Sequence record: PQ478073.1 | Source: a phage | Direction: 5' to 3' (one strand) | DNA: 64,000 nucleotides | Shown: piece after piece, positions 1 through 64,000 of the stretch | How positions within the stretch are numbered: position 1 is the first letter of the stretch | Layout of the letters: each line of letters starts with the position of its first letter | Made by a program: the position numbers and the translations under genes | Notes under the pieces: generated by a model | Seen by the model: the letters and a program-made list of their open reading frames with translations, nothing else | Told to the model about the DNA's origin: nothing | Databases searched by the model: none

Positions 1-3000
1 TTTAAAATCAGCTTTGTAATCTTCAGCAGCACTGTTTCCAAATAAAGGTAAGTACTCAGCACTATGCCAAATGATACTATCACTAATGACTATTTTTTGT
101 TCAACATCTTTGAACATATCTTTTAATTCAACCGATGTTGGTGGTTTAGGAATACTACCAACAGCATTATTTTTCAACCAAACGTCAACTTCAGTTTTAT
201 ATGAATTGGTTAATACATACATATCAATTAAGTTTGTTCTACTAGGATCAATGCGATTGTCGTCAGGTGCATAGTGTTTCCAATGGAAGTCTATACTAGT
301 ACGTGCATTAGTTTTAACAGTGTACTGTGAAGTAACATCTTTGTATCCATAATAATCTAGCTTCTGATTCTCGTCAGCATTAGTTCCCATGTTATTAATT
401 GCACGATAAAAAGCCAATTCAGGACTAACAGTGCCAGTATCATCGGAATAAGTTAAATTACTAATTAGTTGTCCCAAACGATCATTGTTATTGCCAACTG
501 TTTGTTCAATAAAATAATATTTACCATCATAGTTAAAACCAACTAAAAATCCAGAACCTTTACTATATAATCCACTCAATGTGGTTGAACGAATTGCGTT
601 ATTTCTAACAAATTCAGTTCTTTTATATGCATTCGGCTCTGCCAAAGCTTGTTCCATTGTATAAGACCACGATGAATCAAGAAGTGTGAAGGTATCATTT
701 GGTAACGACAGTACTGATATAGTGAAATCACTATTTTCCTGAAATACCAAAATACCACCATATTTTAATGCATCGGTTCCAGTCCAAGTAGGAACAATTT
801 CTTTAAATTGGTTTGGTTCCAATGGTATACCATTACTATCTACTTTCCTAGATGTAACAATAACACGAGAACCATCTAGATAGCCATTCTCTTGTTGAAT
901 TGTGTCATAAATTTGAAAATCTATATTACTTGTCAATCCTGAATTACTACTACTAGTAGTGTTAGATGATAAAATTTCAATCTTATCACTTTGAACTGTA
1001 CCAGTACTTATATCAGTAATTTTTTTAGATGATACAAAGTAAAATCTTACTTTTTCTCCACCCACAAAAATATATTCAATACCGTTAGCATCAAATTCCC
1101 AAGTTTCTGCTGTATATTTTACATTTATTATAATTAAAACTTCATTACCATTATACACAATAGTATCGTCATTAGTACTTGCTTCGATTGGAACCCATGA
1201 AGTTGTTTCTTTATCATGTACAATTACAAAATCGGTTTTTTTATCCAACATAGCAGAAATAGACTGAACTTCAACTGTGTTAAATCTAGTTCTATATGGT
1301 AATATGTACTCTATTGCTTGCATTCCACTAGGAACAGATGTGCTTAGTACATAAAAACCATTATCTAACACACTTACAACACTTGCCCATATCGTAGTAC
1401 CAGAATTAGAAAATTTAATAAGAGTACCTACCTGATACGAACCATACACTGTTCCAGACGAACCCAAAATTCTGCCATATGTATTGGTTGTGTAATTTGA
1501 ATTGTACACTGGAGTCCATGCTTGTTGTATTTCAATACCAATTGTATTGGATGGATACGCTTGATAACGTTGTATTACTGCATTTTCCCCAATCAATGGT
1601 TGAATATTGTCAATAACAATACTAGCATTTGTTTTTGTAGTTGGGAGCAATAACGATCTATTAAATTGCGTGTTTTCTTGATATAATGCACCATCATCAC
1701 TAAAAACGTCGGTATTCTGATACTTACCAGTAGGATCATTGATATCAATGAACCTTGATTGACCACTATAAATTCTATTAATAGCTTTAGATTTAAGTAC
1801 TGTATTTCCTAAACTAAGTGGTGCTATATTATAATCTTCACCATTGACAAAACGGTTTTGGGTATAGTACATTTGTGGTGCACGTGCTTTAATCTGCTCA
1901 ATAGTTTCAGCACTTTGTGCACGGTCGGACTCATATTGTAATGAAAAACGTATATCCAATGTACTAGATTCATAACTTGACTGTGTTTTTGTACGATATG
2001 TATATTTTACGCTTTTATTTTGAATTTCAGAAGTTTTAATGTTATATGTTTTACCATTACTAACACGATACCATACACGGAACGTCCCACGGGGAACAAC
2101 ACCACTTCTTGAGTCTGGGTACTTAATTGTTATTTGGTCTTTATCACGAGTAGTAACAGCAAAAATTGTTTTTAATTGACGATTAACAGTGTTATATGCA
2201 ATACTTTCCATTGATGGAACTTTTGTCCATTTGGTACGAACAATACCATCTTCATTTATTTCTTGAACCCATACATCAGTTTCGTTGATATTATCAACGT
2301 TAATATCTTGTATACGGTTCTCTTCACGGATAGCATATTGATAATCTTGATATGTTAATGTACCTTGTACGAAATATACAAAAAACCCAGTATTTGGTGA
2401 GCTAAATCCATTACCATCATTTTGATAAACAATATATTTTTGCTCTTGTGGTTCTGGATGTCGTTCTTCAACACCAACAGACGTAATGTCAGGATTCACT
2501 ACTTCAAATGTCATAGATTCACCATTGACAGTTGCAATAAATGGAATACTGGGTGCTGTCATTGGGATGGTGTTCATTCGATATAGTTGACGGGAGACAC
2601 CATTAACATCAATACGCTTGACTGGATTACCAAATTGGTTAGTACTGACAAATGAACTGTTCATTACTAGAATAAAGTTTTCATACCAGTTAGCATCCAT
2701 CGGGTCATTCCAACGAATAATTTTATCTTTTAATGATTCATTAAAACTATTACGAACATCTTGGTTTGTTTTAATTTCGGTTAATTTAGCAACTGCACGA
2801 CCTGGATATGAGCGGCGTGGTGAGTAAGAAATCATTTTAGCTAGTTTTAGTACTGATGCACGACGAGTTGCAGTATCTAAAAAGTTTTCACGTGTGTTCA
2901 AATCCATACGAAATGCCAAGTTCTGACCTAGCATAGAAATCGTATCTAAAATAAAAATAAACTGGTCGTTTTCGATCCAGTCATTGAATGAGTCTGGGTA

Positions 3001-3141
3001 AGTTGCACGTAGATAATCAATCATACTCTGACGGATAGTGTCGAAATCATAAGCTGTTAGATTGATTTTATAAAAACTTTCATATACTTGAGTCCAATCC
3101 TCACCAGCGTATAAATTTGATTGCCTTTTTTGTTGTGACAT
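1..3141 (-). CDS. large baseplate wedge protein, gp6/gpJ-like (partial; runs off window edge)
   Basis: Hand translation of minus strand from ATG at 3141 gives an uninterrupted frame of >1040 codons (MSQQKRQSNLYAGEDW...) to the window edge; follows spike-lysozyme-gp25 in conserved baseplate order. Confidence 0.5.
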   Translation of the reverse strand, partial: MSQQKRQSNLYAGEDWTQVYESFYKINLTAYDFDTIRQSMIDYLRATYPDSFNDWIENDQFIFILDTISMLGQNLAFRMDLNTRENFLDTATRRASVLKLAKMISYSPRRSYPGRAVAKLTEIKTNQDVRNSFNESLKDKIIRWNDPMDANWYENFILVMNSSFVSTNQFGNPVKRIDVNGVSRQLYRMNTIPMTAPSIPFIATVNGESMTFEVVNPDITSVGVEERHPEPQEQKYIVYQNDGNGFSSPNTGFFVYFVQGTLTYQDYQYAIREENRIQDINVDNINETDVWVQEINEDGIVRTKWTKVPSMESIAYNTVNRQLKTIFAVTTRDKDQITIKYPDSRSGVVPRGTFRVWYRVSNGKTYNIKTSEIQNKSVKYTYRTKTQSSYESSTLDIRFSLQYESDRAQSAETIEQIKARAPQMYYTQNRFVNGEDYNIAPLSLGNTVLKSKAINRIYSGQSRFIDINDPTGKYQNTDVFSDDGALYQENTQFNRSLLLPTTKTNASIVIDNIQPLIGENAVIQRYQAYPSNTIGIEIQQAWTPVYNSNYTTNTYGRILGSSGTVYGSYQVGTLIKFSNSGTTIWASVVSVLDNGFYVLSTSVPSGMQAIEYILPYRTRFNTVEVQSISAMLDKKTDFVIVHDKETTSWVPIEASTNDDTIVYNGNEVLIIINVKYTAETWEFDANGIEYIFVGGEKVRFYFVSSKKITDISTGTVQSDKIEILSSNTTSSSNSGLTSNIDFQIYDTIQQENGYLDGSRVIVTSRKVDSNGIPLEPNQFKEIVPTWTGTDALKYGGILVFQENSDFTISVLSLPNDTFTLLDSSWSYTMEQALAEPNAYKRTEFVRNNAIRSTTLSGLYSKGSGFLVGFNYDGKYYFIEQTVGNNNDRLGQLISNLTYSDDTGTVSPELAFYRAINNMGTNADENQKLDYYGYKDVTSQYTVKTNARTSIDFHWKHYAPDDNRIDPSRTNLIDMYVLTNSYKTEVDVWLKNNAVGSIPKPPTSVELKDMFKDVEQKIVISDSIIWHSAEYLPLFGNSAAEDYKADFK

Positions 3142-3206
3142 AATTTATTCCTTTAAATCAGTAAAGTACTAGTTCAGTACTGGGAATTATATATAGAAAT
3201 ATTTAT

Positions 3207-3238
3207 TCAAAAAGAAAAGCACTCCGAAGAGTGCTTTT
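3207..3238 (-). terminator. intrinsic terminator
   Basis: AGCACTC-cgaa-GAGTGCT hairpin with T-run on minus strand, after gp25-like gene. Confidence 0.55.
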
Positions 3239-3242
3239 ATAA

Positions 3243-3638
3243 TTATAAAGACGAAACTGAATATGTTGCCATTCGGTTATTACTTCTAGCATCAAATACA
3301 ATAGTAAGTTCTTCTAATGCATCTAATACTACATACTCTAATACGATGTTCATTTGATAACCATATTCTATTCTTGAAATTTGCAATTTCTTGAGATTCA
3401 ATCTTGGATCTAAGCTAATTATTCTACGGGCATCTGCTTCTAAAAGGTTGATAGTATTATAACCTTCTAGTTCAAATAACAAATCCCATGCAATAAAACC
3501 ATAGTCCGCATCAAATGCTCTTTCGCCTTTTTTTGTGTTAAAATGATTCATTAAATCTTGACGAACCAGTTCACTATCATACAATGTTTCGGTTCTACCC
3601 ACAACAGGAGTATGAAATCCTTTAAAAACAACTGCCAT
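3243..3638 (-). CDS. baseplate wedge subunit, gp25/GPW family
   Basis: 131 aa; TKKGERAFDADYG...LFE...PRL...IEY pattern matches recalled T4 gp25 (TRKGSRPFDPEFG...LFE...PRI); terminator just downstream. Confidence 0.7.
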   Translation of the reverse strand: MAVVFKGFHTPVVGRTETLYDSELVRQDLMNHFNTKKGERAFDADYGFIAWDLLFELEGYNTINLLEADARRIISLDPRLNLKKLQISRIEYGYQMNIVLEYVVLDALEELTIVFDARSNNRMATYSVSSL

Positions 3639-3652
3639 TGATTATTCCTTTA

Positions 3653-4141
3653 TTATACGGATTCAACGATACGTGCCATCTTTTCCGCTCTTGAAGTGGT
3701 TTGTTTATACCAAGTACTATCACGCATTTCTTTACCAGCAGTTTTGTAATCACCCTTACCCAAAGCAGTGAGTGCTTTTTTGAATTTCAAAACTTTGGTT
3801 TTGCCCATTTGGAATACCATTAACCATAATACACGTTGTACTTGGACTGGTGCGGTCATACCAAATTGTTCATAAATTGATTTTGCATCATTGTACGCAG
3901 TTTGTGCATCTTTAAGAAGAAGTTGGTCAGCTTGTGATTCAGTTAGTCCATTTTTGAAGTTTTCACCTGGAAGAACTAGATGACCATAACCAATAGTATC
4001 AAGACCTAAGCTGTCTTTATATACCCAAAACTTATCATTTTTAAAATAACCAAGTTTTTTCTGGTATGCAATTGTACCTTCAAATTCTTTTACTTCTTTG
4101 AAAAATTGCTCATCTGTATTTTTAATTTCCCATTTACTCAT
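3653..4141 (-). CDS. e: endolysin, T4 lysozyme-like (GH24)
   Basis: 162 aa; catalytic E...D...T triad context EFEGT...KDSLGLDTIGYGH; TATAAATA late box upstream on minus strand. Confidence 0.85.
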   Translation of the reverse strand: MSKWEIKNTDEQFFKEVKEFEGTIAYQKKLGYFKNDKFWVYKDSLGLDTIGYGHLVLPGENFKNGLTESQADQLLLKDAQTAYNDAKSIYEQFGMTAPVQVQRVLWLMVFQMGKTKVLKFKKALTALGKGDYKTAGKEMRDSTWYKQTTSRAEKMARIVESV

Positions 4142-4157
4142 AAAGATATCCTCGTTT

Positions 4158-4165
4158 TATTTATA
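4158..4165 (-). promoter_or_regulatory. T4-type late promoter box TATAAATA (endolysin)
   Basis: Exact TATAAATA on minus strand 17 nt upstream of ATG. Confidence 0.5.
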
Positions 4166-4177
4166 GTGCTAAAATAT

Positions 4178-6841
4178 TTATTGACATGCCTCCAAACGAC
4201 GAGCCATTAACTCCGCACGGCGGGTGGTTTGGCGATACCAAGCAGAATTGCGGATTTGTGCCGCTGCTTGTTTATAATTACCTTTTGCCATTTCTGATAA
4301 CATAGTTTTAAATTTCAATACACCACCTTTACCCATCTGAAATACCATTTGGCATAGTACTTGTTGAGCAAGATAAGGAGTTTTCATGTTATATGAAGCA
4401 TAAATTGATTTGGCATCATAAATTGCTTTACTACTATCACGAACTAACATATCATTTGCTTGTTGTTCAGTTATTCCATCAGAGAAGTTTTCACCGCTAA
4501 CAATTAAGTGACCGTAACCAATAGTTGGATATCCACGACTATCTAAATAACGCCAGAACTTACCATTACGATAATACCCCTTTGCTTGTTGATATTGTAA
4601 TGTACCCTCATATTCTTTTAATTCAGAAATAAACTGAGCATCACCAGGAACAACTTTCCAATCTATGGCTGTTTTATCAACATTACCTATATTATAAGTT
4701 GGTTGCTCAACTGGCGTAGTTGAAACACCACTTCTTTGTGTTCTTCTTCGACGAGGAACATGTCGTGAACCACGTTGTGAATAACCTGTACCAATTGTTT
4801 TAATTTTTGTAGTAACTACTAATTCATCACTATCAACAGAAGGTTGCACTACTGCTTGAGGTGCAGATTGATTGGTTGCTTTTCCTGCAATTAATGTTTT
4901 ATTGGCTGCGTCAGAACCAGTACCAGTTTGAGATGCATAAAATAGACCCGGATCAACTGAACCGCTAAAACCAAGCACGTTAGCTGATGTAACACGTATT
5001 TCAAACTGTATAACACCATTTGCTTTACCAACAACTTGGCCTTTTTGAACAACATCTTTGTTTAATAAATCAGATTGAATATTATAAAATACAGATTTAT
5101 ATCCTGACTTATGTTGTATTAACAGTGCACCATTAGTAATTACTATTACACCACCATCGGGTGCAACTATGTCACCTTTACATTGTATTTCCCATCCAGA
5201 ACGATCTGACTTCCCACCACTTTGTGTTGGAACACCTTTCCCCCAATAACCATATTGGCGAATAGTACCACTACATGGCATGAACATATGTAAACCTTCA
5301 TATGTAATACTATATCCAGTCATCCCAGGGTCAGATGTCATTAAATCTTGAGATTGCACTTGTTCAGTTTCTGATGTATAGTTAACAAACTGAACAGCTT
5401 CAGTGTCTTGTGCTACGGGTAATTCTGGTGATACATCATTTGCTGGTTGTGGTTGTACTGGTGATTCACTAGAACCACTTCCACCACCTTGTCTTGGTGG
5501 TTCAACATAACTACCATGATTTTCAGCGTTAACCCATGCAGCAATATCATGAATGTGTTCATTAAGACCAGCAGATGGTGTTCTAAAGTTTGGTGCAGTA
5601 AATTCAGCAGTACCGCTATTACCACCACTATTAACTGTTAATGTTTGACCACCACCACTAATAATTGCTGATGATGATCCAATTAGGTTTGCAGATGTTG
5701 CGGCAGAAATAGAAGCATTTGAACCAGCCGTAATATCAGTACTGCTACCACTTTGCATACGTAATGATGCAGCAGTAACTAAACGAAGGTCTGCCCCAGA
5801 ATTAACAACAACTTGTCCACCAACTTTTGCATCAAGAGCACCAATTAGATCTAATTTAGTATTTGCACCAACTCGTGCATTGAAATCTTGTCCGGTTTCA
5901 ATATTATATGAACGTCCAGCAGTAATATTAATATCTTGACCAGCACGAATATTAATATTCTTATCACAGTGCATGTCAATATCACCTTCACCAGTGAATT
6001 TTATACGTGCAGTGCCATCACGGTTAATTAAAAGAACATCACCAGTAGCTTCTGATAAAAGAAGTTGTGCACCACTACGTGTTTTTATTACGACACCTTC
6101 ATTTTTACGAGAACCAACACGTGTATCGTTTACTGGGTTATTAAATTGTGTATCTTGATATCCATCTGGGTCTTGATCCCACGTTGGTGCTGTTAATTCC
6201 TCTTCAGTATATCCATCATCAATAATAAAACTATTACCACGTGGCGAAGACATACCATATACAGTACTGGTGGTTTGTCGAGTACTACTACGATTCGCCA
6301 ACCCAGCTTCTTCGTCATATAAAAGGTTTTGCTTTTTAAGACCTGCGATAATTGGAACGTTAGCATATTTGTCTTGCATATCGGTAGTGATAGTGTTACG
6401 ATCATAGTCAGTAACAGGAAGTGGCATATCAGTTCCACCATAATTACTTACTTCAGTTGCCATGCCTGGAACCATAGTATTCATACGCTGGTCATATACA
6501 CAACCAATCCAATATGCTTGGAATGTACGGGCTTGTGCAAAAATTACAACAACTGTACACCCTACGTCTGGTGGTACTGCCCAAAAACCGTATCCTTTTG
6601 GATATTGACCATATGCATCAGCACTTGGAATACCTGGTGTTTTACCAGCAAAAGGAGACATGTAAGATGCTTCTATCCATGATTCTTTTGAGTTTTTATC
6701 ACTTTGAGAACCTTGTATCCAAACTTTCAGTTTTCCTGATTTAGTTGGATCTCTGTTATCCATAACAGTTGCTAACTGCGGATAAGATGGGTCAAAACGA
6801 CCCAACTGCTGTTGTGCATACTTTTTACTTGTATCTGCCAT
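4178..6841 (-). CDS. baseplate central spike, gp5-like, with beta-helix repeats, degenerate M23-like region and C-terminal T4-lysozyme domain
   Basis: 887 aa; N-terminal gp5/VgrG OB-fold-like segment (GFWAVPPDVGCTVVVIF...YWIGCVYD), G/S/T/N-rich repeat region, C-terminal EYEGT...DSRGYPTIGYGH ~50% identical to adjacent endolysin. Confidence 0.75.
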   Translation of the reverse strand: MADTSKKYAQQQLGRFDPSYPQLATVMDNRDPTKSGKLKVWIQGSQSDKNSKESWIEASYMSPFAGKTPGIPSADAYGQYPKGYGFWAVPPDVGCTVVVIFAQARTFQAYWIGCVYDQRMNTMVPGMATEVSNYGGTDMPLPVTDYDRNTITTDMQDKYANVPIIAGLKKQNLLYDEEAGLANRSSTRQTTSTVYGMSSPRGNSFIIDDGYTEEELTAPTWDQDPDGYQDTQFNNPVNDTRVGSRKNEGVVIKTRSGAQLLLSEATGDVLLINRDGTARIKFTGEGDIDMHCDKNINIRAGQDINITAGRSYNIETGQDFNARVGANTKLDLIGALDAKVGGQVVVNSGADLRLVTAASLRMQSGSSTDITAGSNASISAATSANLIGSSSAIISGGGQTLTVNSGGNSGTAEFTAPNFRTPSAGLNEHIHDIAAWVNAENHGSYVEPPRQGGGSGSSESPVQPQPANDVSPELPVAQDTEAVQFVNYTSETEQVQSQDLMTSDPGMTGYSITYEGLHMFMPCSGTIRQYGYWGKGVPTQSGGKSDRSGWEIQCKGDIVAPDGGVIVITNGALLIQHKSGYKSVFYNIQSDLLNKDVVQKGQVVGKANGVIQFEIRVTSANVLGFSGSVDPGLFYASQTGTGSDAANKTLIAGKATNQSAPQAVVQPSVDSDELVVTTKIKTIGTGYSQRGSRHVPRRRRTQRSGVSTTPVEQPTYNIGNVDKTAIDWKVVPGDAQFISELKEYEGTLQYQQAKGYYRNGKFWRYLDSRGYPTIGYGHLIVSGENFSDGITEQQANDMLVRDSSKAIYDAKSIYASYNMKTPYLAQQVLCQMVFQMGKGGVLKFKTMLSEMAKGNYKQAAAQIRNSAWYRQTTRRAELMARRLEACQ

Positions 6842-6854
6842 AATATTTTATTCC

Positions 6855-9104
6855 TTAATCAACTATACTATCGTGACGTTTAAGTGCACGAATTACAATT
6901 GCAGCTTGAATTTGTTGTGTAAAAGAACCACCTGCACCAAAATCATGAACAATTTTATTAACACGATAAATTGTTTGGTTAAATGTGGTTGGTGTATTAA
7001 TATCCAAAACACCAGTGTTATCATTTATTGATATTACTGGTTGTAATTTTAGTAATAGATACGCTTCAGATGTTATATAATTTGCTACATGATAATCATC
7101 TGGGTTAATTTCCATATCTTCACCATTAATTACTTGTTCTAGATATTGTAAGTAAGAGTAATCACTCCACCCTAACCAGTACGGGTCGCCTACTACACGC
7201 ATATCGAGTTTACACAAAAAAGGTCTATTGTAATAGTTGTCACGTATTTTACGTCTATCCATTTCATATGTGCTGCTGTTATCGTTTAACGAAGCGGATA
7301 AAGTTGTTTCATTGTTAGTTGCTTCGGTTGGCATTGTGAACACTTCACCATAACGGTGACCAACACCATCAGTACCGCCATCGTTTTCTTCATAAGTGGT
7401 TACATAATCTTCAATATATTGAGGTAAAACATTGACTTGATAGTTATTATAACGGTCTTGTTCTTCTGCGTTACCAACCTGCATTTGATTTTTTGCTAAA
7501 GTTTCAACTTCAGTTAACAATTGTTGTTGGGCTTGTGTTAACATCCCTCCTAAATCACGAGTTACACGTAAATCACTTGTTTTTGCCCATGCGTCTGGTA
7601 TACTATTGTATTGTACACCTTGAATATTGAGTTCTTGGGATGTATGTGTACCTGCATGGTTCGCTACATCTTGTATCGGACCAGGGTTACGTGTAGTGGC
7701 TACGAAAAATTGCTGATCAAATTTCAAATCCAAATCAAGTATCTCACTATTAAGCCCACTAAATTGATAATTATAAGTTTTCATGTTTATTTTTGGTTTT
7801 TGATCATTAGGATCTACGTATTTTTCTGCGTTCTCAAAAAAGTACTCAAATGTGAAATTTTCAGGTTGTAAATCCGATTCATGAACAATATCACCTATTT
7901 TAAATCTAACAATATAAAAAATTACTTTATAAACAGAAGTATTACGATAATTATCAAAACCAACGTATTGTTTAACTGGTATAATGTTTACAAATTGACG
8001 CACACTAGTACTATCATCGGCTTGTACAGTACATGTATCAATAACGTCATCAATAATTCGAGATATAGGAGTACTTGGGTTCCATGAAAAGTTTTTAGAA
8101 CCTTGTGCACCACTTTTAGTTGTTCCGGCCTCTGCCATTTGTTTAGAATCATAGTTTATAAACAAATCTTGCAAATCAGGTGCTACTTTAAATTCGAAAA
8201 ATTTACCTTCGGATAATTCACCAAATTTATATCTAAGATAACCATATTGTTGGTCAGCCATCTGATTTAATTTATCTTCTAAATCAAAGCAGAAGTCACC
8301 AAAGTTTTCAGCAGTACAATTGAATGGTTCTTTTAAGGTCCATTCAATGTTATCAACTAAAGCTGCTCTATTATGAACTAAGTTCATAGTATACATCATA
8401 GTACTACCACTTTGTGAAGCACTTGCAGTAACACTATTAATTTTAACTGACCAGCGTCTTGTTGTTTCTGGGATAATTTCAGGTATTCCATTTTTATTAA
8501 AGCCAATAAACTTTAATTCCAAGATCAATGGCAAGTCCATAAATTTATGATATCTAAGTTTGTTACTTAACGAAATTAATTCATCATATAGACTCATACT
8601 ATTATTTTCAGACATATTAAGTACTGCTGTATTAAAACAATAGTTTGTTGTCATTCCTGGTGTTGAAGGTCCAGCTTGTGTCATTTGTACACTAGTGATA
8701 TTATATTTGCCAGTAACACCACTTTCTGATATCACATGTCGTTGCACTTCTGCATCTGGGTAAAGCCAAAAGTTTTTAAAATCATCTTTATCTAAGGCAA
8801 ATAAACAAAAGTGCCAAGTTGGGTTATCATATTTCAATAATTTATTGTCATACGGTATTACAAACTGACTTAAATCGAGATCTTCATAAACTTGATCAAC
8901 ACTAGCACTTTGTTTTGGTAATGATACTACATTACTTACATTTGCTTTGTAATTATTTTTTGTAATAGTTTTTACATCATTTTGTAATGTATTTGCTGTA
9001 GCTTTCAAACTATCAAGTGCATTAGATGTGGTGGTTTTAGCCTTACCAGTAATACTTGTAATATCATTTTGAAAATTATCAACTGTACTTCGTAAATCTG
9101 CCAT
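6855..9104 (-). CDS. baseplate/tail structural protein (hub-associated?)
   Basis: 749-aa ORF immediately upstream of spike gene in minus-strand structural operon; no diagnostic motif recognised. Confidence 0.45.
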   Translation of the reverse strand: MADLRSTVDNFQNDITSITGKAKTTTSNALDSLKATANTLQNDVKTITKNNYKANVSNVVSLPKQSASVDQVYEDLDLSQFVIPYDNKLLKYDNPTWHFCLFALDKDDFKNFWLYPDAEVQRHVISESGVTGKYNITSVQMTQAGPSTPGMTTNYCFNTAVLNMSENNSMSLYDELISLSNKLRYHKFMDLPLILELKFIGFNKNGIPEIIPETTRRWSVKINSVTASASQSGSTMMYTMNLVHNRAALVDNIEWTLKEPFNCTAENFGDFCFDLEDKLNQMADQQYGYLRYKFGELSEGKFFEFKVAPDLQDLFINYDSKQMAEAGTTKSGAQGSKNFSWNPSTPISRIIDDVIDTCTVQADDSTSVRQFVNIIPVKQYVGFDNYRNTSVYKVIFYIVRFKIGDIVHESDLQPENFTFEYFFENAEKYVDPNDQKPKINMKTYNYQFSGLNSEILDLDLKFDQQFFVATTRNPGPIQDVANHAGTHTSQELNIQGVQYNSIPDAWAKTSDLRVTRDLGGMLTQAQQQLLTEVETLAKNQMQVGNAEEQDRYNNYQVNVLPQYIEDYVTTYEENDGGTDGVGHRYGEVFTMPTEATNNETTLSASLNDNSSTYEMDRRKIRDNYYNRPFLCKLDMRVVGDPYWLGWSDYSYLQYLEQVINGEDMEINPDDYHVANYITSEAYLLLKLQPVISINDNTGVLDINTPTTFNQTIYRVNKIVHDFGAGGSFTQQIQAAIVIRALKRHDSIVD

Positions 9105-9115
9105 ACGTTACTCCA

Positions 9116-9430
9116 TTAGCCTATGTTTCGAGTACCATTAAGATAATTCTGTACTCTTTGATTTGCTGGTATTCTAATTGTTACTCCACTTTTAAAATTA
9201 TATATAGGATCTTCTCCTAGTATGTCTGGATTTAACAATGCGAAAATATAATATAAGCGTTCATTACCATACATTTCGTATGCTAAACGCCAAGGTTGAT
9301 ATTCATATTTCAATGGGATCTCATAAAAATCATCAGTATCAGCCGGAACAATATCACGTGGTAAATTATACCCAAGATACCATGTTTGTTTCACCTTAGC
9401 GTAAGGTGAGTATTGACTATAGTTGGACAT
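9116..9430 (-). CDS. LysM-like baseplate protein (gp53/gpX-like)
   Basis: 104 aa; ERLYYIFALLNPDI...GVTIRIP resembles LysM fold pattern; start overlaps upstream gene stop. Confidence 0.4.
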   Translation of the reverse strand: MSNYSQYSPYAKVKQTWYLGYNLPRDIVPADTDDFYEIPLKYEYQPWRLAYEMYGNERLYYIFALLNPDILGEDPIYNFKSGVTIRIPANQRVQNYLNGTRNIG

Positions 9431-10251
9431 TAAATGAATCCTCCTTTACGTAATAGTTCACCACGTTTGAATGCATTGAGGTTGAACGTTTTAGTCATAT
9501 AATCCGATGTTGGTTGTTCTTCAAGTTGTAACATAACTGAGATTTTTTGTGGAACCCAAACTTCATCTTGTGGGTTCATATATCCAGTACTTCTAAGTTG
9601 TTCGAAGAATTTTCTACTATCCATGTCGGATAAATTAAAAGTACTATCGCTACTATTCAACGGAACTTGAATATAAGAAACATCATTTGGGTAAGTAAAA
9701 TTATAAGATTTTAAAATAACAGGAATATCATTATATGTATAACGACCATATCCACTTAGAAGTAAGATTGGTGGTGGTGCACCTGCAATTGCGAGTTCGG
9801 GGTTATTAGCCGAAGCAGCTTGTCTACCAAAATCCATCAACGAAACAGAACGTATAAAATGAACACATGCCAACGCATACATAGCTTCTGCTGCTGTATT
9901 CGCATAAAATTCACCCTGAATCGTGAAAACTGTATTAGTAGTGTTCTTATAGTTGTTATAGTTACTGTTAGTATGTATAGGGGACTGTGTTTCATACTGA
10001 ATTGACCTTTGTTCAGTAATTGTTGGTGTTACAGTCCAAACCAACCCATTAGTTGGACGCAGAAACGAAAGTAGAGTTGGTTCGGAGCTATCTCCAAAAT
10101 CACCATATACATAGTTAGCACCTGCGGCTTTAGGTCGTAATCGAATTCTACGATCAATCATCTTTTTGATTCTCCATAATAAGGGAACATTTGATGTATT
10201 TATACGTGGGACAAACTGCTTTTTGGTGCTATAATAACATTGATGGTACAA
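9430..10251 (-). CDS. hypothetical baseplate/tail protein
   Basis: 273-aa ORF at head of minus-strand baseplate operon; true start may be an internal Met. Confidence 0.45.
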   Translation of the reverse strand: MYHQCYYSTKKQFVPRINTSNVPLLWRIKKMIDRRIRLRPKAAGANYVYGDFGDSSEPTLLSFLRPTNGLVWTVTPTITEQRSIQYETQSPIHTNSNYNNYKNTTNTVFTIQGEFYANTAAEAMYALACVHFIRSVSLMDFGRQAASANNPELAIAGAPPPILLLSGYGRYTYNDIPVILKSYNFTYPNDVSYIQVPLNSSDSTFNLSDMDSRKFFEQLRSTGYMNPQDEVWVPQKISVMLQLEEQPTSDYMTKTFNLNAFKRGELLRKGGFI

Positions 10252-10292
10252 GGATTGTACCTATTGGATTTAAACATGGAGAGTAAAATACA

Positions 10293-11132
10293 ATGACAAA
10301 TAGACCAAAGCGTAAAAAGTATCTCAATAATGCTGATTTACTTCGTGAAATACAAAAAAGTAAAATTTCATATTGCTGGTTATTAGACAAATCATATAGT
10401 ATGTATGATTATATTGTTTTTCATGAGTCAGAAATTACTGCTGAGTTACTAGAAAAAGCTAAGGCAGCACGAATTAAACGACTGAACAATGAAATGCTTG
10501 ATAGTATTCGTGAAAAGGAAAATATGAGTGCTAAAAAAGCTAAAGAATATGCAGATGAACACAATTTAGTTATCACTGACGTTCCAATTGATGAAGTTGT
10601 TATTCGTGTTATTACAGATGAACATATTCCACCAGATACTAGAGTTAACTTTGAACCATTCAAGCATTATATTGTAGATAATGAAGGTATTCTCTATGAA
10701 GTTTGTCGTTCTCACTGGAAAGGCGACCTTGAAACTGGTGAATTCAGTACTGTTCATGGTAAAATTACAAATGAACTTGGGAAGATGTTCATTAAACTTG
10801 CAGAGGAAATCTCACACAAATCTAATTACAGAAACTATACATACTTAGATGAAATGATGGGTGATGCAAGAATACAATTAGTTAAAAACGCACTTCTCTT
10901 TAAAGAGAGCATTCTTTATAAAAAAGATAAACCAGCAGTTCAGCTAAATCCTTTCTCTTACTATACATCATTCGTAAACAATAGTTTTCGTTCTATATTG
11001 AATAGTGAGAAAAATGTTCGAAATATACGTGATGATTTACTTGAAATGCATGGCTTTACGCCATCACATACACGTCAAATTGAAATTGAATTGAACATGA
11101 TTGAAAGGAAAAATGAAGATGGCTCTGTTTGA
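10293..11132 (+). CDS. 55: late-transcription sigma factor, gp55-like
   Basis: KKYLNNADLLREIQ and NPFSYYTSFVNNSFRSILNSEKNVRNI match recalled T4 gp55 ([39 protein letters not shown]); ~100 aa longer than T4 gp55. Confidence 0.65.
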   Translation: MTNRPKRKKYLNNADLLREIQKSKISYCWLLDKSYSMYDYIVFHESEITAELLEKAKAARIKRLNNEMLDSIREKENMSAKKAKEYADEHNLVITDVPIDEVVIRVITDEHIPPDTRVNFEPFKHYIVDNEGILYEVCRSHWKGDLETGEFSTVHGKITNELGKMFIKLAEEISHKSNYRNYTYLDEMMGDARIQLVKNALLFKESILYKKDKPAVQLNPFSYYTSFVNNSFRSILNSEKNVRNIRDDLLEMHGFTPSHTRQIEIELNMIERKNEDGSV

Positions 11133-12150
11133 TAAAGCAATTACATTCACTGATATTCATTTAGGTTTAAAGAATAACAGCAAGCAACACAATGAAGATT
11201 GTTTAAACTTCATTAAATTCATGATTGAGGTAGCTAAAAAAAATAATATCAAAGTTTGTGTTTTTATGGGAGATTATTTTCATAATAGAAGTAATATCAA
11301 TATCCAAACACTAAACTATGGTTTACAAATTCTTCAATTATTAAATGATAATTTTGAAAAAGTATATTTTTTAGTAGGCAACCATGATATGTATCATAAA
11401 AACAAACGTGATATAACAAGTATCAATATGGCTCAAGTTTATGAAAATATAGAATTCATTAATGAAATTACAACATTTGATGATTGTACTTTCATTCCAT
11501 TTATGATTGAAGATGAATATAAGTTGTTACCTCAACTAAAAAGTAAGTATGTTTTTGGTCACTTAGAGTTACCAGGTTACTTGCTTAACAAGATGGTAGA
11601 AATGCCTGATCATGGAAAAGAAACAGAAGGTTCTTTTGGTGGTTGTGAGTATGTTTTTAGTGGACATTTTCATAAAAGGCAGTCAAAAACAACTTCAAAA
11701 GGAACTCGTGTAGTTTATACTGGTAATTGTTTTCCACATAATTTTTCCGATACATGGGATGATGCAAGAGGTGTAATGATCCTTGAACATGGTAAAGAAC
11801 CTATTTTCAAATCATGGGAACATGCACCAAAATATAGAACATTTACACTTTCAGAATTGTTAACTGATCCTGGTTATTATCTTCAAGATAATACAATATC
11901 AAAAGTTCAAGTTGATATATCAATAACAACAGATGAGATTAGTTTTATTCGTGATACATTTACTAAACTTTACAACATTAGAGAGTTTAATGTTGTAACG
12001 AGCAAGCAAAGTATCGCAGAATTAATTGAAGATGGTGTTAGTTTTGAAAGTACTGAATCAGTTGATGAGATTGTGTTGCAGCAAATTATGGAAATTGACT
12101 CACCCATGTTTGATAAAAATCTTCTAATCCAAATTTACAGATCGTTATAA
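11113..12150 (+). CDS. 47: recombination endonuclease subunit, Mre11/SbcD-like (gp47)
   Basis: Calcineurin-like phosphoesterase motifs FTDIHLG, MGDYFH, GNHD, GHLE, SGHFH. Confidence 0.85.
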   Translation: MKMALFDKAITFTDIHLGLKNNSKQHNEDCLNFIKFMIEVAKKNNIKVCVFMGDYFHNRSNINIQTLNYGLQILQLLNDNFEKVYFLVGNHDMYHKNKRDITSINMAQVYENIEFINEITTFDDCTFIPFMIEDEYKLLPQLKSKYVFGHLELPGYLLNKMVEMPDHGKETEGSFGGCEYVFSGHFHKRQSKTTSKGTRVVYTGNCFPHNFSDTWDDARGVMILEHGKEPIFKSWEHAPKYRTFTLSELLTDPGYYLQDNTISKVQVDISITTDEISFIRDTFTKLYNIREFNVVTSKQSIAELIEDGVSFESTESVDEIVLQQIMEIDSPMFDKNLLIQIYRSL

Positions 12151-12158
12151 GGGACTAT

Positions 12159-14306
12159 ATGCTAAACATTACACGTATATCTATGAGGAACTTCTTTTCA
12201 TTTGGTAATGCACCACAATCAATTGAATTGAATGGTTCTGACATTTCATTAGTACTGGGTCAAAATAATGATGCAGTTATTGAAGGTGGTGACAGCACCG
12301 GACGTCGAAATGGTGTCGGGAAAAGTGCTATTATTCAAGGATTAGTTTTTGGATTATTTGGGAAAAGTATTGGTAATGATATTAAAATTCCTAACTTAGT
12401 CAATAAAACTAATGGTAAAAATTGTGAAGTAGTTGTAGAGTTTGAAAAAGATGGTGTACAATATCTGGTTGAACGTGGGAGAAGTCCCACGTATTTCAAT
12501 TTTGTTACTTTAGGGAAAGATAATAAAATTGAAGATGAATCAAGGGGAGAAAAGAAAGACACACAAGAAGATTTGAATGAAATTCTTGGTATATCTCAAT
12601 TATTATTTGAACATATTGTAGTACTGAATGCTAACGTTGAACCTTTCTTAGCTTTATCCACACAAAAACAACGTGATATGATAGAAGAACTTCTTGGAAT
12701 AACACAGTTGACGGAAAAAGCTGAAATGCTAAAGGAGATGTATAAGGATACTAAACGTTTAGCCGAACAAGAAAAGTTCAAAAATGAAACTGTAGCTGCA
12801 AGTAATGAACGTATTCAAAAAAGTATTGAGACACTACAAGAACAGGCAAACCAGTTTGAAATTGATAAAAATAATAGAGTATCTAAGTTAAATGAAGAGT
12901 TGAATATATATAAAACTTTAGACTTTAATGACCTCTATGAAGCTGCTGATATAAAAGAGAAAGCTCTTATTCATAACGCAAAGCGTGGGGAAATCGAACG
13001 CCGTGTACAAGAGTTGGCTTTAAAATTTGATGCATATGACCGTGAACTTGAAAGATCTAAAAGAGCATTAAATCTAAGCATTGATAAGCTAAAAACTATT
13101 GATATTAGTGCAGAATTGGAAAATCATAATGAGTTGGAGATATGGAAACAGTTAGAGGGTATTCTAAAAGAGAATAATAACCAAAAACGTTTCAAAGAAC
13201 AAAAACTAAACTCACTAAAAATAGCTTTAAAAGGATATGAATGTTCAATTAATGCTGAAATTGACAAATTATCAACAGTTGAAAACAGCAAATGTCCACT
13301 TTGTATGTCTGAATTAGAACATAACGAACATACTTCTTCAATTAAAGACAAAATCCAAAGTACTATTAATGATCTTCAAGCTAAAATTGATAGTTCTTCT
13401 TCTGAAATTGAAACATTACTTCAAGAAATTGATAGTATTGAGATTTTTGATATGCCACCTAAGCCTGTGACATATTATAATACACTTTCAGAAGCACAAA
13501 TGCATGAACATAAGCTTCAAGAATTGGTCAGAAAGAGTGAAGAAGAACAAATAAACATCTATGCAAATGAACTTATGTCATCATATGATGAACTTAACTC
13601 ATATGAACTAATGGAAGTTCCAGATACATTAAACAAATATGAAGTTAAAGAGTTAGAAATGACTGTAAATTCATTATCACAGCAATTAGATCGTGAATTG
13701 AAGACTACTAACACATTTATTAGCCAAATTAATACCCTGAAGACTGATTCTTTAGTACCAATCGATTATAGCGACTATAATAATCTTGATAAAATGTCAA
13801 ATCACCAAGATTTCTTGGTTAAATTACTTTTAAACAAGGATTCTTATGTCCGTAAACGTATTATTGAGCAAAATATCTCATATTTGAATACACGACTTCA
13901 GTACTATATCGATATGTGCGGTTCTGAGCATAATGTTGTGTTTTTGAATGATTTGAGTGTTGAAATTGAGAAGAGTGGACAGTACTTTGACTATAAACAG
14001 CTTAGTAGAGGTGAGCGTACAAGGGTAAACATCGCATTATCTTGTGCTTTCCGTGATACATATGAGTCATTATACCAAAGTATTAATATTCTTATCATTG
14101 ATGAGATGATTGACCAAGGTCTTGACTCAAGTGGTGTTCTACGTGTGTGGTCTATCTTCCAAGATATGGCTGCTGTACGTGGTAAGAACGTTTATGCTAT
14201 TTCCCACAGAGAAGAGTTACTATCTAAGACTGAAAAAATCCTCAAAGTTGTTAAAGAGGACGGTTTCAGTACTGTTGAATATGCAACCCTTGACGATGTT
14301 TTCTAA
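12159..14306 (+). CDS. 46: recombination endonuclease subunit, Rad50/SbcC-like (gp46)
   Basis: Walker A NGVGKSAI, coiled-coil with CPLC zinc hook, signature LSRGER, Walker B ILIIDE. Confidence 0.85.
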   Translation: MLNITRISMRNFFSFGNAPQSIELNGSDISLVLGQNNDAVIEGGDSTGRRNGVGKSAIIQGLVFGLFGKSIGNDIKIPNLVNKTNGKNCEVVVEFEKDGVQYLVERGRSPTYFNFVTLGKDNKIEDESRGEKKDTQEDLNEILGISQLLFEHIVVLNANVEPFLALSTQKQRDMIEELLGITQLTEKAEMLKEMYKDTKRLAEQEKFKNETVAASNERIQKSIETLQEQANQFEIDKNNRVSKLNEELNIYKTLDFNDLYEAADIKEKALIHNAKRGEIERRVQELALKFDAYDRELERSKRALNLSIDKLKTIDISAELENHNELEIWKQLEGILKENNNQKRFKEQKLNSLKIALKGYECSINAEIDKLSTVENSKCPLCMSELEHNEHTSSIKDKIQSTINDLQAKIDSSSSEIETLLQEIDSIEIFDMPPKPVTYYNTLSEAQMHEHKLQELVRKSEEEQINIYANELMSSYDELNSYELMEVPDTLNKYEVKELEMTVNSLSQQLDRELKTTNTFISQINTLKTDSLVPIDYSDYNNLDKMSNHQDFLVKLLLNKDSYVRKRIIEQNISYLNTRLQYYIDMCGSEHNVVFLNDLSVEIEKSGQYFDYKQLSRGERTRVNIALSCAFRDTYESLYQSINILIIDEMIDQGLDSSGVLRVWSIFQDMAAVRGKNVYAISHREELLSKTEKILKVVKEDGFSTVEYATLDDVF

Positions 14307-14314
14307 TTAAAGAT

Positions 14315-14341
14315 AAAGGGAGCCTTAGCTCCCTTTTTTTA
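14315..14341. terminator. bidirectional intrinsic terminator between convergent genes
   Basis: AAAGGGAGC-ctta-GCTCCCTTT then TTTTTTT; stop codon of minus-strand gene lies in the loop. Confidence 0.6.
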
Positions 14342-14816
14342 TATCAACCATATTTAATTTACCGTCCTTAATCAGCTTTCTAGCTTGCTTTACACGAGCA
14401 GTAGTGTTACTACCAGGGACAACTCCTAACCCTTCCAGAATCGCGTTTTGCTGTGTTGCTGGAAGCCTTTTAAACTTATTAACATCCACAGTTAGTGCAG
14501 TGTGATGTATAACTTGTTCATCGTCAGGAATGCTGTTATTACGCTCTAAGTAATCAGCAAGATTTCTGAGTACCTCATATAATGGTTTATCAGTTAAGTG
14601 CTTCATATATCGATTGAAGCTGTTTTGTACCTTTCCTTCCCAAGCATTGACTTCATTTTGAAGAACTTGTCTACAATGTTGGTTACCATAGTGGTAGTGA
14701 TCCAGTACTGGTTTAGTTATTGGTTCTTTAATTATAGGATCTATTCCATTTTGTTTCTTTAGCAATTCGTTTCGATAGTTTGCAGCATCCTTACTATCTT
14801 TTAATCTTTTTTTCAT
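14325..14816 (-). CDS. endonuclease VII-like His-Me finger nuclease (gp49-like), zinc ligands absent
   Basis: LDHYHY...NEVNAWEGK...FNR aligns with recalled T4 EndoVII HLDHDHE...CNAAEGQ...FNR; TATAAATA late box 30 nt upstream on minus strand. Confidence 0.45.
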   Translation of the reverse strand: MKKRLKDSKDAANYRNELLKKQNGIDPIIKEPITKPVLDHYHYGNQHCRQVLQNEVNAWEGKVQNSFNRYMKHLTDKPLYEVLRNLADYLERNNSIPDDEQVIHHTALTVDVNKFKRLPATQQNAILEGLGVVPGSNTTARVKQARKLIKDGKLNMVDIKKGS

Positions 14817-14846
14817 AATTCCTCACCAAACTATTTGTTATCAAAA

Positions 14847-14854
14847 TATTTATA
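14847..14854 (-). promoter_or_regulatory. late promoter box TATAAATA (EndoVII-like gene)
   Basis: Exact TATAAATA on minus strand 30 nt upstream of ATG at 14816. Confidence 0.5.
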
Positions 14855-14907
14855 GATTAGTTATTTGCAATATTTTAAGTACTTAATGAATATTTTTATA
14901 AAAATAG

Positions 14908-14936
14908 TGAGACAACTTTAAAGTTTGTGCTATAAT
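14908..14936 (+). promoter_or_regulatory. early/middle promoter, tGAGACA-N17-TGcTATAAT family
   Basis: TGAGAC, 17-bp spacer, extended -10 TGCTATAAT. Confidence 0.5.
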
Positions 14937-14942
14937 GTTTGT

Positions 14943-15397
14943 TGTAGTAATGACAATCCTGTTGAATGCAGAAATGCATATAAATTAGAACCTGATCCTA
15001 TCGAAAATGTAGATGGCAGATGAGCAGTTCAACAGTGCGATGAGCAAAAGAAACCCGTTAGATGTGGGCATAGTTTGAACCCCTCACGGCAATGCGGCTC
15101 AATAAAGAACTCCGATAAGCATACAGAGAGTTCCTAGATAGACATATAAGGATCGCACCTTACCAGATTTGCTAAGGGAGTTTATTAAGTGATTTTAATA
15201 AACAGCCTGAAGTTTGATTGTATAGACTTTCAGGTGAGTGTCAGGATGATTAAGACTGACGACCGTTGCACATGACTGCGATAGAGAGAAACAGAGCAAC
15301 CCGCTTTCGTTCTTAATATATTTTTAAGAAATTCGCAATACAATAAATGCTGAAACCATCAGCGTCAAGAAATAGAGACTTCATTGTCTCTTTTTTA
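14943..15397 (+). ncRNA. candidate structured non-coding RNA, family unknown
   Basis: Promoter 14908-14936 and intrinsic terminator 15374-15397 bracket ~455 nt with no ORF >=60 aa, elevated GC and several hairpins. Confidence 0.4.
15374..15397 (+). terminator. intrinsic terminator of candidate ncRNA
   Basis: AGAGAC-ttcatt-GTCTCT followed by TTTTTTATT. Confidence 0.6.
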
Positions 15398-15490
15398 TTG
15401 TCTTCATTCCCCTGCGGGGGGATGAAAATGTCCTCAACAAATCCCGTCAAGTATTAAATCTTTTAAAGTTCTTTATAATTAATTTAATTA

Positions 15491-15550
15491 AATGAATATG
15501 AGTTACGTAGTAACGAATATTCTTCAGCTAACGAATGAAATGAGTTAGAT
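15491..15550. repeat. AT-rich direct/inverted repeat cluster
   Basis: AATGAATATGAGTTA ... TAACGAAT ... TAACGAAT ... AAATGAGTTA; GTTAC-gta-GTAAC palindrome. Confidence 0.4.
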
Positions 15551-15615
15551 GAATCCAATAATATTAAAATTAATCCTTTCATAATTCAATTCAAATAATT
15601 CTGTAGTTTAAAACC

Positions 15616-15641
15616 AAAAAAAACCAGCAACAATGTGCTGG
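15616..15641 (-). terminator. intrinsic terminator
   Basis: CCAGCA-cattgt-TGCTGG hairpin followed by T8 on minus strand, after 15653 gene. Confidence 0.55.
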
Positions 15642-15652
15642 CTATATGAAAA

Positions 15653-15862
15653 TTAGTGCTTCTCGTTTTGTTTTTTAATTTTTTTATTAAAAGACTTAAC
15701 TAATAAGTCTCTATCTATTAATGGCATATTAAGGAGTGTTCCATAGTCAATGTTATCCATATATACAGAACATTCCATTAGTGCATTTTTGATTTCTGAC
15801 TTATTCAGTTCTATCTCCTTCAGTACTTCTTGTATTTCTTCAGGAGATGACTGGAGAAGCAT
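15653..15862 (-). CDS. hypothetical protein
   Basis: 69-aa ORF; start overlaps stop of upstream gene at 15862; minus-strand terminator follows. Confidence 0.5.
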   Translation of the reverse strand: MLLQSSPEEIQEVLKEIELNKSEIKNALMECSVYMDNIDYGTLLNMPLIDRDLLVKSFNKKIKKQNEKH

Positions 15863-16698
15863 TACTCGAAAAAATGACTAGGATCATATTTTAGTCCATC
15901 AATTTCCCATTGATGATTACATCCATCACATTCTACTTCCATACTATGAGATACACCAATTTCAAGTACTTCATCCATTTTTTCACGAATTAGTTTAAGT
16001 ACTCCCTTCGATTGTTGTCCAAGCCATTCATTAATAAATTCTTTTTCAACTACTTCATCACCATCTGGTGTTATAATTTTTGCAATAACTCCACCAATCA
16101 TATCGAAGTTAAGTTGAGCCATGTTTTCAAATACTTCAGAAAATATTTTTACTTTTTCATCTTTATCAATATCAGCAGTTTCAAGAAACTTAGTCTTCTG
16201 CTGCTCACTGAACATGCGTTCAGCAAACGATGAATATTCTTTCCATGTCAGTGGTCTAAATTCTAAACGTAGTCCATTATCTAAATCAATTGATGGGATT
16301 TCTTCAAATGCTTGTGCAGTTTCAAGAAGATATGATAGATTACGTTCAAATCGACCTTCTTTTTCACATTCAGGACATACAACGTTAATATCATATGTTT
16401 CTTCTTTAGAAGCAACTTTAATAGCAATAAGAAGCATTTCAACGTCATTTACATACAACTCATCAGCGTCAATTACATTAGGAACACAGTTTTCAATAAC
16501 ACGGGATACTGCATCTCCGTTTAGTAACATATCGGGGGTATTAAGTGTCATTTCATCACGTGCACTACGTGCACAAACTCCACATTTGACACCTTTTGGG
16601 CCTAGAACTCCTTCTTTATAAGGAATAACGCCGTTTGTAACTAACTTAGTACTGATCTCTTCAATTTTAGTGTACTTAGCAAGTGGATTCATAGCCAT
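15862..16698 (-). CDS. late protein with CxxC zinc-ribbon motifs
   Basis: 278 aa; CGVC, CPEC, CDGC pairs; TATAAATA late box 35 nt upstream on minus strand. Confidence 0.55.
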   Translation of the reverse strand: MAMNPLAKYTKIEEISTKLVTNGVIPYKEGVLGPKGVKCGVCARSARDEMTLNTPDMLLNGDAVSRVIENCVPNVIDADELYVNDVEMLLIAIKVASKEETYDINVVCPECEKEGRFERNLSYLLETAQAFEEIPSIDLDNGLRLEFRPLTWKEYSSFAERMFSEQQKTKFLETADIDKDEKVKIFSEVFENMAQLNFDMIGGVIAKIITPDGDEVVEKEFINEWLGQQSKGVLKLIREKMDEVLEIGVSHSMEVECDGCNHQWEIDGLKYDPSHFFE

Positions 16699-16732
16699 TT
16701 TATTAAATCTCCATGTAATAAATGTGTTTTAG

Positions 16733-16740
16733 TATTTATA
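16733..16740 (-). promoter_or_regulatory. late promoter box TATAAATA (zinc-ribbon late gene)
   Basis: Exact TATAAATA on minus strand 35 nt upstream of ATG at 16698. Confidence 0.5.
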
Positions 16741-16828
16741 AGACTAAAAAAGATTAAATTAAACTAATTTTTATATTCTCTATAGTTTCATAAATATTTC
16801 TATAATACATCTATTAAAAGGGAATGTT

Positions 16829-19033
16829 ATGGCTGGAAATACAAGTGATTACCTACTCCAGCAGTTGGTTAATCAAACTAAAGATAACAACGATAGTTTG
16901 AGTGCTATACGTGAGTTATTGGCTGAAAATATAAAAAATGATAGAAAGAAATCCGGTTCTAAAAGTGGAAAACGTAATGGAAGTAATTCATCAAGTTCTG
17001 GAAACCGTGGCTCTCGAACAAATAACAAAGCTGATGATGGTAAAGAATTTGGAAAAATATTCAAATCATTATCATCTGAAGTATCGAATGTCGGCAAAAC
17101 TATGATGAGTACGTCTGCAAACGTTAGCAATGTTGTAAACTCACTAGGAATGAGTGCATCTTCATTTGCTGGTTCATTAGCAATGATCCCAGGTCCAGTT
17201 GGTGCAGCAGCATCTGCATTCAAATTGGTTGCTGACGCTGGTTTAGCAGTTTATAATGTGTTAAATGCACAGCTTGAAGTTTATAATAGAATAAACAGTG
17301 CTGGTGTCGCTCTATCTGAAGGTTACGGCTCCATATTAAAAGGTGCTGGTGCATCAATGATGAGTATTGATGCATTTGGTGAAGCATTACAAACTCATAG
17401 TGCCGTTGTTGCACAATTAGATGGTGCATATGGTGATGGTGTTTCTACATTTGGTAAATTATTGGGTACTGTGCAACAAGCACAAAATCAATTAGGTTTA
17501 TATGGTGTTTCTCAAAAAACATTAACTGATTTAACTGCACGTAATATTAAATTCCAAAAGCAATTTGGTGGAAGAGAAATGTTACGTAGTATGGATCAAG
17601 CAAAAAGTACTGAACAGTTTATCATGAGTATGACTAAGTTCAGTAAAAGTATGGGTGAGTCAGTTGATGCACTATTAAATAAAACACAAAACTTAGATAA
17701 ATCATTAGACACACGTTCAATGCAAATCGCATTACAAAACTATTCTGGATTATCTAGTAAAGCAGCAGTTGCAACATCAAAAGCATTTAACGAAGCTGCT
17801 GCCAGTATGGGTGATGCTGGTGCAGATTTTCTACGTTTAATTTCACATCGTTTAACTATTGGTGGAGTACCAGATGATTTATTGACTCCAGTACTGAACC
17901 AATTTGCTGATTTAGGTGAGAACTTGGTACGTAGTGGTGTTACTGATTCACAAGAAATTCGCCGTCAACAATTGGAATTTGTTAAAAAGAACAAAGAACT
18001 AATAAAGCAAGATTTATTAAATCAGATACAATTAGGAAACACTACGGCAGCAACCTTCAACCAACAACTACTTGATATGGAAGCTGCGATTAATGATCCT
18101 AAGAGTCAACCAGCAGATAAACTAACACAATTCACTGATAGATTCAATAGATGGATTAGTAAAGAATTTACTGAACCATTTAATAAAATGTATGCAGATA
18201 CACAAAATTCTATTGCGGATTACCTTACTGATATTGCAGACCGTACTGATGGTGCATGGGAATTTATCGGAGAGTTAGCACTTGATGGTTTTGGTTTGGT
18301 TCCTATTGCGAAAGATGCAGTTGCGTATTTGGATAGGATTGGTGGTGAGTTTGAGCAGTGGTTAGAAGGGTTAGGTACTGAAATTTTTGGTAGTGGATAT
18401 AATAAAGTTTCAGAAGCATTTGATAGCTTTATGAATAACCTAATGGATCTTCCTGGTAAACTTTGGGATTCTGTTAAAGGTTGGTTTGGTGGATCAGACG
18501 ACAAAGTAAAAGTAGAAAACAATTCTGTTACCGATGGTGCAGAAAAAGTTAATAATTATTTTGAAGAAAAAATGAATTCATTTGGTGATTATATTTCTAG
18601 TTCATTTGATGGTTTTTTAAAATGGAATTCAAGTAGAAACTTTAAACAACCAAAACCCCTTGATGAATCAGTTGCTGAAAAACTTATTAGTAGTGGTCTT
18701 GAAAATAAGCCAAGAGCAACTGCGAGAATCGAAAAATCTGAACATGTTGCACCATATGTTACCATAACTCCAAAAACTTTTGATAAATCAGCATGGGGTC
18801 CAAATGAACCACCAATTCAAGCTGAACCGGACGATTATGAGGCCATGAAAGCGATGATAAATAGTGGTAGTAGTATGGCAAATGCTAATAATAATGCCAC
18901 AATATCAGAAGACATGAAAGAGTTACTTAAAAAACTTGCTGATGTTAATGAGCAATCTCTATCTGCCGTGCAACAGACAAATAACTATCTAAGAACTATC
19001 TCTGAAAACACTCAAGGTGAGAGAAACAGTTAA
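16829..19033 (+). CDS. virion structural protein (tape-measure-like or internal protein?)
   Basis: 734 aa; low-complexity S/G/N-rich N-terminus and Ala-rich helical segments; immediately precedes portal gene. Confidence 0.5.
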   Translation: MAGNTSDYLLQQLVNQTKDNNDSLSAIRELLAENIKNDRKKSGSKSGKRNGSNSSSSGNRGSRTNNKADDGKEFGKIFKSLSSEVSNVGKTMMSTSANVSNVVNSLGMSASSFAGSLAMIPGPVGAAASAFKLVADAGLAVYNVLNAQLEVYNRINSAGVALSEGYGSILKGAGASMMSIDAFGEALQTHSAVVAQLDGAYGDGVSTFGKLLGTVQQAQNQLGLYGVSQKTLTDLTARNIKFQKQFGGREMLRSMDQAKSTEQFIMSMTKFSKSMGESVDALLNKTQNLDKSLDTRSMQIALQNYSGLSSKAAVATSKAFNEAAASMGDAGADFLRLISHRLTIGGVPDDLLTPVLNQFADLGENLVRSGVTDSQEIRRQQLEFVKKNKELIKQDLLNQIQLGNTTAATFNQQLLDMEAAINDPKSQPADKLTQFTDRFNRWISKEFTEPFNKMYADTQNSIADYLTDIADRTDGAWEFIGELALDGFGLVPIAKDAVAYLDRIGGEFEQWLEGLGTEIFGSGYNKVSEAFDSFMNNLMDLPGKLWDSVKGWFGGSDDKVKVENNSVTDGAEKVNNYFEEKMNSFGDYISSSFDGFLKWNSSRNFKQPKPLDESVAEKLISSGLENKPRATARIEKSEHVAPYVTITPKTFDKSAWGPNEPPIQAEPDDYEAMKAMINSGSSMANANNNATISEDMKELLKKLADVNEQSLSAVQQTNNYLRTISENTQGERNS

Positions 19034-19044
19034 GGACGAAAATA

Positions 19045-20784
19045 ATGAGTTGGAAACGACATATGACAGTGGGAAGGTCTAAACTATCGACCATCCCAAA
19101 TCAGTCCAGTAATAGCAATAAATCAACAGGAACGAAAACAAATTTCGCTTCCTATCTTCCTGTTGTATATAATGGATTGGCAAACCGTACTGAGCGTTAT
19201 AGTCAGTATGAGCAAATGGACCAAGATCCTGAAATTAGAACTGCATTGAATATAATTGCTGACTTTTGTACCCAAAGTACTGAAGATTTTGGTTTACCAT
19301 ATAAAATCAAATATAAAGATGACATTGGTGATACTGAAGTAACGACTATTGAAGATCGTTTAGATGCATGGACTGAACAAAATGATTTTAAAACACGAAT
19401 GTATGAAATTGTGCGTGGTCTTCTGAAATATGGTGATCAATTTTTCATTCGAGATCCAGAAACATTCGATTGGTATTGGGTAAGCCCCAAAAATGTTGAG
19501 CAAGTATTTGTTAACGAAGCCACTGGTAAAACACCAGTAATTTATTATATACGTGACGTATCATTAAATTTGAAAGATAAAGTTTTTAGTAACCTTCAAG
19601 TAGGATTTGATAAAACCGCTTATCCAGGAGCTATTCCGACAACAATGGGTGGCGGTGGTTCAGTAGCTGCGGGTGGTGCATCTGGTTTTACAAGTCAAGG
19701 AAATACTGCTGACCCATTCAGTACTAACGGTCAATTAGACGTTATTCCTGTTGGTGCAGAACACGTAATTCATCTAACGCTAAATACAGGACAAGATGGG
19801 GTATGGCCTTTTGGTACTAGTATACTTGAGGACGTATTTAAAGTCTATAAGCAAAAAGAACTTCTGGAAGATAGTATCATAATTTATCGTGTACAACGTG
19901 CACCTGAGCGTCGTGTATTTAAAATTGATGTTGGTGATATGCAAGCACACCAAGCGATGGCTTATGTTGAAAGATTTAAAAATGAAATCCACCAGCGTAG
20001 AATACCTTCAAACAAAGGTGGAAGTACTTCATTAATGGATGCAGCATATAATCCATTAAGCATTTTAGAAGACTACTTTTTCCCACAAACTTCTGAAGGT
20101 CGTGGTTCAGATGTTCAAACATTACCAGGCGGTGATAACTTAGGACAAATTGATGACTTACGTTATTTTAATAATAAATTGATTCGTGGTCTTCAAATAC
20201 CAGCTTCTTATCTACCACAAGGTCCAGATGATGGTGGTGTTTCATTATTTGGTGATGGTGCTACACAAGCTATGGCAAGTGAATTGCGATTCAATAATCA
20301 ATGTATGCGTTATCAACGTTTAGTTGCAAAACATTTTGATGCTGAATTCAAAAGATTTATGGTTAAAAATGGATATAACATTAGTACTTCATCTTTTGAA
20401 GTTATTATGAATCCACCTATTAACTTAGCTTCTTATCGTAAAGCTGAACTAGATGCTAAACTAATTAATACATATCTTCCTCTTAATGACTTGCCTTATA
20501 TGGCGAAACAAACAATTCTTGAAAAAATGGGCTTTTCTAAAGCTGATATTGTTAAGAATGAACAAATGTGGTTACAAGAGAATCCACAAGATGGTTCCCA
20601 ACCTTCTGGTGGTGAAGAAGATTCCGCTGGATTACAGTCTGTTGGTATTGATGCTCCAAATGATCCTGGAATGGATCTTGGTATTGATGGAGAAGGTAAT
20701 TTGGAAAGTGCTGATGCCGAATACCAAGAGCAACAGAGTGGAAGTGGTGGTTTCAACCCTAATAATTTAGGCAATTCTTTTTAA
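19045..20784 (+). CDS. 20: portal vertex protein (gp20-like)
   Basis: 579 aa; position directly upstream of core proteins, protease, scaffold and capsid genes as in T4; no catalytic motif to verify. Confidence 0.55.
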   Translation: MSWKRHMTVGRSKLSTIPNQSSNSNKSTGTKTNFASYLPVVYNGLANRTERYSQYEQMDQDPEIRTALNIIADFCTQSTEDFGLPYKIKYKDDIGDTEVTTIEDRLDAWTEQNDFKTRMYEIVRGLLKYGDQFFIRDPETFDWYWVSPKNVEQVFVNEATGKTPVIYYIRDVSLNLKDKVFSNLQVGFDKTAYPGAIPTTMGGGGSVAAGGASGFTSQGNTADPFSTNGQLDVIPVGAEHVIHLTLNTGQDGVWPFGTSILEDVFKVYKQKELLEDSIIIYRVQRAPERRVFKIDVGDMQAHQAMAYVERFKNEIHQRRIPSNKGGSTSLMDAAYNPLSILEDYFFPQTSEGRGSDVQTLPGGDNLGQIDDLRYFNNKLIRGLQIPASYLPQGPDDGGVSLFGDGATQAMASELRFNNQCMRYQRLVAKHFDAEFKRFMVKNGYNISTSSFEVIMNPPINLASYRKAELDAKLINTYLPLNDLPYMAKQTILEKMGFSKADIVKNEQMWLQENPQDGSQPSGGEEDSAGLQSVGIDAPNDPGMDLGIDGEGNLESADAEYQEQQSGSGGFNPNNLGNSF

Positions 20785-20857
20785 ACATAAATAACAGTGT
20801 ATAAGAATGAGGGTTTATTTTTACCCTCATTTATAATGCATATTTCAAGGAGATCAA

Positions 20858-21085
20858 ATGTTAAAGGACATCTTTGAATCTAGCAGTGATTCAATGTACG
20901 ACCCTGAAGATGATCAGAACGTATATAAAATTACTGATTCCAGAAAACCGAAACTAACATTACAAGTATTAAACAACTTAAGAAAGTACCGTGAATTTAA
21001 AGCACATGAAGAACAACGCCGCAAAAATGTGGTTGCAGTTGTTTATGCCGCTGCACCAACTGGTGACGGTTCTGGGTTAATGTAA
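20858..21085 (+). CDS. small prohead core protein (gp67-like?)
   Basis: 75-aa ORF between portal and protease genes. Confidence 0.35.
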   Translation: MLKDIFESSSDSMYDPEDDQNVYKITDSRKPKLTLQVLNNLRKYREFKAHEEQRRKNVVAVVYAAAPTGDGSGLM

Positions 21086-21186
21086 ATCAAAAATCGCACT
21101 TTTTAAAGCTTTTAAAAAAGGCGATTTTATTCAGTACTAAATAATATCATACTTTATACGAATGTAATATATCTATGGAGGATATA

Positions 21187-22035
21187 ATGGCGAATTTAAA
21201 ACTACTACAAGAAGCAATTGCGGCGTTTGCAAATGGCGAACAAGATATTGCTGATAAAAAAATGCGTAAGTATTTCGTTGAGCAAGCTCAAGAAATTAAC
21301 AAACAACTAGAAGAAAGCATGGAAGATGAAGACGACGATGAAGATTGTGAAGTCGAAGTTAAAGTCAAAGATGAAGAAAAGCTTGACGAAGATTTTGATG
21401 TACAACCAGACGAAGGTCTAAATGCTGAAATCGAATACACCCTTGGTGAAGAAGATGAAAGTGCAGAAGAAGAAGTTGAATTCTCTGCTGATGCAGATGG
21501 TGACGGTGAAGACGATGTTGACGTTGAAGTGAAAGCTGATGCTGATGTTCCTTCCGAAGACCAATGGGAATCAATCCAAGATGCTTTCCGTGGCCTACAA
21601 CAAATGTTTGATGAAATCGGTGACGGTGAAGTTGATCTAGATTCTGAAGAAGAAGTAGAAGATAGCGAAGAAGAAGTTGGCGTTGACGGTGACGACGAAT
21701 TTGCTGATGTTGAATTCGGTGATGAAAAATTCGGTGAATCCTTCAAACTAGAAAAAGTTGCTCCAGTTGATAAGAAAGAAAAAGCTGGCACTCATTCCAA
21801 ATCTCCAGTAGCACCAGAAGCTAAATCTCCAGTAGCAGGAGCAGAGCCAGTTAAATTCGCTAAGAAAACTGACCAAGCACCATTACTAGACCTAGATGAT
21901 AAATCTGTTCTACCAAAAGATAGTCTAGATCTTGGTAAAAATGCTCGCGGTGAAATGAAAGATGTTAAAGCACCAAAAACTACTGCATCTAATTCTAAAT
22001 CACCACTAAGCAAAGCACAACCTAAACTAAAATAA
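21187..22035 (+). CDS. highly acidic prohead core/scaffold protein
   Basis: Long D/E runs; GGAGGA RBS before ATG at 21187; conserved TAAATAATATCATAC motif upstream. Confidence 0.5.
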   Translation: MANLKLLQEAIAAFANGEQDIADKKMRKYFVEQAQEINKQLEESMEDEDDDEDCEVEVKVKDEEKLDEDFDVQPDEGLNAEIEYTLGEEDESAEEEVEFSADADGDGEDDVDVEVKADADVPSEDQWESIQDAFRGLQQMFDEIGDGEVDLDSEEEVEDSEEEVGVDGDDEFADVEFGDEKFGESFKLEKVAPVDKKEKAGTHSKSPVAPEAKSPVAGAEPVKFAKKTDQAPLLDLDDKSVLPKDSLDLGKNARGEMKDVKAPKTTASNSKSPLSKAQPKLK

Positions 22036-22055
22036 ATATCTGAAAGGAGATCATT

Positions 22056-22679
22056 ATGAGTAGTATGATTCGTGAATGGTCTTCATTCAATGATTCTAAA
22101 GTTGTTTTGGAACATCGTGATAATGGATTTGGTGGGCGTGACTGCTATCTTCGTGGTATTGCTATTCAAGCCGACCAACGAAATTTGAACGAGAGAATTT
22201 ACCCTTTATCTGAAATTACAAGGGCAGTAAATAACATGAACCAGCGTTTAGCTAAAGGTGAAAGCATTCTTGTTGAATGTGACCATCCAGAAACACTAAC
22301 TATTAACCTAGACCGAGTAGCAGCAATGATTACTAAGGTTTGGATGGAAGGTGCTAATGGTATGGCAGAAATCAAACTACTTGATACTGCACATGGTCAA
22401 AATATCCGTAAAATGCTAGAGGCTGGTGTAAAACTTGGTGTAAGTTCTCGCGGTTCCGGTAACGTTGATTATAATGGAATAGTTTCTGATTTTGAAATTA
22501 TCACTATTGATATTGTTGCTCAACCTAGTGCTCCAGAAGCATACCCAACAGCGGTATTTGAATCTCTGATGAGTAAGTACGGATCACCTTGTAATAGTTC
22601 TAAAAAAATCACTGAATCTAAAAAAGTAAATAATTTAGATTCTGAAATATACGATTTTTTCAAGAAATTAAAAGGTTAA
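22056..22679 (+). CDS. 21: prohead core protease (gp21-like)
   Basis: 207 aa; ECDHPE and LGVSSRGSG candidate His/Ser catalytic sites; position between core proteins and scaffold. Confidence 0.65.
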   Translation: MSSMIREWSSFNDSKVVLEHRDNGFGGRDCYLRGIAIQADQRNLNERIYPLSEITRAVNNMNQRLAKGESILVECDHPETLTINLDRVAAMITKVWMEGANGMAEIKLLDTAHGQNIRKMLEAGVKLGVSSRGSGNVDYNGIVSDFEIITIDIVAQPSAPEAYPTAVFESLMSKYGSPCNSSKKITESKKVNNLDSEIYDFFKKLKG

Positions 22680-22689
22680 CATTTTAAAA

Positions 22690-22697
22690 ATATAAAT
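22690..22697 (+). promoter_or_regulatory. late promoter box TATAAATA (scaffold gene)
   Basis: Exact TATAAATA ~50 nt upstream of ATG; overlaps 9-bp palindrome. Confidence 0.5.
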
Positions 22698-22745
22698 ATC
22701 TGTATGTTGAAGTACAGATATTTCAGTACTTAAAGGAGAGAACGA

Positions 22746-23861
22746 ATGTCTAAATTAGAAAAGCTTCTAAAAGAATCATCTCTTTCTGATGAGGCAAAAC
22801 AGCTAATTCAGGAAGCATGGAATGAAGAAAAGAATACACTAGCCGCAGAGATGCGTGAAGAAATGAAAGGCCGTTATCAGCAAGATTTGGCTGAACTAAC
22901 CGAAGGTTTGAACACTATGGTTACTCAAGTCATTGCTGAAGAAATGGGTGCTGTATATGAAGAGAAAAAACGTCTCGTTGAAGATCGTGTAACTCTACGT
23001 AAAACACTAAGCAATTTCTCTGCGTTTTCAAACTCTGTTTTGGCTGAAGAAGTTAAACAAATGCGTAAAGAACGTAAGCATCTTCATGAATGCATGGGTA
23101 AATTCGTTAATTTTTCTAACGGTATCCTAGCAGAAGAGCTAAAAGAATTCCACACTGAAAAACGTCAACTAGTTGAAACTCGCGTTAAACTACTTGCTGA
23201 AGGTTCACGTCAAATTGCTGAAGCTCGTAATAACTTCATCAAACGTACATCTGAAAGTGCTGCTAAATATATTGCAGAAACCACTCAGAAGAATCTATAT
23301 GCGTTGAAACAAGATCTAGTGGAAGCAAAACAAAATATGTTTGGTCGTAAAATCTTTGAAGCATTTGCTCAAGAGTTTAATGTCAAACAATTTAATGAAA
23401 ACTCATTGCTACGTTCCCTAACTGAATCAATTAAATCTAAAGAAGATGAAATTGCTCAAGTTAAGCAAGAACTACATGAAACTGCTAATGCCGTTAAAGC
23501 TGCTAAAACCAAACTACGTATTATGGAAGATGCACAAGCACGTAATGCGATTATGTCTGAACTAGTAAAACCACTAACTGCACAGCAAAAACAAATTATG
23601 GAATCCCTTCTAGCTACTTCACCTACTGAAAAGCTTAAAGAAGATTTCAGCAAGTACCATAAGTCAGTACTTAACGGTACTAAAGTAAATGAATCTGCTA
23701 CCACTCGTCAAGCAGTTCAGTCTTCCGCTAAGAAAACTCTTGCAGAAGGTAAAGTAATCACTGGCAACCGTCAGGCTATTGTTGAAAGCGAAGAAATGAC
23801 CGCTGACGATATGGCATTCCTAAAAGAACTCGATGTTCTTTCAGGTATCAATAAAAAATAA
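22746..23861 (+). CDS. 22: prohead scaffold protein (gp22-like)
   Basis: 371 aa, charged and helical; TATAAATA box at 22690; immediately upstream of capsid gene. Confidence 0.55.
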   Translation: MSKLEKLLKESSLSDEAKQLIQEAWNEEKNTLAAEMREEMKGRYQQDLAELTEGLNTMVTQVIAEEMGAVYEEKKRLVEDRVTLRKTLSNFSAFSNSVLAEEVKQMRKERKHLHECMGKFVNFSNGILAEELKEFHTEKRQLVETRVKLLAEGSRQIAEARNNFIKRTSESAAKYIAETTQKNLYALKQDLVEAKQNMFGRKIFEAFAQEFNVKQFNENSLLRSLTESIKSKEDEIAQVKQELHETANAVKAAKTKLRIMEDAQARNAIMSELVKPLTAQQKQIMESLLATSPTEKLKEDFSKYHKSVLNGTKVNESATTRQAVQSSAKKTLAEGKVITGNRQAIVESEEMTADDMAFLKELDVLSGINKK

Positions 23862-23899
23862 ACATTTTAAAGCATTTTAATAATCAAATTTTTCAGTTC

Positions 23900-23907
23900 T
23901 ATAAATA
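23900..23907 (+). promoter_or_regulatory. late promoter box TATAAATA (major capsid gene)
   Basis: Exact TATAAATA within conserved TAAATAATATCATAC motif, 46 nt upstream of ATG. Confidence 0.55.
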
Positions 23908-23952
23908 ATATCATACTGAAAAACGAATATAACATCTTTAAGGAGATATATA

Positions 23953-25128
23953 ATGTCACAACTACTAAATGAATCCAAATGGGTAGCAGTAAAAGAGAAA
24001 CTAGTTGAAGGTCTACAGGGTACTCGTAAGTCTGTAATGGAAACTGTTCTTGATAACCATCGTAAAGTTATGCTAACTGAATCCGCAACTTCTGGTGCAA
24101 CTACCGCTGGTAACATCGCTACTCTAAACAAAGTGATTCTACCAATTATGCGTCGTGTAATGCCAACCGTTATTGCTAACGAAATCATCGGTGTTCAACC
24201 AATGACTGGTCCAGTTGGTCAGATCCACACCCTACGTGTGCAATATGCTGATAACGCACCTGGTGTTATCGCTGGTGAAGAAATGCTTTCTCCATACAAA
24301 ATCGCTAAATCCTACTCTGGTGATCTAAATGCGGATAATAGCAACCCACAAGCTGCTCCTACTAGCCAACTAGAAGGTACTATGGGTCGTCGCGTTAACA
24401 TCCGTATTCTACGTGAAACTGTTGAAGCGAAATCTCGTCGTCTATCTGCACGTTGGACTGTTGAATCTGCACAAGATGCTCAATCCCAACATGGTGTTGA
24501 CGTTGAAGCAGAACTAATGGCTGCAATCGCTCAAGAAGTTACCGTAGAAATCGACCAAGAGCTACTAAGCCGTCTACGTGCACTACCTGGTGCTGCTGCT
24601 GTAACTTATGACCAATCTAAAGTTACTGGTGTTGCAACCTTCGTTGGTGATGAGCACGCTGCTCTAGCAACTCTAATTAACCGTCAAGCAAACGAAGTTG
24701 CTCGTCGTACTAAGCGTGGTGCTGCAAACTGGGCTGTTGTTTCCCCAACTGCACTAACCATTCTACAATCTGCTACTACTTCTAGCTTTGCACGTACCAC
24801 TGAAGGTACTTTCGAAGCACCAACTAACGTTAAGTTTGTAGGTACTCTAAACAGCACTATGCGTATTTTTGTTGATACTTATGCAAGTGATGCAGAAGAT
24901 ATTCTAATTGGTTATAAAGGTAATGCAGAAACTGATGCTGGTGTGTTCTATTGCCCATACATCCCACTAATGGCTTCCGGTACTGTAATGGACCCTAACA
25001 CTGGGGAATTGGTCACAACTTTCTTAACCAGGTATGGTTATGTTCAGTTGACCGATAGCACCAGTTCACTAGGTAACGCTGCGGACTACTACAGCAAAAT
25101 CGCTATCAAAAACGTTACTTTCATGTAA
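23953..25128 (+). CDS. 23: major capsid protein, gp23/gp24 family
   Basis: VIANEIIGVQPMTGPVGQIHTLRVQY, VEAKSRRLSARWTVESAQD and IGYKGNAETDAGVFYCPY match recalled T4 gp23; strong high-expression codon bias; TATAAATA at 23900. Confidence 0.85.
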   Translation: MSQLLNESKWVAVKEKLVEGLQGTRKSVMETVLDNHRKVMLTESATSGATTAGNIATLNKVILPIMRRVMPTVIANEIIGVQPMTGPVGQIHTLRVQYADNAPGVIAGEEMLSPYKIAKSYSGDLNADNSNPQAAPTSQLEGTMGRRVNIRILRETVEAKSRRLSARWTVESAQDAQSQHGVDVEAELMAAIAQEVTVEIDQELLSRLRALPGAAAVTYDQSKVTGVATFVGDEHAALATLINRQANEVARRTKRGAANWAVVSPTALTILQSATTSSFARTTEGTFEAPTNVKFVGTLNSTMRIFVDTYASDAEDILIGYKGNAETDAGVFYCPYIPLMASGTVMDPNTGELVTTFLTRYGYVQLTDSTSSLGNAADYYSKIAIKNVTFM

Positions 25129-25174
25129 TTGTAATAGATTTAAAAGATTTAATCAAAAAAAAATAAAAACAATA

Positions 25175-25204
25175 GGGACTCTTCGGAGTCCCTTTTCTTT
25201 TTAT
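25175..25204 (+). terminator. intrinsic terminator after major capsid gene
   Basis: GGGACTC-ttcg-GAGTCCC then TTTTCTTTTTATT. Confidence 0.65.
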
Positions 25205-25214
25205 TAAAAAACCC

Positions 25215-25243
25215 TTGACACAATGTTCTGGAATGTATATAAT
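25215..25243 (+). promoter_or_regulatory. consensus sigma70 promoter (TTGACA-17-TATAAT)
   Basis: Perfect -35 and -10 hexamers with 17-bp spacer, 32 nt upstream of ATG at 25276. Confidence 0.6.
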
Positions 25244-25275
25244 ACGCACATACACGAAAATAAAGAGACAAAATT

Positions 25276-26373
25276 ATGCCAAACGTAAGTATCAACAAAG
25301 AAGAGTTTATCAGCAAAATGACTGCTAAGTATGGTGAATTTGATTTCAGTACTTTAGTATTCAAAGCAAGTAAGACAACAGTGAAATGTAACAAGTGTGG
25401 AAAAGAAAACACCAAACCTGCACTTCGTCACATTGCATGTACATGTGCATCATGTTATTCAAACATGTCACAACGTTCAAACAACGACACATTCATCAGT
25501 ACTATAGAAACTAAATTTGGAAAAGATAAATTCAAATTTGATAAACTAAATTACACTAATGCTATATCAAAAGTAACAATTTTCTGCACAGATGAAGATC
25601 ACAATGATTACTTTGAAATTACACCCAATAAATTTCTTTCTGGTAAAGGATGCCCCGTATGTAATAAAAATGAAGCATACAGTACTGAAGAGTTCAAAGA
25701 AAAAGTAAAAGATAATTATGGTGATTTATTGGATTTAACTAACACGGTGTATGTAAATCAAAAAACTAAAGTAACTGTGTATTGTAACGCAGGTAATCAT
25801 GAATGGACAGTTGATCCAAAAACTTTACTTGTTGGTAAGACTGGATGTGGTACATGCTCCGGTAAAGGCGGTCGAAGTACTGAACGTTTCATTGAACTTG
25901 TGTCGCCTATCCATAACCATAAGTATGATTATAGCTTGGTGGATTACAAGACTAGTGATGAACATGTGGATATTATTTGTCCTGAACATGGTGTCTTTAA
26001 ACAAATACCCAAATCTCATATGGCAGGAAGAGGATGTCCATCATGTGGTGAGTATGGTTATCAACCATCAAAGCCTGGATATTTCTATGTACAAAAACTA
26101 TCTAATAACTCAAAAGTCGTTTACAAATACGGAATTACCGGAGACATGAAGAGACGAATTCATGAACAAAGTCGCAATTCTGAGTTCGAGCATGAATTAC
26201 TGGTAGAACGTTACTTTGAGGATGGTAATAAACCATTATTATTGGAAAAGTTTATCAAGCAATACATTGAAAGTGGTGTTGTAAGTACTGAAGAGTTACC
26301 GTCAGGATTTACTGAAACATTTGATGCTAAGTATCTTGAAAGTGTTTTAGAAATTGTAAATACTTTTAAGTAA
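25276..26373 (+). CDS. zinc-ribbon repeat protein with C-terminal T5orf172 (GIY-YIG-like) domain
   Basis: Five CxxC modules (CNKCG, GCPVCN, GCGTCS, GCPSCG...) then GYFYV...VYKYGIT...RR; perfect TTGACA-17-TATAAT upstream. Confidence 0.55.
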   Translation: MPNVSINKEEFISKMTAKYGEFDFSTLVFKASKTTVKCNKCGKENTKPALRHIACTCASCYSNMSQRSNNDTFISTIETKFGKDKFKFDKLNYTNAISKVTIFCTDEDHNDYFEITPNKFLSGKGCPVCNKNEAYSTEEFKEKVKDNYGDLLDLTNTVYVNQKTKVTVYCNAGNHEWTVDPKTLLVGKTGCGTCSGKGGRSTERFIELVSPIHNHKYDYSLVDYKTSDEHVDIICPEHGVFKQIPKSHMAGRGCPSCGEYGYQPSKPGYFYVQKLSNNSKVVYKYGITGDMKRRIHEQSRNSEFEHELLVERYFEDGNKPLLLEKFIKQYIESGVVSTEELPSGFTETFDAKYLESVLEIVNTFK

Positions 26374-26396
26374 ACAATCTAAAGGAGTTGACACGG

Positions 26397-26747
26397 ATGT
26401 TAACTGTATACAAATTTAACAAAGAAGAGTACTTAAAGAGTCAGTACTCAAATATAGAAATAAATGTTCCTTATGGTACGTTAGTTGGATATGATGAAGC
26501 CACTGAAACATTGTATTATAATGATGATAGATTGGATTATAGTTTAGATTCATTCATTGAAGATATACTTAATACACATACTGAAGATATGTTGTATGAA
26601 GAATACATAGACCATTATAGAGAACGTATGTCGGTGCTGCATTCTGATGCTCCTGTACTAAACATAGCACAAGAACCATCGGAATTTCAGCCACATAATC
26701 CTTTTCAACGTTTAATTGATATTGGTTTAAAATTCACTATTAGTTGA
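26397..26747 (+). CDS. hypothetical acidic protein
   Basis: AAAGGAG RBS 9 nt upstream of ATG at 26397. Confidence 0.5.
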   Translation: MLTVYKFNKEEYLKSQYSNIEINVPYGTLVGYDEATETLYYNDDRLDYSLDSFIEDILNTHTEDMLYEEYIDHYRERMSVLHSDAPVLNIAQEPSEFQPHNPFQRLIDIGLKFTIS

Positions 26748-26786
26748 TAGATAAATATCTCCATATTAATGATGGAGATTGAATCT

Positions 26787-27095
26787 ATGTCACAGATATG
26801 TTATGTTATAATAAACTCTGCATGGCCTGACTATGTTAAGATTGGTTTCACTTCTAAATCTGAAATGACAGAGCGTTTGAGAACGTATCAGACAGCTACC
26901 CCGTTTCGTGATTTTGAAGTTTATCATGAAGTTCACTTTGAAGACGCACGTTTAGCTGAAAAAGAGATACATAAAAGGCTTAAACAAATGAATGCAACTA
27001 GACAACCAAACACAGAGTGGTTTAAAATGTCTAAAAAGATAGCAGCAAACATCATTGATTCTGTGTGGGATGATATGGATAACGACTTGCTATAG
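26787..27095 (+). CDS. T5orf172-domain protein (GIY-YIG-like)
   Basis: CYVIINSAWPDYVKIGFT...ERLRTY...EWF. Confidence 0.55.
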   Translation: MSQICYVIINSAWPDYVKIGFTSKSEMTERLRTYQTATPFRDFEVYHEVHFEDARLAEKEIHKRLKQMNATRQPNTEWFKMSKKIAANIIDSVWDDMDNDLL

Positions 27096-27135
27096 GAATA
27101 AATATAGTATATATTAATCATAAAGGGATTTATAC

Positions 27136-28746
27136 ATGAGCATAAGTTTTAATAACCCATTGGATACAATGACCAGTACTGGTGCTAATGGATCTTTAGA
27201 ACTAATAGTGCTTGGTGGTACACCAACTAACCCAAGACCTATTCGTTTTAATTCGTCATCAGTTATTATACCAGTACAAACGTTACCTACTGGTGAACAA
27301 GGTGCAATGGTTTTTGATCGAAGCGAATTAGTTTTGAAGTATCATAACGGTACAAGTTGGATTGCAGTATATGATACTGATACTATTTTGGAACCAATTA
27401 GAATTTCATTAGATGAAGTAAACAGAAAATTAAATTTAAAAGTAGAAAGTGTAACATACAGTAGCAGTACTGTTCCTAGTGCAAGTATTAGTGGAACAAA
27501 CTTAAACATTGTATTCCCTACTGCTTCTAGTGGTGGTTCTGGACCAACTGGTCTTTACACTTCACTTAAACCTGGTGCTATTACACAATATTCATTGACT
27601 TCTGGTCAATCTGTTGCTAGTATACGTGAACAAATGTCAGGGCAATCGAATGGACAAAGTGGACGAAACGGTTCACAAGGTGCTCCGTGGAAAACGTCTG
27701 ACGGTTGGTGTTTTGCTGATGGTATGTGGTGGCAATGGGAGGGGGAAAATGGTACAATTACCAAACAAGTACCAAACCTTAACCAAAACGCGTATTTAAA
27801 AGGTATAACAACATCAGGTGTAACTAAAACTGATAGTGTTATTGGTAGTAGTGGTAACATTAGTGGAACTGTATTGAGTGTTGCCCAGTTACCATCACAC
27901 TCATTTAGTTTTAGTGGAACCACTGGTGCTGCTGGTCGTCATGGTCATAGTCAAGCACTAAAAGGTATGGACCGTAGTGGTCTAAATGCGTTAACTTCAA
28001 GTAATGATAACGGTATACCAACTGTAATCAATAACATTAACGAAGCACCAGACCACATTCACTCATTTAGTGGAAACACTAACACACTTGGTGGAAACCA
28101 ACCACACTATCATGGTATTAGCAACATTGATGTGGAACACTTTAACGTTGCATACCTATATAACATTGCTGAATCTAACGTCGCATTGAGTGAAAAAGTT
28201 GCAAACACTCGTTATGTACTAAAAACTGGTGATACAATGACTGGTTCATTGACTATTGCAAACAGTGCGTCAATTAAGTCAAATGATACATCATTAGTTC
28301 TATATTTCCGTAACGCAAGCGGTGGTGAGCGTGCGGCAGTGTATCATAACTCTTCAAATAATACATTGAGATTACGTTCCGGTGGAGCAGAAGTTACTGT
28401 AAACTCTTCTGGTACTTTAGCTGCTCCATCATTAACTGTTTCTAACAACTCAGCTACTGTTGGTGGTAAAAATATTGTTCGTTCAATTAACGGTACTGCT
28501 GCTGATGCTAGTGGCAACGTTACTTTGCAAATTAGTACTAATAACGTACAAAGTATTCGTTTGAGTGCACGTATTGAAACAAGTAAAATACCTGATTCTT
28601 CATGGACATATACACCAGAAGGTGCATTTATGGATGGCGTATGGATTTCTGTTAATGGTAGTTCAGGCACTCACTTAGAACGAATTAGTTATCGCTATGT
28701 TCAAATGCAAATAAATGGTAACTGGGAAACAGTACGTCAACAATAA
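27136..28746 (+). CDS. tail fibre protein (receptor-binding, HxH motifs)
   Basis: 536 aa; S/T/G/N-rich; repeated HxH motifs (RHGHS, DHIHSF, HYHG) as in T4 fibre tips. Confidence 0.65.
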   Translation: MSISFNNPLDTMTSTGANGSLELIVLGGTPTNPRPIRFNSSSVIIPVQTLPTGEQGAMVFDRSELVLKYHNGTSWIAVYDTDTILEPIRISLDEVNRKLNLKVESVTYSSSTVPSASISGTNLNIVFPTASSGGSGPTGLYTSLKPGAITQYSLTSGQSVASIREQMSGQSNGQSGRNGSQGAPWKTSDGWCFADGMWWQWEGENGTITKQVPNLNQNAYLKGITTSGVTKTDSVIGSSGNISGTVLSVAQLPSHSFSFSGTTGAAGRHGHSQALKGMDRSGLNALTSSNDNGIPTVINNINEAPDHIHSFSGNTNTLGGNQPHYHGISNIDVEHFNVAYLYNIAESNVALSEKVANTRYVLKTGDTMTGSLTIANSASIKSNDTSLVLYFRNASGGERAAVYHNSSNNTLRLRSGGAEVTVNSSGTLAAPSLTVSNNSATVGGKNIVRSINGTAADASGNVTLQISTNNVQSIRLSARIETSKIPDSSWTYTPEGAFMDGVWISVNGSSGTHLERISYRYVQMQINGNWETVRQQ

Positions 28747-28756
28747 GGAATGTGTA

Positions 28757-29272
28757 ATGCAACTAACAAATTTTAAGATGTATGAAAAAGAAGGTGGTAA
28801 TCCTAATTCTTTGTATATGATGTCCGATGAAGGTATGGATTGGTATGAATCTCGTGAATTGTTTGACATTAATAAAGCAAAATTTATGTATGATATTAAC
28901 GGTTTAATTGTTTCAGCATCATATAACATTTATGATCTAGTACCTTTAGGTTTTAGTGTTTCTGAAATTGAATATGATGGTGATATTAACAAACTTTATG
29001 GTATGGTTTACGATGGAAATACTATTCATGACTATATTGAAACTAAAGAAGAAAAAATTGAACGCCTAAAAAATGAATTATCTAATTTGAAATACATTGC
29101 AATTCAAGAACTTGGACACTTAAAAACTGCTATGGATCTTGAGTTAGCAACTGATGAAGAAGCTGTATTGTTTGTAAAATTGAAAGATTATGTAACGCAA
29201 TTGAATTCAATCAAACCAGCAGACATGATTAAGAAAACATTTTCATTTCCAGTTAAACCGGAAAAAAAATGA
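28757..29272 (+). CDS. putative tail fibre assembly chaperone
   Basis: Overlaps end of fibre gene; AAGGAA RBS; position typical of fibre chaperones. Confidence 0.4.
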   Translation: MQLTNFKMYEKEGGNPNSLYMMSDEGMDWYESRELFDINKAKFMYDINGLIVSASYNIYDLVPLGFSVSEIEYDGDINKLYGMVYDGNTIHDYIETKEEKIERLKNELSNLKYIAIQELGHLKTAMDLELATDEEAVLFVKLKDYVTQLNSIKPADMIKKTFSFPVKPEKK

Positions 29273-29298
29273 GACAACACGTAAAGACGTGATACAAT
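29270..29298 (+). promoter_or_regulatory. promoter-like element of TGAGACA family
   Basis: TGAGAC-17-TACAAT; overlaps stop codon; hairpin immediately downstream makes function uncertain. Confidence 0.3.
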
Positions 29299-29302
29299 TA
29301 AG

Positions 29303-29337
29303 TCATCTCACCGATTGTGGTGAGGTGACATTTTTTT
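29303..29337 (+). terminator. intrinsic terminator after fibre chaperone gene
   Basis: TCATCTCACC-gattgt-GGTGAGGTGA hairpin then T7. Confidence 0.5.
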
Positions 29338-29362
29338 GAAAACACACATGGAGAAATACAAA

Positions 29363-29665
29363 ATGGCTAAATCTAAAAAAGAAGTTAAAGTTGAAATTCG
29401 TGATCTAAACGATGAACAACGTAAACGTCTCGGTGACGCACTTAACAACATTGTTGTACAACTAACTTTCATTGATGATACCAAAGCATCCTTATCTGAT
29501 TTTGTTTCTAGTGTTTCTGATGAACTTGGTATCGATGCATCTGATATCAAACAAGCTGCACAACGTATGTACAAAGGTGATTACTTTGACAAACAAAATA
29601 AACTCGATAATATCGAAACTATTCTTAGTGTTACTAATAATCTTCCACAAGCAGATGATTACTAA
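29363..29665 (+). CDS. small DNA-binding protein, possibly DsbA-like
   Basis: DELGIDASD...Y segment resembles recalled T4 DsbA DELGVDGKMF; GGAG RBS; terminator follows. Confidence 0.3.
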   Translation: MAKSKKEVKVEIRDLNDEQRKRLGDALNNIVVQLTFIDDTKASLSDFVSSVSDELGIDASDIKQAAQRMYKGDYFDKQNKLDNIETILSVTNNLPQADDY

Positions 29666-29687
29666 TTAGTACTAAAATATATTAAAT

Positions 29688-29716
29688 AGCCTCCAATGAC
29701 GGAGGCTTTCTTTTTA
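29688..29716 (+). terminator. intrinsic terminator
   Basis: AGCCTCC-aatgac-GGAGGCT then TTCTTTTT. Confidence 0.6.
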
Positions 29717-29744
29717 ACTTAATAAACGTAAGGGAATACAAACG

Positions 29745-32700
29745 ATGTATATCGATGCTTATATGGAACGTAAACGTACTGGTGATATTCTTCATGTAGT
29801 TGAACGTAAGAATGGTAAACGTATTCTACGCGAATTAGATCCAGTATATGAATATTATGTTGAATCCCCACAAGGAACACATAAAACTGTTTATGGTACA
29901 ATGGCTAAACATTTTGAGTTTCAAACTCAAGCTCAAATGAATAAAAGTGTAGAGCAACACAAAAGTGAAGGTCTACGTATTTTTGAAAGTGATTGTAACA
30001 TTACATTTAAAACATTAGCTAAAGAATATATGGGAAAAGGTTCACCCGATTTGAACATCGTGTTCTTCGATATCGAGACTGATTTCCATAAGAAATTTGG
30101 TTATGCTCCACCATCAGACCCGTTTAACCGAGTAACCGCTATTTCTCTATATCAATCATGGACTGGAAAGGATTATGTACTTACTTTACCACCTGCTGAT
30201 ATGGAAATTTATGAAGCACAAGATATTGTTCGCCAACTAAATGAAGAAACAAACGATCCTAACAGTACTGTAATTTTATATACAGACGAAAAGGAAATGT
30301 TTATGGAATTCTTTAGTTTAATTGATGATTCTGATGTTATTTCAGGATGGAATAGTGAATTCTTTGATATTCCATATATGATCAATCGAACTAAAAAAAT
30401 CTTCAATGAAGCAACAACTGCTCGTTGGTGTTTATGGAATAAAAAACCAAATTCACGTGAAGCAGACAACTTTGGTAAAACTGTTCAAACATATGATCTG
30501 GTAGGTCGCGTCCATCTTGATTATTTGGCTTTGTATAAGAAACATGCTGGTCAAGTTGAACAATCTTATAAACTAGATTATATTGCTGAAAAAGTAACTA
30601 AAGAAAATAAAGTATCCTATGAAGGTTCATTGGATAAACTTTACAGAGAGGATTACATTACTTTCTTGCGTTATTCTAAACAGGATAGTATTCTTCTTAA
30701 AAAGATTGATGCTAAATGTGACTATATCAACCTACACAATCGACTTGCACACAAAGAATGTGTACTTATCAGTACAACAATGGGTTCAGTAGCACTAATC
30801 GACACTGCTATTATCAACTTAGCACATACTCGTGGTGAAGTTGTTTTCAACAAAGCACCGAAAGATGATCTTGAGTTTGATCCAGAAATGGAATATTATG
30901 GTGAAGATGGTGAAGAAGAAGATGAGAAAATTAGTGCAAAAGCAGCAGGTGCATGGGTACAAGATCCAGTACTAGGACTTGTAAGTGACCTTGGGTGTAC
31001 TGACTTTAACTCTCTTTACCCTACTGTTCTACGTACTTTGGGTATGAGTACTGAATGTATTCTTGGTCAATTACGTCAAGATTACACCGATGCGTATCTT
31101 GCAGCTAAAATCCAAGAACAGAAGAACAAATCTAAATCTAAATCATTTGAACCAGATTGGACTGCGGCATGGCATGGTTTATTTGCTGCTGTTGAATTTA
31201 CAATGGTTCATGAAAAGTCAGAAGAAACATTGATTGTTGATTTAGAAGATGGGAGTTCTTTTAAAGCAACGGGCAAAGAGCTATATGATATTATTTTTGC
31301 AGAAGATAGTACTATTGTACTTAGTGCAAACGGAACACTTTTTGATAAGTCTAAGTCTGGTGTAATTCCTGACATTCTAACTCAATGGTATTCTGAACGT
31401 AAAGCACAGCAAAAAATGGTCATTGACTACAAACATATGTATACTGATGGTTGGGAGTTTAATGGCTATGAAAAAGTTGAACCACTACTATCAAACTATA
31501 CCCCTGGTACAATGTTTAGAACTAATATTCATGATAATGATCCTGTATACTTACTTCGTAAAGAAATTGGTAAAGGACAGTGGGATGAAGTTGCTAAGTT
31601 GATTGTAGAAAACGGATTAGTACTAAAAGATGGTCGTATTTTCTGTCCTAAAGAAGAAAAAGATTACTTCAAACAACGTAGTGCTTTTTGGAAACAGAAC
31701 CAACAGATTCGTAAGATTCTTCTAAACAGTCTATATGGTGCACTATTGAACAAAGGTTCTCGTTTCTTTGACAAACGTTTAGGTCAATCTGTAACATTAA
31801 CTGGACGTTCTATGACCAAACATATGGCAAGTCGTATCAATGAAATTACTACTGGTGTATATAACCACCAAGGTGGTTCAGTAATTTATGGTGATACTGA
31901 CTCAGTTTACTTTAGTGTAACTCATTATCTGAAAGAACAAGGTATTCCATATAATCTATCTAAAGAAGAGATTGTTGATATGTATATTAAAATTGGTGAA
32001 GAAGTTGGTGAATCTTTCCCATCATTTATGCATGAGATGTTCAACACTGGTATTGAAAAAGGTAAGATTGTTGGTGCAGACCTTGAGATGGTTGGTTCAC
32101 GTGGCCTATTCTTGAAGAAAAAACGTTATGCAATTCTGAAGTACTGGGAAGATGGGTTCCGTAAAGATATTGATGGTAAACCAGGTGAAATCAAAGCGAT
32201 GGGTCTTGAAATTAAACGCTCAGATACGCCAAAATACATCCAGAACTTCCTAGAAGAGACTCTAATCGCATTACTGGTAGGTGAGAGTGAACAACAGCTA
32301 AAACAGCGTGTACGTGAGTTTAAGGACGTATTTAAGGATATGCCTGTACATGAAAAAGGTTCACCAAAAACTGTAAAAAACTACACTAATTTAGAGGCTG
32401 AATATCAGCTAACTGGTAAGTGTAAAGTTGGTCACGTTCTTGCTGGTATCCAATGGAACCGCCTACGTGAAGTTTATGATGATAAATCTGTACCAGAAGT
32501 AACGGATGGAACAAAAGTAATTGTCTGTAACTTAAAAGATAATCCTATGGGAATTAAAGCTGTTGGTTATCCAATTGACTGTGTTGAGTATCTACCAGAA
32601 TGGTTCTTGGAACTACCATTTGATACTGAAAAAATGGAAGAGATTGTTCTAACTAAAAAATTAGAGAATATTTTTGGTATTTTGGATATGGATATTGGTA

Positions 32701-32750
32701 TTCATGAAAAAAGTACTGCGTCAGTAAACAATGGATTCTTCACTTGGTAA
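29745..32750 (+). CDS. 43: DNA polymerase, family B (gp43)
   Basis: Exo I FFDIETD, pol motif YGDTDSVYF, LYPTV, KILLNSLYG. Confidence 0.9.
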   Translation: MYIDAYMERKRTGDILHVVERKNGKRILRELDPVYEYYVESPQGTHKTVYGTMAKHFEFQTQAQMNKSVEQHKSEGLRIFESDCNITFKTLAKEYMGKGSPDLNIVFFDIETDFHKKFGYAPPSDPFNRVTAISLYQSWTGKDYVLTLPPADMEIYEAQDIVRQLNEETNDPNSTVILYTDEKEMFMEFFSLIDDSDVISGWNSEFFDIPYMINRTKKIFNEATTARWCLWNKKPNSREADNFGKTVQTYDLVGRVHLDYLALYKKHAGQVEQSYKLDYIAEKVTKENKVSYEGSLDKLYREDYITFLRYSKQDSILLKKIDAKCDYINLHNRLAHKECVLISTTMGSVALIDTAIINLAHTRGEVVFNKAPKDDLEFDPEMEYYGEDGEEEDEKISAKAAGAWVQDPVLGLVSDLGCTDFNSLYPTVLRTLGMSTECILGQLRQDYTDAYLAAKIQEQKNKSKSKSFEPDWTAAWHGLFAAVEFTMVHEKSEETLIVDLEDGSSFKATGKELYDIIFAEDSTIVLSANGTLFDKSKSGVIPDILTQWYSERKAQQKMVIDYKHMYTDGWEFNGYEKVEPLLSNYTPGTMFRTNIHDNDPVYLLRKEIGKGQWDEVAKLIVENGLVLKDGRIFCPKEEKDYFKQRSAFWKQNQQIRKILLNSLYGALLNKGSRFFDKRLGQSVTLTGRSMTKHMASRINEITTGVYNHQGGSVIYGDTDSVYFSVTHYLKEQGIPYNLSKEEIVDMYIKIGEEVGESFPSFMHEMFNTGIEKGKIVGADLEMVGSRGLFLKKKRYAILKYWEDGFRKDIDGKPGEIKAMGLEIKRSDTPKYIQNFLEETLIALLVGESEQQLKQRVREFKDVFKDMPVHEKGSPKTVKNYTNLEAEYQLTGKCKVGHVLAGIQWNRLREVYDDKSVPEVTDGTKVIVCNLKDNPMGIKAVGYPIDCVEYLPEWFLELPFDTEKMEEIVLTKKLENIFGILDMDIGIHEKSTASVNNGFFTW

Positions 32751-32761
32751 GGAGTAATAAT

Positions 32762-32911
32762 ATGGTTATTGTAAATGAAATTGAACTAAACTATGATGAA
32801 GTAAACGATACTTTCACTAATGAGATGTTGAATCTTACTGAAGAAAGTGTAAATGAGGCATGGGAAAAATATGTAGAATGGACTTCATTACAAGGTAAAA
32901 ATAATGAGTAA
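32762..32911 (+). CDS. small hypothetical protein (49 aa)
   Basis: AAGGAG RBS then ATG at 32762; below the 60-aa ORF-track cutoff. Confidence 0.35.
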   Translation: MVIVNEIELNYDEVNDTFTNEMLNLTEESVNEAWEKYVEWTSLQGKNNE

Positions 32912-33200
32912 TATATATAAGCGTATTGGTGAAGTATTAGAAGGTAATGGTATCATTAATTCTGTACTAGCATATGATAATGATGAAGAAGTAGTTCTAA
33001 TTGGTGCGGGTTTTACTCGCACTGGTTCAGTGGAAGTTGACGGAGAGATTGCTGATGTTTACACTCTTGTGAAAAAGCGTAAAGTTGTTTTTGTCGATGA
33101 TGTACATACATTAAAAGACTTGAAAAAATTACGCGATAAAATTGGCATGAGTTCTACAATTGATAAGCCTTATCTTCAACGTTGGAATACAAAATACTGA
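32904..33200 (+). CDS. hypothetical protein
   Basis: 98-aa ORF overlapping upstream small ORF. Confidence 0.5.
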   Translation: MSNIYKRIGEVLEGNGIINSVLAYDNDEEVVLIGAGFTRTGSVEVDGEIADVYTLVKKRKVVFVDDVHTLKDLKKLRDKIGMSSTIDKPYLQRWNTKY

Positions 33201-33208
33201 TAAAAAAT

Positions 33209-33238
33209 TGAGACAAGCATCATTTTTGAGATATAATG
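33209..33238 (+). promoter_or_regulatory. early/middle promoter, TGAGACA family
   Basis: TGAGAC-18-TATAAT upstream of 33302 gene. Confidence 0.45.
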
Positions 33239-33301
33239 GTGCTTGTAGTAATCTTACATAAAAACATTTTTTGATTAACAAATAAAACGGAGAATTATAT
33301 A

Positions 33302-34033
33302 ATGGATCTACGCAACGTACTACGTGACCTCGTAAACACAACCAGTGGTATTGACTTCTCTTGTATTGCAGTAAGCAGTGAAGACCGTGGTGAAGGACAA
33401 CGTGTATATCTAGAAGCGTACACAGATGACCGAACTCTTGTAATGCGAGCATATACTAAAGAAGATGTTCCTGAAGTTCAGGGTCGTTTTGGCTTAGGTA
33501 ATCTAGGTCTTCTTCAGGGTCTAATGTCTCTAAAAACATACAGTACCGAAGGAACCACAATCACATCAAATGTTAAAGATGGTTCAGTTAAAAGTCTGGC
33601 ATTTAAATCTGAAGATGCAAGCACTACATTTATGGTACAAGCTGAAAAACTTATTCCAGTTCAACCACGTTTTCATGAACAACCATATGACGTACAGGTT
33701 ATTCCTAGTGCAGCAAAAGTTCAGGAACTAAAGAGTTTTTCTGGTGTATTTAAATCTTTTAGTTCTCTTGTAACTCCGTATACTGAAGGCGACACCCTAT
33801 ACTTTCACGTTGGTGAGAAAAACAAAAGTAACCACGTTGGTTCTCTAGCTTTTTCTAAAACTGAAGGTGAATTAGGTCTTGGTTTTGGTTATAATATTGA
33901 TCGCGTACTTCAAGCATTATCTCGCGTATCTAATGCCGAATCAGTATCACTTGGTATTACTAAAACTGGTATGCTAAATGTAACACTAGATACTGGAATT
34001 GCAGTATACAAATTTTACGTAACAGGCTGCTAA
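33302..34033 (+). CDS. hypothetical protein, possibly sliding clamp (gp45-like)
   Basis: 243 aa; weak pattern similarity to recalled gp45; family-type promoter at 33209-33238. Confidence 0.3.
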   Translation: MDLRNVLRDLVNTTSGIDFSCIAVSSEDRGEGQRVYLEAYTDDRTLVMRAYTKEDVPEVQGRFGLGNLGLLQGLMSLKTYSTEGTTITSNVKDGSVKSLAFKSEDASTTFMVQAEKLIPVQPRFHEQPYDVQVIPSAAKVQELKSFSGVFKSFSSLVTPYTEGDTLYFHVGEKNKSNHVGSLAFSKTEGELGLGFGYNIDRVLQALSRVSNAESVSLGITKTGMLNVTLDTGIAVYKFYVTGC

Positions 34034-34097
34034 TATAAATAACGGGGAACACTATGTTCCCCAAATTAGTTTGATTTAAAAAGTAAAGGAATACAAA

Positions 34098-34304
34098 ATG
34101 CCATTATATACATATCGTTGTGAAAAAGAAGAATGCAAACATAGCATGGAAAAAATTGTTAAAATTGCAAATCGTGATGAACCTCATGATTGTCCTAAAT
34201 GTAATGGTGAAAAAACTATGAAGTTGGAAGTGTTCACTCCAGGTGATAAGGGTGCTAATCTTTATTTCCGTGGAAAATGGTTTGCAAATACTGGAGGTTA
34301 CTGA
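34098..34304 (+). CDS. FmdB-family zinc-ribbon protein
   Basis: MPLYTYRCEKEEC...CPKCNG. Confidence 0.6.
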   Translation: MPLYTYRCEKEECKHSMEKIVKIANRDEPHDCPKCNGEKTMKLEVFTPGDKGANLYFRGKWFANTGGY

Positions 34305-34305
34305 T

Positions 34306-34605
34306 ATGAAAATTAAAATGATTAATGATTACGTTCTTGTTCGACAAATTGAAGCACAGAATAAAAGTACTGGTGGTATTATTCTAGGTAATGTTGAACC
34401 ACCATGTATTGGGATGGTAATTTCCGTTGGTCCAGGTAAAATTCTTCCGAACGGACAACTTGCAGAACATAATATTAAAGAAGGTGATATGGTTGTGTTT
34501 GGTCGTTCATCTTTGAACACACCACTGACTGAAGATCTTGGTGGCGGCGAAGATACATATTATGTAATGAAAATCGAAGAGATTTTTGGTAAGAAAAATG
34601 GCTAA
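34306..34605 (+). CDS. GroES-like co-chaperonin (gp31 functional analogue)
   Basis: INDYVLVRQ...KSTGGIIL...GMVISVGPG...GDMVVF matches GroES; GGAGG RBS. Confidence 0.75.
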   Translation: MKIKMINDYVLVRQIEAQNKSTGGIILGNVEPPCIGMVISVGPGKILPNGQLAEHNIKEGDMVVFGRSSLNTPLTEDLGGGEDTYYVMKIEEIFGKKNG

Positions 34606-35323
34606 AAAGAAATTTATTCCATTTTGGATGGTCCCTGCTCACTGGGGACTTTCTGGAAAGGCAAAAGAGATAGCTAAAGCATACTACTACAATGATGATT
34701 ATGAAGCTGATATGAAAGTTGCTGAATTGACATATCTAACTCCATATGAAGTTGAAGTGGCCCAATTGGATATTAAAAAGAAATATAGCGTAATTGGAGA
34801 TTTGGAATATCTAATTGCTGTACTTGATGTTGAACTAAAATATTCTAAAATTACTCGTGAACAGTATGATGTTAAAGTTCTTGATGCAAAACTAAGTATT
34901 GGAGTTATTACAGAAAAAGAATATGATATGGAAATCATTGAGTTAATGCCAGAAGGTGATGAAAAAAGGCTTAAGGCTATTGAATTTGCATATCGTTACG
35001 ATGAAATCACACAAAGTGAATATTCTAAGGAAATATACACACTTCGTAAAGAACCTTGGATTGATTTGGATGTTGTTCTTGATCCTGAAACTAATGAAGT
35101 TGAGTTTGTATTTGACTATAATGAATATTTCTGGAAAAAGTTGAAAGCTGAAGGTCATCCAGGAAATGATGAAGAAGAAATTATCGATAACTTTGTGAGA
35201 GACTTGGGGCGTAAACTTGCTACGGATGATTTCAGTGATGATTACGACACAAAGCTGGTGAGTGCGAACGAAGGATTAGACAAGCTACCTGGTTTGCCTG
35301 AAGGATTTCGTTCATATAGATAA
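34598..35323 (+). CDS. hypothetical protein
   Basis: 241-aa ORF overlapping end of GroES-like gene. Confidence 0.5.
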   Translation: MAKKKFIPFWMVPAHWGLSGKAKEIAKAYYYNDDYEADMKVAELTYLTPYEVEVAQLDIKKKYSVIGDLEYLIAVLDVELKYSKITREQYDVKVLDAKLSIGVITEKEYDMEIIELMPEGDEKRLKAIEFAYRYDEITQSEYSKEIYTLRKEPWIDLDVVLDPETNEVEFVFDYNEYFWKKLKAEGHPGNDEEEIIDNFVRDLGRKLATDDFSDDYDTKLVSANEGLDKLPGLPEGFRSYR

Positions 35324-35327
35324 CATA

Positions 35328-35362
35328 TAAAAAAAGGAGAGCAAATGCTCTCCTTTTCTTTT
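35328..35362. terminator. bidirectional intrinsic terminator
   Basis: A-run, GGAGAGC-aaat-GCTCTCC, TTTTCTTTT; lies between convergent genes. Confidence 0.6.
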
Positions 35363-35370
35363 GAAAAATA

Positions 35371-36060
35371 TTAAACCAATGCTGGGATGTATTGGAAAAG
35401 TTTAACACCGAAATCACCTGCTGCATCAGCAGATTGGGAACGTAGGTAAACTTCGGTAACACCATCTTTAGCAAGTAGTGGAACACCAGTTAGATCATCA
35501 ATTAGTAGACGGCCTTCTTCGGATTCAGTACTTGGTACACCTTGTGGTGATTTAAGATCTTTGTTAAAGACACCAGCACGTTCAACTAGGAAGGTAACAA
35601 CAGAAGCATCAGCAATACTAACTGAACCTGCACTCAATACACCATCAGGTGCGTTGGTGAAACCAGTAACTGGAAATACTTCAAGACCATTACCTGCGAT
35701 GTTAGAGGTAGCGATGATAACCGCACGTTGTTGAACAACATCGACAATACGTTTAACGTTAGTTTGTGCTGCATAAGATGCATTGTAATCAGCTTCTAGT
35801 GTGCCAAGAACAAATGCAGTTCCATCAATACGTTTGATACCTTTATCATTTAGATATGCTAGAATTTCTTCTGGAATATCAGTGTTTAGAAAACGTTGTA
35901 GACCAGCATAAGAAGAAACTGCACCAGTAACTAGAACGTTTACGTTTCCTAGCTTACTGATAGCAATGGATGCTAGGGCGTTAGTGCCACAAAAGTAACC
36001 TAGAATACGTTCAAAGGAATAACCATTGATACGTTCAAAAGAAGTATTAGTATATGACAT
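35371..36060 (-). CDS. abundant late protein, paralogue A
   Basis: 229 aa; shares QQRAV...T(S/T) and ER(A/Q)(G/D)VFNK(D/Q) with adjacent gene; high-expression codon usage. Confidence 0.6.
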   Translation of the reverse strand: MSYTNTSFERINGYSFERILGYFCGTNALASIAISKLGNVNVLVTGAVSSYAGLQRFLNTDIPEEILAYLNDKGIKRIDGTAFVLGTLEADYNASYAAQTNVKRIVDVVQQRAVIIATSNIAGNGLEVFPVTGFTNAPDGVLSAGSVSIADASVVTFLVERAGVFNKDLKSPQGVPSTESEEGRLLIDDLTGVPLLAKDGVTEVYLRSQSADAAGDFGVKLFQYIPALV

Positions 36061-36074
36061 AATCTATCCTCCTA

Positions 36075-36674
36075 TTATAGTTGAACAGGAAGAGCAGCAC
36101 GTACTTTAATTGCTACAGCAGTAGATGCACCTGCATCACCAACACCATCAGTACCTTGACTTACGAAAGTTTTGGTACGGAAAACTTTAGCTTGAGCGAT
36201 AGACTTAGCTAGGTCAACAGTTGGATCAACTGGAGCAGGACATGCTGAACCAGGACGAACTTCTTGCTTGTTAAATACGTCTTGACGTTCACAGATGAAA
36301 GTCAATGCAACAGAATTAGCACCACCTGCTACATCAGCACCACTAGTGCCGAACGCAACTACGTTTGGATTAGCATTTTTGAAATCAGCAGGAATAACAA
36401 CTTCTGAATCAAGAGCTAGTAGAGAGGTAGTAACTAGAACTGCACGTTGTTGTAGTAGTTGGGTAACCATGAATAGGTTATATTGAGCATTACTTAGAGC
36501 AGTTTGATACGCTTCAGCTTGAACATCAGAACCGTCAGAAGTAACTTTGGTAGTACCTAGTTCAACATCAGTTGGTAGATCGATTACGATGGTAACGAAA
36601 CCGTTATTACCACCCCACCATTCGCGAGCAACGCTAGACATACCATAGTTACGGTTAAAAGAATTAAGACTCAT
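36075..36674 (-). CDS. abundant late protein, paralogue B
   Basis: 199 aa; paralogue of 35371-36060; conserved ATAAATAATATCATA motif ~100 nt upstream on minus strand. Confidence 0.6.
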   Translation of the reverse strand: MSLNSFNRNYGMSSVAREWWGGNNGFVTIVIDLPTDVELGTTKVTSDGSDVQAEAYQTALSNAQYNLFMVTQLLQQRAVLVTTSLLALDSEVVIPADFKNANPNVVAFGTSGADVAGGANSVALTFICERQDVFNKQEVRPGSACPAPVDPTVDLAKSIAQAKVFRTKTFVSQGTDGVGDAGASTAVAIKVRAALPVQL

Positions 36675-36797
36675 GAAAATCTCCTTGTCAAATTTTGTGC
36701 AGGTATATCCTGCTTAAAGTTATTTATCAAAAAATATCACTAGCATTTAAATTTACTGAGATATTTAATGAATTTCTATGATATTATTTATCAAATC

Positions 36798-36826
36798 TGG
36801 GAAAGTGATTCAAGATGTGCTATAAT
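36798..36826 (+). promoter_or_regulatory. early/middle promoter, TGGGAA-17-TGcTATAAT
   Basis: Extended -10 TGCTATAAT upstream of rnh. Confidence 0.45.
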
Positions 36827-36835
36827 TATCAATGA

Positions 36836-42093
<5,258 letters not shown>

Positions 42094-42103
42094 TTAAAAA
42101 ATA

Positions 42104-42132
42104 TGGGACAGTATAAAAACCTGTGCTATAAT
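42104..42132 (+). promoter_or_regulatory. gp32 upstream promoter 2 (TGGGAC-17-TGcTATAAT)
   Basis: Extended -10 TGCTATAAT ~90 nt upstream of gp32 ATG. Confidence 0.45.
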
Positions 42133-42219
42133 GTAAAACGTTGAAGGAACAATGAAGTTTCTGAAACATTGAAGCCAATTAACAAATAACAAAGAAACCC
42201 AAAATCAAGGAAGATATAT

Positions 42220-43272
42220 ATGAAATCTCTAGCTGAAATTCGTGCACACCTAAAAGCAGAACAAGAAAAAGCAGAAGCTCAAAAGAATGGTACATTTACT
42301 GGCGAGCGTAAAGCTGATTCGTTCTTAGCTTTCTGGAACGTACCTTATAACGAACCACTAAACCTACGTTTTCTACCAGATGCAGATGAGTCTAACCCAT
42401 TCTTCTGGCGTGAACGTGACATGATTAACCTAACTTTCAATGGTGTAGTCGGTATGCACACTGATAAAGTTACCGTTCAAGTACCTTGTAACGAAATGTG
42501 GGTTCCTAAATCCTGTCCGGTTCTGAAAGAAGTACGTCAATGGTTCCAAAGTGCGAATGAAACAGGGAACGAAGAACTAAAAGCAATGGCTGGTCGTTAC
42601 TGGAAGAAGAAAACCTATCTAATGCAATGTTTTATTGCTCCTGATAGCGTTGCAGTAAAAGACGACATTGCACCAGAAAATCCAATTCGTCGTATTCTGG
42701 CTAACAAAGATATCTTTGATAAAGTTAAATCCATCCTGCTAAACCCAGGCATCAAAGAGTCTCCAACTCACTACGTTCAAGGTCGTGATTTTGGTATTGT
42801 TAAAACTAAGAATGGTGGTGGTTATAATAGCTACGACATGTCTCAATTCTCCATGTCTGAGCGTCCACTAAACGAAGAAGAACTAGCAGCAATTGAAAAA
42901 TATGGCCTATACAATCTAAATGATTTTATGCCAAAACAACCAACTCCAGAAGAGTTGAAAGCAATTGAAGAAATGTTCGAAGCATCAGTAAATGGTGAAG
43001 CATATGATCCAGCACGTTGGGCATTTGCATATCGTCCAGCAGGTGTACCAAAACCTAACTCTGGAACTGTTACTGAATCAAAACCAACTCCTGCTCCAGT
43101 ACAACAAGAGTCAGCACCTGCACCAGTAGCACCTACTGCTCCAGTTACACCAGCCCCACAAGCTGCTCCAGTAACTCCAGTCGCTACCCCAGCAGCAACC
43201 ACTCCTGAAGCACCAAAAGAACAACTATCTGCATCTGCACTAGTTGCTCGTTTGAAACAACAAGGTAAGTAA
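42220..43272 (+). CDS. 32: single-stranded DNA-binding protein (gp32)
   Basis: LNLRFLPDADESNPFF matches recalled gp32 VIRFLPSKNDEQAPFA; Cys/His cluster; Pro/Ala-rich C-tail; tandem promoters and A-rich leader. Confidence 0.75.
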   Translation: MKSLAEIRAHLKAEQEKAEAQKNGTFTGERKADSFLAFWNVPYNEPLNLRFLPDADESNPFFWRERDMINLTFNGVVGMHTDKVTVQVPCNEMWVPKSCPVLKEVRQWFQSANETGNEELKAMAGRYWKKKTYLMQCFIAPDSVAVKDDIAPENPIRRILANKDIFDKVKSILLNPGIKESPTHYVQGRDFGIVKTKNGGGYNSYDMSQFSMSERPLNEEELAAIEKYGLYNLNDFMPKQPTPEELKAIEEMFEASVNGEAYDPARWAFAYRPAGVPKPNSGTVTESKPTPAPVQQESAPAPVAPTAPVTPAPQAAPVTPVATPAATTPEAPKEQLSASALVARLKQQGK

Positions 43273-43290
43273 TAGTTTTTGAAAAGTTAA

Positions 43291-43319
43291 GGGGCAACGG
43301 AGTTTGCCCCGTTTTATTT
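43291..43319 (+). terminator. intrinsic terminator after gp32
   Basis: GGGGCAA-cggagt-TTGCCCC then GTTTTATTT. Confidence 0.6.
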
Positions 43320-43341
43320 CATAAAATTCAAGGAGCGAATT

Positions 43342-44460
43342 ATGAAAATGACAAGTGGTTTTGCGAACATTCTTAAAAACAGTACTGGTAGTGTTAAAAA
43401 GAATACTGGTGTTAGTGTTGGTTTTCATGATCCAGATACATGGGTTAGTACTGGTAACTATGCACTAAATTATCGCATCAGTGGCTATTTTGACCGTGGT
43501 ATCCCACTAGGCAAAGTAACGATGTTTGCTGGTGAATCAGGTAGTGGTAAATCTTTTATCGTATCTGGTAATATTGCACGTGAAGCTCAAAAACAAGGCA
43601 TCTTTGTTGTTATGATTGACTCAGAGAACGCATTGGATTCAGATTGGCTTCAAGCACTTGGTGTTGACACTTCTGAAGAAAAACTTTTGAAAGTCAATAT
43701 GGGTATGATTGGTGACGTTGCAAAATTCACCTATGAGTTCATTGAAGGATATCGTAAAGAATACGAAAATACACCTAAAGATGAACGTCAAAAAGTATTG
43801 TTTATTATTGATTCAATTGGTATGCTAAACACTGAAGTAGCCAATGATCAAATGAAAGCGGGTAACCTTAAAGGTGACATGGGTCATAAACCCAAACAGC
43901 TTAAAGCATATATCACAAACTGTGTAAACTCTATTGGTTCATTGAACATTGGTATGGTTTGCGTTAACCACAGTTATGAATCTCAGGACATGTTTAACCC
44001 AGATCCTAAAGTTTCAGGTGGTAGTGGCTTGATTTATGCTTCATCTATGGTTATCGCAATGGGTAAATTAAAACTTAAAGAAGATGAAGACGGAAATAAA
44101 ACTTCCGAAGTAAATGGTATTCGTGCTAAATGTAAAGTCATGAAGACTCGTTACAACAAGCCGTTCGAAGATGTAGAAATTAAAATTCCTTGGGATAAAG
44201 GTATGGACCCACGTAGTGGTCTACTAGATATGTTTGAAAAATACGGTCTAATCACTAAATCAGGTAACCGTCTATTGTATGTTGATATTGTAACTGGCGA
44301 ACAGATTCTAAAATATCGCAAAGAGTGGATGCGTAATGAAGATTCATGTCTTGATTTGGTAATGCATCAATTTAAAAATCATCCTTTGATTGAAGAAGTT
44401 AAAGAAGAAGAAAAAGGTGATGAAACTTTTGGTACTGATGTGGATATTAGTGAGGAATAA
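43342..44460 (+). CDS. uvsX: RecA-like recombinase UvsX
   Basis: Walker A GESGSGKS, Walker B VVMIDS. Confidence 0.85.
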   Translation: MKMTSGFANILKNSTGSVKKNTGVSVGFHDPDTWVSTGNYALNYRISGYFDRGIPLGKVTMFAGESGSGKSFIVSGNIAREAQKQGIFVVMIDSENALDSDWLQALGVDTSEEKLLKVNMGMIGDVAKFTYEFIEGYRKEYENTPKDERQKVLFIIDSIGMLNTEVANDQMKAGNLKGDMGHKPKQLKAYITNCVNSIGSLNIGMVCVNHSYESQDMFNPDPKVSGGSGLIYASSMVIAMGKLKLKEDEDGNKTSEVNGIRAKCKVMKTRYNKPFEDVEIKIPWDKGMDPRSGLLDMFEKYGLITKSGNRLLYVDIVTGEQILKYRKEWMRNEDSCLDLVMHQFKNHPLIEEVKEEEKGDETFGTDVDISEE

Positions 44461-44921
44461 TGAAACCTTGGCATTGGATTATCAAAGATGATAAATCTAA
44501 AATTATTGAAATGATTGAGTTCTTTAACAAAGAAGTTGAAGAAGCTCGTCGTGAAGTAAAGAAGATTGGCATCATTGAAAAAATTGCTCAAGAGATTCCT
44601 GGCTGGCATGAGATGCGTCTAAGCCAGCTTCAAGAACTTGAAGCAGTATTGGAAATGTTAGAAATTGAAATGCGTCAGGTACAAGCCGAGAAGTTCAAAT
44701 ACTTTCTCGAAGGATACCGCCGTGCACTATCTTCATCTGACTGTAAAAAGTATGTTGAAGGTGATAAAGATGTTTGTGAGTTAGCAGAACTTATAAACGA
44801 GGTATCTTATATAAGAAATACATATTCAAGTATTGTTAAATCCTTAGAGATGAAAGCTTTTCAGTTAAACAATATTGTGAGACTACGTGCCGCTGGTATT
44901 GAGGATGCACGTTTAGAATAA
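44460..44921 (+). CDS. hypothetical protein, possibly UvsY-like recombination mediator
   Basis: C-terminal GDKDV...RLRAAG resembles recalled UvsY SADKDV...RAFEAG; adjacent to uvsX. Confidence 0.3.
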   Translation: MKPWHWIIKDDKSKIIEMIEFFNKEVEEARREVKKIGIIEKIAQEIPGWHEMRLSQLQELEAVLEMLEIEMRQVQAEKFKYFLEGYRRALSSSDCKKYVEGDKDVCELAELINEVSYIRNTYSSIVKSLEMKAFQLNNIVRLRAAGIEDARLE

Positions 44922-44930
44922 TTATCATTA

Positions 44931-44955
44931 AGGACGCATATCGCGTCCTTTTTCT
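44931..44955 (+). terminator. intrinsic terminator
   Basis: AGGACGC-atat-GCGTCCT then TTTTTC. Confidence 0.55.
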
Positions 44956-44968
44956 ATGCGAGAATAAA

Positions 44969-45787
44969 ATGACAAAATTAAATGAGTTTTTATCAAATGT
45001 AGCAGTTCTAGATACTGAAACTACTGGGGTTGAGAGTGAAGATGATATTATTGAATTTAGTATCTCGTATCCACATACTTCACATGAAAACATTGATACT
45101 ATTGATAACTATACATTGAGATACAAACCCTTGAAAGATATTCCACCAGAGGCATCTGCTGTGCACTTTATCAGTACTGAGGATGTAGCTAATTGTGTTG
45201 GGTATAAAGATGATTTAGATAACATTGATGCACTTATGGGATGCCGTAAGTATTTTGTTGGTCATAATGTACAATTTGACCGTAGAATGATGGTAGATAA
45301 CGAATATAAATATCGTAACTCAATTTCACAGTACTTACTTGATGAAAATAAATGGATTTGTACCCTTCGTCTTGCTAAGAAAATGTTCGCAGAAGATATT
45401 GAATTTAAAAACTTAACTCTAAGTTATTTGTGGTATAAGTTTGGATGTTATCGTGATGTTCATCGACCTGTTAATGCACACGCAGCAAAAGACGATGTGT
45501 TTATGTGTTATCAGGTTCTAATCAAATTAGTTGAAATTGCAATCGAACGTGGACATATCGAACCTAATGGTGATATTGGTGAGCAAATTGTAACTTTCTG
45601 CAACACACCAATGCGTTATCAATTCATGCCATTTGGTAAACACAAAGGTGTGCCAATGAGTACAGTTCCATTGAATTACATTGAATGGATGATTACTAAT
45701 AGTGACATTTTAGATGCAAGTAACCCTAACTGTGATAAAGATTTAGTATATACATTTGAGTACGAATATAATACTCGAACTAATTAA
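44969..45787 (+). CDS. DnaQ-like DEDDh 3'-5' exonuclease
   Basis: Exo I VLDTETTG, Exo II GHNVQFD, Exo III HAAKDD; C-terminal FGKHKG motif. Confidence 0.75.
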   Translation: MTKLNEFLSNVAVLDTETTGVESEDDIIEFSISYPHTSHENIDTIDNYTLRYKPLKDIPPEASAVHFISTEDVANCVGYKDDLDNIDALMGCRKYFVGHNVQFDRRMMVDNEYKYRNSISQYLLDENKWICTLRLAKKMFAEDIEFKNLTLSYLWYKFGCYRDVHRPVNAHAAKDDVFMCYQVLIKLVEIAIERGHIEPNGDIGEQIVTFCNTPMRYQFMPFGKHKGVPMSTVPLNYIEWMITNSDILDASNPNCDKDLVYTFEYEYNTRTN

Positions 45788-45802
45788 TAAAGGTAATCAT
45801 GG

Positions 45803-47287
45803 ATGAAAACTTGTAAGTTAACCTTATTGGATGAGGTGAATTGTAAATTTGAGGGACTTGATCCCTCAATTAGACAAAAGATGATTCGTGCAACTGAATA
45901 TGTGTTACCATATGCAAAGTTCACACCAGCAGGACGTATTGGACGTTGGGATGGTAAAGTTCAGTTTATGAATTTAGGCGGGACAACTTATTATCATATG
46001 TTAGATAAGTTATTGCCTATTCTTGATGAAGCTAAGATTGACATTGAATTAGTAGATCATAGGGTAGATTATGGATTTAAATTTGACCCCATTGATGAAG
46101 ATATTTTTAGTGATGTTGTATTCGGTGCAGGACACCACATGGAAGGTAAATCCATAAAACTACGTGAACATCAAGTTAATGCGGTTAATGCATGTTTGGC
46201 TAATCCACACGGACTGCTATTGGCAGCGACTGGTGCAGGTAAAACTCTCATTACTGCTGCATTGTCAAAGAAAGTGCAAGAGTATGGACGTTCTGTTATA
46301 ATAGTACCAAGTACTGACTTAGTACAACAAACATATGATGACTACATTATGTGTGGGTTGGATACTGGCATGTTCTATGGTTCACAAAAAGATTTTGGTC
46401 ACCAACATACTATTACGACTTGGCAATCATTTAACTCTCTATGGAAGAAAACCAAGAAAGGTGAAATTGAATTAACTGAACAAGACGTGAATGATTTTAT
46501 CGATGGAGTAGTTTGTGTTATCGTTGATGAGTGTCAAGGTGCAGGCGGTGACGCATTAGTTCAAGTACTTTCTAAAGTTATGAATAACGTACCATTACGT
46601 TGGGGTCTTACTGGAACAATTCCTAAAGATCCGGTAGTTGCCGCGAAAATCAAATGTAATGTTGGTGATGTTATATTTAAAATAACTGCAAAGGAATTAC
46701 AAGATAAACAAATACTAAGTACATGTAATGTGAATTGCATCAAACTAAAAAGTAGTATGAAGTTTGCATCATATGCTGAAGAGTTGAAATACTTAGTAAC
46801 TGACAGAGATAGGATGGCATATGTAGCGTCATTGATATCTGCGTTATCTGAATCAGGAAACACTTTAGTTTTAGTAGATAGACTTGAAGCAGGTGAGTTG
46901 CTATGTGAATTTTTAGGCATTCCCAAATCAGAATTCGTTCGTGGAGAAACTAAAAAGAAAGATCGAGAATCATCTTATGGTGAAATTCGTTGGGCTGATA
47001 ATAAAATACTTATTGCGACATACGGCGTTGCCAGTACTGGTATTAGTATTTCAAGGTTATATAATGTAGTATTGATTGAGCCAGGAAAAAGTTTTGTAAG
47101 AACTATACAGTCAATTGGACGTGGATTACGCCGAGCAGAAGATAAAGACCACGTAGAAATATATGATATTAGTGGTTCTAATAAGTATAGTGCTAAGCAT
47201 TTACGAGAACGTTTAGCTTACTATAAGGAAGCACAATATCCTCATAGTATAATAGATGTTAAAGATTGGGAAAACACAGCGGGATAA
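45803..47287 (+). CDS. uvsW: SF2 DNA helicase, UvsW-like
   Basis: Walker A ATGAGKT, motif II VDECQ, GLTGT. Confidence 0.7.
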   Translation: MKTCKLTLLDEVNCKFEGLDPSIRQKMIRATEYVLPYAKFTPAGRIGRWDGKVQFMNLGGTTYYHMLDKLLPILDEAKIDIELVDHRVDYGFKFDPIDEDIFSDVVFGAGHHMEGKSIKLREHQVNAVNACLANPHGLLLAATGAGKTLITAALSKKVQEYGRSVIIVPSTDLVQQTYDDYIMCGLDTGMFYGSQKDFGHQHTITTWQSFNSLWKKTKKGEIELTEQDVNDFIDGVVCVIVDECQGAGGDALVQVLSKVMNNVPLRWGLTGTIPKDPVVAAKIKCNVGDVIFKITAKELQDKQILSTCNVNCIKLKSSMKFASYAEELKYLVTDRDRMAYVASLISALSESGNTLVLVDRLEAGELLCEFLGIPKSEFVRGETKKKDRESSYGEIRWADNKILIATYGVASTGISISRLYNVVLIEPGKSFVRTIQSIGRGLRRAEDKDHVEIYDISGSNKYSAKHLRERLAYYKEAQYPHSIIDVKDWENTAG

Positions 47288-47309
47288 ACCCGCTGTTTGT
47301 GATATAATG
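47281..47309 (+). promoter_or_regulatory. promoter-like element (GGGATA-17-TATAAT)
   Basis: Weaker family member overlapping terminator hairpin after uvsW-like gene. Confidence 0.3.
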
Positions 47310-47342
47310 TGTCATATGACAACAACAAGGATGTAAAATAAA

Positions 47343-47771
47343 ATGGAATTGAGATCTAGTATTGCTTTTATTTGTGACCAAGAAACTTTAGAAGTTATGG
47401 ATGTATTGTTGAACGATGATGGTATTATGGATGACATGGTATCTTCTCTTGACTATATACCTGAGCTAGAAACGGATGATACTAACGTATGGAGATGTAA
47501 TATTGATAGTGATTCTTGGATTAATATCTATGAATTACAGACACGAATTGATTCTAAAGTAGAATCATTGAAATATGATATCATCTATGCAAGTACTGAC
47601 ACGAAAACTTTTATTGATGTAGTAAGTCTAAGTGGTAATTTTGATTCATATCTGGATACTGATGTAGATAAAATTCAAGAGATGTGTGAAACTTATGGAC
47701 TTGAATTTTATGGCGTAGAAGACCAAGATGATGAAGAATATTATGATGACGAAGAAGATTCGCAGTACTAA
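47343..47771 (+). CDS. small highly acidic hypothetical protein
   Basis: 142 aa, D/E-rich with acidic C-terminus. Confidence 0.5.
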   Translation: MELRSSIAFICDQETLEVMDVLLNDDGIMDDMVSSLDYIPELETDDTNVWRCNIDSDSWINIYELQTRIDSKVESLKYDIIYASTDTKTFIDVVSLSGNFDSYLDTDVDKIQEMCETYGLEFYGVEDQDDEEYYDDEEDSQY

Positions 47772-47780
47772 GGAGATGAC

Positions 47781-48278
47781 ATGAACGTATTAACACCTGA
47801 AAATAATTCTTTTGACATGGATTTAGTAACAGAACATATCCCTGAAGAAATGTATTGTGTTTTGGATCTAAGCCCAAATGGTGAATCTGATTTTTATTTT
47901 AGACATATTCTAAACACCGTATCATTTAATAGTATTAGTGCTGATCTTCAAATTGGTGAAAAGATTATTCAAGTGCCTCTAGGATGGCAAATTATGTTAG
48001 GTGATGAAGAAACTGGTATGGTTGAGATGTGTACAATTGAAAACATTCTTAACATGAAAGAACCAAAAGCTTTTGTTTACAATCCTATCCGTTCAATGTA
48101 TCCTAAGTTTGAACCAGTCAAAGTACTACGTGTATTTGCATTAACTACAAAGTGGCAGATACCAATGTTACCTAAAAAGAATTTACTATGCGTCCCACTA
48201 CATAGTGGTGAAAATCCACCATGTGTGTACTTTGCAGATGAAAACGAAAAAATTCAAGATTTGTATCTAGGAGTATAA
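47781..48278 (+). CDS. hypothetical protein
   Basis: 165-aa ORF. Confidence 0.5.
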   Translation: MNVLTPENNSFDMDLVTEHIPEEMYCVLDLSPNGESDFYFRHILNTVSFNSISADLQIGEKIIQVPLGWQIMLGDEETGMVEMCTIENILNMKEPKAFVYNPIRSMYPKFEPVKVLRVFALTTKWQIPMLPKKNLLCVPLHSGENPPCVYFADENEKIQDLYLGV

Positions 48279-48282
48279 AATA

Positions 48283-49128
48283 GTGTTTGATTTCAGTGAT
48301 ATTAAAAATAAGTCGGTCGATGATGATGAAAAACCAACACAGCATTCTTTTTCTATTGCTGAATTTCTAAAACACATTGACCGTGCTGATTATAAGTACT
48401 ATAATGACATGACCGAAAAAGAACGAAAAGAGTTTACTCCATATACTGTTTTGCGATGGGTAAGCTCTTTAGATGATTCGTTACAAGTAACCTACCCTAG
48501 TAGTAAAGTTGAAAGTGTATTTGGAAAATGGAAATCTGGTGGTAAAGAAGCACTGACTGAACTAGTTACTGAATTAAAGTCTTCAGGGACAAATATTTCA
48601 TCAGTAACTAAGTACTGTCATAGTGATTATGATTGGCGTATTAAATTTGCAGTCCAATCAAAAGATGACGCACAAAAATTAATATCCTCAATGGTCGAAT
48701 TTGGCGTATCAGGTTCCGAAATTGTTTCATTAGTAGATACTGAAGTTGTCAAATACCAACTTATTATGCTAAATGATATGGTTAATGATGGATTTTGGGA
48801 TATGAAAGAACATCCAGAATTAGTATATCAGCTTATGTGTTCAGTCCATGATATGATTGGTGGACAAGAAATGCCACGTAACTGGTTAAACTTTTCTAAG
48901 AATTTCAAAAAGGCAAATAACGAATTATTTGAGTTAATTAAAAGCTCACAACCTGATACTATATCTACTCAAATGAATGAAGATGAGTACAAAATTGTTC
49001 TATTGCAGTATGATAAAAAAACATTTGAGACATTTCTTGACAATAATGGTTTTCAAGATAATGAAAAGAAATCTATGATGAAATTGTTTAAAGAAGAATG
49101 TAAAAAATATGGCAAAGAAATCAAGTAA
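48283..49128 (+). CDS. hypothetical protein
   Basis: 281-aa ORF, apparent GTG start. Confidence 0.45.
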   Translation: MFDFSDIKNKSVDDDEKPTQHSFSIAEFLKHIDRADYKYYNDMTEKERKEFTPYTVLRWVSSLDDSLQVTYPSSKVESVFGKWKSGGKEALTELVTELKSSGTNISSVTKYCHSDYDWRIKFAVQSKDDAQKLISSMVEFGVSGSEIVSLVDTEVVKYQLIMLNDMVNDGFWDMKEHPELVYQLMCSVHDMIGGQEMPRNWLNFSKNFKKANNELFELIKSSQPDTISTQMNEDEYKIVLLQYDKKTFETFLDNNGFQDNEKKSMMKLFKEECKKYGKEIK

Positions 49129-49819
49129 TAAAGTATATACCTGTAGATTTTGTGATCGTGAATTTAAACGTGAAGAAACTGTAAACACACATAAATGTAT
49201 AAAACGTGACCGATACGAAGACCGCCAAAGCCGCCAGATGATGGAGGCTTTTCGTATATATATGCAATTTATGGAATTGAATAAGTTCCCATTTAAAAAA
49301 GGCGTAGAGCCTTTTATTGCTTTTATAAAGTCAAAGTACTTTAATGATTTTTATAGTTTTGCCGAATACTATTTGAATAATAGAGATATTATTAATGTGG
49401 ACGAGTTTGTAAAGTACTTGATTATCAATAACAAACCAATCACGGAATGGAGTACATATAAAGCAAAAGATGAATGGATATTAAAAACAATTCGTGCCGA
49501 GCACCCAAAAGAAGCAATTGCAAGAAGTGTTATCTCACTGGTTGAATGGGCTGAAAATTTGAATGTACAATGGAATACTTTCTTTGAAAATGTAAGTTCT
49601 GCCCGTGCAATTGCATGGATTGAGAGTGGTAAAATTTCACCTTGGATTATCTGGCTTGCTCCTAAAAAAAGTACTAATAAGTTTTTTAAAAAACTATCAA
49701 ACTCAGAAATTGAATATATACTTAAATACATCGATCCAAGTTATTTTGAAATCAAAACTATAAAATACAAAAAGGATTGTGATGAAATTAAGATTATGCT
49801 ATGTGAGGCAGGATTATGA
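49109..49819 (+). CDS. hypothetical protein with N-terminal zinc finger
   Basis: YTCRFCDREFKREETVNTHKC. Confidence 0.5.
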   Translation: MAKKSSNKVYTCRFCDREFKREETVNTHKCIKRDRYEDRQSRQMMEAFRIYMQFMELNKFPFKKGVEPFIAFIKSKYFNDFYSFAEYYLNNRDIINVDEFVKYLIINNKPITEWSTYKAKDEWILKTIRAEHPKEAIARSVISLVEWAENLNVQWNTFFENVSSARAIAWIESGKISPWIIWLAPKKSTNKFFKKLSNSEIEYILKYIDPSYFEIKTIKYKKDCDEIKIMLCEAGL

Positions 49820-50145
49820 ATGGAAAAAGTATATATAATAAAATACCAGAAGGGTATGTACCTGTACCTAAAGAACAAAAATCAAAACAAATATCTCTAC
49901 TTAGACAAGGATCTATTACTGAAATAACTTTAGATGGTAAAACATTTCAAGTTCATGATCCTGCTCGTATTGAAAAAATTATTTCTTTGGTAGAAAGACA
50001 CGAAGAACGCTTTTTCAGTTTAAGTCAAGAATTGGCAAAGACAAAACAAAATTGTAGATTATTAGAGAATCAAATATCAACTTTGACTAATACAGTTAAA
50101 CAGTTACAGGAGCAAATAAAAAATGCAGGATTCGACCGATTCTAA
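49816..50145 (+). CDS. hypothetical protein
   Basis: 109-aa ORF, start overlaps upstream stop. Confidence 0.5.
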   Translation: MNGKSIYNKIPEGYVPVPKEQKSKQISLLRQGSITEITLDGKTFQVHDPARIEKIISLVERHEERFFSLSQELAKTKQNCRLLENQISTLTNTVKQLQEQIKNAGFDRF

Positions 50146-50761
50146 ACATTATAGAAAAGCCCGAACTGATATTGACATTGACTTCAAGGATAGTAAAAGC
50201 GTAATCGCTAAACTTCCATGTGTGCGAAGTACTGAAAAAATTACGGAGGATGGTTTAATCCCCCATAATAGTGGTGTTCATTTTGATAATATACCTATTG
50301 ATCCAATCACTGGATTGGCAAGTATACAATATAAAGAAGCTGAAAGGTTAGGGTATCAAAAAGTTGATATTCTTTCACAGTCAGCTTACATGTATGTTCG
50401 TGATAGAGAGCATTTAAAAGAACTAATGAATCAGGAACCAAATTGGGATCTATTGTTAGAACCCGAAATTGTAGAACATCTATCGCAAATTAAAAAACAT
50501 GTAACTTTATTAAATGTATGGAAGCCTAAATCTATAGACGAACTAGCAATGTTTATTGCAATGATTCGCCCAGGAAAAAGGCAGTGCCAAAGTATGAACA
50601 CATGGGACGAAGTTAAAGCTACCATATGGGATTATAGTACTATAGGCACTGACCAAGCAGGAAATAAATTACGATATTTCAAAAAGCCACATGCTTACGC
50701 ATATAGCTTAATGATTGTTGTACAACTAAATGCTTTAGTTGAACATCTTACTTCTTCTTAA
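50123..50761 (+). CDS. hypothetical protein
   Basis: 212-aa ORF. Confidence 0.5.
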   Translation: MQDSTDSKHYRKARTDIDIDFKDSKSVIAKLPCVRSTEKITEDGLIPHNSGVHFDNIPIDPITGLASIQYKEAERLGYQKVDILSQSAYMYVRDREHLKELMNQEPNWDLLLEPEIVEHLSQIKKHVTLLNVWKPKSIDELAMFIAMIRPGKRQCQSMNTWDEVKATIWDYSTIGTDQAGNKLRYFKKPHAYAYSLMIVVQLNALVEHLTSS

Positions 50762-51101
50762 GAGCCACATTACGACGCTTGATGCGTTTCTGTGGCAAAT
50801 TGCTTAAAGAAACTACTGGACCACATACGAAATTCACCGACGGTGTATCGAATCTCTGTGTGTACGGTTCAAATTTCTCCATCTCTTCTTGAAAGAATAG
50901 ACAAACTGGAATGGTTCTATTACTTTGCCACCACCAATCGTGTGCTATACCTAACAATTCGTCTTGCATTGAATCATCCATATCATCGAAACAGTAAAGA
51001 GTTGTATACTGTTTGCTTTTGATTTTGATGATACCAACAAACGTTTTACCATCATACTGGATTACAGTAATGAATGGTGGAATAGTGTTATATTGATTCA
51101 T
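50748..51101 (-). CDS. hypothetical protein (lone minus-strand gene)
   Basis: 117-aa ORF diverging from 51159 gene across a palindromic TATAAATT element. Confidence 0.45.
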   Translation of the reverse strand: MNQYNTIPPFITVIQYDGKTFVGIIKIKSKQYTTLYCFDDMDDSMQDELLGIAHDWWWQSNRTIPVCLFFQEEMEKFEPYTQRFDTPSVNFVCGPVVSLSNLPQKRIKRRNVALKKK

Positions 51102-51158
51102 ATTAGTTCCATAAATATTAGTATAAATTTATACCTATTATTTATGGAAGGAAAAACT

Positions 51159-52136
51159 ATGGCTCATCACGGCGTGTTTATGTACCCTTATAATCAGGAA
51201 GTATCATTGGGCAATTTTAATATGCCATATAGCAATGAAAAACTAACTATATATAGAGGGGCAAATAATAATTTATCTTTTACTGTTCACAACGCTGATG
51301 GAAAATATACTTTATTGAAAGATAATGAATATCTTACATTTATGATTTTTGATGCAAGAAATAATACTAAACTATTTGATGTTGTATTAGAAAAACAAGA
51401 ACCCAGTTGGTTATCAGAAAGTGGACAAGCAAGACAAACATTAGGAAATAAAAAGAAAGTATATTATGGATGTATTGTTCCAGCAGGAGTTATTCAAGAT
51501 ACCAGTCCTGGTTCAAAATATAGATGGAGCATTACTAAAGTAACAATGGATGGTTCACTTATAGAACCAACACAATATCTATACACAGGGATGAACTTTG
51601 AGGCATCAGCAGAGCTAATAATTTCAGACCAAGCAGCACCTGTATTTGTCCCCAGTACTGAAATATCAGTTAATAAAAATCCAGCATGGACAACTATAAA
51701 GCGTTTATATCATGAACCAATTGGAAATGGTATGATTGGTGAATATGATATTCTCGCATCAACTCCACTACCAGCACAAATGCAGTTTGGATTAGTAGAT
51801 GGATTAAGTAGTATTGCAATCTATTTTGATAAATTTATTGGTAGAATACAGCTACAAGGGTGCTTGTGTAACAACGTACCTAATGATAATGAAAACTATA
51901 AATGGTTTATTATTAAATTAGATGGAAAGGATTATATTGAAAATGGAATTGATTCAGAAGGTTTTCCAAAAGAACTTGACGGAATACAAGCATTTAATTT
52001 TAAAGGAAATTATATGTGGTTACGTTTGGTGGTTGCTATTCATCCCAAAATTGTTCCAGTACCATATGACTATGCTGCTGTCCGAAAAGTGTATGACCCT
52101 TTCCTAACAGTACCTAAAATTTTGATACGTAGATGA
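51159..52136 (+). CDS. hypothetical late protein
   Basis: GGAAGGA RBS; TATAAATT box at 51122-51129. Confidence 0.5.
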   Translation: MAHHGVFMYPYNQEVSLGNFNMPYSNEKLTIYRGANNNLSFTVHNADGKYTLLKDNEYLTFMIFDARNNTKLFDVVLEKQEPSWLSESGQARQTLGNKKKVYYGCIVPAGVIQDTSPGSKYRWSITKVTMDGSLIEPTQYLYTGMNFEASAELIISDQAAPVFVPSTEISVNKNPAWTTIKRLYHEPIGNGMIGEYDILASTPLPAQMQFGLVDGLSSIAIYFDKFIGRIQLQGCLCNNVPNDNENYKWFIIKLDGKDYIENGIDSEGFPKELDGIQAFNFKGNYMWLRLVVAIHPKIVPVPYDYAAVRKVYDPFLTVPKILIRR

Positions 52137-52162
52137 GACAAAACTAGAAGGTGTGCTATAAT
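52134..52162 (+). promoter_or_regulatory. early/middle promoter, TGAGACA family (primase)
   Basis: TGAGAC-17-TGCTATAAT; TGA doubles as stop codon of upstream gene. Confidence 0.5.
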
Positions 52163-52191
52163 CATTTGTAAGAAAAGACAAGGATTAACTT

Positions 52192-53247
52192 ATGAACGCT
52201 GTACAAAACATAATGGCACAAATTATGAATGATCCAGTACCTGCGATTGGTACATGGTCACAACACAACTGTCCAGCTTGTGTGTTCAGAGGACATTCAA
52301 GGCCGGATACAAAGCACCGTGGTAATCATATGTTCAATGCAGATGGTTCCGTTTCATATAACTGCTTTAACTGTAGTTTAAAAACTGGTTGGCAACCAGG
52401 AAAATATATGAGCAAAGATATGGAGTCTTTGCTCATTTCTTTTGGTGCACAAGATAAAGAAATAGAATTAGTTAAGTTTTATATTAAAGAAATGGTTGAC
52501 AGCGGTGATTTTGCTGCACAAGAAACTGTTGCATCAAAATTGTATGACCGAGTAACAGTACGTGATTTGCCATCAAATGCAAAAACATTTTGGGAATGGG
52601 CTTCTTTACCTGAAGATAAAATTCCACAAGAATTTATAAGTGTTTTGCATAATGTCAATGAAAGAAACCCATATCTGTTAGACTTAGAATTATATTGGTC
52701 ACCTAATAAAGAACATAAAATGTATGACAGATTTATTATTCCATATTTCATGAATGGTAAAATTATTGGTTATACTGCACGACATAAATTAAAAGATCCT
52801 GGAAGTACATACAGGTTCATAAATCAAGTAAGTACTAATATACTATATAACTATGATTTATTAAAAGATGAACGAATAAAAACAATTTTAGTATGTGAGG
52901 GTCCGTTAGACGCAGCATTAATGGGTGGTGTATCTGCTAATAACTTTAAATTATCAAACGTACAGATTGATGTATTAAAAGATGCACAGCAAAAAGGTAA
53001 AAAAATAGTTATTGTTCCAGATAGAGATAAAGATGGATTAATAACTATAGACCAAGCACTTGAAAATGGATTCAGTGTTTCCTTCCCAGACTTTGGTGCT
53101 GTAAGAGAAGGTAGTACAATACGTCATATCAAAGACTTTGAAGAAGCTTGTGCACGATTTGGTAGGTTATTTTGTTTACAATTAATACATGATAGTATAG
53201 TAGATGAGCCATTTTATATTAAAGCTCAAACGGATAAATGGATGTAA
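52192..53247 (+). CDS. 61: DNA primase (gp61)
   Basis: N-terminal Zn-binding CPAC...CFNC; TOPRIM ILVCEGPLDA and VIVPDRDKDG. Confidence 0.8.
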   Translation: MNAVQNIMAQIMNDPVPAIGTWSQHNCPACVFRGHSRPDTKHRGNHMFNADGSVSYNCFNCSLKTGWQPGKYMSKDMESLLISFGAQDKEIELVKFYIKEMVDSGDFAAQETVASKLYDRVTVRDLPSNAKTFWEWASLPEDKIPQEFISVLHNVNERNPYLLDLELYWSPNKEHKMYDRFIIPYFMNGKIIGYTARHKLKDPGSTYRFINQVSTNILYNYDLLKDERIKTILVCEGPLDAALMGGVSANNFKLSNVQIDVLKDAQQKGKKIVIVPDRDKDGLITIDQALENGFSVSFPDFGAVREGSTIRHIKDFEEACARFGRLFCLQLIHDSIVDEPFYIKAQTDKWM

Positions 53248-53269
53248 TACATATAATGAGGGAACATAG

Positions 53270-54790
53270 ATGATTCAAAGCACAGTGGATGTGAAACAAT
53301 ATGGGATTAATGCACAACAATACTTATTATCTCAGATTTTCAGTAATCCTGATTTATATGTACGTTGTAAAAATATCCTTAAACCAGAATATTTTGATAA
53401 AACATTTCATGAAAGTATTCAATACGTGCATGATTATGCTGCAAAATATAGTTCATCACCTACTTTGAAAGATATTGAAGTTAAAGGTGGTTATCAATAC
53501 GATCAATATGAAGTTCAAGAATTACATAAACAATCAGTACTTGATACCTGTGGTGAATTTTGTCGCCATAAAGCATTAGCTTTAGCCGTTGAAAAAGGAA
53601 TGGAACTTGTCCATCAGAAAAAATATGGTGGAATCGAAGAACTAATCCGAGAAGCAATGTTGGTAACGGTACAGAATGAGTTAGGTTTGGATATTTTTGA
53701 AAACCCTGAAGATACAATCCGCTCACTCAGTACAATGCAAGGATCATTTAAGAGTGGTTGGGAAACTCTTGATTACAAACTTTTCGGTGGATTTGGGCGT
53801 AGAGAGTTAGAGATCTTTGCTGCTGCATCAGGTGGTGGTAAATCAGTAGTACTGCAAAATTTAGCAGTTAACTTTGCGAAAGCTGGAATGAATGGTGCAT
53901 ACATTTCACTTGAACTAGCTGAAGAGTTGGTTGCTGTTCGTATCTATGGTATGATGACTGAATCAAAACTCAGTAACGTAAAAAATGAAGCTGAAAAGAT
54001 TGGATTTGCTGTTAAAGTTGAAGGTAAAAACAGTGGTATGTTGCGTATTAAACGCTTACCTGAATCTGTAACAACCACAGACGATATTGAAAGTTATCTA
54101 CGTGAATTACAAATTAAGATGGAAATCAAACTTGATTATGTATGCGTGGACTATTTGGATCTATTAACTTCTAATCGTCTTGGACCAAATGATAAATCCA
54201 ATACATTTACTAAAGATAAATTTGTATCAGAAGAATTACGTGCTCTTGCATCCAAAATGGATTTGACTGTTTTCACTGCATCTCAGTTTAACCGTAGTGG
54301 TATGGACGAAGATAAGAAAAGTCAAAGTCAGATTGCTGGTGGTATTTCAAAAATTTATACTGCTGATAACGTAATTTATATTGAAGCAAAAAAAGAAACT
54401 GGCGAACTATGGTTTGATTTCCAAAAAACACGTAACAGTAGTGCAGTAGGTTCCCGTTTGCGTATGTCTTATGATATTGATTCATTGAGAGTTCTTGACC
54501 ATGCAACTACAGTACAACAAATGGAAACCGAAGGTAATGGATTCCGTCACAGCGGTGTTTCTAAGATTGGTGGAGGGAACATGGCGTTACCACCCAGCAC
54601 TATGCAAACATTACGTCATTCGCTTTCTGGTGCAGCTAAATCACCATCTGTGCAACCTGACAATACAGTAACACTAAATACTGATAGTGCTCCTAACTCT
54701 ACGACACAAAACGAAATACAGAATCCACAGACACATGCTGGTACTGATCGTGTTCATGCAATGAAGCAATGGTTAAATCAAAGGAAATGA
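53270..54790 (+). CDS. 41: replicative DNA helicase, DnaB-like (gp41)
   Basis: Walker A AAASGGGKS, Walker B VCVDYLDLL. Confidence 0.85.
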   Translation: MIQSTVDVKQYGINAQQYLLSQIFSNPDLYVRCKNILKPEYFDKTFHESIQYVHDYAAKYSSSPTLKDIEVKGGYQYDQYEVQELHKQSVLDTCGEFCRHKALALAVEKGMELVHQKKYGGIEELIREAMLVTVQNELGLDIFENPEDTIRSLSTMQGSFKSGWETLDYKLFGGFGRRELEIFAAASGGGKSVVLQNLAVNFAKAGMNGAYISLELAEELVAVRIYGMMTESKLSNVKNEAEKIGFAVKVEGKNSGMLRIKRLPESVTTTDDIESYLRELQIKMEIKLDYVCVDYLDLLTSNRLGPNDKSNTFTKDKFVSEELRALASKMDLTVFTASQFNRSGMDEDKKSQSQIAGGISKIYTADNVIYIEAKKETGELWFDFQKTRNSSAVGSRLRMSYDIDSLRVLDHATTVQQMETEGNGFRHSGVSKIGGGNMALPPSTMQTLRHSLSGAAKSPSVQPDNTVTLNTDSAPNSTTQNEIQNPQTHAGTDRVHAMKQWLNQRK

Positions 54791-54793
54791 TAA

Positions 54794-55066
54794 ATGTCTA
54801 GTAAATCCAATAAAAAGAATCTACTTGATAGTATAGTTGACTATACGCCAGAGAAAGATACATTACAGAGTTTTAGTAATCGTGCCGACCACGCAATAAA
54901 CTCTGTGATTCATTTATTGGAGAGCATTGAAGATGAGTTTAACCAAACTGATGCTGAAGATTTAAAAAAACGCTTATTTCTAAGTATAAAAAACCGAGAT
55001 TATAAAAAGTTTCAAAAAGGGTTAGAGAATATAGCACTTGATGAAAAACGTAATAAAGGAAATTAA
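54794..55066 (+). CDS. hypothetical protein
   Basis: 90-aa ORF. Confidence 0.45.
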   Translation: MSSKSNKKNLLDSIVDYTPEKDTLQSFSNRADHAINSVIHLLESIEDEFNQTDAEDLKKRLFLSIKNRDYKKFQKGLENIALDEKRNKGN

Positions 55067-55232
55067 TATGAAGAAAAAGAATATCAAAGAAAATGCATCT
55101 TCTGGAGCTACTTCAGCAGGTGCTATTGCATCAGTCAGTACTGGTTTACATTATCCATTACATCGTAGATTGCCTCCTACTAACTTCTTTGGATACAAAG
55201 TCGTAGAGAAAAAAGATAAGGACAAAGAATGA
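55038..55232 (+). CDS. hypothetical protein
   Basis: 64-aa ORF overlapping neighbours. Confidence 0.35.
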   Translation: MMKNVIKEINMKKKNIKENASSGATSAGAIASVSTGLHYPLHRRLPPTNFFGYKVVEKKDKDKE

Positions 55233-55621
55233 AACCATATACATTCTACACAATTCACACTGTAGTAGATATTGGTGATGGTAAAACCCCAACAATCATA
55301 GATTCTAAGTTCACTGGTGCTATGAACTTGTCTAGGTTGTTGGAAGCTATTATGGTATATGACTATCCAATGATGGTAAGCGTTGTTAAAAATGAAGTCG
55401 ATTTATATAAAGATAATAATTCATCTTTTTATAACATGCCAATTTCTTGGGGAAAATGTACCATAAGCACATTCAAATTCGCATTACCAATGGATGTCGA
55501 ACTTCGTTTGAATGGTATACCATTGGTTCTACCAACCGAATTAAATGGAAAACGAATAACAAAATTTATCACATCTGGTGATGATATTAACATTAGCATC
55601 AGCAAACAGACCTTTTCTTAA
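55229..55621 (+). CDS. hypothetical protein
   Basis: 130-aa ORF. Confidence 0.5.
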   Translation: MKPYTFYTIHTVVDIGDGKTPTIIDSKFTGAMNLSRLLEAIMVYDYPMMVSVVKNEVDLYKDNNSSFYNMPISWGKCTISTFKFALPMDVELRLNGIPLVLPTELNGKRITKFITSGDDINISISKQTFS

Positions 55622-55677
55622 TTGTGATAAATATCATAAAGCAAGACAGAGGTCTTTTTATTTTATATGGAGAAATT

Positions 55678-56622
55678 ATGGATATAAACCAAACAGCAAC
55701 TGAACTTCAAAAGTTCGCAGATGCACATAATTTGAATGTTGATGTTTCTGTTATTCTTGATAATATGGATGCAGGTGATTTTATCACTTTAAATTCTGCG
55801 ATTGATAATTCTGACAATCGTGAAATATTCCAAATTTTACAAAAATACAAAGCACAGATGAGTGAATGTTATAATTATTTTAGTACTAAAAATGTTAACA
55901 AACATATTAATGAAAGTACTGAACTTCATAGTATTGTTGATTCAATGTCACTAAAGCAATTAGCAGAAGAGTATCATAAAAATTATACATATTCAGATAT
56001 AACAAAACTAACCATACAAGAATTAAAAGCAATTGTATTTGAAGATTTACAAAATCAAGCCACACAAATGCAAGCAAAACAAATTGCTAAAATGAATGTT
56101 TCTCAGGGTCAACAACAAGTCAATCCACAAACTCAAGCTAAAATGAAACAAGCTGAGTTGCAAAGAAATGCTAATAATATGAAAGTTAGTGTTCCTGGTA
56201 CACAAAGCGGGACAGATTCGGTTGAACCTGTAGTTGGTGTTGACCCAGGACAAACACCGGAGCAATCATTAGTTATTACTAAAAGTGGGACTAAGCCAAA
56301 TGAGTTGAACGTTTTTCCTTTGAGTGATGTTAATCCTATTGATAATCAAAATAATCCAATTCGTGAAGAAAAATCTCCACAAGAAATTAACAGTGAACTT
56401 ATGGCTAATTCCAGTTTAGAGCCTGATAGTAATCCTGATACACCATCACCATTGTCACATCACGCACCTGGTATGGGCGAAATGATACATGCAATTTCTG
56501 ATATTGAAAAAGAAGATGATATCTATGGTGATGAAAGTGTTATGGCAAACACATCACAATCTGATAATGATGACATGGTAGACCAAATTATCGATTTCTG
56601 TCATCGTATGCGAGGTCGTTAA
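55678..56622 (+). CDS. hypothetical protein
   Basis: GGAGA RBS before ATG at 55678. Confidence 0.5.
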   Translation: MDINQTATELQKFADAHNLNVDVSVILDNMDAGDFITLNSAIDNSDNREIFQILQKYKAQMSECYNYFSTKNVNKHINESTELHSIVDSMSLKQLAEEYHKNYTYSDITKLTIQELKAIVFEDLQNQATQMQAKQIAKMNVSQGQQQVNPQTQAKMKQAELQRNANNMKVSVPGTQSGTDSVEPVVGVDPGQTPEQSLVITKSGTKPNELNVFPLSDVNPIDNQNNPIREEKSPQEINSELMANSSLEPDSNPDTPSPLSHHAPGMGEMIHAISDIEKEDDIYGDESVMANTSQSDNDDMVDQIIDFCHRMRGR

Positions 56623-56840
56623 TGAGAACAGTACTAAATGTGCATGGTCACAATACAATGGTTTCTAATGAAGAATATAAACTATTACAAAAGATAAAAG
56701 CACGCGGTACTGTTCCAGTTGAAAAGGTAAATGAATATTATCAGGAATTAGCTGATAAGATGGTATCACGTGGTGTTCTAAATAAAATAGAAAATGATGA
56801 CGGTACTGAATCTTACCAAACAGTTAGGAGTAGTAAATGA
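56622..56840 (+). CDS. hypothetical protein
   Basis: 72-aa ORF, start overlaps upstream stop. Confidence 0.45.
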   Translation: MRTVLNVHGHNTMVSNEEYKLLQKIKARGTVPVEKVNEYYQELADKMVSRGVLNKIENDDGTESYQTVRSSK

Positions 56841-57514
56841 ATTACGAATATGATCAACAATCAGTTAATCAGATGGCTGATTTGTTAAGTGGATTGAATG
56901 ACATTGAAGCTGGTGAAACACATAACGCATCGGGAGTTCCATATAAAACTGGTGGTGATATCGGTGCTATGGCTTCTATTTTAACTTCATTAAATGAAGC
57001 AGGTATGGATTATGGGGTTGACCCAGAGCAACAACATCCACAAGTTGTTCCATACTATGCACCATACAACGAACATATGCTTGGACATCAATCAGTACAA
57101 CCTGTAGTTCAACGAACTCCAGCTAAACCAAAAACTAATTGGAGTTTAGTGGAAGAAAAAGTACAAGGTACTAAATCTACTAAAGTTTATAGCATTAAGT
57201 GTAATCATAGTTCACAAATTATTATGAATAATATTATGATGTATGAAGCAGCACTTACATTAGTTAATCTTCTCAATGAAGGAAGAATGTTGACAGATGC
57301 AAAAGTACTTGGTATAATCAGTTCGGGTCTTCAATACACGAATGTGATTAGTGAAGCATTGAAAGCAGCCCAGAAACGTCAACGCGTACTTAATGAATCG
57401 AAGTATGATGAAGCAAAAGATTTAGATATAATTATTGCAGAAAAGAAAGCTGAAGCGTATAAATTAAAAGAGCGTGTATTAAACTTTCTAAAAGGCGAAG
57501 GTTATATAAAGTAA
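56837..57514 (+). CDS. hypothetical protein
   Basis: 225-aa ORF. Confidence 0.5.
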   Translation: MNYEYDQQSVNQMADLLSGLNDIEAGETHNASGVPYKTGGDIGAMASILTSLNEAGMDYGVDPEQQHPQVVPYYAPYNEHMLGHQSVQPVVQRTPAKPKTNWSLVEEKVQGTKSTKVYSIKCNHSSQIIMNNIMMYEAALTLVNLLNEGRMLTDAKVLGIISSGLQYTNVISEALKAAQKRQRVLNESKYDEAKDLDIIIAEKKAEAYKLKERVLNFLKGEGYIK

Positions 57515-57546
57515 ATAAATGAGTGATATTTTATAAGGAAATACAA

Positions 57547-58179
57547 ATGTCAAAATATAAAAAACTAATGGAAGCAGCTTCTCGTGCAGAAGCTATGAAG
57601 TTTATTCAACTAAATGAATCTAATATTGAAAAAGCAGAAATTGTTCTTTCAGTAAAAGGTGAGATTGTGGATAAACTCCAACGTCAATCTGAGGTTATTA
57701 ACAACATGGGTGTTGACGTACTAGGCCCACTACTTGACCGTATTAAAGCCGAGCAAGGTCTAGATGCTGCACAAAATTTTAGTGATAATGTTCGTCATCT
57801 ACTACAACATGCAGTTACTACCTTAATGGATGTAAAAGACAAAATCAGTACTGAAACACTTAAACTAACTGGTGATATCACTGACGGTCCAGATGTTTCT
57901 GATATTGGAAGTGAAGATGTTGATATTGATATTGCAGCAGATACCCCAACTTTTGATATGGATGCAGACGCAGACTTTGAAGAAGACATTATCTCTGAGC
58001 CAGTACCAACTGAACGTGAAATGAAAGAATCTGTTAAACCAAGTAAAGTTGGTGTAAAAATGGAAAGTATTCGCGGAACTGTGGGTACTAAATACTTTAG
58101 TTCAAAAGAAGAAATGAAAACATGGCTTTCTGAGAATGAAAAGAAAGTTAAACGTGTTCTAGGATACGTTAAAAAATAA
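57547..58179 (+). CDS. hypothetical acidic protein
   Basis: AAGGA RBS before ATG at 57547. Confidence 0.5.
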   Translation: MSKYKKLMEAASRAEAMKFIQLNESNIEKAEIVLSVKGEIVDKLQRQSEVINNMGVDVLGPLLDRIKAEQGLDAAQNFSDNVRHLLQHAVTTLMDVKDKISTETLKLTGDITDGPDVSDIGSEDVDIDIAADTPTFDMDADADFEEDIISEPVPTEREMKESVKPSKVGVKMESIRGTVGTKYFSSKEEMKTWLSENEKKVKRVLGYVKK

Positions 58180-58195
58180 TTAAGGACAATTCTAC

Positions 58196-58531
58196 ATGAG
58201 ATTTCGTGATCTTACTGAAGAGGCTCCTGGTAAAGATATACGCAATATGATTACTACTATTGCGTTGTCTTTAGTGTCCACGGGTCGAGAAGAAGTAAAT
58301 GTTCAATCTTTGATTTCTGAAATTAAAAAGAGAACCAACATCGATGTTCCATACAATGTAATGATGGACATTTTGAATTCCCTTCCTTTTGTACAGGATG
58401 CTAATTCTGATGTTGTAACTTTTGCAGGAAATTCAGCAGAAGGTTCAGAAGAAGTCGAGCAAGATTCTGAAGAGCAAGTTGAAGATTGGGCCACAAAAGC
58501 TGCTGTGACAGCAAATAAACAAAAAAACTGA
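58196..58531 (+). CDS. small hypothetical protein (weak AsiA-like pattern)
   Basis: 111 aa; RNMITTIALSLVSTGREEV resembles recalled AsiA REIITVASILIKFSREDIV; acidic C-tail. Confidence 0.4.
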   Translation: MRFRDLTEEAPGKDIRNMITTIALSLVSTGREEVNVQSLISEIKKRTNIDVPYNVMMDILNSLPFVQDANSDVVTFAGNSAEGSEEVEQDSEEQVEDWATKAAVTANKQKN

Positions 58532-58559
58532 GACAAATTAAAATATAATGCTATAATTA
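58530..58559 (+). promoter_or_regulatory. early/middle promoter, TGAGACA family
   Basis: TGAGAC-18-TGCTATAAT; TGA doubles as stop codon of upstream gene. Confidence 0.45.
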
Positions 58560-58570
58560 GGAGTACACGG

Positions 58571-59290
58571 ATGTACACACCACCAATTGTTAGCAGATAT
58601 ACATATGTTGGTTACAATAGAATTGAAGGCGGCCCAGAAGGTCGCCTTTATTCAACTCCAACAGGTAATCTGCCGTCAGTAACAACAATTCTAAGTGCGA
58701 CCTCGAATGACGAAGGTTTAAAGAAATGGAGAGAATTTGTTGGTGAAGAAAAGGCTAATGAGATTACATTAGAAGCATGTACAGTTGGTACTTTTATGCA
58801 TGAGAACTTGGAATTTAGATTGGAAGGAAAGCCAGACCATGAAGGCGGTATGCCAATTCGAGTTCTTGCACGTAGAATGGCTGACAAAATTCAGCAAGAA
58901 GCATGGCCTAGAATTAATGAAGTATGGGGACAGGAAGTCCCATTGTACTATGAAGGTTTATGGGCCGGAACAACTGATTTAGTAGGTGTTCATGATGGAA
59001 TCCCAACCATTATGGATTATAAAAATTCCCGTAAAGTTAAGAAGTGGGGACAAATTGAAAATTATCGTATGCAAATTGCAGCATATGCATTAGCCCATAA
59101 TCAAATGTTTGGTACTAATATAGAACGTGGTGTGATTTTCATCTGTGTAAGAAAAGATCCTAACAATCTACAATATCAAGAGTTTGTCATAGAAGGACAA
59201 GACTTCAAAGATGCAGTCAATATGTGGATTGAACGTGTAGAACAATACTATATTTTACGTGGAGAAATTGAATCAAATGGAGCAGCATAA
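58571..59290 (+). CDS. PD-(D/E)xK nuclease, RecB/Cas4-like
   Basis: GTTDLVGVHD ... IMDYK motif. Confidence 0.5.
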   Translation: MYTPPIVSRYTYVGYNRIEGGPEGRLYSTPTGNLPSVTTILSATSNDEGLKKWREFVGEEKANEITLEACTVGTFMHENLEFRLEGKPDHEGGMPIRVLARRMADKIQQEAWPRINEVWGQEVPLYYEGLWAGTTDLVGVHDGIPTIMDYKNSRKVKKWGQIENYRMQIAAYALAHNQMFGTNIERGVIFICVRKDPNNLQYQEFVIEGQDFKDAVNMWIERVEQYYILRGEIESNGAA

Positions 59291-59831
59291 AAAAATGAAA
59301 CAAGATCTATATACAATTCGTGCACTAGTAAGTAAAGGTTATGATTTAGAAGAAGTAATTAAACTTAGTGAAGAAGATATTGATAAACTTGATTTATCAA
59401 ATAAGCTAATTCTAAATATCAAAGATTATAAACAACGTGGTGCTAAACCTGTTGAAGAAATTAAAGAACAAATTGCACAAGATATTAGTGTTGATGAAGT
59501 ATCACGCAATGTACCACCAGAAGTTATCCAAGAGTATGTTGTTGATAGTGAAGAACAAGTTAAAGTTTCTGAAGAAGTTGAAATTATTGCAGAAGAACTT
59601 GCTCCTGAATTGGAAGAAGATGAAGTTGTTATTGAGCGTGTTGTTTCATCTAAAGAAGATTTGGACATTATCAAAGAAGCATTACAGACCAAAGAATTTA
59701 AAAGTGTTTCCAACTATGTTAAACATTTAAAATCTTTAGTACCAGAACAAATTTTATCTTCTGTAGATAGCTCAGTTGTATCTCAACTAATTAATGAGCG
59801 TATTGCGGAAGTTAAAGAAAAAGCTAAATAA
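59259..59831 (+). CDS. hypothetical acidic protein
   Basis: 190-aa E/D/K-rich ORF. Confidence 0.45.
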   Translation: MEKLNQMEQHKKMKQDLYTIRALVSKGYDLEEVIKLSEEDIDKLDLSNKLILNIKDYKQRGAKPVEEIKEQIAQDISVDEVSRNVPPEVIQEYVVDSEEQVKVSEEVEIIAEELAPELEEDEVVIERVVSSKEDLDIIKEALQTKEFKSVSNYVKHLKSLVPEQILSSVDSSVVSQLINERIAEVKEKAK

Positions 59832-59859
59832 TCCTATAATACTATAGGAGATAGTTTTT

Positions 59860-60441
59860 ATGGCACAACAACAAATTGCTTTACAACAAGTAAGAACTGG
59901 TAAACAGAGAGATTTACCTGATGCATTAGAAAAAGGTCAGATAGGATTCAGTACTGATGTGGGTCGTGTTTTTATTGGCCTTCCATCATCATCTGACCCC
60001 GCCAGCTTAGTTGCAGGTAGAACTTGGACTACTGATCCAAATTCAGGTAAAGAAAACGTAGAAATAATTACAGAATTTTCACCGTGGAGAACGGTATCAA
60101 AAATAATTAACAGACCGTTTAAAGTTGATCTTCCACAAAATCAAGAAAGTATAGAAGTTATTCTTGAAAGTGAAAGTAGAGTATTCATCGATTATATTGC
60201 ATATGATGATACCGAAACGGTTTTGGAATCAGGAACTATTCAAATTGTAGCTGCTGGTACAAACACGATGATTGCACAGTCAAATAATACAAATAGAACT
60301 GACGCAATTATTTCTATCTCATTTGAAGATCCTGCATATGATTCAACAACTGGAAATATGCAATTTAACATAGTTAACTCGGATTATTTAAATTCAGGAT
60401 ATCATATAGAATTTGTATATCGTGGGTGGGACAAACCTTAA
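59860..60441 (+). CDS. hypothetical protein
   Basis: 193-aa ORF followed by terminator. Confidence 0.5.
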   Translation: MAQQQIALQQVRTGKQRDLPDALEKGQIGFSTDVGRVFIGLPSSSDPASLVAGRTWTTDPNSGKENVEIITEFSPWRTVSKIINRPFKVDLPQNQESIEVILESESRVFIDYIAYDDTETVLESGTIQIVAAGTNTMIAQSNNTNRTDAIISISFEDPAYDSTTGNMQFNIVNSDYLNSGYHIEFVYRGWDKP

Positions 60442-60462
60442 AAGGCGTCCCGCCTTTTTCTT
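60441..60462 (+). terminator. intrinsic terminator
   Basis: AAAGGCG-tcc-CGCCTTT then TTC. Confidence 0.5.
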
Positions 60463-60504
60463 CCACTAAAAAAAGAAATTTACATCAAAAAACAAGGATG
60501 ACAC

Positions 60505-62823
60505 ATGATTAACGTAACCAAGCGTAATGGAATGAAAGAGCCGTTATCATTGGATAAGATCCATCAAATTTTATTTTTCGCTGCTGAAGGTTTAAGTGGT
60601 ATTTCAGTTTCTGAAATTGAAATCCGAGCACAGCTTCAGTTTTATGAAGGTATTGAAACCAGTACTATTCATGATATTCTAATAAAAGCAGCAGCAGAAC
60701 TTATTTCTGAAGATACGCCTAACTATCAATACGTTGCTGGAAGATTATTAAACTATAGTATTCGTAAGCAAGTATATGGACAGTATGACCCAATTAAGTA
60801 TACTGCTCATCTTCAAGAAATGGTAGATACTAAAATATATGATCCTGAAATTTTGGAGAAATATACTCTTCAAGAAATAGAAGAGCTTGGGCGTTATATC
60901 AAACATAAGCGTGACGACAAATTTACTTATGTTGCTATGCGTCAGTGGGAAGGAAAGTATCTTTATAAAAACCGAGTCACTAAGAAAATTTATGAAACCC
61001 CACAAATGGCATATATGACTATTGCAGCAATCATCTTTATGGAGTATGATCGTTCTGTACGTATGTCATATGTTAAAAAGTTTTATGACGCAGTAAGTAA
61101 TTTTGACATCAGTCTTCCAACACCTATTATGGCAGGTCTACGTACTAATACACGTCAGTTTAGTTCTTGTGTAGTACTGAACGTTGGTGATAGTTTAGAT
61201 AGCATTGGTTCATCAAATCACGCTATTCTACGTTATATCTCACGCAAAGCTGGACTAGGTATTAATATGGGCCGCATTCGTGCTCTAGACTCTGAGATTC
61301 GTTCAGGTGATGCAGTACATACTGGGTTGATTCCTTTTATCGCAGCAACTGCTAAGACCGTTAAAAGCTGCTCACAGGGTGGTGTGCGTGGTGGTGCAGC
61401 AACTGTTCACTTTCCATTGTGGCATTTGGAATTTGATAACCTAGTTGTACTTAAAAATAACAAAGGTACAGAGTTTAACCGTGTACGTCAACTAGACTAT
61501 TGTTTCCAAGTAAACAAAACTTTATATCAACGTTTGGTTGATGGAAAGAATATTACATTCTTTAGTCCTAATGAAGTCCCTGGGCTATATGAAGCATTTT
61601 GTTCTGACCAAAAAGAATTTGAAAAACTATATAAAAAATACGAAGCTGACCAAAGCATCCGTAAAAAATCCGTTCCTGCTGTGGAAGTATTCAGTACTCT
61701 AATGACTGAACGTGCAGAAACTGGTCGTATCTATATTCAAAATATTGACCATGCAAACACTCACTCAACATTTATTGAATCAATTGCTCCAATCGAACAA
61801 TCCAACTTGTGTCAAGAAATCGCACTACCATCTGTGCCATTTGATGATATTAATACTGGTGAAGGTTTGATTAGCCTATGTACTTTGAGTGCAATTAACT
61901 GGGGTAACTTTGATAAACCAGAAGATATGGAAACTGCGTGTGATCTTTCTGTTCGTGCTCTTGATTCACTATTGGACTATCAAGACTACCCAGTAGTTCA
62001 TGCTGACCGAGCAACAAAAATGTATCGTCCACTAGGTGTTGGTATTATTAACTTTGCATACTTCCTTGCTAAACGTGGTTTACGTTATAATGAAGCAGCA
62101 CTAGAAACAGTTAACGAGTGGGCTGAAGCATGGTCTTACTATCTAATTAAATCTTCTGTACAGCTTGCTAAAGAGAAAGGTAAGTGTGAAGGATTTGATA
62201 ATCTAAAATATGCCAAAGGTATCCTTCCAATCGATACTTATAAATCGGACATTGATGAATTAGTAACTAAAGAACTAAAACAAGATTGGGAATCCTTACG
62301 TGCCGATATCAAAGAATATGGTATTCGTAACGCAACAACAATGGCATTAATGCCAGCAGAAACAAGTGCACAAATCAGTAACAGTACTAACGGTATTGAA
62401 AAGCCACGTTCTCTTGTAACGAAGAAACTATCTAAGGATGGTATTCTTAAACAAGTAGTTCCAGAAATCAATAAGTTGAAAAACAAATATGATTTACTAT
62501 GGGATCAGAAAGATAACATTGGTTATCTACAAATCTGTGGTGTTCTACAAAAATACATTGACCAAAGTATCAGTGTTAATACTAGTTATAACCCAATACA
62601 CTTCCCTGATGGTAAGTTGCCAATGTCAACTCTTCTAACTGAACTTATGTATGCATATAAAGTTGGTTTGAAAAATCTTTATTATCATAATACAAATGAT
62701 GGTTCAGATGAAGTAGACGTTGAAAAAGTACTGAAAGAAGCTGCCAAACCAGAATCTGGACAATTTGTATTACCATCACTTCCTGATTTGGATGAAGGTG
62801 ATTGTGATAGTTGTAAAATCTAA
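60505..62823 (+). CDS. nrdA: ribonucleotide reductase class Ia large subunit NrdA
   Basis: ATP-cone N-terminus; SSCVVLNVGDSLDSI; NLCQEIALP; C-terminal CDSC. Confidence 0.9.
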   Translation: MINVTKRNGMKEPLSLDKIHQILFFAAEGLSGISVSEIEIRAQLQFYEGIETSTIHDILIKAAAELISEDTPNYQYVAGRLLNYSIRKQVYGQYDPIKYTAHLQEMVDTKIYDPEILEKYTLQEIEELGRYIKHKRDDKFTYVAMRQWEGKYLYKNRVTKKIYETPQMAYMTIAAIIFMEYDRSVRMSYVKKFYDAVSNFDISLPTPIMAGLRTNTRQFSSCVVLNVGDSLDSIGSSNHAILRYISRKAGLGINMGRIRALDSEIRSGDAVHTGLIPFIAATAKTVKSCSQGGVRGGAATVHFPLWHLEFDNLVVLKNNKGTEFNRVRQLDYCFQVNKTLYQRLVDGKNITFFSPNEVPGLYEAFCSDQKEFEKLYKKYEADQSIRKKSVPAVEVFSTLMTERAETGRIYIQNIDHANTHSTFIESIAPIEQSNLCQEIALPSVPFDDINTGEGLISLCTLSAINWGNFDKPEDMETACDLSVRALDSLLDYQDYPVVHADRATKMYRPLGVGIINFAYFLAKRGLRYNEAALETVNEWAEAWSYYLIKSSVQLAKEKGKCEGFDNLKYAKGILPIDTYKSDIDELVTKELKQDWESLRADIKEYGIRNATTMALMPAETSAQISNSTNGIEKPRSLVTKKLSKDGILKQVVPEINKLKNKYDLLWDQKDNIGYLQICGVLQKYIDQSISVNTSYNPIHFPDGKLPMSTLLTELMYAYKVGLKNLYYHNTNDGSDEVDVEKVLKEAAKPESGQFVLPSLPDLDEGDCDSCKI

Positions 62824-62830
62824 TTTAAGA

Positions 62831-62856
62831 TCCCGCTTCGGCGGGATTATTATTTC
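62831..62856 (+). terminator. intrinsic terminator after nrdA
   Basis: TCCCGC-ttcg-GCGGGA then TTATTATTT. Confidence 0.5.
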
Positions 62857-62877
62857 AAAATATATAAAGGAATATAT

Positions 62878-64000
62878 ATGTCAGTTTTCAAAATTAACGA
62901 GAAGTCTCACCTAGAAAAAAATATGTTTTTTGATGAAAGTGTTGATATCCAACGCTTTGAAAGTAACAAATACTCTACACTTGAAAAACTAACAGAGCAA
63001 CAGAAAAGTTTCTTCTGGACTCCTGGTGAAGTTGACGTATCTAAAGATAAAATTGATTTTGCCAACCTTAATGATTCCGAGAAGCACATTTTTACCTCTA
63101 ACTTGAAACGTCAAATTCTTCTTGATTCCGTACAAGGTCGTGGTCCAAACCTAATGTTACTTCCATATGCATCTCTACCTGAACTAGAGAACTTTATAGA
63201 GACATGGGCATTCTTTGAAGGTGCGATTCATAGTAAATCATACACTCATATTATTCGTAACATTTATCCTAATCCTTCTGAAGTATTTGATACTATGTTG
63301 GACATTCCAGAAATCACTGATTGTGCTGCTGATGTTTCCAAATACTATGATGATCTTGATGTACTAGGTACTCTATACCGTGCATTAGGTGTTGGTACAC
63401 ATACAATCAATGGTGAAACAGTCGAAATTAGTTTATACGAACTAAAGAAAAAACTTTGGTTGTGCCTGAATAGTATTAACATTCTTGAAGGTGTTCGTTT
63501 TTATGCAAGCTTTGCGTGTTCTTGGGCGTTTGCTGAAAACAATCTAATGGAAGGTAATGCTAAGATTATCCGTCTAATCTGTCGTGATGAAAACCTACAC
63601 CTAGCAGCAACCCAAATGATTCTACGTCTTCTCAAAAAAGAAGATCCAGATATGGTAAAAATAGCAGAAGAGTGTTATGATGAAGTACTGGAAATGTTTA
63701 TGTCTGCTATCCGTCAAGAAGAAGCTTGGGCAGACTTCCTCTTTAAAGATGGTTCAATCATTGGACTGAATGCAGAAATTCTAAAACAATATGTTCGTTG
63801 GATTGGTTCTAAGCGTATGACTGCACTAGGAATTAAATGTCCATATACCGTATCTAAGAGTAACCCTCTACCTTGGACTGAGCATTGGGTTAGTGGTGGT
63901 TCAGTACAAGTTGCACCACAAGAAACTGAAATAAGTTCTTACATCATTGGTGGTATTGTGAATGATATCCAAGTAGATACATTCTCACCATTCAAACTAT
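62878..64000 (+). CDS. nrdB: ribonucleotide reductase small subunit NrdB (3' end beyond window)
   Basis: Ferritin-like di-iron/tyrosyl radical protein pattern (WAFFEGAIHSKSYTHII, RDENLH); no in-window stop. Confidence 0.85.
   Translation, partial: MSVFKINEKSHLEKNMFFDESVDIQRFESNKYSTLEKLTEQQKSFFWTPGEVDVSKDKIDFANLNDSEKHIFTSNLKRQILLDSVQGRGPNLMLLPYASLPELENFIETWAFFEGAIHSKSYTHIIRNIYPNPSEVFDTMLDIPEITDCAADVSKYYDDLDVLGTLYRALGVGTHTINGETVEISLYELKKKLWLCLNSINILEGVRFYASFACSWAFAENNLMEGNAKIIRLICRDENLHLAATQMILRLLKKEDPDMVKIAEECYDEVLEMFMSAIRQEEAWADFLFKDGSIIGLNAEILKQYVRWIGSKRMTALGIKCPYTVSKSNPLPWTEHWVSGGSVQVAPQETEISSYIIGGIVNDIQVDTFSPFKL

Follow-up and report, generated by a model that had tools for sequence, protein, structure and literature searches.

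A jumbo-phage baseplate spike with a degenerate LytM domain and a C-terminal lysozyme, encoded beside a free lysozyme paralogue

Results and discussion

The spike locus and its relatives

We analyzed a 64 000-nt stretch of phage DNA (sequence record PQ478073.1), subsequently named the window, which shows 98.6% nucleotide identity to Escherichia phage 121Q (Asteriusvirus) over genes 585–588. The phage is a RaK2/121Q-type jumbo myophage of E. coli. Three co-oriented genes on the minus strand make up the core of the locus. The central baseplate spike or tail lysozyme of 887 aa (4178..6841), assigned via its open reading frame and the identity to 121Q, is followed by a free soluble GH24 lysozyme of 162 aa (3653..4141), assigned via its reading frame, its Pfam match and its paralogy to the spike end, and by a gp25-like baseplate wedge protein (3243..3638; Pfam GPW_gp25, 34.8 bits). 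The latter is the last gene of the unit, and a terminator-like hairpin with a T-run is located directly 3′ of it (3215..3238, minus strand). A preliminary description of this DNA, made from the letters alone, had already delimited the spike and the lysozyme reading frame in the same way.

A T4-type late promoter box, TATAAATA (4158..4165, minus strand), lies 16 nt upstream of the ATG of the free lysozyme gene. A second TATAAATA box (10197..10204, minus strand) precedes the upstream baseplate genes: it is located 34 nt in front of an ATG matching the start of 121Q gp590 and heads the genes for a gp590-like protein, a gp53-like protein, a 749-aa protein and the spike. Six of the eight copies of the box in the window are found 16–47 nt upstream of a gene start on the same strand; a scan for sigma-70 promoters yielded background level only and was uninformative. 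The 749-aa virion protein encoded upstream of the spike matched neither a Pfam family nor a PDB sequence.

Orthologues of the spike are 121Q gp587, RaK2 gp078, CBB_240 and phAPEC6 gp241, and those of the 162-aa protein are 121Q gp586, CBB_239 and LysUE1. In 121Q an HNH endonuclease gene is found beside gp25, which the window's phage does not carry; otherwise nothing substantive differs between the two. The wider RaK2-like spikes (GAP32, Yersinia fHe-Yen9-03, Erwinia pEa_SNUABM_50 and Xanthomonas XaC1) are 52–59% identical, of equal length and of equal domain order. All related loci keep the order gp53-like, 749-aa virion protein, spike, lysozyme, gp25 and gp6-like, apart from the free lysozyme itself, which is absent from locus P0076 and from the clade-B loci (see below). 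The spike is thus accompanied by gp53-like, gp25-like and gp6-like baseplate genes, as expected for a central spike, and its orthologues were found in virions of phAPEC6 and CBB by mass spectrometry (PMC7247149, PMC5259590).

The N-terminal half of the spike

The N-terminus bears a Phage_base_V OB domain (residues 23–116; 6494..6775, minus strand), which a domain HMM scan detects above the cut-off (PF04717, 29.8 bits versus 23.8) and which bears out the gp5/VgrG-like OB-fold of the preliminary description. The proposed beta-helix-like repeats were recovered as well: approximately 18 octapeptides with an 8-residue register read from the sequence occupy residues 271–414 (5600..6031, minus strand). 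Pfam reports a DUF2345/VgrG-type repeat match at 34.9 bits (cut-off 30.7) that is shared with VgrG needles, and a Gp5_trimer_C match was seen in relatives. With an N-terminal OB-fold and repeats able to form a triple-stranded beta-helix, the protein belongs to the gp5/gpV/VgrG superfamily, and the octapeptides would be predicted to build such a helical needle.

Directly after the putative helix the chain carries an HxH motif (H429-I-H431; 5549..5557, minus strand) that is invariant in 87/87 aligned spikes. We regard it as a candidate for the metal ‘histidine cage’ of an apex or of a clamp of the trimer, a meaning drawn from work on P2 gpV (bioRxiv 10.1101/2023.02.25.529910). At residue 429 of 887 it is positioned mid-chain rather than near the C-terminus, which is atypical for an apex domain; its function might be limited to clamping the trimer, as in tail fibres. 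The trimer and the apex geometry of the spike are likewise inferred, and the AF2 model is that of a monomer.

The C-terminal lysozyme and the origin of the free copy

The extreme C-terminus is formed by a complete GH24 (T4-type) lysozyme (residues 725–887; 4181..4669, minus strand), as the preliminary description had it. Pfam Phage_lysozyme (PF00959) matches residues 765–882 with an E-value of 2.3e-11 (44.5 bits, cut-off 22.3), and the catalytic residues E745, D767 and T773 correspond to T4L E11/D20/T26; E745 and D767 are each kept in 86/87 spikes. The domain has a T4-lysozyme fold and represents an active-looking muramidase. It would be delivered at the spike tip. It is preceded by a linker motif (residues ∼671–700; 4742..4831, minus strand) with the consensus ELVVxTxVxSIGSGYSQRGSRxVPRR in the alignment, in which V675 and G691 are invariant and several further positions at least 90% conserved; pLDDT is low just downstream of it.

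The 162-aa reading frame matches the same Pfam family (E 1.1e-9, 39.2 bits versus 22.3) and carries the same triad, its E, D and T being part of ‘EFEG’, ‘YKD’ and ‘TIGYGH’, respectively. It is 53% identical to spike residues 728–886 (159 aa, E 2e-58), in agreement with the ∼50% estimated before. Compared to T4L, both copies contain an insertion of ∼13 residues between Glu and Asp. An N-terminal extension of ∼10 residues with an invariant Trp is furthermore common to all 74 free copies and all 87 copies on spikes, whereas 35–41 of 46 bacterial homologues show gaps across its columns and none of the 46 has the Trp. No third GH24 copy was found within the window; its counterpart in 121Q, gp532, is located outside the window.

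Which of the two copies is the older one? The preliminary description had proposed that the neighbouring gene is the phage endolysin, a duplicate of which became joined to the spike end. The two genes are indeed clearly paralogous neighbours with a common orientation, and fusions of lytic domains to spike C-termini have occurred repeatedly: outgroup spike homologues carry other cargo at this position, either unrelated GH24 subtypes (18–25% identity, without the Glu–Asp insertion) or GH19. In vitro, the purified 162-aa orthologue LysUE1 also acts as Gram-negative endolysins typically do (PMC12805682), and the 162-aa protein has not been seen in virions. However, the distribution of the two copies speaks against an endolysin as donor. 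In the spike tree two deep clades, A and B, are each recovered with 100% bootstrap, and the GH24 domain is part of the spike in both of them, whereas the free gene is confined to one. It is present in the window/121Q, P0073, P0077 and P0078 loci and absent from P0076, P0079, P0080, P0084 and P0086, i.e. from P0076 and the four clade-B loci examined. Moreover, the spike domain of the clade-A crown is on average closer to the free copy (48.4% mean identity) than to the clade-B spike domains (43.2%), the reverse of what would be expected if the fusion had predated the clade split. The gene is also part of the baseplate operon instead of being grouped with lysis genes, and the endolysin candidate put forward in the literature is a TM-LysM-GH24 protein. 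An endolysin origin of the spike domain is therefore disfavoured, and we consider it rather unlikely.

Phylogeny of the lysozymes themselves did not decide the matter. Neighbour-joining trees of GH24, built from 163 columns with 209 and then 59–74 taxa and with T4 lysozyme as root, left the relationship of spike, free and bacterial copies unresolved with bootstraps of 0–26% at the key splits. Our reading of the direction of duplication is therefore based on synteny, mean identities and an indel. The outgroup spikes P0094 and P0115 failed as a root of the lysozyme tree because their GH24 domains are of different subfamilies. With a root between clades A and B, presence and absence of the free gene are weakly polarized (2 events versus 3). 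Gene conversion between the adjacent paralogues gave no signal (50.9% identity within the same genome versus 49.2% across genomes). Since a deep sister clade has the domain on its spikes but lacks the free gene, a tandem copy is likelier than a donor. We infer that the 3′ end of the spike gene was probably duplicated in tandem within one subclade and thereby gave rise to the free gene.

The role of the free lysozyme

The 162-aa protein lacks a signal peptide and has no TM segment. Over its first 21 nt the gene matches the gene-specific portion of the LysUE1 forward primer without a difference, and LysUE1, purified in 2025, was muralytic in turbidity and CFU assays (PMC12805682). However, in these phages a separate protein with TM, LysM and GH24 parts is the predicted endolysin (121Q gp532; PMC5259590), and gp532 as well as gp511, annotated as an Rz-like spanin, are encoded ∼60–70 kb away from the small lysozyme gene in 121Q. 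Near the 162-aa gene neither a holin nor a spanin was found. We know of no holin for these phages. With its baseplate-operon setting, no holin or spanin nearby and gp532 predicted in its place, the naming of the neighbour as free endolysin is not supported. The free enzyme would most likely act from inside the cell at lysis, alongside the TM-LysM-GH24 candidate.

The location of the gene would also fit another role. With the spike gene on one side and the gp25 gene on the other, both in its orientation, it is located inside the late baseplate operon and upstream of the terminator they share, so that its product could be virion-borne, for example docked on the spike, and delivered at infection. 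The degenerate LytM groove described below might serve as docking site, as such a groove docks lysozyme-fold autolysins in DipM, and the lysozyme part of T4 gp5 is a separate polypeptide after cleavage. However, the protein was undetected in the virion proteomes of phAPEC6 and RaK2-like phages in which the spike was detected, which is weak evidence for a 19-kDa protein since gp25 was also missed in phAPEC6. Furthermore, the spike already has a GH24 domain of its own, and clade-B phages and P0076 do without the free gene. A virion-borne role of the free lysozyme thus appears improbable.

A conserved LytM domain without its metal site

Between the HxH motif and the linker the spike contains a degenerate domain of the LytM/M23 fold (residues ∼511–654; 4880..5311, minus strand), identified by profiles, an AF2 model and the alignment. 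The window's own domain is matched by Pfam M23 (PF01551) below the gathering cut-off (E 3.2e-4, 21.3 bits versus 28.7), whereas the family as a whole is recognized in 27/29 members with a best E-value of 6.4e-11. In a profile search of the PDB the full-length alignment was swamped by T4-lysozyme entries; with a trimmed alignment the family profile matched the sequences of LasA, SpoIIQ, DipM and EnvC. The AF2 model of the monomer (pLDDT 88.8) resembles LytM domains, and its nearest structures are non-catalytic LytM factors.

The M23 ligands are lost. In the window's spike the HxxxD motif is replaced by R547/E551, the catalytic His by N587-I588 and the HxH motif by V610/Q612. The full set is complete in none of 87 aligned homologues: 71 sequences have R and 5 have H at position 547, 50 have I and 2 have D at position 551, and none carries a His at the catalytic-His or HxH positions. 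Other residues are kept instead, namely W550 and R616 in 87/87 and H577 and E614 in 86/87. Lacking the zinc ligands and the catalytic His and scoring below the PF01551 cut-off, the domain does not qualify as an active M23 metallopeptidase but as a LytM fold with a lost metal site, and we regard it as non-catalytic on the basis of the alignment; the preliminary description had suspected the same.

Being degenerate family-wide yet strongly conserved, the domain points to a binding or regulatory role. By analogy it would most likely bind peptidoglycan or regulate the attached muramidase. In PrgK of the pCF10 T4SS a degenerate LytM domain down-regulates its own muramidase, both being located in one polypeptide within an envelope-crossing machine, as in the spike. 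The degenerate LytM groove of DipM docks lysozyme-fold autolysins, and DipM activates the lytic transglycosylase SdpA and AmiC. The amidase activators EnvC and NlpD as well as DipM, PrgK and SpoIIQ resemble the phage domain in having lost the Zn site and conserved the groove, and EnvC, DipM and SpoIIQ are among its best structural or profile matches. However, these factors are cellular or plasmid proteins whereas the phage domain is part of a virion spike, for which a partner would be expected by precedent. A more specific version, in which the dead domain is an EnvC/DipM-like activator delivered to the periplasm that switches on host amidases or lytic transglycosylases, or gates the tethered muramidase, is conceivable by the same analogy and in our opinion quite improbable.

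The strong conservation could alternatively indicate an active endopeptidase that employs non-canonical residues; the spike would then combine two enzymes, as phi29 gp13 does. Active M23 domains are indeed common in phage tail and hub proteins. The loss of the canonical set in all homologues and the non-catalytic nearest structures contradict this, and to our knowledge every characterized M23 peptidase needs its Zn site (MEROPS family M23). We consider such an activity highly improbable.

Finally, the idea that the two reading frames result from faulty assembly or annotation, such as the mis-joining of a repeat, is refuted and nothing was found in its favour: the pair of spike and free lysozyme recurs in 36 independently sequenced phage genomes (records each covering at least 80% of the region) and on many metagenomic contigs, and as the copies are only 53% identical a collapse or duplication by the assembler is excluded.

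Proposed function and comparison to known systems

Given the observed domain identities, ligand loss, paralogy, promoter and synteny pattern, we consider it likely, taken together, that the locus encodes a trimeric cell-puncturing spike with LytM and GH24 cargo and a soluble paralogue copied from the spike end. The OB-fold would seat the spike on the baseplate hub, the octapeptide repeats would form the beta-helical needle, and the HxH motif would close or clamp this needle with a metal ion. The chain would then continue as tethered cargo, the non-catalytic LytM domain being followed by the GH24 muramidase. Upon sheath contraction the spike would cross the outer membrane, and its lysozyme would cut glycan strands locally so that the tail tube could pass the peptidoglycan. 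The degenerate LytM domain would not cut; it may bind peptidoglycan or regulate the muramidase, as PrgK, DipM and EnvC suggest. The soluble paralogue has a late promoter of its own and would work from inside the cell at lysis.

T4 is the obvious reference. Its gp5 and gene e endolysin comprise an OB-fold, an octapeptide beta-helix and a spike GH24 domain as found here, and a free GH24 paralogue (∼43% identity) is encoded elsewhere in the genome. However, in T4-type gp5 the lysozyme is inserted between OB-fold and helix (residues 185–328 of 576 in a solved T4-like spike), i.e. mid-chain as the preliminary description had pointed out, whereas it follows the helix, the HxH motif and the LytM domain in the 887-aa spike, which therefore departs from the strict gp5 architecture. 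T4 furthermore uses a separate PAAR protein as needle tip and has no LytM domain. P2 gpV and phi92 gp138, with an Fe-containing HxH apex, show the same order of OB-fold, beta-helix and HxH, but there the apex ends the chain while ∼455 residues follow it here. The logic of tethering a peptidoglycan-degrading enzyme to the C-terminus of a needle is also known from evolved VgrGs of type VI secretion systems such as Vibrio cholerae VgrG-3; these contain a fused gp27-like domain and are part of a secretion system rather than a virion. The tail-knob protein gp13 of phi29 resembles the spike in combining lysozyme-type and M23-type domains in the virion, but its M23 domain is active and C-terminal, and it is not a gp5-type spike.

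The domain order, called unusual in the preliminary description, is so only in comparison to T4. It is not new: it was published in 2013 for RaK2 gp078 and in 2017 for CBB_240, including the M23 domain in the centre and the paralogy of the lysozymes (PMC5259590), and it recurs in distant spike homologues that bear other lytic cargo at the C-terminus. The genes, domain order, M23 domain and lysozyme paralogy have thus been described before, and purification of the small enzyme is published as well. The new part is modest and consists of the family-wide degeneracy of the LytM domain and the invariant mid-chain HxH motif, neither of which is noted in the RaK2-like literature; a search of the literature for phage central spikes with a LytM domain found nothing.

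As a discovery the locus carries little weight. What is mainly useful is the conserved dead LytM domain, together with the view of the C-terminus of this spike class as a swappable cargo slot that accommodates different GH24 subtypes or GH19, analogous to the evolved VgrGs. If the dead domain should turn out to act as an activator of host enzymes, the phage would open the cell wall partly by hijacking the autolysin control of its host.

Gene order of the baseplate region

The 887-aa spike is encoded at 4178–6841 (minus strand) within a block of baseplate genes on the same strand (3243–10251). This block also contains genes for a 244/273-aa virion protein, a gp53-like protein (9116–9430), a 749-aa virion protein (6855–9104), the free 162-aa lysozyme (3653–4141) and a gp25-like protein (3243–3638). 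The region is 98.6% identical to genes 585–588 of Escherichia phage 121Q (Asteriusvirus) and is covered to at least 80% in 36 phage records (Escherichia, Salmonella, Erwinia and Serratia phages). As the gene pair recurs in this way, an assembly artefact, considered in the preliminary description, was ruled out. The 749-aa protein directly upstream of the spike is kept in every related locus (678–884 aa); searches of Pfam and of PDB sequences gave no match for it, and judged by its position it could be a gp27-like hub partner of the spike.

A 766-bp HNH endonuclease gene of 121Q (gp584) is absent from the phage studied here (junction at 3156–3186, corresponding to 11178–11945 of the 121Q stretch L001). 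In 121Q it separates the gp6-like gene from the gp25-like gene and carries the record note ‘associated with group I intron’. Exactly at the junction, identity to 121Q drops from 99.3% (1–3156) to 92.4% (3186–4200), as would be expected if markers had been exchanged around a homing endonuclease.

Architecture of the spike

Pfam assigned a Phage_base_V OB-fold (residues 23–116) and VgrG-type DUF2345 repeats, both over the cut-off. Residues 271–414 comprise ∼18 uninterrupted 8-residue repeats, the same register as in the β-helix of T4 gp5C. Directly behind them lies H429-x-H431, invariant in 87/87 aligned homologues. The apex of P2 gpV-type spikes holds a histidine cage that binds Fe and is built from three HxH motifs, and trimeric fibres are also clamped by HxH cages (bioRxiv 10.1101/2023.02.25.529910). 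Here the motif sits mid-chain, and by analogy it is a probable apex or trimer clamp. The overall architecture is the same in all 86 full-length homologues (36–93% identity).

The preliminary description of an M23-like region lacking metal ligands proved correct for the LytM domain (residues ∼511–654), because the canonical ligand and catalytic positions are substituted throughout the 87 aligned homologues. The HxxxD positions are R547 (R in 71/87) and E551 (D in 2/87), the catalytic histidine is replaced by D, G or N, and the HxH positions of the zinc site are occupied by V/I/T and E/Q/T. Other residues of the domain are nearly fixed: W550 and R616 in 87/87, H577 and E614 in 86/87. Loss of the active site is a property of the whole spike family. 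The linker to the lysozyme domain is variable except at residues 671–700 (4742–4831, minus strand), where ELVVxTxVxSIGSGYSQRGSRxVPRR, with a basic run behind it, forms a strongly conserved motif that may serve as a site of processing or docking.

This arrangement is already known. The orthologue RaK2 gp078 (886 aa), with a β-helix between unknown regions and a C-terminal lysozyme, was ranked among the largest lysozymes of the baseplate and credited ‘with a very unusual domain composition’, and three lysozyme paralogues were listed for RaK2 (PMC3622015, 2013). For phage CBB, a triplet of gp25-like protein, T4-type lysozyme and a protein with OB-fold, central M23 (E 6.5e-4) and C-terminal lysozyme was described; of the three, the paper counts just the gp25-like protein and the spike as confirmed in virions (PMC5259590, 2017).

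The free lysozyme and its expression

The GH24 enzyme of 162 aa is soluble and has its catalytic triad intact; its sequence contains no signal or TM segment, and it shares 53% identity with spike residues 728–886 (E 2e-58). The ATG of its gene is preceded, at a distance of 16 nt, by a TATAAATA box (4158–4165, minus strand), which matches the consensus of T4 late promoters. The 8 copies in the window are not above chance in number, but their placement stands out, as 6/8 lie 16–47 nt upstream of gene starts on the same strand. The other five precede the baseplate operon (10197–10204), endonuclease VII (14847–14854) and a baseplate hub gene (16733–16740), all on the minus strand, and the ORFs at 22746 and 23953 (22691–22698 and 23900–23907, plus strand). 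The phage encodes a gp55-like late sigma factor, and the six boxes fit T4-type late promoters that it would recognise. Together, the predicted promoter and this factor suggest that the free lysozyme is expressed independently of the spike. A hairpin after the gp25-like gene ends the unit.

The purified 162-aa orthologue LysUE1 of phage UE-S1 lyses E. coli, and EDTA strengthens this effect (PMC12805682); in its gene-specific part, the LysUE1 forward primer equals the first 21 nt of the free lysozyme gene. In phAPEC6 proteomics the spike was found and the small lysozyme was not (PMC7247149). The endolysin predicted for CBB is a different protein, CBB_187 (121Q gp532), with N-terminal TM segment, LysM-like and lysozyme domains (PMC5259590). 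We found in 121Q gp532 (18192–19118 of the 121Q stretch L003, outside the window) a hydrophobic N-terminal segment, LysM and a GH24 domain with intact triad; this third GH24 paralogue of the phage shares 32–34% identity with the others. About 9 kb upstream of gp532 is gp511, annotated as an Rz-like spanin. As the free lysozyme has neither export signal nor virion signal, its putative role is most likely at lysis, either alongside the TM-LysM-GH24 protein or in its place.

Origin of the two lysozymes

A tree of the non-lysozyme part of the spike (residues 1–700) separates clade A (the RaK2-like crown and P0076–78) from clade B (P0079–86) with 100% bootstrap each; GH24 trees gave no resolution. 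Gene order is otherwise constant across related loci, but the free lysozyme between spike and gp25 varies: it is present in the window and 121Q, P0073, P0077 and P0078, and absent from P0076 and 4/4 clade-B loci examined. Mean identity is 48.4% between free copy and crown spike domain, 43.2% between crown and clade-B spike domains and 42.4% between free copy and clade-B domain. Free (74/74) and spike (87/87) copies share an N-terminal extension of ∼10 residues with an invariant Trp, whose columns are gapped in 35–41 of 46 bacterial homologues of 145–150 aa (Trp in 0/46). The free gene lies immediately 3′ of the lysozyme-coding end of the spike gene. Synteny, identities, extension, timing and gene position combined make it reasonably probable that the free gene is a tandem duplicate of the spike 3′ end that arose in clade A. 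The same evidence disfavors the opposite direction given in the preliminary description, duplication of the free lysozyme and fusion onto the spike, which we consider rather unlikely; the observation there was accurate, the interpretation right only in part. Since spike-to-free identities within and across genomes can be taken as equal (50.9% versus 49.2%) and spike–spike and free–free distances co-vary (r 0.73), the sequences indicate that a single old duplication took place and that gene conversion is not ongoing.

The bacterial homologues (P0192–P0237) form a family of GH24 proteins and lie on large contigs (up to 508 kb) of Pantoea, Erwinia, Kluyvera, Yersinia and E. coli. At 42–53% identity they are about as close to the free lysozyme as the spike domain is, and they share the Glu-Asp insertion of the spike and free copies.

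Distant spike homologues from uncultured phages (P0099, P0107, P0110, P0094, P0115) keep the OB-fold and β-helix module and carry a different muralytic cargo at the C-terminus, GH19 chitinase-like or unrelated GH24 subtypes, which shows that fusion at this position took place repeatedly. The spike C-terminus thus behaves like a slot for interchangeable cargo. A design with ‘helix then enzyme’ order recurs, also in evolved VgrGs.

Proposed function

The virion spike carries a dead LytM and an intact GH24 domain at its C-terminal end, and a separately transcribed gene encodes an active GH24 paralogue, with activity seen in LysUE1. After contraction, the tethered GH24 domain would digest peptidoglycan locally; the free enzyme would act at lysis. 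The LytM domain may bind peptidoglycan or regulate a hydrolase. As precedents, PrgK down-regulates its own muramidase through its degenerate LytM, the groove of the degenerate LytM of DipM activates a lytic transglycosylase and AmiC, and EnvC is a further published case. The function of this conserved degenerate domain is the only lead with some novelty.

Follow-up and report, generated by a model that had tools for sequence, protein, structure and literature searches.

The window analysed here is a 64,000-nt stretch of phage DNA (PQ478073.1), which carries a 163-aa open reading frame (ORF) for a homologue of T4 gp49-type endonuclease VII (EndoVII) that lacks the Cys4 zinc site (Table 1). A megablast search with positions 11000-17000 returned Escherichia phages JP4, phAPEC6, SP27, PBECO4, and 121Q at 99-99.9% identity. 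The window is a jumbo coliphage of the 121Q/PBECO4/JP4 type (Asteriusvirus), and these phages are Rak2-like jumbo myoviruses (~350 kb). The gene is not new: public records and the literature on Rak2-like phages already give it as endonuclease VII, and in the records of near-identical phages the ORF is called 'endonuclease VII', 'packaging and recombination endonuclease', or 'hypothetical protein'. An endonuclease VII homologue was given beside gp46/gp47 in phage CBB, and UvsX, UvsW, and gp46/47 homologues were listed for the Rak2-like group (PMC5259590). The JP4 and Sharanji genome papers do not mention the gene.

Table 1. Coordinates of the EndoVII ORF, its motif codons, and the signals and genes around it.
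Feature	Position	Strand	Basis or remark
163-aa ORF, T4 gp49-type EndoVII homologue without Cys4 zinc site	14325-14816	minus	ATG start
D39-H40-Y41-H42 codons, DHxH catalytic motif (T4 D40, H41, H43)	14691-14702	minus	alignments
N57-A58-W59-E60-G61 codons, metal-binding Asn opening the His-Me helix (T4 N62...E65-G66)	14634-14648	minus	alignments
R49 codon (T4 R54, active-site arginine)	14670-14672	minus	140/140 representatives
D26-P27-I28-I29 codons, in place of the first zinc knuckle (T4 C23-x-x-C26)	14730-14741	minus	alignments
Q53-N54-E55-V56 codons, in place of the second half-site (T4 C58-x-x-C61)	14649-14660	minus	alignments
TATAAATA, T4-type late promoter motif, 30 nt 5' of the ATG	14847-14854	minus	motif and placement
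Shine-Dalgarno GGTGAGG	14821-14827	minus	sequence reading
Terminator-like bidirectional hairpin, EndoVII gene / convergent gp46-like gene	14315-14336		9-bp stem, both strands
TATAAATA copies	4158, 10197, 14847, 16733	minus	exact motif
TATAAATA copies	22691, 23900, 34034, 45305	plus	exact motif; 45305 copy within a large ORF
Late sigma factor gene, gp55-like	10293-11132		first in local gene order
Portal gene	19045-20784		after the gene for the 734-aa virion protein

The gp55-like gene is followed by gp47/SbcD-like and gp46/SbcC-like genes and then, on the opposite strand, by the EndoVII gene, which converges with the gp46/SbcC-like gene (715 aa). The hairpin between the two genes has a T-run on the plus strand and overlaps the final codons and the stop codon of the EndoVII ORF. 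Beyond EndoVII lie a non-coding stretch, a baseplate hub gene, the virion protein gene, the portal gene, a head protease gene, and capsid genes. Cronobacter phage GAP32 and Erwinia phage Hallingskeid have these genes in the same order, and their EndoVII proteins share 74% and 62% identity with the present one. This common order marks the EndoVII gene as a vertically inherited core gene and not as a mobile nuclease. In its neighbourhood the present gene differs from T4 gene 49: it converges with gene 46, whereas gene 49 has another place in the T4 genome. In a search of six-frame ORFs an EndoVII-family HMM picked out exactly one gene each in the window and in OR844650, a complete sister genome. 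Weak phmmer searches for a second resolvase with approximate sequences of E. coli RusA, E. coli RuvC, and T7 endonuclease I, which would miss remote homologues, gave nothing at E<0.1. What would mark a packaging resolvase is present at the locus: a single EndoVII-family ORF, the gp46, gp47, gp55, and portal genes nearby, and TATAAATA 30 nt upstream.

The number of TATAAATA copies in the window is not enriched (8 exact copies against 10.2 expected from shuffles). Seven of the eight are intergenic and stand 16-56 nt 5' of an ORF on the same strand, and the ORFs behind the copies are structural, hub, EndoVII, and capsid-region genes. The value of the motif as evidence lies only in this placement, the copy number being uninformative. 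The placement fits T4-type late promoters, which would be read by the gp55-like sigma factor. An ATAAATA late-promoter-like motif, the same as that found 5' of the EndoVII gene, has been reported for the Rak2-like phage group (PMC5259590).

The gap of ~830 bp 5' of the EndoVII gene contains a conserved non-coding element of ~430 nt with a coding-like G+C of 0.38-0.43 (15019-15448, minus strand; conserved flanks to about 14960-15470). The element region contains no ORF longer than 45 aa and no tRNA, and Rfam searches at the gathering threshold and at E<=1 returned nothing credible. Blastn located the element at 291 places in 71 phage records (4-5 copies per genome), all from Rak2-like jumbo phages, and in these records it is essentially unannotated. 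The syntenic copies of GAP32 and Hallingskeid have 70-76% nucleotide identity to it, and the sister genome contains three more paralogous, non-syntenic copies that are 70-79% identical. An alignment of 20 sequences, IMG/VR copies included, was folded with RNAalifold. This resulted in a structure of 65 pairs in 12 helices, with a long-range helix closing it from 15448 to 15019 on the minus strand. Compensatory changes were detected at 28 of the 65 pairs. Paired cells amount to 96.1%, as against 38-47% when the partners are slid, and the covariation score is 0.325 as against 0.03-0.085; none of 500 shuffles reached the observed values. Cells with G-U outnumber those with A-C by 107 to 19, and pairing falls from 96.1% on the minus strand to 89.3% on the opposite one. 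This G-U excess and the difference between strands point to an RNA transcribed from the minus strand of the window. The three non-syntenic copies in the sister genome are oriented opposite to their neighbouring genes, as a plain 5' leader would not be. A small hairpin in the 5' part of the element flank (helix 3, 15374-15391), with an A-run before it and a T-run after it, is terminator-like in both directions and shows compensatory changes among the copies (GAGAC/GTCTC, GTAC../..GTAC, GACCC/GGATC, ATACC/GGTAT). The element looks like a large structured RNA family, a candidate new one that is absent from Rfam, and no link was established between it and the 'four ncRNAs' of PA5oct. It is the more unusual object at the locus and probably the more novel one.

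In the sister phage ECO103 4-12-1 a 323-aa ORF lies between this element and the EndoVII gene (OR844650 128961-129932, minus strand). It contains DUF723, DUF4379 treble-clef, and DUF2726 nuclease-like domains and has no counterpart in the window. It is probably an inserted mobile nuclease gene.

T4 endonuclease VII is the textbook junction-resolving enzyme of phages, and its Cys4 zinc is counted in the family signature. The reference used for comparison was gp49 (PDB 1EN7, 1E7D, 1E7L, 2QNC, 2QNF; Pfam PF02945; PHROG 423), with a sequence identical to that in PDB 1E7D/1EN7. The Pfam model PF02945 scores the present protein at 14.8 bits, below its gathering score of 23.6, and at E<=0.01 it matches 36 of the 72 sequences of the close clade to which the protein belongs. 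Pfam thresholds miss these proteins because the four zinc ligands have been dispensed with. No NCBIfam model matches the protein, and a match to the Pfam GAAD family was dismissed as spurious. As a lone sequence in phmmer it finds nothing among PDB sequences, so profiles or structure are needed to see the relationship to T4.

The original prediction had aligned the protein with the His-Me core of T4 EndoVII (LDHxH, NAxEG, FNR) and had proposed a profile search and a structure prediction as checks. The core is present as L38-D39-H40-Y41-H42, N57-A58-W59-E60-G61, and F67-N68-R69, and both checks lead to T4 EndoVII. PHROG 423 ('endonuclease VII') matches residues 1-150 with an E-value of 1.3e-35; T4 gp49 itself matches the same profile over its full length (E 5.4e-61). 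Compared directly with T4 gp49 by BLASTP, the protein is 34% identical over 77 residues (E 8e-5), and hhalign of the 72-sequence clade alignment against T4 gp49 gives a probability of 94.6% (E 6.5e-8, 112 columns). Within the PDB the clade profile matched only the three T4 EndoVII sequences (best E 1.1e-4). The AlphaFold2 model built from the same 72-sequence alignment has a mean pLDDT of 93.7, with residues 21-40 at 97-98, and shows strands at 36-41 and 47-53 followed by a helix at 54-70. Foldseek returned three significant PDB matches to this model, all of them T4 EndoVII; 162 columns were aligned with 1E7L (TM 0.67/0.69).

The profile and Foldseek matches show that the likeness spans the whole T4 protein and extends beyond the His-Me finger alone. 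By homology and predicted fold the full-length architecture is retained, with an N-terminal His-Me domain, long helices, and a C-terminal helical domain. The extended monomer model fits the T4 protomer and is consistent with a domain-swapped homodimer. The present protein differs from T4 in several respects: identity in the structural alignment is just 22-25%, all four zinc-ligand cysteines are replaced, and there is a C-terminal extension of ~10 residues and a four-residue insertion between helices (IPDD, residues 96-99, 14520-14531). This insertion is found only in the nearest clade members from Escherichia, Salmonella, and Klebsiella and is missing in T4 and in 137-140 of 140 representatives of the family (members of at least 120 aa, clustered at 50%).

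Residue correspondence was taken from three independent alignments (BLASTP, MAFFT of 157 family sequences, and hhalign), which agree on one register. The T4 zinc ligands C23, C26, C58, and C61 correspond to D26, I29, Q53, and V56, and the only cysteine in the whole protein is C48. The claim that the four zinc cysteines are absent and that a single Cys remains is thus borne out. The T4 residues D40, H41, H43, R54, N62, and E65 correspond to D39, H40, H42, R49, N57, and E60, all six invariant in the 72-sequence clade, in which mean column identity is 64% across genera. Among the 140 representatives H40, H42, R49, N57, and G61 are invariant (140/140) and D39 is kept in 139. E60 is kept in 62 of the 140, with L or I in about half of the wider family, and given this variation the details of the active site may be unlike those of T4.

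In T4 the Cys4 zinc links the beginning of the His-Me helix with the loop that follows helix 1. One zinc is held there by CX2-4C and CX2C, the catalytic metal is bound by D40 and N62, and R54 is in the active site (PMC6083498). The T4 mutants C23S and C61S have neither activity nor DNA binding (PMC6083498), so the loss of the zinc site needs compensation. In the 72-sequence clade not a single member has a Cys4 site. D26-P27 is invariant (72/72), and position 29 is I, T, L, or V; position 53 is Q, D, or E, and position 56 is mostly V (55 sequences), with C in 12. In place of the first knuckle there is now an invariant turn, Asp-Pro-Ile-Ile/Thr, and in place of the second half-site Q-x-x-V. We infer that the Asx-Pro turn and hydrophobic residues at the other three ligand positions replace the metal, the fold presumably being kept by this turn and by hydrophobic packing. 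A salt bridge between D26 and R54 was considered as a zinc substitute but is not supported, as Arg at position 54 is common in relatives with either D or C at position 26 and the present protein has N54.

A structural metal might instead have moved to other ligands, such as D26 with H47/C48, or C48, H73, H104, and H105. C48 is present in 68 of the 72 clade members, in which H73, H104, and H105 are all invariant, and many wider relatives have a His at the C58 position, three of them as part of a CCHC set. The 140 representatives argue against such re-wiring. The C48 position is V in 64 of them, C in 47, and I in 21, and is V53 in T4, as expected of a buried hydrophobic position. The H73 position is H, W, or Y, that of H105 is Pro in 100 of the 140, and H104 is also kept in T4, as H105, which takes no part in zinc binding there. 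The present protein itself has Q53 and not His. No alternative four-ligand Cys/His cluster is conserved in the 72-sequence clade or among the 140 representatives, which makes a structural zinc in this protein unlikely on sequence grounds, and a re-wired zinc protein improbable.

Cysteine loss is a property of a large subfamily and not of the present protein alone. A profile search with the 72-sequence clade alignment against 1.84 billion cluster representatives brought up 556 proteins with E<=1e-3, 181 of them with E<=1e-10. Among the best 151 representatives, five have the full Cys4 at the T4 ligand positions, three have C-C-H-C, three have two Cys, and the remainder have one Cys (usually as C-P-I-L/T, at the first position) or none; since the seed profile was Cys-less these proportions are biased, and they show the size of the subfamily, not the zinc-free fraction of all EndoVII or PF02945 proteins. 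Zinc-bearing relatives usually read C-P-x-C at the first knuckle, and Cys-less relatives D-P-I-T or D-P-I-I. The proline of the knuckle has been retained, with Asp in place of the first Cys. It is fairly probable that the protein belongs to a large EndoVII lineage in which the zinc knuckle turned into an Asp-Pro turn, with CCHC and single-Cys intermediates remaining, and that its members are active resolvases that need no zinc. Such a lineage would be shared by jumbo phages of the Rak2-like group, rV5-like phages, some of the Autographiviridae, and many viruses from metagenomes.

A His-Me review places EndoVII among the families with a zinc knuckle and points out that the knuckle is missing from many His-Me fingers (PMC5714182). 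In the literature covered, which takes in only a minority of subscription journals, nothing describes an EndoVII without the cysteines or studies one biochemically. New here is the explicit recognition that the protein and the large subfamily around it lack the zinc site. One metagenomic EndoVII homologue, P0188 (446 aa), carries an insertion of ~285 aa within the DHxH active-site motif. The insertion has a Cys at its start, ends in ...GN followed by a Cys, and matches LAGLIDADG_3 weakly; it is probably an intein that divides the EndoVII catalytic motif.

Outside the jumbo phages, the nearest relatives detected by tblastn are in rV5-like phages (Vequintavirinae), phiTE, Ralstonia phage RSB1 (Autographiviridae), and C75C1. 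Over the N-terminal domain they are 41-50% identical to the present protein, and they share the D-P or C-P turn and have no complete T4-type Cys4 site. In the rV5 and phiTE proteins the first ligand position is D or C and the other cysteines are scattered; these proteins have N-terminal extensions and several shifted cysteines (ILC, PCLDH, RCRG, QCTN). The RSB1 and C75C1 proteins are shorter (about 121 aa) and have no zinc site. No biochemical characterisation of the rV5, phiTE, RSB1, or C75C1 homologues was found in the literature covered. In zinc-free His-Me nucleases, colicin DNases and phage P1 Ref among them, the beta-beta-alpha-metal core is stable without a zinc knuckle. These nucleases belong to other families and have different accessory elements.

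The EndoVII motif can also serve homing, as in F-CphI, a Mg2+-dependent homing endonuclease (cyanophage S-PM2 ORF177) that shares the DHxH...N motif (PMC6083498). The present protein could likewise have borrowed the motif for another job, be it free-standing homing, degradation of host DNA, or anti-defence, and the sub-threshold PF02945 match and the mobile nuclease gene directly beside the locus in the sister phage would agree with this. F-CphI retains CX2-4C and CX2C, and its motif is C-terminal, behind an unrelated N-terminal part, whereas the present protein is EndoVII-like over its full length, including the C-terminal helical domain. F-CphI is a mobile and sequence-tolerant homing enzyme, whereas the present gene, unlike a homing gene, is single-copy at a fixed syntenic position across genera, and the 62-74% protein identity across those phages fits vertical descent. 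The complete sister genome contains no other EndoVII-family gene, and the weak RusA, RuvC, and T7 endonuclease I searches were blank. A His-Me nuclease with a function other than that of EndoVII is therefore unlikely. A catalytically inactive remnant that only binds DNA or the portal is very unlikely, for although a stabilising zinc site was lost and T4 C23S and C61S are inactive (PMC6083498), D39, H40, H42, R49, N57, and G61 are conserved across representatives clustered at 50%, conservation in the clade is strong across genera, and the fold is predicted with high confidence.

The conserved residues, the fold match over the full length, and the synteny speak against all three alternatives. 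The original prediction had left the choice between a zinc-independent packaging resolvase and a differently functioning His-Me nuclease; full-length homology, invariant catalytic residues, and synteny favour the former. With a probability of roughly three in four, the ORF is the jumbo phage orthologue of T4 gene 49 endonuclease VII and encodes a zinc-independent junction resolvase.

By analogy with T4 the enzyme would be a His-Me (beta-beta-alpha-metal) nuclease that acts as a dimer, depends on Mg2+, and recognises and cleaves branched DNA, its substrates being Holliday junctions, Y-junctions, and heteroduplex loops. The catalytic metal would be bound by D39 and N57, H40 and H42 would be catalytic, and R49 and E60 would line the active site. 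Expressed late from the putative T4-type late promoter, it would trim branches from the recombination-rich replicating DNA and so keep headful packaging through the portal from being blocked. T4 gp49 associates with the portal and, when a packaging motor has stalled at a Y- or X-branch in the DNA, sets it free (PMC9958956). From homology and context, the best explanation is that the present protein does the same job in a jumbo phage without a structural zinc.

As regards this phage the result is ordinary, as the gene is the expected equivalent of gene 49 and has been annotated already. For the family, a widespread subfamily has lost all four ligands but neither the catalytic centre nor the overall fold, and the zinc therefore appears as a replaceable scaffold. 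Its natural sequences form a defined set for asking what compensates for the metal. If the proposal is true, the subfamily would provide a natural series for how a structural metal site is lost, and its members may yield mismatch- or junction-cleaving reagents that tolerate chelators and oxidation.

Follow-up and report, generated by a model that had tools for sequence, protein, structure and literature searches.

What does a jumbo phage encode in a long interval without open reading frames? The question is posed by positions 14817-15652 of the DNA analysed here, a stretch of 64,000 nucleotides (the window) from an Asteriusvirus (PBECO4/121Q-like) jumbo phage. As a first-pass annotation had claimed, neither strand of this interval contains an ORF of at least 60 aa. 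The bigger gap that a mechanical scan reports, 762-2617, is in fact a baseplate-wedge gene cut by the window edge, so 14817-15652 is the largest true ORF-free gap in the window. The same annotation had proposed a structured noncoding RNA, a proposal that is supported here: comparison of homologous sequences leaves very little doubt that a real structured RNA, absent from existing catalogues, is encoded here. The aligned copies show a stand-alone plus-strand gene whose predicted core is built of three domains, held in place by four or more pseudoknot or loop-strand helices, and many invariant nucleotides stay unpaired in this predicted fold.

The gap and its transcription signals

Minus-strand signals bracket the gap, as had been claimed. 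A T4-type late promoter (TATAAATA, 14847..14854, minus strand), read from the sequence, serves the divergent endonuclease VII gene (14816-14325, minus strand; annotated in phage G17). At the other edge, a scan confirms an intrinsic terminator (15622..15643, minus strand; also annotated as such in G17) for the convergent minus-strand neighbours, a gene at 15862-15653 and a baseplate hub gene. GC content is 0.37-0.415 over 14900-15400 and 0.235-0.28 in the immediate flanks. The claimed rise over the flanks is thus real, although its level had been put too high (40-50% claimed, 37-41% computed). A direct repeat of two GATGAGCA units is likewise present in the window copy but is peculiar to it; the second unit is CGAAGUGC in most copies.

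On the plus strand, a consensus scan finds the expected promoter at 14908..14936, with a TGAGAC -35-like box, a 17-nt spacer and a TG-extended -10 (TGCTATAAT); the full TGAGAC-N17-TATAAT match is at 14907/14909-14936. Transcription would start near 14943. The pattern TGRRAC-N17-TATAAT occurs seven times in the window (0.17 expected by chance), and only one of these seven promoters carries the RNA. Nearly all of the ~50 distinct family members, chromosomal-island copies included, have TG(R)(R)AC-N17-TGnTATAAT upstream. In phage CBB, a similar promoter class (-35 TGAAACG) has been reported upstream of DNA-synthesis genes (PMC5259590).

The intrinsic terminator that the annotation had described was also found by the scan (15374..15397, plus strand), as a 6-bp stem with a 6-nt loop (15374-15391) and then a T-run, the U-run of the transcript. 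Of the 43 aligned copies, 19 have this terminator; in these the stem covaries, and the run contains six U in every one. About ten further aligned copies have a differently formed hairpin with U8 at this position (judged by eye), and roughly one copy in three lacks a terminator there; PBECO4 copies C and D and two further orthologue groups are without it. The RNA's own promoter and terminator stand, but the ~455 nt given as its full length is probably one isoform only, since the terminator is followed by conserved RNA-like hairpins and is missing in about a third of members. The conserved RNA extends beyond the terminator to ~15455, possibly to ~15551, which puts it at 500-600 bases.

Fold of the RNA

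The structured core spans ~510 nt of the plus strand (14943..15455), from the inferred start to a conserved AAAUCCCGUCA motif; the nhmmer match of the window core covers 14952-15450 (E = 2.7e-134). The 5' pseudoknot domain (14959..15038, plus strand, helices 1-5) has changes on both sides at 16 of 21 pairs. Here 14959-14965 pairs with 15029-15035, inside the loop of hairpin 15024-15026/15036-15038, and the pseudoknot encloses two further hairpins, one at 14966-14979 and one at 14992-15019 with the conserved loop GAAAAUGUAG.

In the middle domain (15041..15145, plus strand, helices 6-10) the helix 15041-15045/15097-15101 encloses CCGU/ACGG (15055-15058/15086-15089), and a pseudoknot joins AUG 15092-15094 to CAU 15143-15145, with hairpin 15107-15111/15129-15133 in between. 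In 10 copies this AUG/CAU pairing is replaced by AUA/UAU, and PBECO4 copy B has ACA/UGU instead. The 3' core domain (15206..15344, plus strand, helices 12-18) begins with hairpin 15206-15234; the loop of this hairpin, AUUGUAU at 15217-15223, pairs with AUACAAU at 15338-15344. It also holds hairpin 15239-15262, a three-way junction (15277-15281/15333-15337, 15284-15288/15304-15308 and 15310-15330) and a pseudoknot of GUUGC 15265-15269 with GCAAC 15296-15300. Covariance model R1, built on this domain, scores 95 bits at 15237-15345. Three hairpins that had been picked out from the window sequence (14966-14979, 15206-15234 and 15240-15260) are real and covary across the family.

Downstream of the terminator, on the same strand, stands a hairpin, UUCAUUCCCC-UGC-GGGGGGAUGAA, followed by the conserved AAAUCCCGUCA at ~15439-15449 (15403..15449 together). 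Hairpin 15403-15426 (helix 20) and AAAUCCCGUCA are found in 43 of 43 aligned copies, and the hairpin varies between C and U opposite an invariant G, so that C-G alternates with U-G, a signature of plus-strand folding. A possible 3' extension (15450..15551, plus strand) is tentative for the window copy. It starts with an AT-rich stretch at 15450-15496 (~11% GC by count, in a region where intergenic DNA is at 0.235-0.28 anyway) and continues with hairpins at 15494-15522 (GAAUAU-GA-GUUAC-GUA-GUAAC-GA-AUAUUC) and 15525-15551 (stem CUAAC/GUUAG). The region downstream of the core is conserved in most copies, and 30 of 44 have a terminal hairpin of the form GAC-NNNN-GNA-NNNN-GGC, whose complementary stem comes in five different versions; in the window copy the stem is preserved, but its flanks differ and the loop is enlarged.

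The fold was evaluated by a covariation test on 43 distinct copies, as a structure of 96 pairs that included four pseudoknot or kissing (loop-strand) helices. Standard pairs make up 94.5% of the 3780 pair cells, compared with 75.0 +/- 0.4% in shuffles and 38-43% with slid partners. Compensatory changes, on both sides of the pair, occur in the alignment at 72 of the 96 pairs, and the covariation score of 0.49 (vs 0.175) was reached by none of 500 shuffles. G-U and U-G pairs (311) far outnumber A-C and C-A (55), which identifies the plus strand as the folded one. In RaK2, an otherwise invariant helix, GAGAG/CUUUC, is replaced by AGGGG/CCUCU with three pairs compensated, and one loop-strand interaction of 6-7 bp is represented across the family by ten different matched loop/partner sequence pairs. 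Paired and unpaired together, 78 columns are invariant across the 43 copies. The window sequence by itself has a minimum free energy below that of its shuffles (z = -3.73). Among large bacterial RNAs (reviewed by Harris and Breaker 2018, cited in PMC7567579), such complexity is typical of globular ones, for example ribozymes and ribonucleoprotein scaffolds.

The annotation had placed the RNA in no known family, and Rfam agrees. Rfam 15 (4227 covariance models, gathering thresholds), whose models include group I/II introns, RNase P, tmRNA, 6S, SRP, GOLLD, ROOL, OLE, HEARO, raiA, pRNA, riboswitches and self-cleaving ribozymes, gave no match in the whole window. With E up to 10, the only matches at 14700-15800 were to terminator-like small RNAs at chance level, none inside the core, and with E up to 5 there were none at 11 homologous loci. 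ARAGORN called no tRNA or tmRNA gene in the window, where the annotation had seen no tRNA T-loop in the gap, and none in 57 related loci. The literature that we searched (phAPEC6, RaK2, jumbo-phage ncRNAs, Asteriusvirus transcriptomes, structured-RNA screens, Sharanji, GOLLD/ROOL) does not describe this RNA, a statement that leaves aside the 10,006 anonymous candidates of PMC10690425. Look-alikes of the hammerhead, of RNase P CR-V and of an anti-Shine-Dalgarno sequence (CAGAUGAG...CGAA; ACAGAGCAACCCGCUUU; GGAUCGCACCUUA) were spotted by eye and rejected, because their motif-defining positions vary between copies or pair in other covarying helices.

Distribution in phages and chromosomal islands

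Every Rak2-like jumbo phage examined (72 records, nine host-genus names) has 2-5 diverged copies per genome. The HMM search found 63 copies with E from 1e-143 to 1e-29, and the window core is 67-77% identical in distant Rak2-like phages. PBECO4 has three paralogues besides the window-type copy, and BF and GAP32 have five copies each. In the 348-kb PBECO4 genome the four copies share one strand and are spaced at intervals of ~56-110 kb. Paralogues are ~60-70% identical, each at a fixed syntenic position, with neither concerted evolution nor loss; the copies are old, keep their synteny across genera and have not been mobile recently.

The genes beside the four PBECO4 copies are mutually unrelated, and no conserved neighbouring protein is common to these copies. 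A riboswitch or attenuator layout was not found at the window copy, which like its orthologues faces a convergent gene and has no same-strand gene downstream; about 40 of 52 distinct copies do have a same-strand ORF within 30-200 nt downstream, the last hairpin often being 10-40 nt from the ribosome-binding site. Kissing-loop 'addressing', with its own loop sequence for each paralogue, was also considered. It holds in PBECO4 and was dropped because some paralogues in BF and in CBB have a loop sequence in common.

Full-length copies that keep the structure were also found, unexpectedly, in two related chromosomal islands with defence-like cargo, one in E. coli LR-29-1 and one in Silvania. These copies retain 83-87 of the 96 pairs, differ from the closest phage copy by 8-20 compensatory changes, and derive from the gene-less type represented by the window. 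The RNA unit with its promoter is the only phage-derived sequence in the islands, which have no replication genes. Both have a membrane-protein gene downstream of the RNA on the same strand; no homologue of this protein was found in Rak2-like phages. No plasmid copies of the RNA were found. Among 23 pattern matches in genome contigs, three (L073, L084, L088) are real by nhmmer and the other 20, unconfirmed by nhmmer, are probably chance; two IMG/VR pattern matches (L030, L054) are chance matches by nhmmer and model R1. As far as seen, the family is limited to Rak2-like jumbo phages of enterobacteria and a few enterobacterial islands.

Candidate functions and their meaning

We tentatively read the RNA as an autonomous folded scaffold, an RNA product that would act independently of neighbouring genes; this falls somewhat short of an even chance. 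Autonomy is suggested by the window copy without a downstream same-strand gene, by the unrelated neighbours in PBECO4 and by the islands, which carry the RNA unit alone; the promoter class common to other phage genes was also counted in favour. The RNA would be made alongside replication-phase (middle) genes, with the internal terminator yielding a short form of ~450 nt and read-through a longer form that includes the G-rich and 3' hairpins. The rigid pseudoknotted scaffold would present invariant single-stranded segments (GAAAAnGUAG, CAGAUGAG, AUAAAG, GAUAGACAUAUAAGG, UAAGGGAG, CGACCGUUGC and GAGAAAC..ACCCGC) to a conserved partner, perhaps a phage or host protein complex; otherwise the RNA may be a ribozyme-like catalyst.

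Several features of the family sit less easily with a scaffold. Action in trans does not obviously explain 2-5 paralogues, ~60-70% identical, at fixed positions. It leaves unexplained the ~40 of 52 copies directly before a same-strand gene and the conserved RNA-like hairpins 3' of the canonical terminator. That the islands captured the RNA with its promoter is explained at least equally well by a cis-acting element.

Among known systems, GOLLD and ROOL are similarly large (~500-650 nt), multi-domain, pseudoknot-rich, phage-carried and without an associated protein gene, a likeness of kind only and not of homology (here 96 pairs, four pseudoknot-type helices and 72 compensatory pairs). RNA-only assemblies are described for GOLLD and ROOL in a cryo-EM preprint (10.1101/2024.12.08.627333), and the covarying loop-strand helix of the window family could in principle form between molecules. 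Unlike GOLLD and ROOL, this RNA has no Rfam match even at E up to 10 and occurs as 2-5 diverged paralogues per genome; they are often tRNA-adjacent, whereas no tRNA gene lies in any of the 57 family loci.

The phi29 pRNA is another phage-encoded structured RNA, and the window family shares with it an essential look, covarying loop-loop complementarity and, for the window copy, a position 2.6 kb from the portal gene. The window RNA is however three times larger and has no Rfam pRNA match, its other paralogues are away from packaging genes, and paralogues in one genome sometimes have identical loop sequence. ORF-less gaps of lytic phage genomes have also yielded the RNA-seq-defined ncRNA001 and ncRNA002 of PA5oct, a distant Rak2-like relative (ncRNA002 is 451 nt and 1.2-5% of phage reads; PMC7318152), and a ~800-nt transcript of ICP1 (PMC7567579). 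Neither HMM nor covariance model shows homology to the PA5oct RNAs: nhmmer gave no match in PA5oct 1-30000, the family's conserved motifs are missing at ncRNA001/002, and model R1 gave only chance matches, at 18545 and 26570, not at the ncRNAs.

A replication-origin unit is an alternative to the scaffold, with a low probability. The structured transcript would prime the leading strand, or form an R-loop, at the G-run/C-run hairpin and AT-rich stretch; the 2-5 copies would be dispersed phage origins, and the islands would have copied one so that an infecting phage replicates, and then perhaps packages, them. The spacing of the four PBECO4 copies on one strand, with each paralogue position fixed, is consistent with this, as are the phage-specific promoter class (upstream of DNA-synthesis genes in CBB), the order of terminator, G6/C4 hairpin and 11%-GC stretch after the core, and islands that have no replication genes and only the RNA unit and promoter as phage sequence.

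There are precedents for such a unit. ColE1 RNA II is a structured pre-primer of ~550 nt, T4 oriF/oriG combine a middle promoter with an unwinding element, in a genome with about five origins, and the ori/rep elements of yeast mitochondria number 7-8 homologous copies that each contain a promoter and GC clusters. With ColE1 RNA II and T4 oriF-oriG our family has in common a promoter, a ~500-nt structured transcript, a G-rich element and, perhaps, an AT-rich unwinding region, and with the T4 origins several dispersed copies per genome. Its promoter is of the replication-phase class. Its tertiary structure, however, is far more elaborate and conserved than theirs, known primer RNAs need nothing close to four pseudoknots and dozens of unpaired invariant positions, and the efficient-looking terminator would free the RNA before the putative transition point. 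Initiator sites and iterons were not seen, GC skew at the locus tracks gene strand only, and no antisense regulator was identified for the window family.

The RNA could instead be a cis-acting transcription element, to which we assign the same low probability. Nascent RNA would act on its own polymerase or transcript for read-through of built-in and downstream terminators, or would stabilise or process the downstream mRNA, in the manner of put or EAR RNAs in processive antitermination; in islands, the cargo genes would be on only when a phage firing the promoter infects. The same-strand ORF that follows ~40 of 52 copies at 30-200 nt argues for this, together with a terminator after the core in 19 of 43 copies (and ~10 more by eye) with conserved sequence beyond it, the conserved paralogue positions, and the same-strand membrane-protein gene downstream in both islands. 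As in HK022 put and EAR, a structured RNA comes right after the promoter and before a terminator and, in most copies, genes. Known antitermination RNAs are 5-10 times smaller, though, and no homology to put or EAR was found. The window copy and its orthologues keep the whole architecture without a same-strand gene downstream, and it is from this gene-less type that the island copies come. In the 19 hairpin-bearing copies no pairing that competes with the terminator was found, in that neither strand has a second partner covarying consistently with it; about a third of copies have no terminator at all, and the RNA stands behind only one of the seven promoters of its class in the window.

A decayed pseudogene or DNA-level repeat (mobile repeat or protein-binding-site cluster), as a dispersed multi-copy element in ORF-free gaps might suggest, is very improbable: no relative has an intact ORF (copies 60-70% identical are stop-free for only ~40-80 codons), the compensatory changes are strand-specific with G-U far above A-C, which is not expected of DNA sites, the copies are ancient and syntenic across genera, and terminal inverted repeats and target duplications were not seen in alignments inspected by eye, without a dedicated search. 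Least credible of all is an mRNA that encodes one micro-protein or several, for instance through the 28-codon GTG frame that the first-pass annotation had offered and that starts 8 nt after AAGGGAG in the window; AAGGGA is invariant and resembles a ribosome-binding site, but a start codon in range is missing from 22 of 43 copies, peptides elsewhere are of 4-56 codons with no common sequence, and downstream of AAGGGAG lies a variable, indel-rich hairpin whose changes keep pairing, not frame.

To our knowledge there are only a handful of bacterial and phage RNA classes this large and intricately folded, and such classes have historically led to ribozymes, ribonucleoprotein cores and, most recently, RNA-only assemblies. 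The covariation of this family is unusually clean, and the family is universal in the 72 Rak2-like records. Since both partners are amenable to culture and manipulation (E. coli as host; PBECO4, 121Q, phAPEC6 or G17 as phage), its function is directly testable, and two genetic handles are at hand, namely the pattern of paralogues and the independent occurrence of the RNA in chromosomal islands. It is possible, if rather unlikely, that the family is a new functional class of large RNA needed by Rak2-like phages and captured, with its promoter, by enterobacterial defence islands that use it to sense, parasitise or sabotage phages. Such a class could be a catalytic or self-assembling RNA, or an RNA part of replication or transcription start sites, and would, if true, represent an RNA-based conflict between phage and island without described precedent. 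As an origin marker or transcription switch, the RNA would open up the logic of replication and regulation in 350-kb phages; as a trans-acting scaffold or ribozyme, it would be a new member of a very short list.

An RNA gene with a compact multi-pseudoknot fold

The locus at window 14817-15652 is an RNA gene, portable as a unit, whose product has a compact multi-pseudoknot fold held under strong purifying selection. The 513-nt RNA has a folding energy of -136.4 kcal/mol, against -112.9 +/- 6.3 kcal/mol for shuffled sequences (z = -3.73), and RNAalifold finds compensatory change at 48 of 84 pairs among 18 copies. For the structure model, all column pairs were searched for covarying antiparallel runs, which gave 20 helices and 96 pairs on a 43-sequence alignment. 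Counts were made on the same alignment that yielded the structure, with far lower values in the controls (shuffled, or partners slid 1-3 columns): standard pairs are formed by 94.5% of cells (shuffled 75.0 +/- 0.4%, slid 38-43%), compensatory cells number 729 (shuffled 207, slid not above 103) and the covariation score is 0.49 (shuffled 0.175, slid below 0.1). The first-pass annotation, which had proposed a structured RNA of ~455 nt, suggested looking for compensatory base-pair changes in relatives; among the 43 copies, 72 of the 96 pairs are changed on both sides (shuffled 55, slid 26-36). None of 500 shuffles attains any observed pairing value. Paired cells include 311 that are G-U or U-G and 55 that are A-C or C-A, so it is the plus-strand transcript that folds.

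Four plus-strand helices found by covariation are of pseudoknot type: 14959-14965 with the loop of hairpin 15024-15038; AUG 15092-15094 with CAU 15143-15145; GUUGC 15265-15269 with GCAAC 15296-15300, the latter within the loop of a GAGAG/CUUUC hairpin (AGGGG/CCUCU in RaK2); and hairpin loop 15217-15223 with 15338-15344, a pairing that has ten matched sequence versions in the family. Three hairpins noticed in the first pass are helices 2, 12 and 14 of the model, but the direct repeat GATGAGCA is not conserved in the family, and GC content, put at 40-50%, is lower when measured (0.37-0.415 across 14900-15400; flanks 0.235-0.28). There is also an optional hairpin module, whose stem is of AAAAUUU type and whose conserved loop of 11 nt reads AAUAUAGAUCC or AAGAAAGUUGC; depending on the family member, one or both of two peripheral helices carry it as an insertion, or neither does (L002 ~38030-38060 and ~38180-38215 in copy B of phage PBECO4; columns ~330-375 and ~505-540 of family alignment A2). 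The window copy is without it. It has the look of an exchangeable module for docking or protein binding.

No ORF of at least 60 aa overlaps 14817-15652, the third-largest ORF-free stretch in a mechanical scan of the window. One larger stretch, 762-2617 (1.86 kb), is a baseplate wedge subunit gene annotated in 121Q, phAPEC6 and G17, and its gap is an artefact because the gene runs off the window edge; the other abuts the window 3′ end, where edge-crossing ORFs were not scored. Since both touch a window edge, the description of the interval as the largest ORF-free one stands. The micro-ORF proposed as an alternative did not hold up, the frame after the invariant AAGGGA being missing in 22 of 43 copies and unconserved in the remainder. 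Micro-ORF, pseudogene and DNA-only readings of the locus are all effectively excluded.

A consensus scan recovered the promoter of the first-pass annotation (GTGAGA/GAGACA, then 16-18 nt to a TG-extended TATAAT that ends at 14936), its terminator (a 6-bp hairpin at 15374-15391, then TTTTTT) and its minus-strand terminator (15643-15622). By pattern scan, TGRRAC-N17-TATAAT occurs seven times in the window against 0.17 expected, so the promoter family is real; sites are 9365-9393 (minus strand), 10207-10235, 14908-14936, 33209-33237, 42104-42132, 52134-52162 and 58529-58557, and only one of the seven drives the structured RNA. This class is phage-specific and usually has TG ahead of the -10; across ~50 RNA copies the consensus is TG(R)(R)AC-N17-(TGTG)nTATAAT. 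It resembles the second promoter class of phage CBB, with a -35 of TGAAACG, which is reported to precede DNA-synthesis genes (PMC5259590). About 55 nt upstream of the RNA promoter is the minus-strand late promoter TATAAATA for endonuclease VII (14847-14854). Upstream of orthologous RNA copies in other genera, GTATTTA, the reverse complement of this motif, is also conserved, so the late and RNA promoters are a conserved pair in divergent orientation.

Of 43 aligned copies, 19 have the terminator hairpin, with a covarying stem and a U-run of six in all 19. A further group has a different hairpin followed by U8, as judged by eye, and the hairpin is absent from PBECO4 copies C and D and two other orthologue groups. 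No covarying alternative pairing that competes with the terminator stem was found. Beyond the terminator position all copies have the hairpin UUCAUYCCCC-UGY-GGGGGGAUGAA, in which C and U alternate opposite an invariant G, an RNA-strand signature, and 3′ of it all have AAAUCYCGUCA. Most copies then continue for 100-130 conserved nt. This stretch holds a long hairpin, whose internal loops are GAG/CGA, and a terminal one, GAC-NNNN-GNA-NNNN-GGC, which 30 of 44 copies have and whose stem takes five different complementary forms. In the window copy, comparison with the family tentatively places altered but recognisable versions of these hairpins at 15494-15522 and 15525-15551 on the plus strand. Directly 3′ of the conserved CGUCA, the sequence is GTATAAAT, GTATAATA or TAATAAAT in many copies (A2 columns 668-690), similar to the late promoter of T4 type, TATAAATA; in the window copy it is AGTATTAAAT (15445-15460). 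A late promoter here might start a separate transcript across the 3′ hairpins.

Distribution among Rak2-like phages

Four Escherichia jumbo phages of the Rak2-like genus Asteriusvirus, PBECO4, phAPEC6, 121Q and G17 (~350-kb genomes), match the region at 99.4-100% identity, and the plus strand of the region is the minus strand of the PBECO4 record at 304727-305562. The G17 gap is unannotated except for the minus-strand terminator and is flanked by an endonuclease VII gene on one side and a small gene and a baseplate hub gene on the other, all on the minus strand. Compared with sequenced isolates, the window is mosaic. Its RNA region matches PBECO4 and phAPEC6 at 100% and 121Q at 99.9%, while for the baseplate-wedge region (700-2700) identity is 99.8% with 121Q but only 96.3% with phAPEC6 and 96.2% with the remaining records among the 12 matches listed, which do not include PBECO4.

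The core (window ~14973-15458) was matched by BLASTN in 72 phage records at 67-100% identity, all of them Rak2-like jumbo phages with 2-5 matching places each; listed hosts are Escherichia, Klebsiella, Salmonella, Erwinia, Yersinia, Cronobacter, Pectobacterium, Serratia and Xanthomonas. In IMG/VR, two motif scans gave 58 loci (among them 121Q, 4 copies; BF, 5; GAP32, 5; CBB, 4; fHe-Yen9-04, 4; RaK2, 2), including several metagenomic contigs of 355-371 kb. A profile HMM from 18 copies found 63 copies (E 1e-143 to 1e-29), with a single match in the window, 14952-15450. In the 200 kb of PBECO4 examined there are three further copies, 70-85% identical and all on one strand, in the CDS-free gaps gp056/gp057, gp149/gp150 and gp355/sigma-factor gene gp356. 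Clustering gave orthologue groups with one copy per genome each, and the RaK2 copy and PBECO4 copy C lie upstream of the same genes (hypothetical, Dam methylase, cytidyltransferase); it follows that the paralogues are old and positionally fixed.

A same-strand ORF lies 30-200 nt downstream in about 40 of 52 distinct copies. The window copy faces a convergent gene, as do its GAP32 and CBB orthologues and several metagenomic phages. Proteins neighbouring the four PBECO4 copies show no relation to one another. Weak protein similarity was seen between gp150 (L003:44223-45080), upstream of copy C, and the endonuclease VII upstream of the window copy (14325-14816), at 27% over 120 aa (E ~0.002-0.004 against a very small database). 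Chance could explain it, or it could be the trace of an ancient duplication that took in a flanking gene.

Copies in bacterial chromosomal islands

Unexpectedly, BLASTN of 5426 complete E. coli genomes placed the RNA in two chromosomes, and a scan of species-representative genomes added three bacterial copies, in Silvania hatchlandensis (L073:7771-8282), Enterobacteriaceae bacterium RIT714 and a 2.8-kb contig of a metagenome-assembled genome; none was found in plasmids. Copies at four loci (L090, L073, L084 and L088) are full-length and structure-preserving and lie in small integrative chromosomal islands. The island adjoining ffs accounts for both E. coli chromosomes. That of E. coli LR-29-1 (L090:14959-15541, NZ_AP027515.1 3478976-3479514; HMM E = 9.5e-131) is inside an unannotated gap of a ~10-kb island adjoining ffs, whose genes encode an IS3-disrupted tyrosine integrase, a membrane protein, DUF4326, DUF488 and DuOB proteins and a resolvase. 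The Silvania island adjoins a rimO-like gene and encodes a large serine recombinase together with a CI-like S24 repressor; its cargo consists of a DarT-domain protein, a UvrD-like helicase and a putative ADP-ribosylglycohydrolase of 561 aa (labelled by eye).

Common to both islands are the RNA, the membrane protein (distantly related, 24% identity) and the resolvase (73% identical), whereas integrases and defence-like cargo differ, the latter being DuOB, DUF488 and DUF4326 in the E. coli island. Between islands and phages the RNA unit is the only shared part, and the membrane protein has no homologue among Rak2-like phages. The island RNA is 80.6% identical to the Serratia phage BF copy in the window's orthologue group; island copies keep the phage-type promoter and 83-87 of the 96 pairs, with 8-20 compensatory differences. 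The LR-29-1 DUF4326 protein (L090:17996-18589), the only island protein matched in the phage sequences compared, has 41%-identical homologues in the PBECO4 gp075 region (L003:4607-4924) and in two metagenomic jumbo-phage loci.

Mode of action and relation to other RNAs

We tentatively favour an autonomous RNA, which would serve, by means of its invariant unpaired segments, as a scaffold or catalyst, because it combines globular complexity with the lack of a conserved neighbour, and because the window copy has a gene-less context and the islands took the RNA alone. Were the RNA instead to act in cis by priming a replication origin, the dispersed and positionally fixed copies, the replication-class promoter, the G-run and AT-rich DNA following the core and the islands without replication genes would be accommodated, but neither the ornate fold nor the terminator fits; we consider this unlikely, yet a serious alternative. 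A co-transcriptional antitermination or leader element, likewise in cis, is as serious an alternative and about as unlikely: the majority of copies precede genes and possess a built-in terminator with conserved sequence past it, but copies of the window type lack a gene that they could control, and no competing pairing was found for the terminator stem.

As in the first pass, the RNA could not be placed in a known family: Rfam 15 matches none at gathering thresholds in the whole window, none within the core at E up to 10 on the region, and none within the core at E up to 5 in 11 homologous loci. ARAGORN agrees with the earlier remark on tRNAs, finding no tRNA or tmRNA in the window and 57 related loci. 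Closest among reported RNAs are the ncRNAs that RNA-seq defined in the distant relative PA5oct (PMC7318152). Their loci are matched neither by the profile HMM nor by a covariance model of the three-way-junction core, which recovers the window copy (95 bits), the PBECO4 paralogues and both island copies. The searched literature holds no description of this RNA, the anonymous candidates of PMC10690425 being a possible exception. On the Rfam 15 and literature searches, we rate it as a new class, which resembles in general kind GOLLD and ROOL, among the few large 'ornate' phage-associated RNAs, and is set apart from them by its sequence, its context (no tRNA neighbours) and its pattern of paralogues.

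Follow-up and report, generated by a model that had tools for sequence, protein, structure and literature searches.

The 15-nt motif TAAATAATATCATAC, which recurs upstream of three virion-protein operons in the 64,000-nt stretch of phage DNA analysed here (PQ478073.1, referred to as the window), is probably a T4-type late promoter that depends on a gp55-like sigma factor and is read together with its start-site region. The window has a G+C content of 34.6% and comes from a jumbo phage of Asteriusvirus (121Q/PBECO4-like, RaK2-like group), its DNA being 98-100% identical to that of the phages 121Q, PBECO4 and CRJP21. Genome-wide counts were made on a 347.8-kb composite of a whole 121Q-type genome, which is 90% coding. 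The sequence, placement and orientation of the motif, its conservation across genera, the general enrichment of the initiator and the presence of the sigma factor gene were counted as established.

Exact copies of TAAATAATATCATAC are located on the plus strand at 21138-21152 and 23902-23916, upstream of the genes for an acidic virion protein and the major capsid protein, respectively. The third copy, which precedes a pair of paralogous genes, lies on the minus strand (36790-36776) and deviates at a single base, with G replacing the final C. The longest stretch common to the acidic-protein and capsid copies comprises 16 nt (TAAATAATATCATACT). At up to one mismatch, the window contains three matches vs. 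0.03 expected from dinucleotide shuffles, which confirms an earlier reading made from the letters alone (the sequence-only reading), according to which a near-identical 15-nt motif is found 5' of three virion-protein operons. In the 347.8-kb composite, the three sites are likewise the sole matches at this threshold (0.17 expected); thus, the further near-exact copies in coding sequence that the same reading had named as evidence against itself do not occur. At up to two mismatches, eight matches were obtained vs. 6.25 expected (6/8 intergenic), and at up to three mismatches the count was not above chance (13 vs. 9.2 expected).

The motif consists of three parts, an (A/C)TAAATA core, a 5-nt AT-rich spacer and the initiator C(-1)A(+1)TAC. 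In T4, TATAAATA occupies positions -13 to -6 (PMC1524935). If this geometry is applied, the core is predicted to lie at -12 to -6, and each start nucleotide given below is a prediction by analogy. The late promoter of the acidic-protein gene (21137-21152, plus strand) contains the core CTAAATA (21137-21143), the spacer ATATC (21144-21148) and the initiator ATAC, with A 21149 as the predicted +1. In the capsid promoter (23900-23916, plus strand), TATAAATA (23900-23907) is followed by ATATC (23908-23912) and ATAC, with A 23913 as the predicted +1. The distal late promoter of the paralogous pair (36776-36792, minus strand) is composed of GATAAATA (36792-36785), ATATC (36784-36780) and ATAG, with a predicted +1 at A 36779. 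It is situated 110 nt 5' of its gene, and a second ATAAATA promoter lies between it and the ATG. The sequence-only reading had located the copies correctly, although its 17-nt ranges were off by 1-2 nt. Moreover, the full T4 consensus that it had reported for the capsid copy is indeed present, and only there, but it starts at 23900, outside the range given for that copy; the acidic-protein copy carries CTAAATA instead of the full TATAAATA. By T4 geometry, the extra bases would represent the spacer and the predicted start, in agreement with the earlier suggestion of a transcription start or leader element. The sixth base past the core is a purine in 24/30 late promoters (A in 20/30) and in 38/47 sites when CTAAATA sites are added; neither at -1 nor at +4 is C the most frequent base among these 47 candidate sites.

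In the composite, ATAAATA occurs 55 times, and 30 of these copies are intergenic and aimed at a gene within 130 nt. The window contains 22 copies, about 16 of which are intergenic and correctly oriented. CTAAATA, with C at -12, is less common than ATAAATA; it was found at 16 candidate sites in addition to the acidic-protein site (21137). Some CTAAATA matches belong to sigma-70-type early promoters (TTGACTAAATA...). Across 47 sites, no position upstream of the core (-19 to 0) carries more than 0.2 bit of information, which argues that these promoters have no -35 element. A YATA initiator 3-5 nt past the core is present in 14/30 late promoters vs. a background of 5.9% (p = 4e-10), and in 4/25 of the other ATAAATA sites. 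Orthologous promoters of further late genes retain it, and such a start region is found in several late promoters of the T4 type as well. Thus, YATA is a general property of late promoters in this phage rather than a device peculiar to three genes. The relaxed motif [AC]TAAATAA-N3-YATA was found six times genome-wide, each time intergenic, in sense orientation and before a virion structural gene, those for the capsid and tail sheath proteins included. One relaxed-motif promoter, CTAAATAATCCTATA (59824-59838, plus strand), precedes the gene for a 193-aa virion structural protein (59860-60441). A fourth related late promoter, ATAAATAATATTATA (40706-40720, plus strand; two mismatches), lies 29 nt before the gene for a 428-aa virion structural protein (40742-42028). 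However, the tail tube gene 552 has no YATA initiator and a spanin gene carries a near copy of the motif, so the link to protein abundance is loose. A sigma-70-type early or middle promoter (TTGACA/TATAAT-like, 16-18 nt apart) was also considered, and no sense-strand site was found at any of the three motifs; overall counts in these scans were at or below shuffle expectation.

The presumed reader of the ATAAATA core, a gp55-like late sigma factor, is encoded in the window at 10293-11132 (plus strand). The 279-aa product matches phrog_12791 ('sigma factor for late transcription', 3e-154) and, with residues 125-262, phrog_234 ('late sigma transcription factor', 8e-18), and the same annotation is given in 121Q, GAP32, CBB and RaK2. 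Relative to the gp55-like core, the protein has about 124 additional N-terminal residues. Sequence searches of Pfam and the PDB, solved gp55 included, yielded no match. In T4, late promoters rely on TATAAATA, the sigma factor gp55, the co-activator gp33 and the sliding clamp gp45. The promoters described here share with them the core sequence, the lack of a -35 element, the orientation toward virion genes and a cognate gp55-family sigma factor, which upholds the T4-type reading proposed from the sequence. All three cores, TATAAATA at 23900, GATAAATA at 36792 on the minus strand and CTAAATA at 21137, are of the T4 type when the accepted variants NATAAATA and CTAAATA are included; core variants are documented by Nolan et al. 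(PMC1524935) and in the late-promoter passages of Buttimer et al. (PMC5259590). The predicted start region is also similar, since T4 transcripts begin with a purine about 6 nt past the core, mostly after T or C, and several T4-type promoters have a T-ATA start region. T4 P23, for instance, reads TATAAATACTCCT-G(+1)ATAC, and in the structure of gp55 on P23 (TATAAATACTCCT-G(+1)) the bases at -12, -9 and -8 are flipped, with A at -12 and -9 (PMC7892883). Unlike in T4, the first T is dispensable (ATAAATA, CTAAATA or GATAAATA), the 279-aa sigma factor carries its extra N-terminal region and shows no similarity to solved gp55 in sequence searches, and the capsid promoter is intergenic, whereas P23 lies inside gene 22. 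The CTAAATA of the acidic-protein promoter, which has two deviations from the T4 consensus, resembles the predicted late promoter of the Aeromonas phage Aeh1 (Nolan et al. 2006, PMC1524935); however, C replacing A at -12 is the rule in Aeh1 and a minority variant here. Homologues of gp33 and gp45 were reported as undetected in CBB in the relevant passages of PMC5259590, so the mechanism of activation may differ from that of T4. The annotation of 121Q includes a clamp-loader gene.

The late promoters of CBB and GAP32 have been predicted as ATAAATA followed by A/T-rich sequence (Buttimer et al. 2017, PMC5259590). According to the late-promoter passages of that paper, the 14-nt MEME motif of these phages reaches 7 nt past the core and several CBB sites read CTAAATA. 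The phage group, the motif and the gene classes are the same, and the sites in the window are orthologues of CBB sites listed there. As to the sequence past the core, these passages speak only of 'a concentration of A and T', whereas the present analysis describes Y-ATA-Y at a fixed distance, its conservation across genera and the near-identical copies upstream of the capsid, core and paralogue genes. The orthologous acidic-protein and capsid promoters of 12 phages, which represent six lineages, keep ATAAATA-A-N3-Y-ATA-Y, with (A/C) at the start of the acidic-protein core. The A at +8 is found in most of them and the ATA between pyrimidines in all, while the three intervening bases vary. The orthologues of the distal paralogue-pair promoter keep ATAAATA-W-T-N-N-Y-A. 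Thus, the conserved extension claimed in the sequence-only reading stands for A(+8) and Y-ATA-Y across genera, but not for the middle bases, which drift between lineages. Since the capsid promoter of Asteriusvirus A4 has the spacer ATAAC rather than the ATATC of the window, the exact identity of the 15-mers is recent.

The upstream regions of the acidic-protein and capsid genes are alike over about 100 nt (score 39 vs. 6.4 ± 2.2, z = 14.5), both upstream of the motif (z = 6.3) and in the leader (z = 5.5). This points to homogenisation or to parallel selection of whole regulatory regions. The likeness is equally strong in A4 (z = 12) but weak in EJP2 (3.8), 7t3 (4.5-5.1) and GAP32 (1.0), which suggests that homogenisation is confined to a single lineage. 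In the third copy, the similarity ends at the 15-16-nt core, and the flanks are unlike those of the other two. Directly 5' of the acidic-protein promoter, an intrinsic-terminator-like hairpin follows an upstream 75-aa gene (21090-21128, plus strand; RNA fold -12.4 kcal/mol, z = -4.9); its stem sequence varies between genera and its complementarity is kept. The capsid promoter lies in the 17-nt loop of a 9-bp inverted repeat (23889-23923, plus strand; fold -6.7 kcal/mol, z = -3.0), the arms of which are TTTTTCAGT (23889-23897) and ACTGAAAAA (23915-23923). A perfect repeat of at least 8 bp is present in 4/6 lineages, one change from CAGT/ACTG to CTGT/ACAG being compensatory, and such a repeat is not general among late promoters. 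A unit of about 50-100 nt with a hairpin and a promoter, recurring in one genome and seemingly homogenised, resembles the PeSL cassettes of T4-type phages, which Arbiol and co-workers reportedly described in 2010 as early promoters combined with stem-loop repeats. However, the promoter is a late one, the genes concerned are core head genes and not mobile accessory ones, and there is no sign of a role in gene shuffling. A PeSL-like mobile cassette was rejected because, in every genus examined, the copies lie next to head genes that are conserved and syntenic, and because only two copies have flanks in common.

The gene behind the first copy (21187-22035, plus strand) encodes a virion structural protein of 282 aa, a homologue of 121Q gp600, and heads a block that also includes the genes for the prohead protease and the scaffold. 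With a pI of 4.06, the product was correctly labelled as acidic. The second copy precedes the T4 gp23-like major capsid protein gene (23953-25128, plus strand), and the third an operon (35329-36674, minus strand) for two paralogous virion structural proteins of 199 aa (36674-36075) and 229 aa (36060-35371), both of which match phrog_9326. An intrinsic-type terminator (35360-35329, minus strand) marks the 3' end of the operon. The pair has a proximal second late promoter (36699-36727, minus strand), in which ATAAATA (36727-36721) is followed by the hairpin GCAGG-ATATA-CCTGC (36713-36699) at the predicted transcript 5' end; five pairs of this hairpin are conserved, and RaK2 has compensatory changes in two of them. 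Homologues of the paralogue pair reached a mass-spectrometry coverage of 56-91%, on par with the capsid protein, and those of the acidic protein a low 15-17% in the virions of CBB and phAPEC6. The tie between the motif and high expression is only correlative, as it draws on this virion coverage in relatives and on the location of all six relaxed-motif sites before virion genes. Transcript 5' ends, timing or abundance for RaK2-like phages were not found in the literature searched. The three promoters are presumably active late, and this form of the motif may give higher output.

It is unlikely that the identity past ATAAATA is a functionless by-product of cassette copying by gene conversion or duplication, with the third site arising partly by chance in an AT-rich promoter context. 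The likeness of the acidic-protein and capsid regions over the whole 100 nt, its restriction to the lineage of the window and A4 and the recent identity of the spacers would fit such copying, and a rough estimate indicates that one pair alike over eight extra bases is not extremely unlikely among about 47 AT-rich-flanked promoters. However, the third copy has the core without likeness in the flanks, A(+8) and Y-ATA-Y are kept in six lineages despite many substitutions elsewhere, and YATA is enriched in unrelated late promoters. Copying accounts for the identical spacer, but not for the conserved positions. Chance recurrence of an AT-rich 15-mer, by comparison, is barely conceivable. The window is AT-rich, the count at up to three mismatches is at chance level and numerous unrelated viral contigs contain the 16-mer by chance, but the match counts at up to one mismatch, together with the conservation of all three intergenic, sense-oriented copies at orthologous positions, effectively refute it.

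The sequence-only reading had also offered a separate protein-binding site, and nothing points to one. That the extension ATATCATAC binds a dedicated phage activator or co-activator which raises only the most abundant virion genes is quite improbable: positions -5 to +4 fall in the footprint and melted bubble of RNA polymerase, a poor location for an activator, ATATCATAC is not palindromic, no candidate factor was identified, and the conserved bases are those expected for start-site selection and recur in 14/30 late promoters. The near-exact copies do occur only before virion structural genes, the additional N-terminal residues of the sigma factor would suit such a role, and the spacers of the acidic-protein and capsid promoters tend to be alike within a genome (ATATC/ATATC in the window, ATGAC/ATAAC in 7t3 and GAGTT/AAGTT in a Vibrio phage), which would fit co-evolution with a trans-acting factor. 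An action of the conserved bases in RNA, either as a common 5' end (AUAC...) or as a leader for mRNA stability, processing or translation, is very improbable, because the transcript would include no more than about 4 nt of the 15-mer and the acidic-protein and capsid leaders are predicted to be unstructured (z = +0.5 and -0.1, respectively). Conserved hairpins exist in other late leaders of the region, the capsid leader start ATACTGAAAA resembles that of T4 P23, (G)ATACTGAAG, and the acidic-protein leader of EJP2 starts with CATACTGAAAT. ACGAAT is common to the acidic-protein, capsid and sheath leaders, but it is not conserved beyond Asteriusvirus.

According to the late promoter reading, host RNA polymerase with the phage late sigma factor would recognise (A/C)TAAATA, the element at -12 to -6, ATATC would serve as the AT-rich stretch linking this element to the start, and transcription would begin at the A of C-ATAC, i.e. 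at a pyrimidine(-1)/purine(+1) step followed by TA. Bacterial RNA polymerase prefers a pyrimidine at -1 and a purine at +1, with 'CAT' as the classical start, and an AT-rich discriminator, as known for the sigma-70 holoenzyme. C(-1)A(+1)T(+2) lies at the expected distance from a -10-like element with an AT-rich stretch in between, and by analogy the same preference may apply with the gp55-like sigma factor. The likeness of the three sites would then have two causes. They would share the form preferred across the family, ATAAATA-A-N3-Y-ATA-Y, which precedes the main virion genes, and the variable spacer bases would have become identical in this lineage. In the case of the acidic-protein and capsid genes, the spacers would have been unified within a cassette of about 100 nt, homogenised or converged, that comprises a hairpin/T-tract, the promoter, the start site, an A-rich leader and a strong ribosome-binding site. 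The motif is real and conserved, yet its promoter type is already known from this phage group and the extension is an ordinary one.

The window is 98-100% identical in its DNA to the Escherichia phages 121Q, PBECO4 and CRJP21, three members of the genus Asteriusvirus, which falls within the RaK2-like jumbo myoviruses with their genomes of roughly 350 kb. It contains the 15-mer TAAATAATATCATAC in two exact copies, at 21138-21152 (+) and 23902-23916 (+), and a third copy at 36790-36776 (-), which reads TAAATAATATCATAG and has one mismatch. The first copy precedes the gene (21187..22035) of an acidic virion structural protein of 282 aa (pI 4.06; gp600 of 121Q), located between the portal and the prohead protease genes. 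The second copy lies upstream of the gp23-like major capsid protein gene (23953..25128) and the third one upstream of an operon (35329..36674, minus strand) encoding the paralogous virion proteins gp618 and gp617 of one common PHROG family. Sequence searches of Pfam and PDB with the acidic and the paralogous virion proteins returned no matches. In published virion data on relatives, the mass spectrometry coverage was 70% and 70% for the paralogue pair, 75% for the capsid protein and 17% for the acidic protein in phAPEC6, and 91% and 56%, 68% and 15.5%, respectively, in CBB. For phAPEC6, the capsid and sheath proteins have been described as the most abundant ones in the virion.

A 15-nt motif repeated upstream of three highly expressed late genes had been proposed from the sequence alone, and the repeat is real. 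With at most one mismatch, precisely these three sites are present in the window, while 0.03 are expected from dinucleotide shuffles; with at most three mismatches, the 13 matches are at chance level (9.2 expected). The window was joined with the 121Q segments L008-L010 and L017-L019 to a 347.8-kb composite that represents the entire genome type. It also contains only the same three sites with at most one mismatch (0.17 expected) and eight matches with at most two mismatches (6.25 expected), six of which are intergenic. The three intergenic matches beyond the original sites precede the genes for a 428-aa virion protein (40706), a spanin and an Ig-domain virion protein. A chance origin of the three copies is excluded by these mismatch counts in both the window and the composite genome. 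Among the matches listed for the exact 16-mer ATAAATAATATCATAC in IMG/VR, there were single chance occurrences in unrelated contigs. The original coordinates turned out to be accurate to 1-2 nt, with three corrections: the octamer TATAAATA at the capsid site begins at 23900, the core of the first site is CTAAATA and that of the third site is GATAAATA.

The core of the motif is a T4-type late promoter element. Counting both strands, the composite genome (90% coding) has 55 copies of ATAAATA, 30 of which fall between genes and face a gene start not more than 130 nt away. About 16 of the 22 copies in the window are intergenic and gene-directed. No position 5' of the core carries information, indicating that a -35 element is absent. 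A sigma-70-type promoter was excluded on the sense strand, where a promoter scan found none. Moreover, the gene at 10293-11132 codes for a gp55-like late sigma factor that matches phrog_12791 (3e-154) and, with residues 125-262, phrog_234 'late sigma transcription factor' (8e-18); sequence searches of Pfam and PDB with this protein gave no matches. ATAAATA with a downstream concentration of A/T was previously proposed as the late promoter of the relatives CBB and GAP32, with 35 sites and a 14-nt MEME motif (PMC5259590). For the T4-like phage Aeh1, late promoters with the sequence CTAAATA have been predicted (PMC1524935), and the PA5oct study described sigma-70-like motifs only.

Upstream of the late sigma gene (10200-10292 in the window; loci L002, L005 and L006), there is an extended -10-like element, TGTGGTATAAT or GCTATAAT, without ATAAATA. 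It fits the published middle-type promoters of CBB and GAP32 ('TGAAACG ... TATAAT') and thus the late sigma factor would come from a middle promoter. The tRNA region of 121Q (L008 49191 and 49670; L019 429) carries three near-identical copies of cTTGACTAAATAGTTCAGTACTGTATAAT, which are sigma-70-type promoters having CTAAATA by chance in their -35 region and would be false positives for simple late-promoter scans. Divergent, back-to-back late promoters are located at 16739 (-) and 16790 (+) between the baseplate-hub gene and the gene for a 734-aa virion protein. The sites at 16790 (+) and 3206 (-) share an identical sequence of a second extended class, ATAAATATTTCTATA, which matches a published CBB late promoter (ATAAATATTTCTAT).

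The T4 system provides a frame for the bases that extend the core. The T4 octamer TATAAATA occupies positions -13 to -6 (PMC1524935). This placement fits the open complex of gp55 solved by cryo-EM, in which pockets take up the flipped bases of positions -12, -9 and -8, the first two of them adenines (PMC7892883). The P23 sequence in the structure reads TATAAATACTCCT-G(+1)ATACTG (PMC7892883), and the native P23 sequence was checked in a T4-type genome. With the T4 geometry applied to the window, ATAAATA would span -12 to -6, ATATC would be the spacer from -5 to -1 and the A of CATAC would be +1, giving predicted start sites at 21149, 23913 and 36779 (-). Thus, spacer and start site together would make up the extension, -1 being a pyrimidine and +1 a purine. 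This assignment is backed by three observations. Of the 30 ATAAATA promoters, 24 have a purine as the sixth base 3' of the core, which is an A in 20; if the CTAAATA sites are included, 38 of 47 have a purine and a single one a C. The initiator YATA, a pyrimidine and ATA around the predicted start, is found 3-5 nt past the core in 14 of 30 late promoters in comparison to 5.9% of random intergenic positions (binomial p = 4e-10) and at 4 of the 25 ATAAATA copies elsewhere. Likewise, the TATAAATA sites of a T4-type phage show a purine at the sixth base (14/20), T or A at -1 (18/20) and several T-ATA starts. The late promoter of T4 gene 23 is TATAAATACTCCTGATACTGAAG (L020, a T4-type P23 segment), and the start-site 8-mer ATACTGAA is common to it (L020 294-301) and to the capsid promoter and leader of the window (23913-23920), with an offset of 1 nt. 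The acidic-protein leader of EJP2 opens with CATACTGAAAT in a similar manner. The sharing of the 8-mer could be a coincidence or an old start/leader preference.

The orthologous upstream regions of 11 further phages were compared with the window, yielding six lineages: the window itself; 7t3 and fENko-Kae01; GAP32, CBB, XbC2, Kaldavass and fHe-Yen9-04; XaC1; RaK2 and Muenster; and a marine Vibrio phage. At the acidic-protein and capsid promoters of all six lineages, the core is kept, the base right after it (+8, counted from the first core base) is an A in most cases, and ATA between pyrimidines is invariant at the predicted positions +1 to +3. The three bases in between vary (TAT, TGA, AAG, TAA, TCA, CTT). 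The Xanthomonas phage XaC1 has the exact 15-mer at its capsid promoter, and the orthologues of the distal paralogue-pair promoter keep ATAAATA-W-T-N-N-Y-A. Since the YATA start region is also kept at the orthologous promoters of gp597, the scaffold, the tail fibre and the baseplate hub, the initiator is general to the late promoters of the family and not confined to three genes. The 'seven further bases' resolve into an AT-rich spacer that drifts and a pyrimidine-ATA initiator of general occurrence, which several T4-type late promoters show as well. The proposal of an extended late promoter or start/leader element is partly borne out, in that the sites are late promoters including a start region conserved across the family. 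Nearly all of 80 environmental loci with capsid-protein relatives of 64-70% identity have the scaffold gene directly next to the capsid gene and lack an intergenic ATAAATA; in the IMG/VR loci L146-L223, a few to a few tens of nt separate the end of the scaffold gene from the capsid start codon. The dedicated capsid promoter is therefore limited to the RaK2-like clade, and the conservation footprint was drawn without the environmental loci.

Why the copies match so closely is a separate question, and pure copying would be one answer. The spacer of the capsid promoter is ATAAC in A4 (Asteriusvirus), EJP2 and 7t3 and ATATC in the window; the difference between A4 and the window indicates that the capsid and acidic-protein promoters have come to match exactly only recently. 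Over 100 nt, the acidic-protein and capsid upstream regions of the window align with a global score of 39 versus 6.4 +/- 2.2 for shuffles (z = 14.5), and the parts 5' of the motif (z = 6.3) and in the leader (z = 5.5) are similar on their own. The corresponding z values are 12 in A4, 8 in the Vibrio phage, 4.5-5.1 in 7t3, 3.8 in EJP2, 3.7 in XaC1, 3.0 in RaK2 and 1.0 in GAP32. The 15-mer is thus the best-kept core of a cassette of roughly 100 nt, which consists of a hairpin/T-tract, the promoter, the start site, an A-rich leader, ATATCT and a strong Shine-Dalgarno sequence and which seems to have been homogenised or to have converged in some lineages. The exact identity would then be recent homogenisation; the third copy has the core alone in common, and its flanks are unlike. 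Pure copying accounts for the identical spacer but leaves the conserved positions unexplained. A separate activator site, as which the extra bases had also been considered, is unlikely because they lie at -5 to +4, within the polymerase footprint, and are the same bases that are expected for start-site choice. A role of the 15-mer itself at the RNA level is also unlikely because transcripts would include only about 4 nt of it and the predicted leaders lack structure.

Directly 5' of the acidic-protein promoter and after a 75-aa gene, a long AT-rich hairpin (21090-21128; -12.4 kcal/mol, z = -4.9) is followed by a T-run; its stem bases vary among genera and stay complementary. Furthermore, the hexamer ACGAAT (21158-21163 and 23924-23929 in the window; about 37810 in L010) is present in the predicted leaders of the acidic-protein, capsid, tail-sheath and gp582 genes. 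It occurs at 4 of 47 candidate promoters, with roughly 0.6 expected, and is not conserved outside Asteriusvirus.

The relaxed form [AC]TAAATAA-N3-YATA has six copies genome-wide, all of them intergenic and in sense orientation, which precede the genes for the acidic protein, the capsid protein, the paralogue pair, the tail sheath and two virion proteins of 428 aa and 193 aa. The fullest form of the motif is thus associated with virion genes, and we infer that it may give a higher output. The first tail-tube gene (ATAAATAATATAAAGA, without YATA) and the spanin gene (CTAAATAATATCATCA) are exceptions, which make the correlation between promoter form and abundance a loose one. In the literature, no start-site, RNA-seq or promoter experiments were found for 121Q, PBECO4, phAPEC6, JP4, fEgEco12, fENko-Kae01 or RaK2-like phages.

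The arms of a perfect 9-bp inverted repeat (TTTTTCAGT, 23889-23897; ACTGAAAAA, 23915-23923) flank the capsid promoter, which occupies the 17-nt loop between them. By T4 geometry, the loop would reach from -15 to +2 and include the stretch of DNA that melts on open complex formation. A perfect repeat of at least 8 bp is kept in 7t3, the GAP32 group and the RaK2 group and is degenerate in XaC1 and the Vibrio phage; the arms of the GAP32 group (TTTTCTGT and ACAGAAAA) represent one compensatory swap between lineages. Bracketing repeats are not general at late promoters (mean score of 6.1 versus 5.6 in shuffles), and the bracket of the acidic-protein promoter is above chance in no lineage, leaving the capsid promoter as the only one with a bracket. 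This conserved repeat is the only feature that might lead further. If it were extruded when the DNA is supercoiled or replicating, the sigma factor could meet a promoter that is already single-stranded. There may also be specific recognition of the A at -5 and of the C-ATAC start, for instance by the extra N-terminal region of the late sigma factor. Co-evolution of such a downstream element inside each genome would account for the resemblance between the acidic-protein and capsid spacers in 7t3, the Vibrio phage and the window. We regard it as highly improbable that both apply together, i.e. that the downstream bases are read as an extended late promoter and that extrusion of the capsid repeat opens the promoter.

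Hairpins were also observed at two other late promoters. A further ATAAATA promoter (36699-36727, minus strand) lies proximal to the paralogue operon, and its predicted transcript would start two bases before the hairpin GCAGG-ATATA-CCTGC. The five pairs are conserved, with two compensatory changes in RaK2 (GTAAG/CTTAC) according to a consensus fold, and the structure resembles hairpins that stabilise an mRNA at its 5' end. The late promoter of the scaffold gene (TATAAATATCTGTATG..., 22692-22730) overlaps a 9-bp inverted repeat (ATATCTGTA ... TACAGATAT), which is kept in GAP32 and fHe-Yen9-04 and imperfect in 7t3. As the left arm covers the predicted start, this hairpin is possible in read-through RNA only.

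Taken as a whole, the sequence-only reading stands with respect to late promoters with a start region and the association of their fullest form with virion genes; it has to be modified because the initiator is general and the identity recent. The sites reveal no new kind of regulatory element, and the core motif has already been published for sister phages. The start predictions at 21149, 23913 and 36779 (-) are testable, and (A/C)TAAATA-A-N3-Y-ATA-Y can be given as a refined consensus for those late promoters of 121Q/RaK2-like jumbo phages that look strongest. This consensus could aid the annotation of late operons in 350-kb genomes, and the sites are compact candidate promoters for phage engineering. 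Finally, the logic of T4 late promoters, including the predicted pyrimidine/purine start followed by TA, reaches a distant group of jumbo phages.
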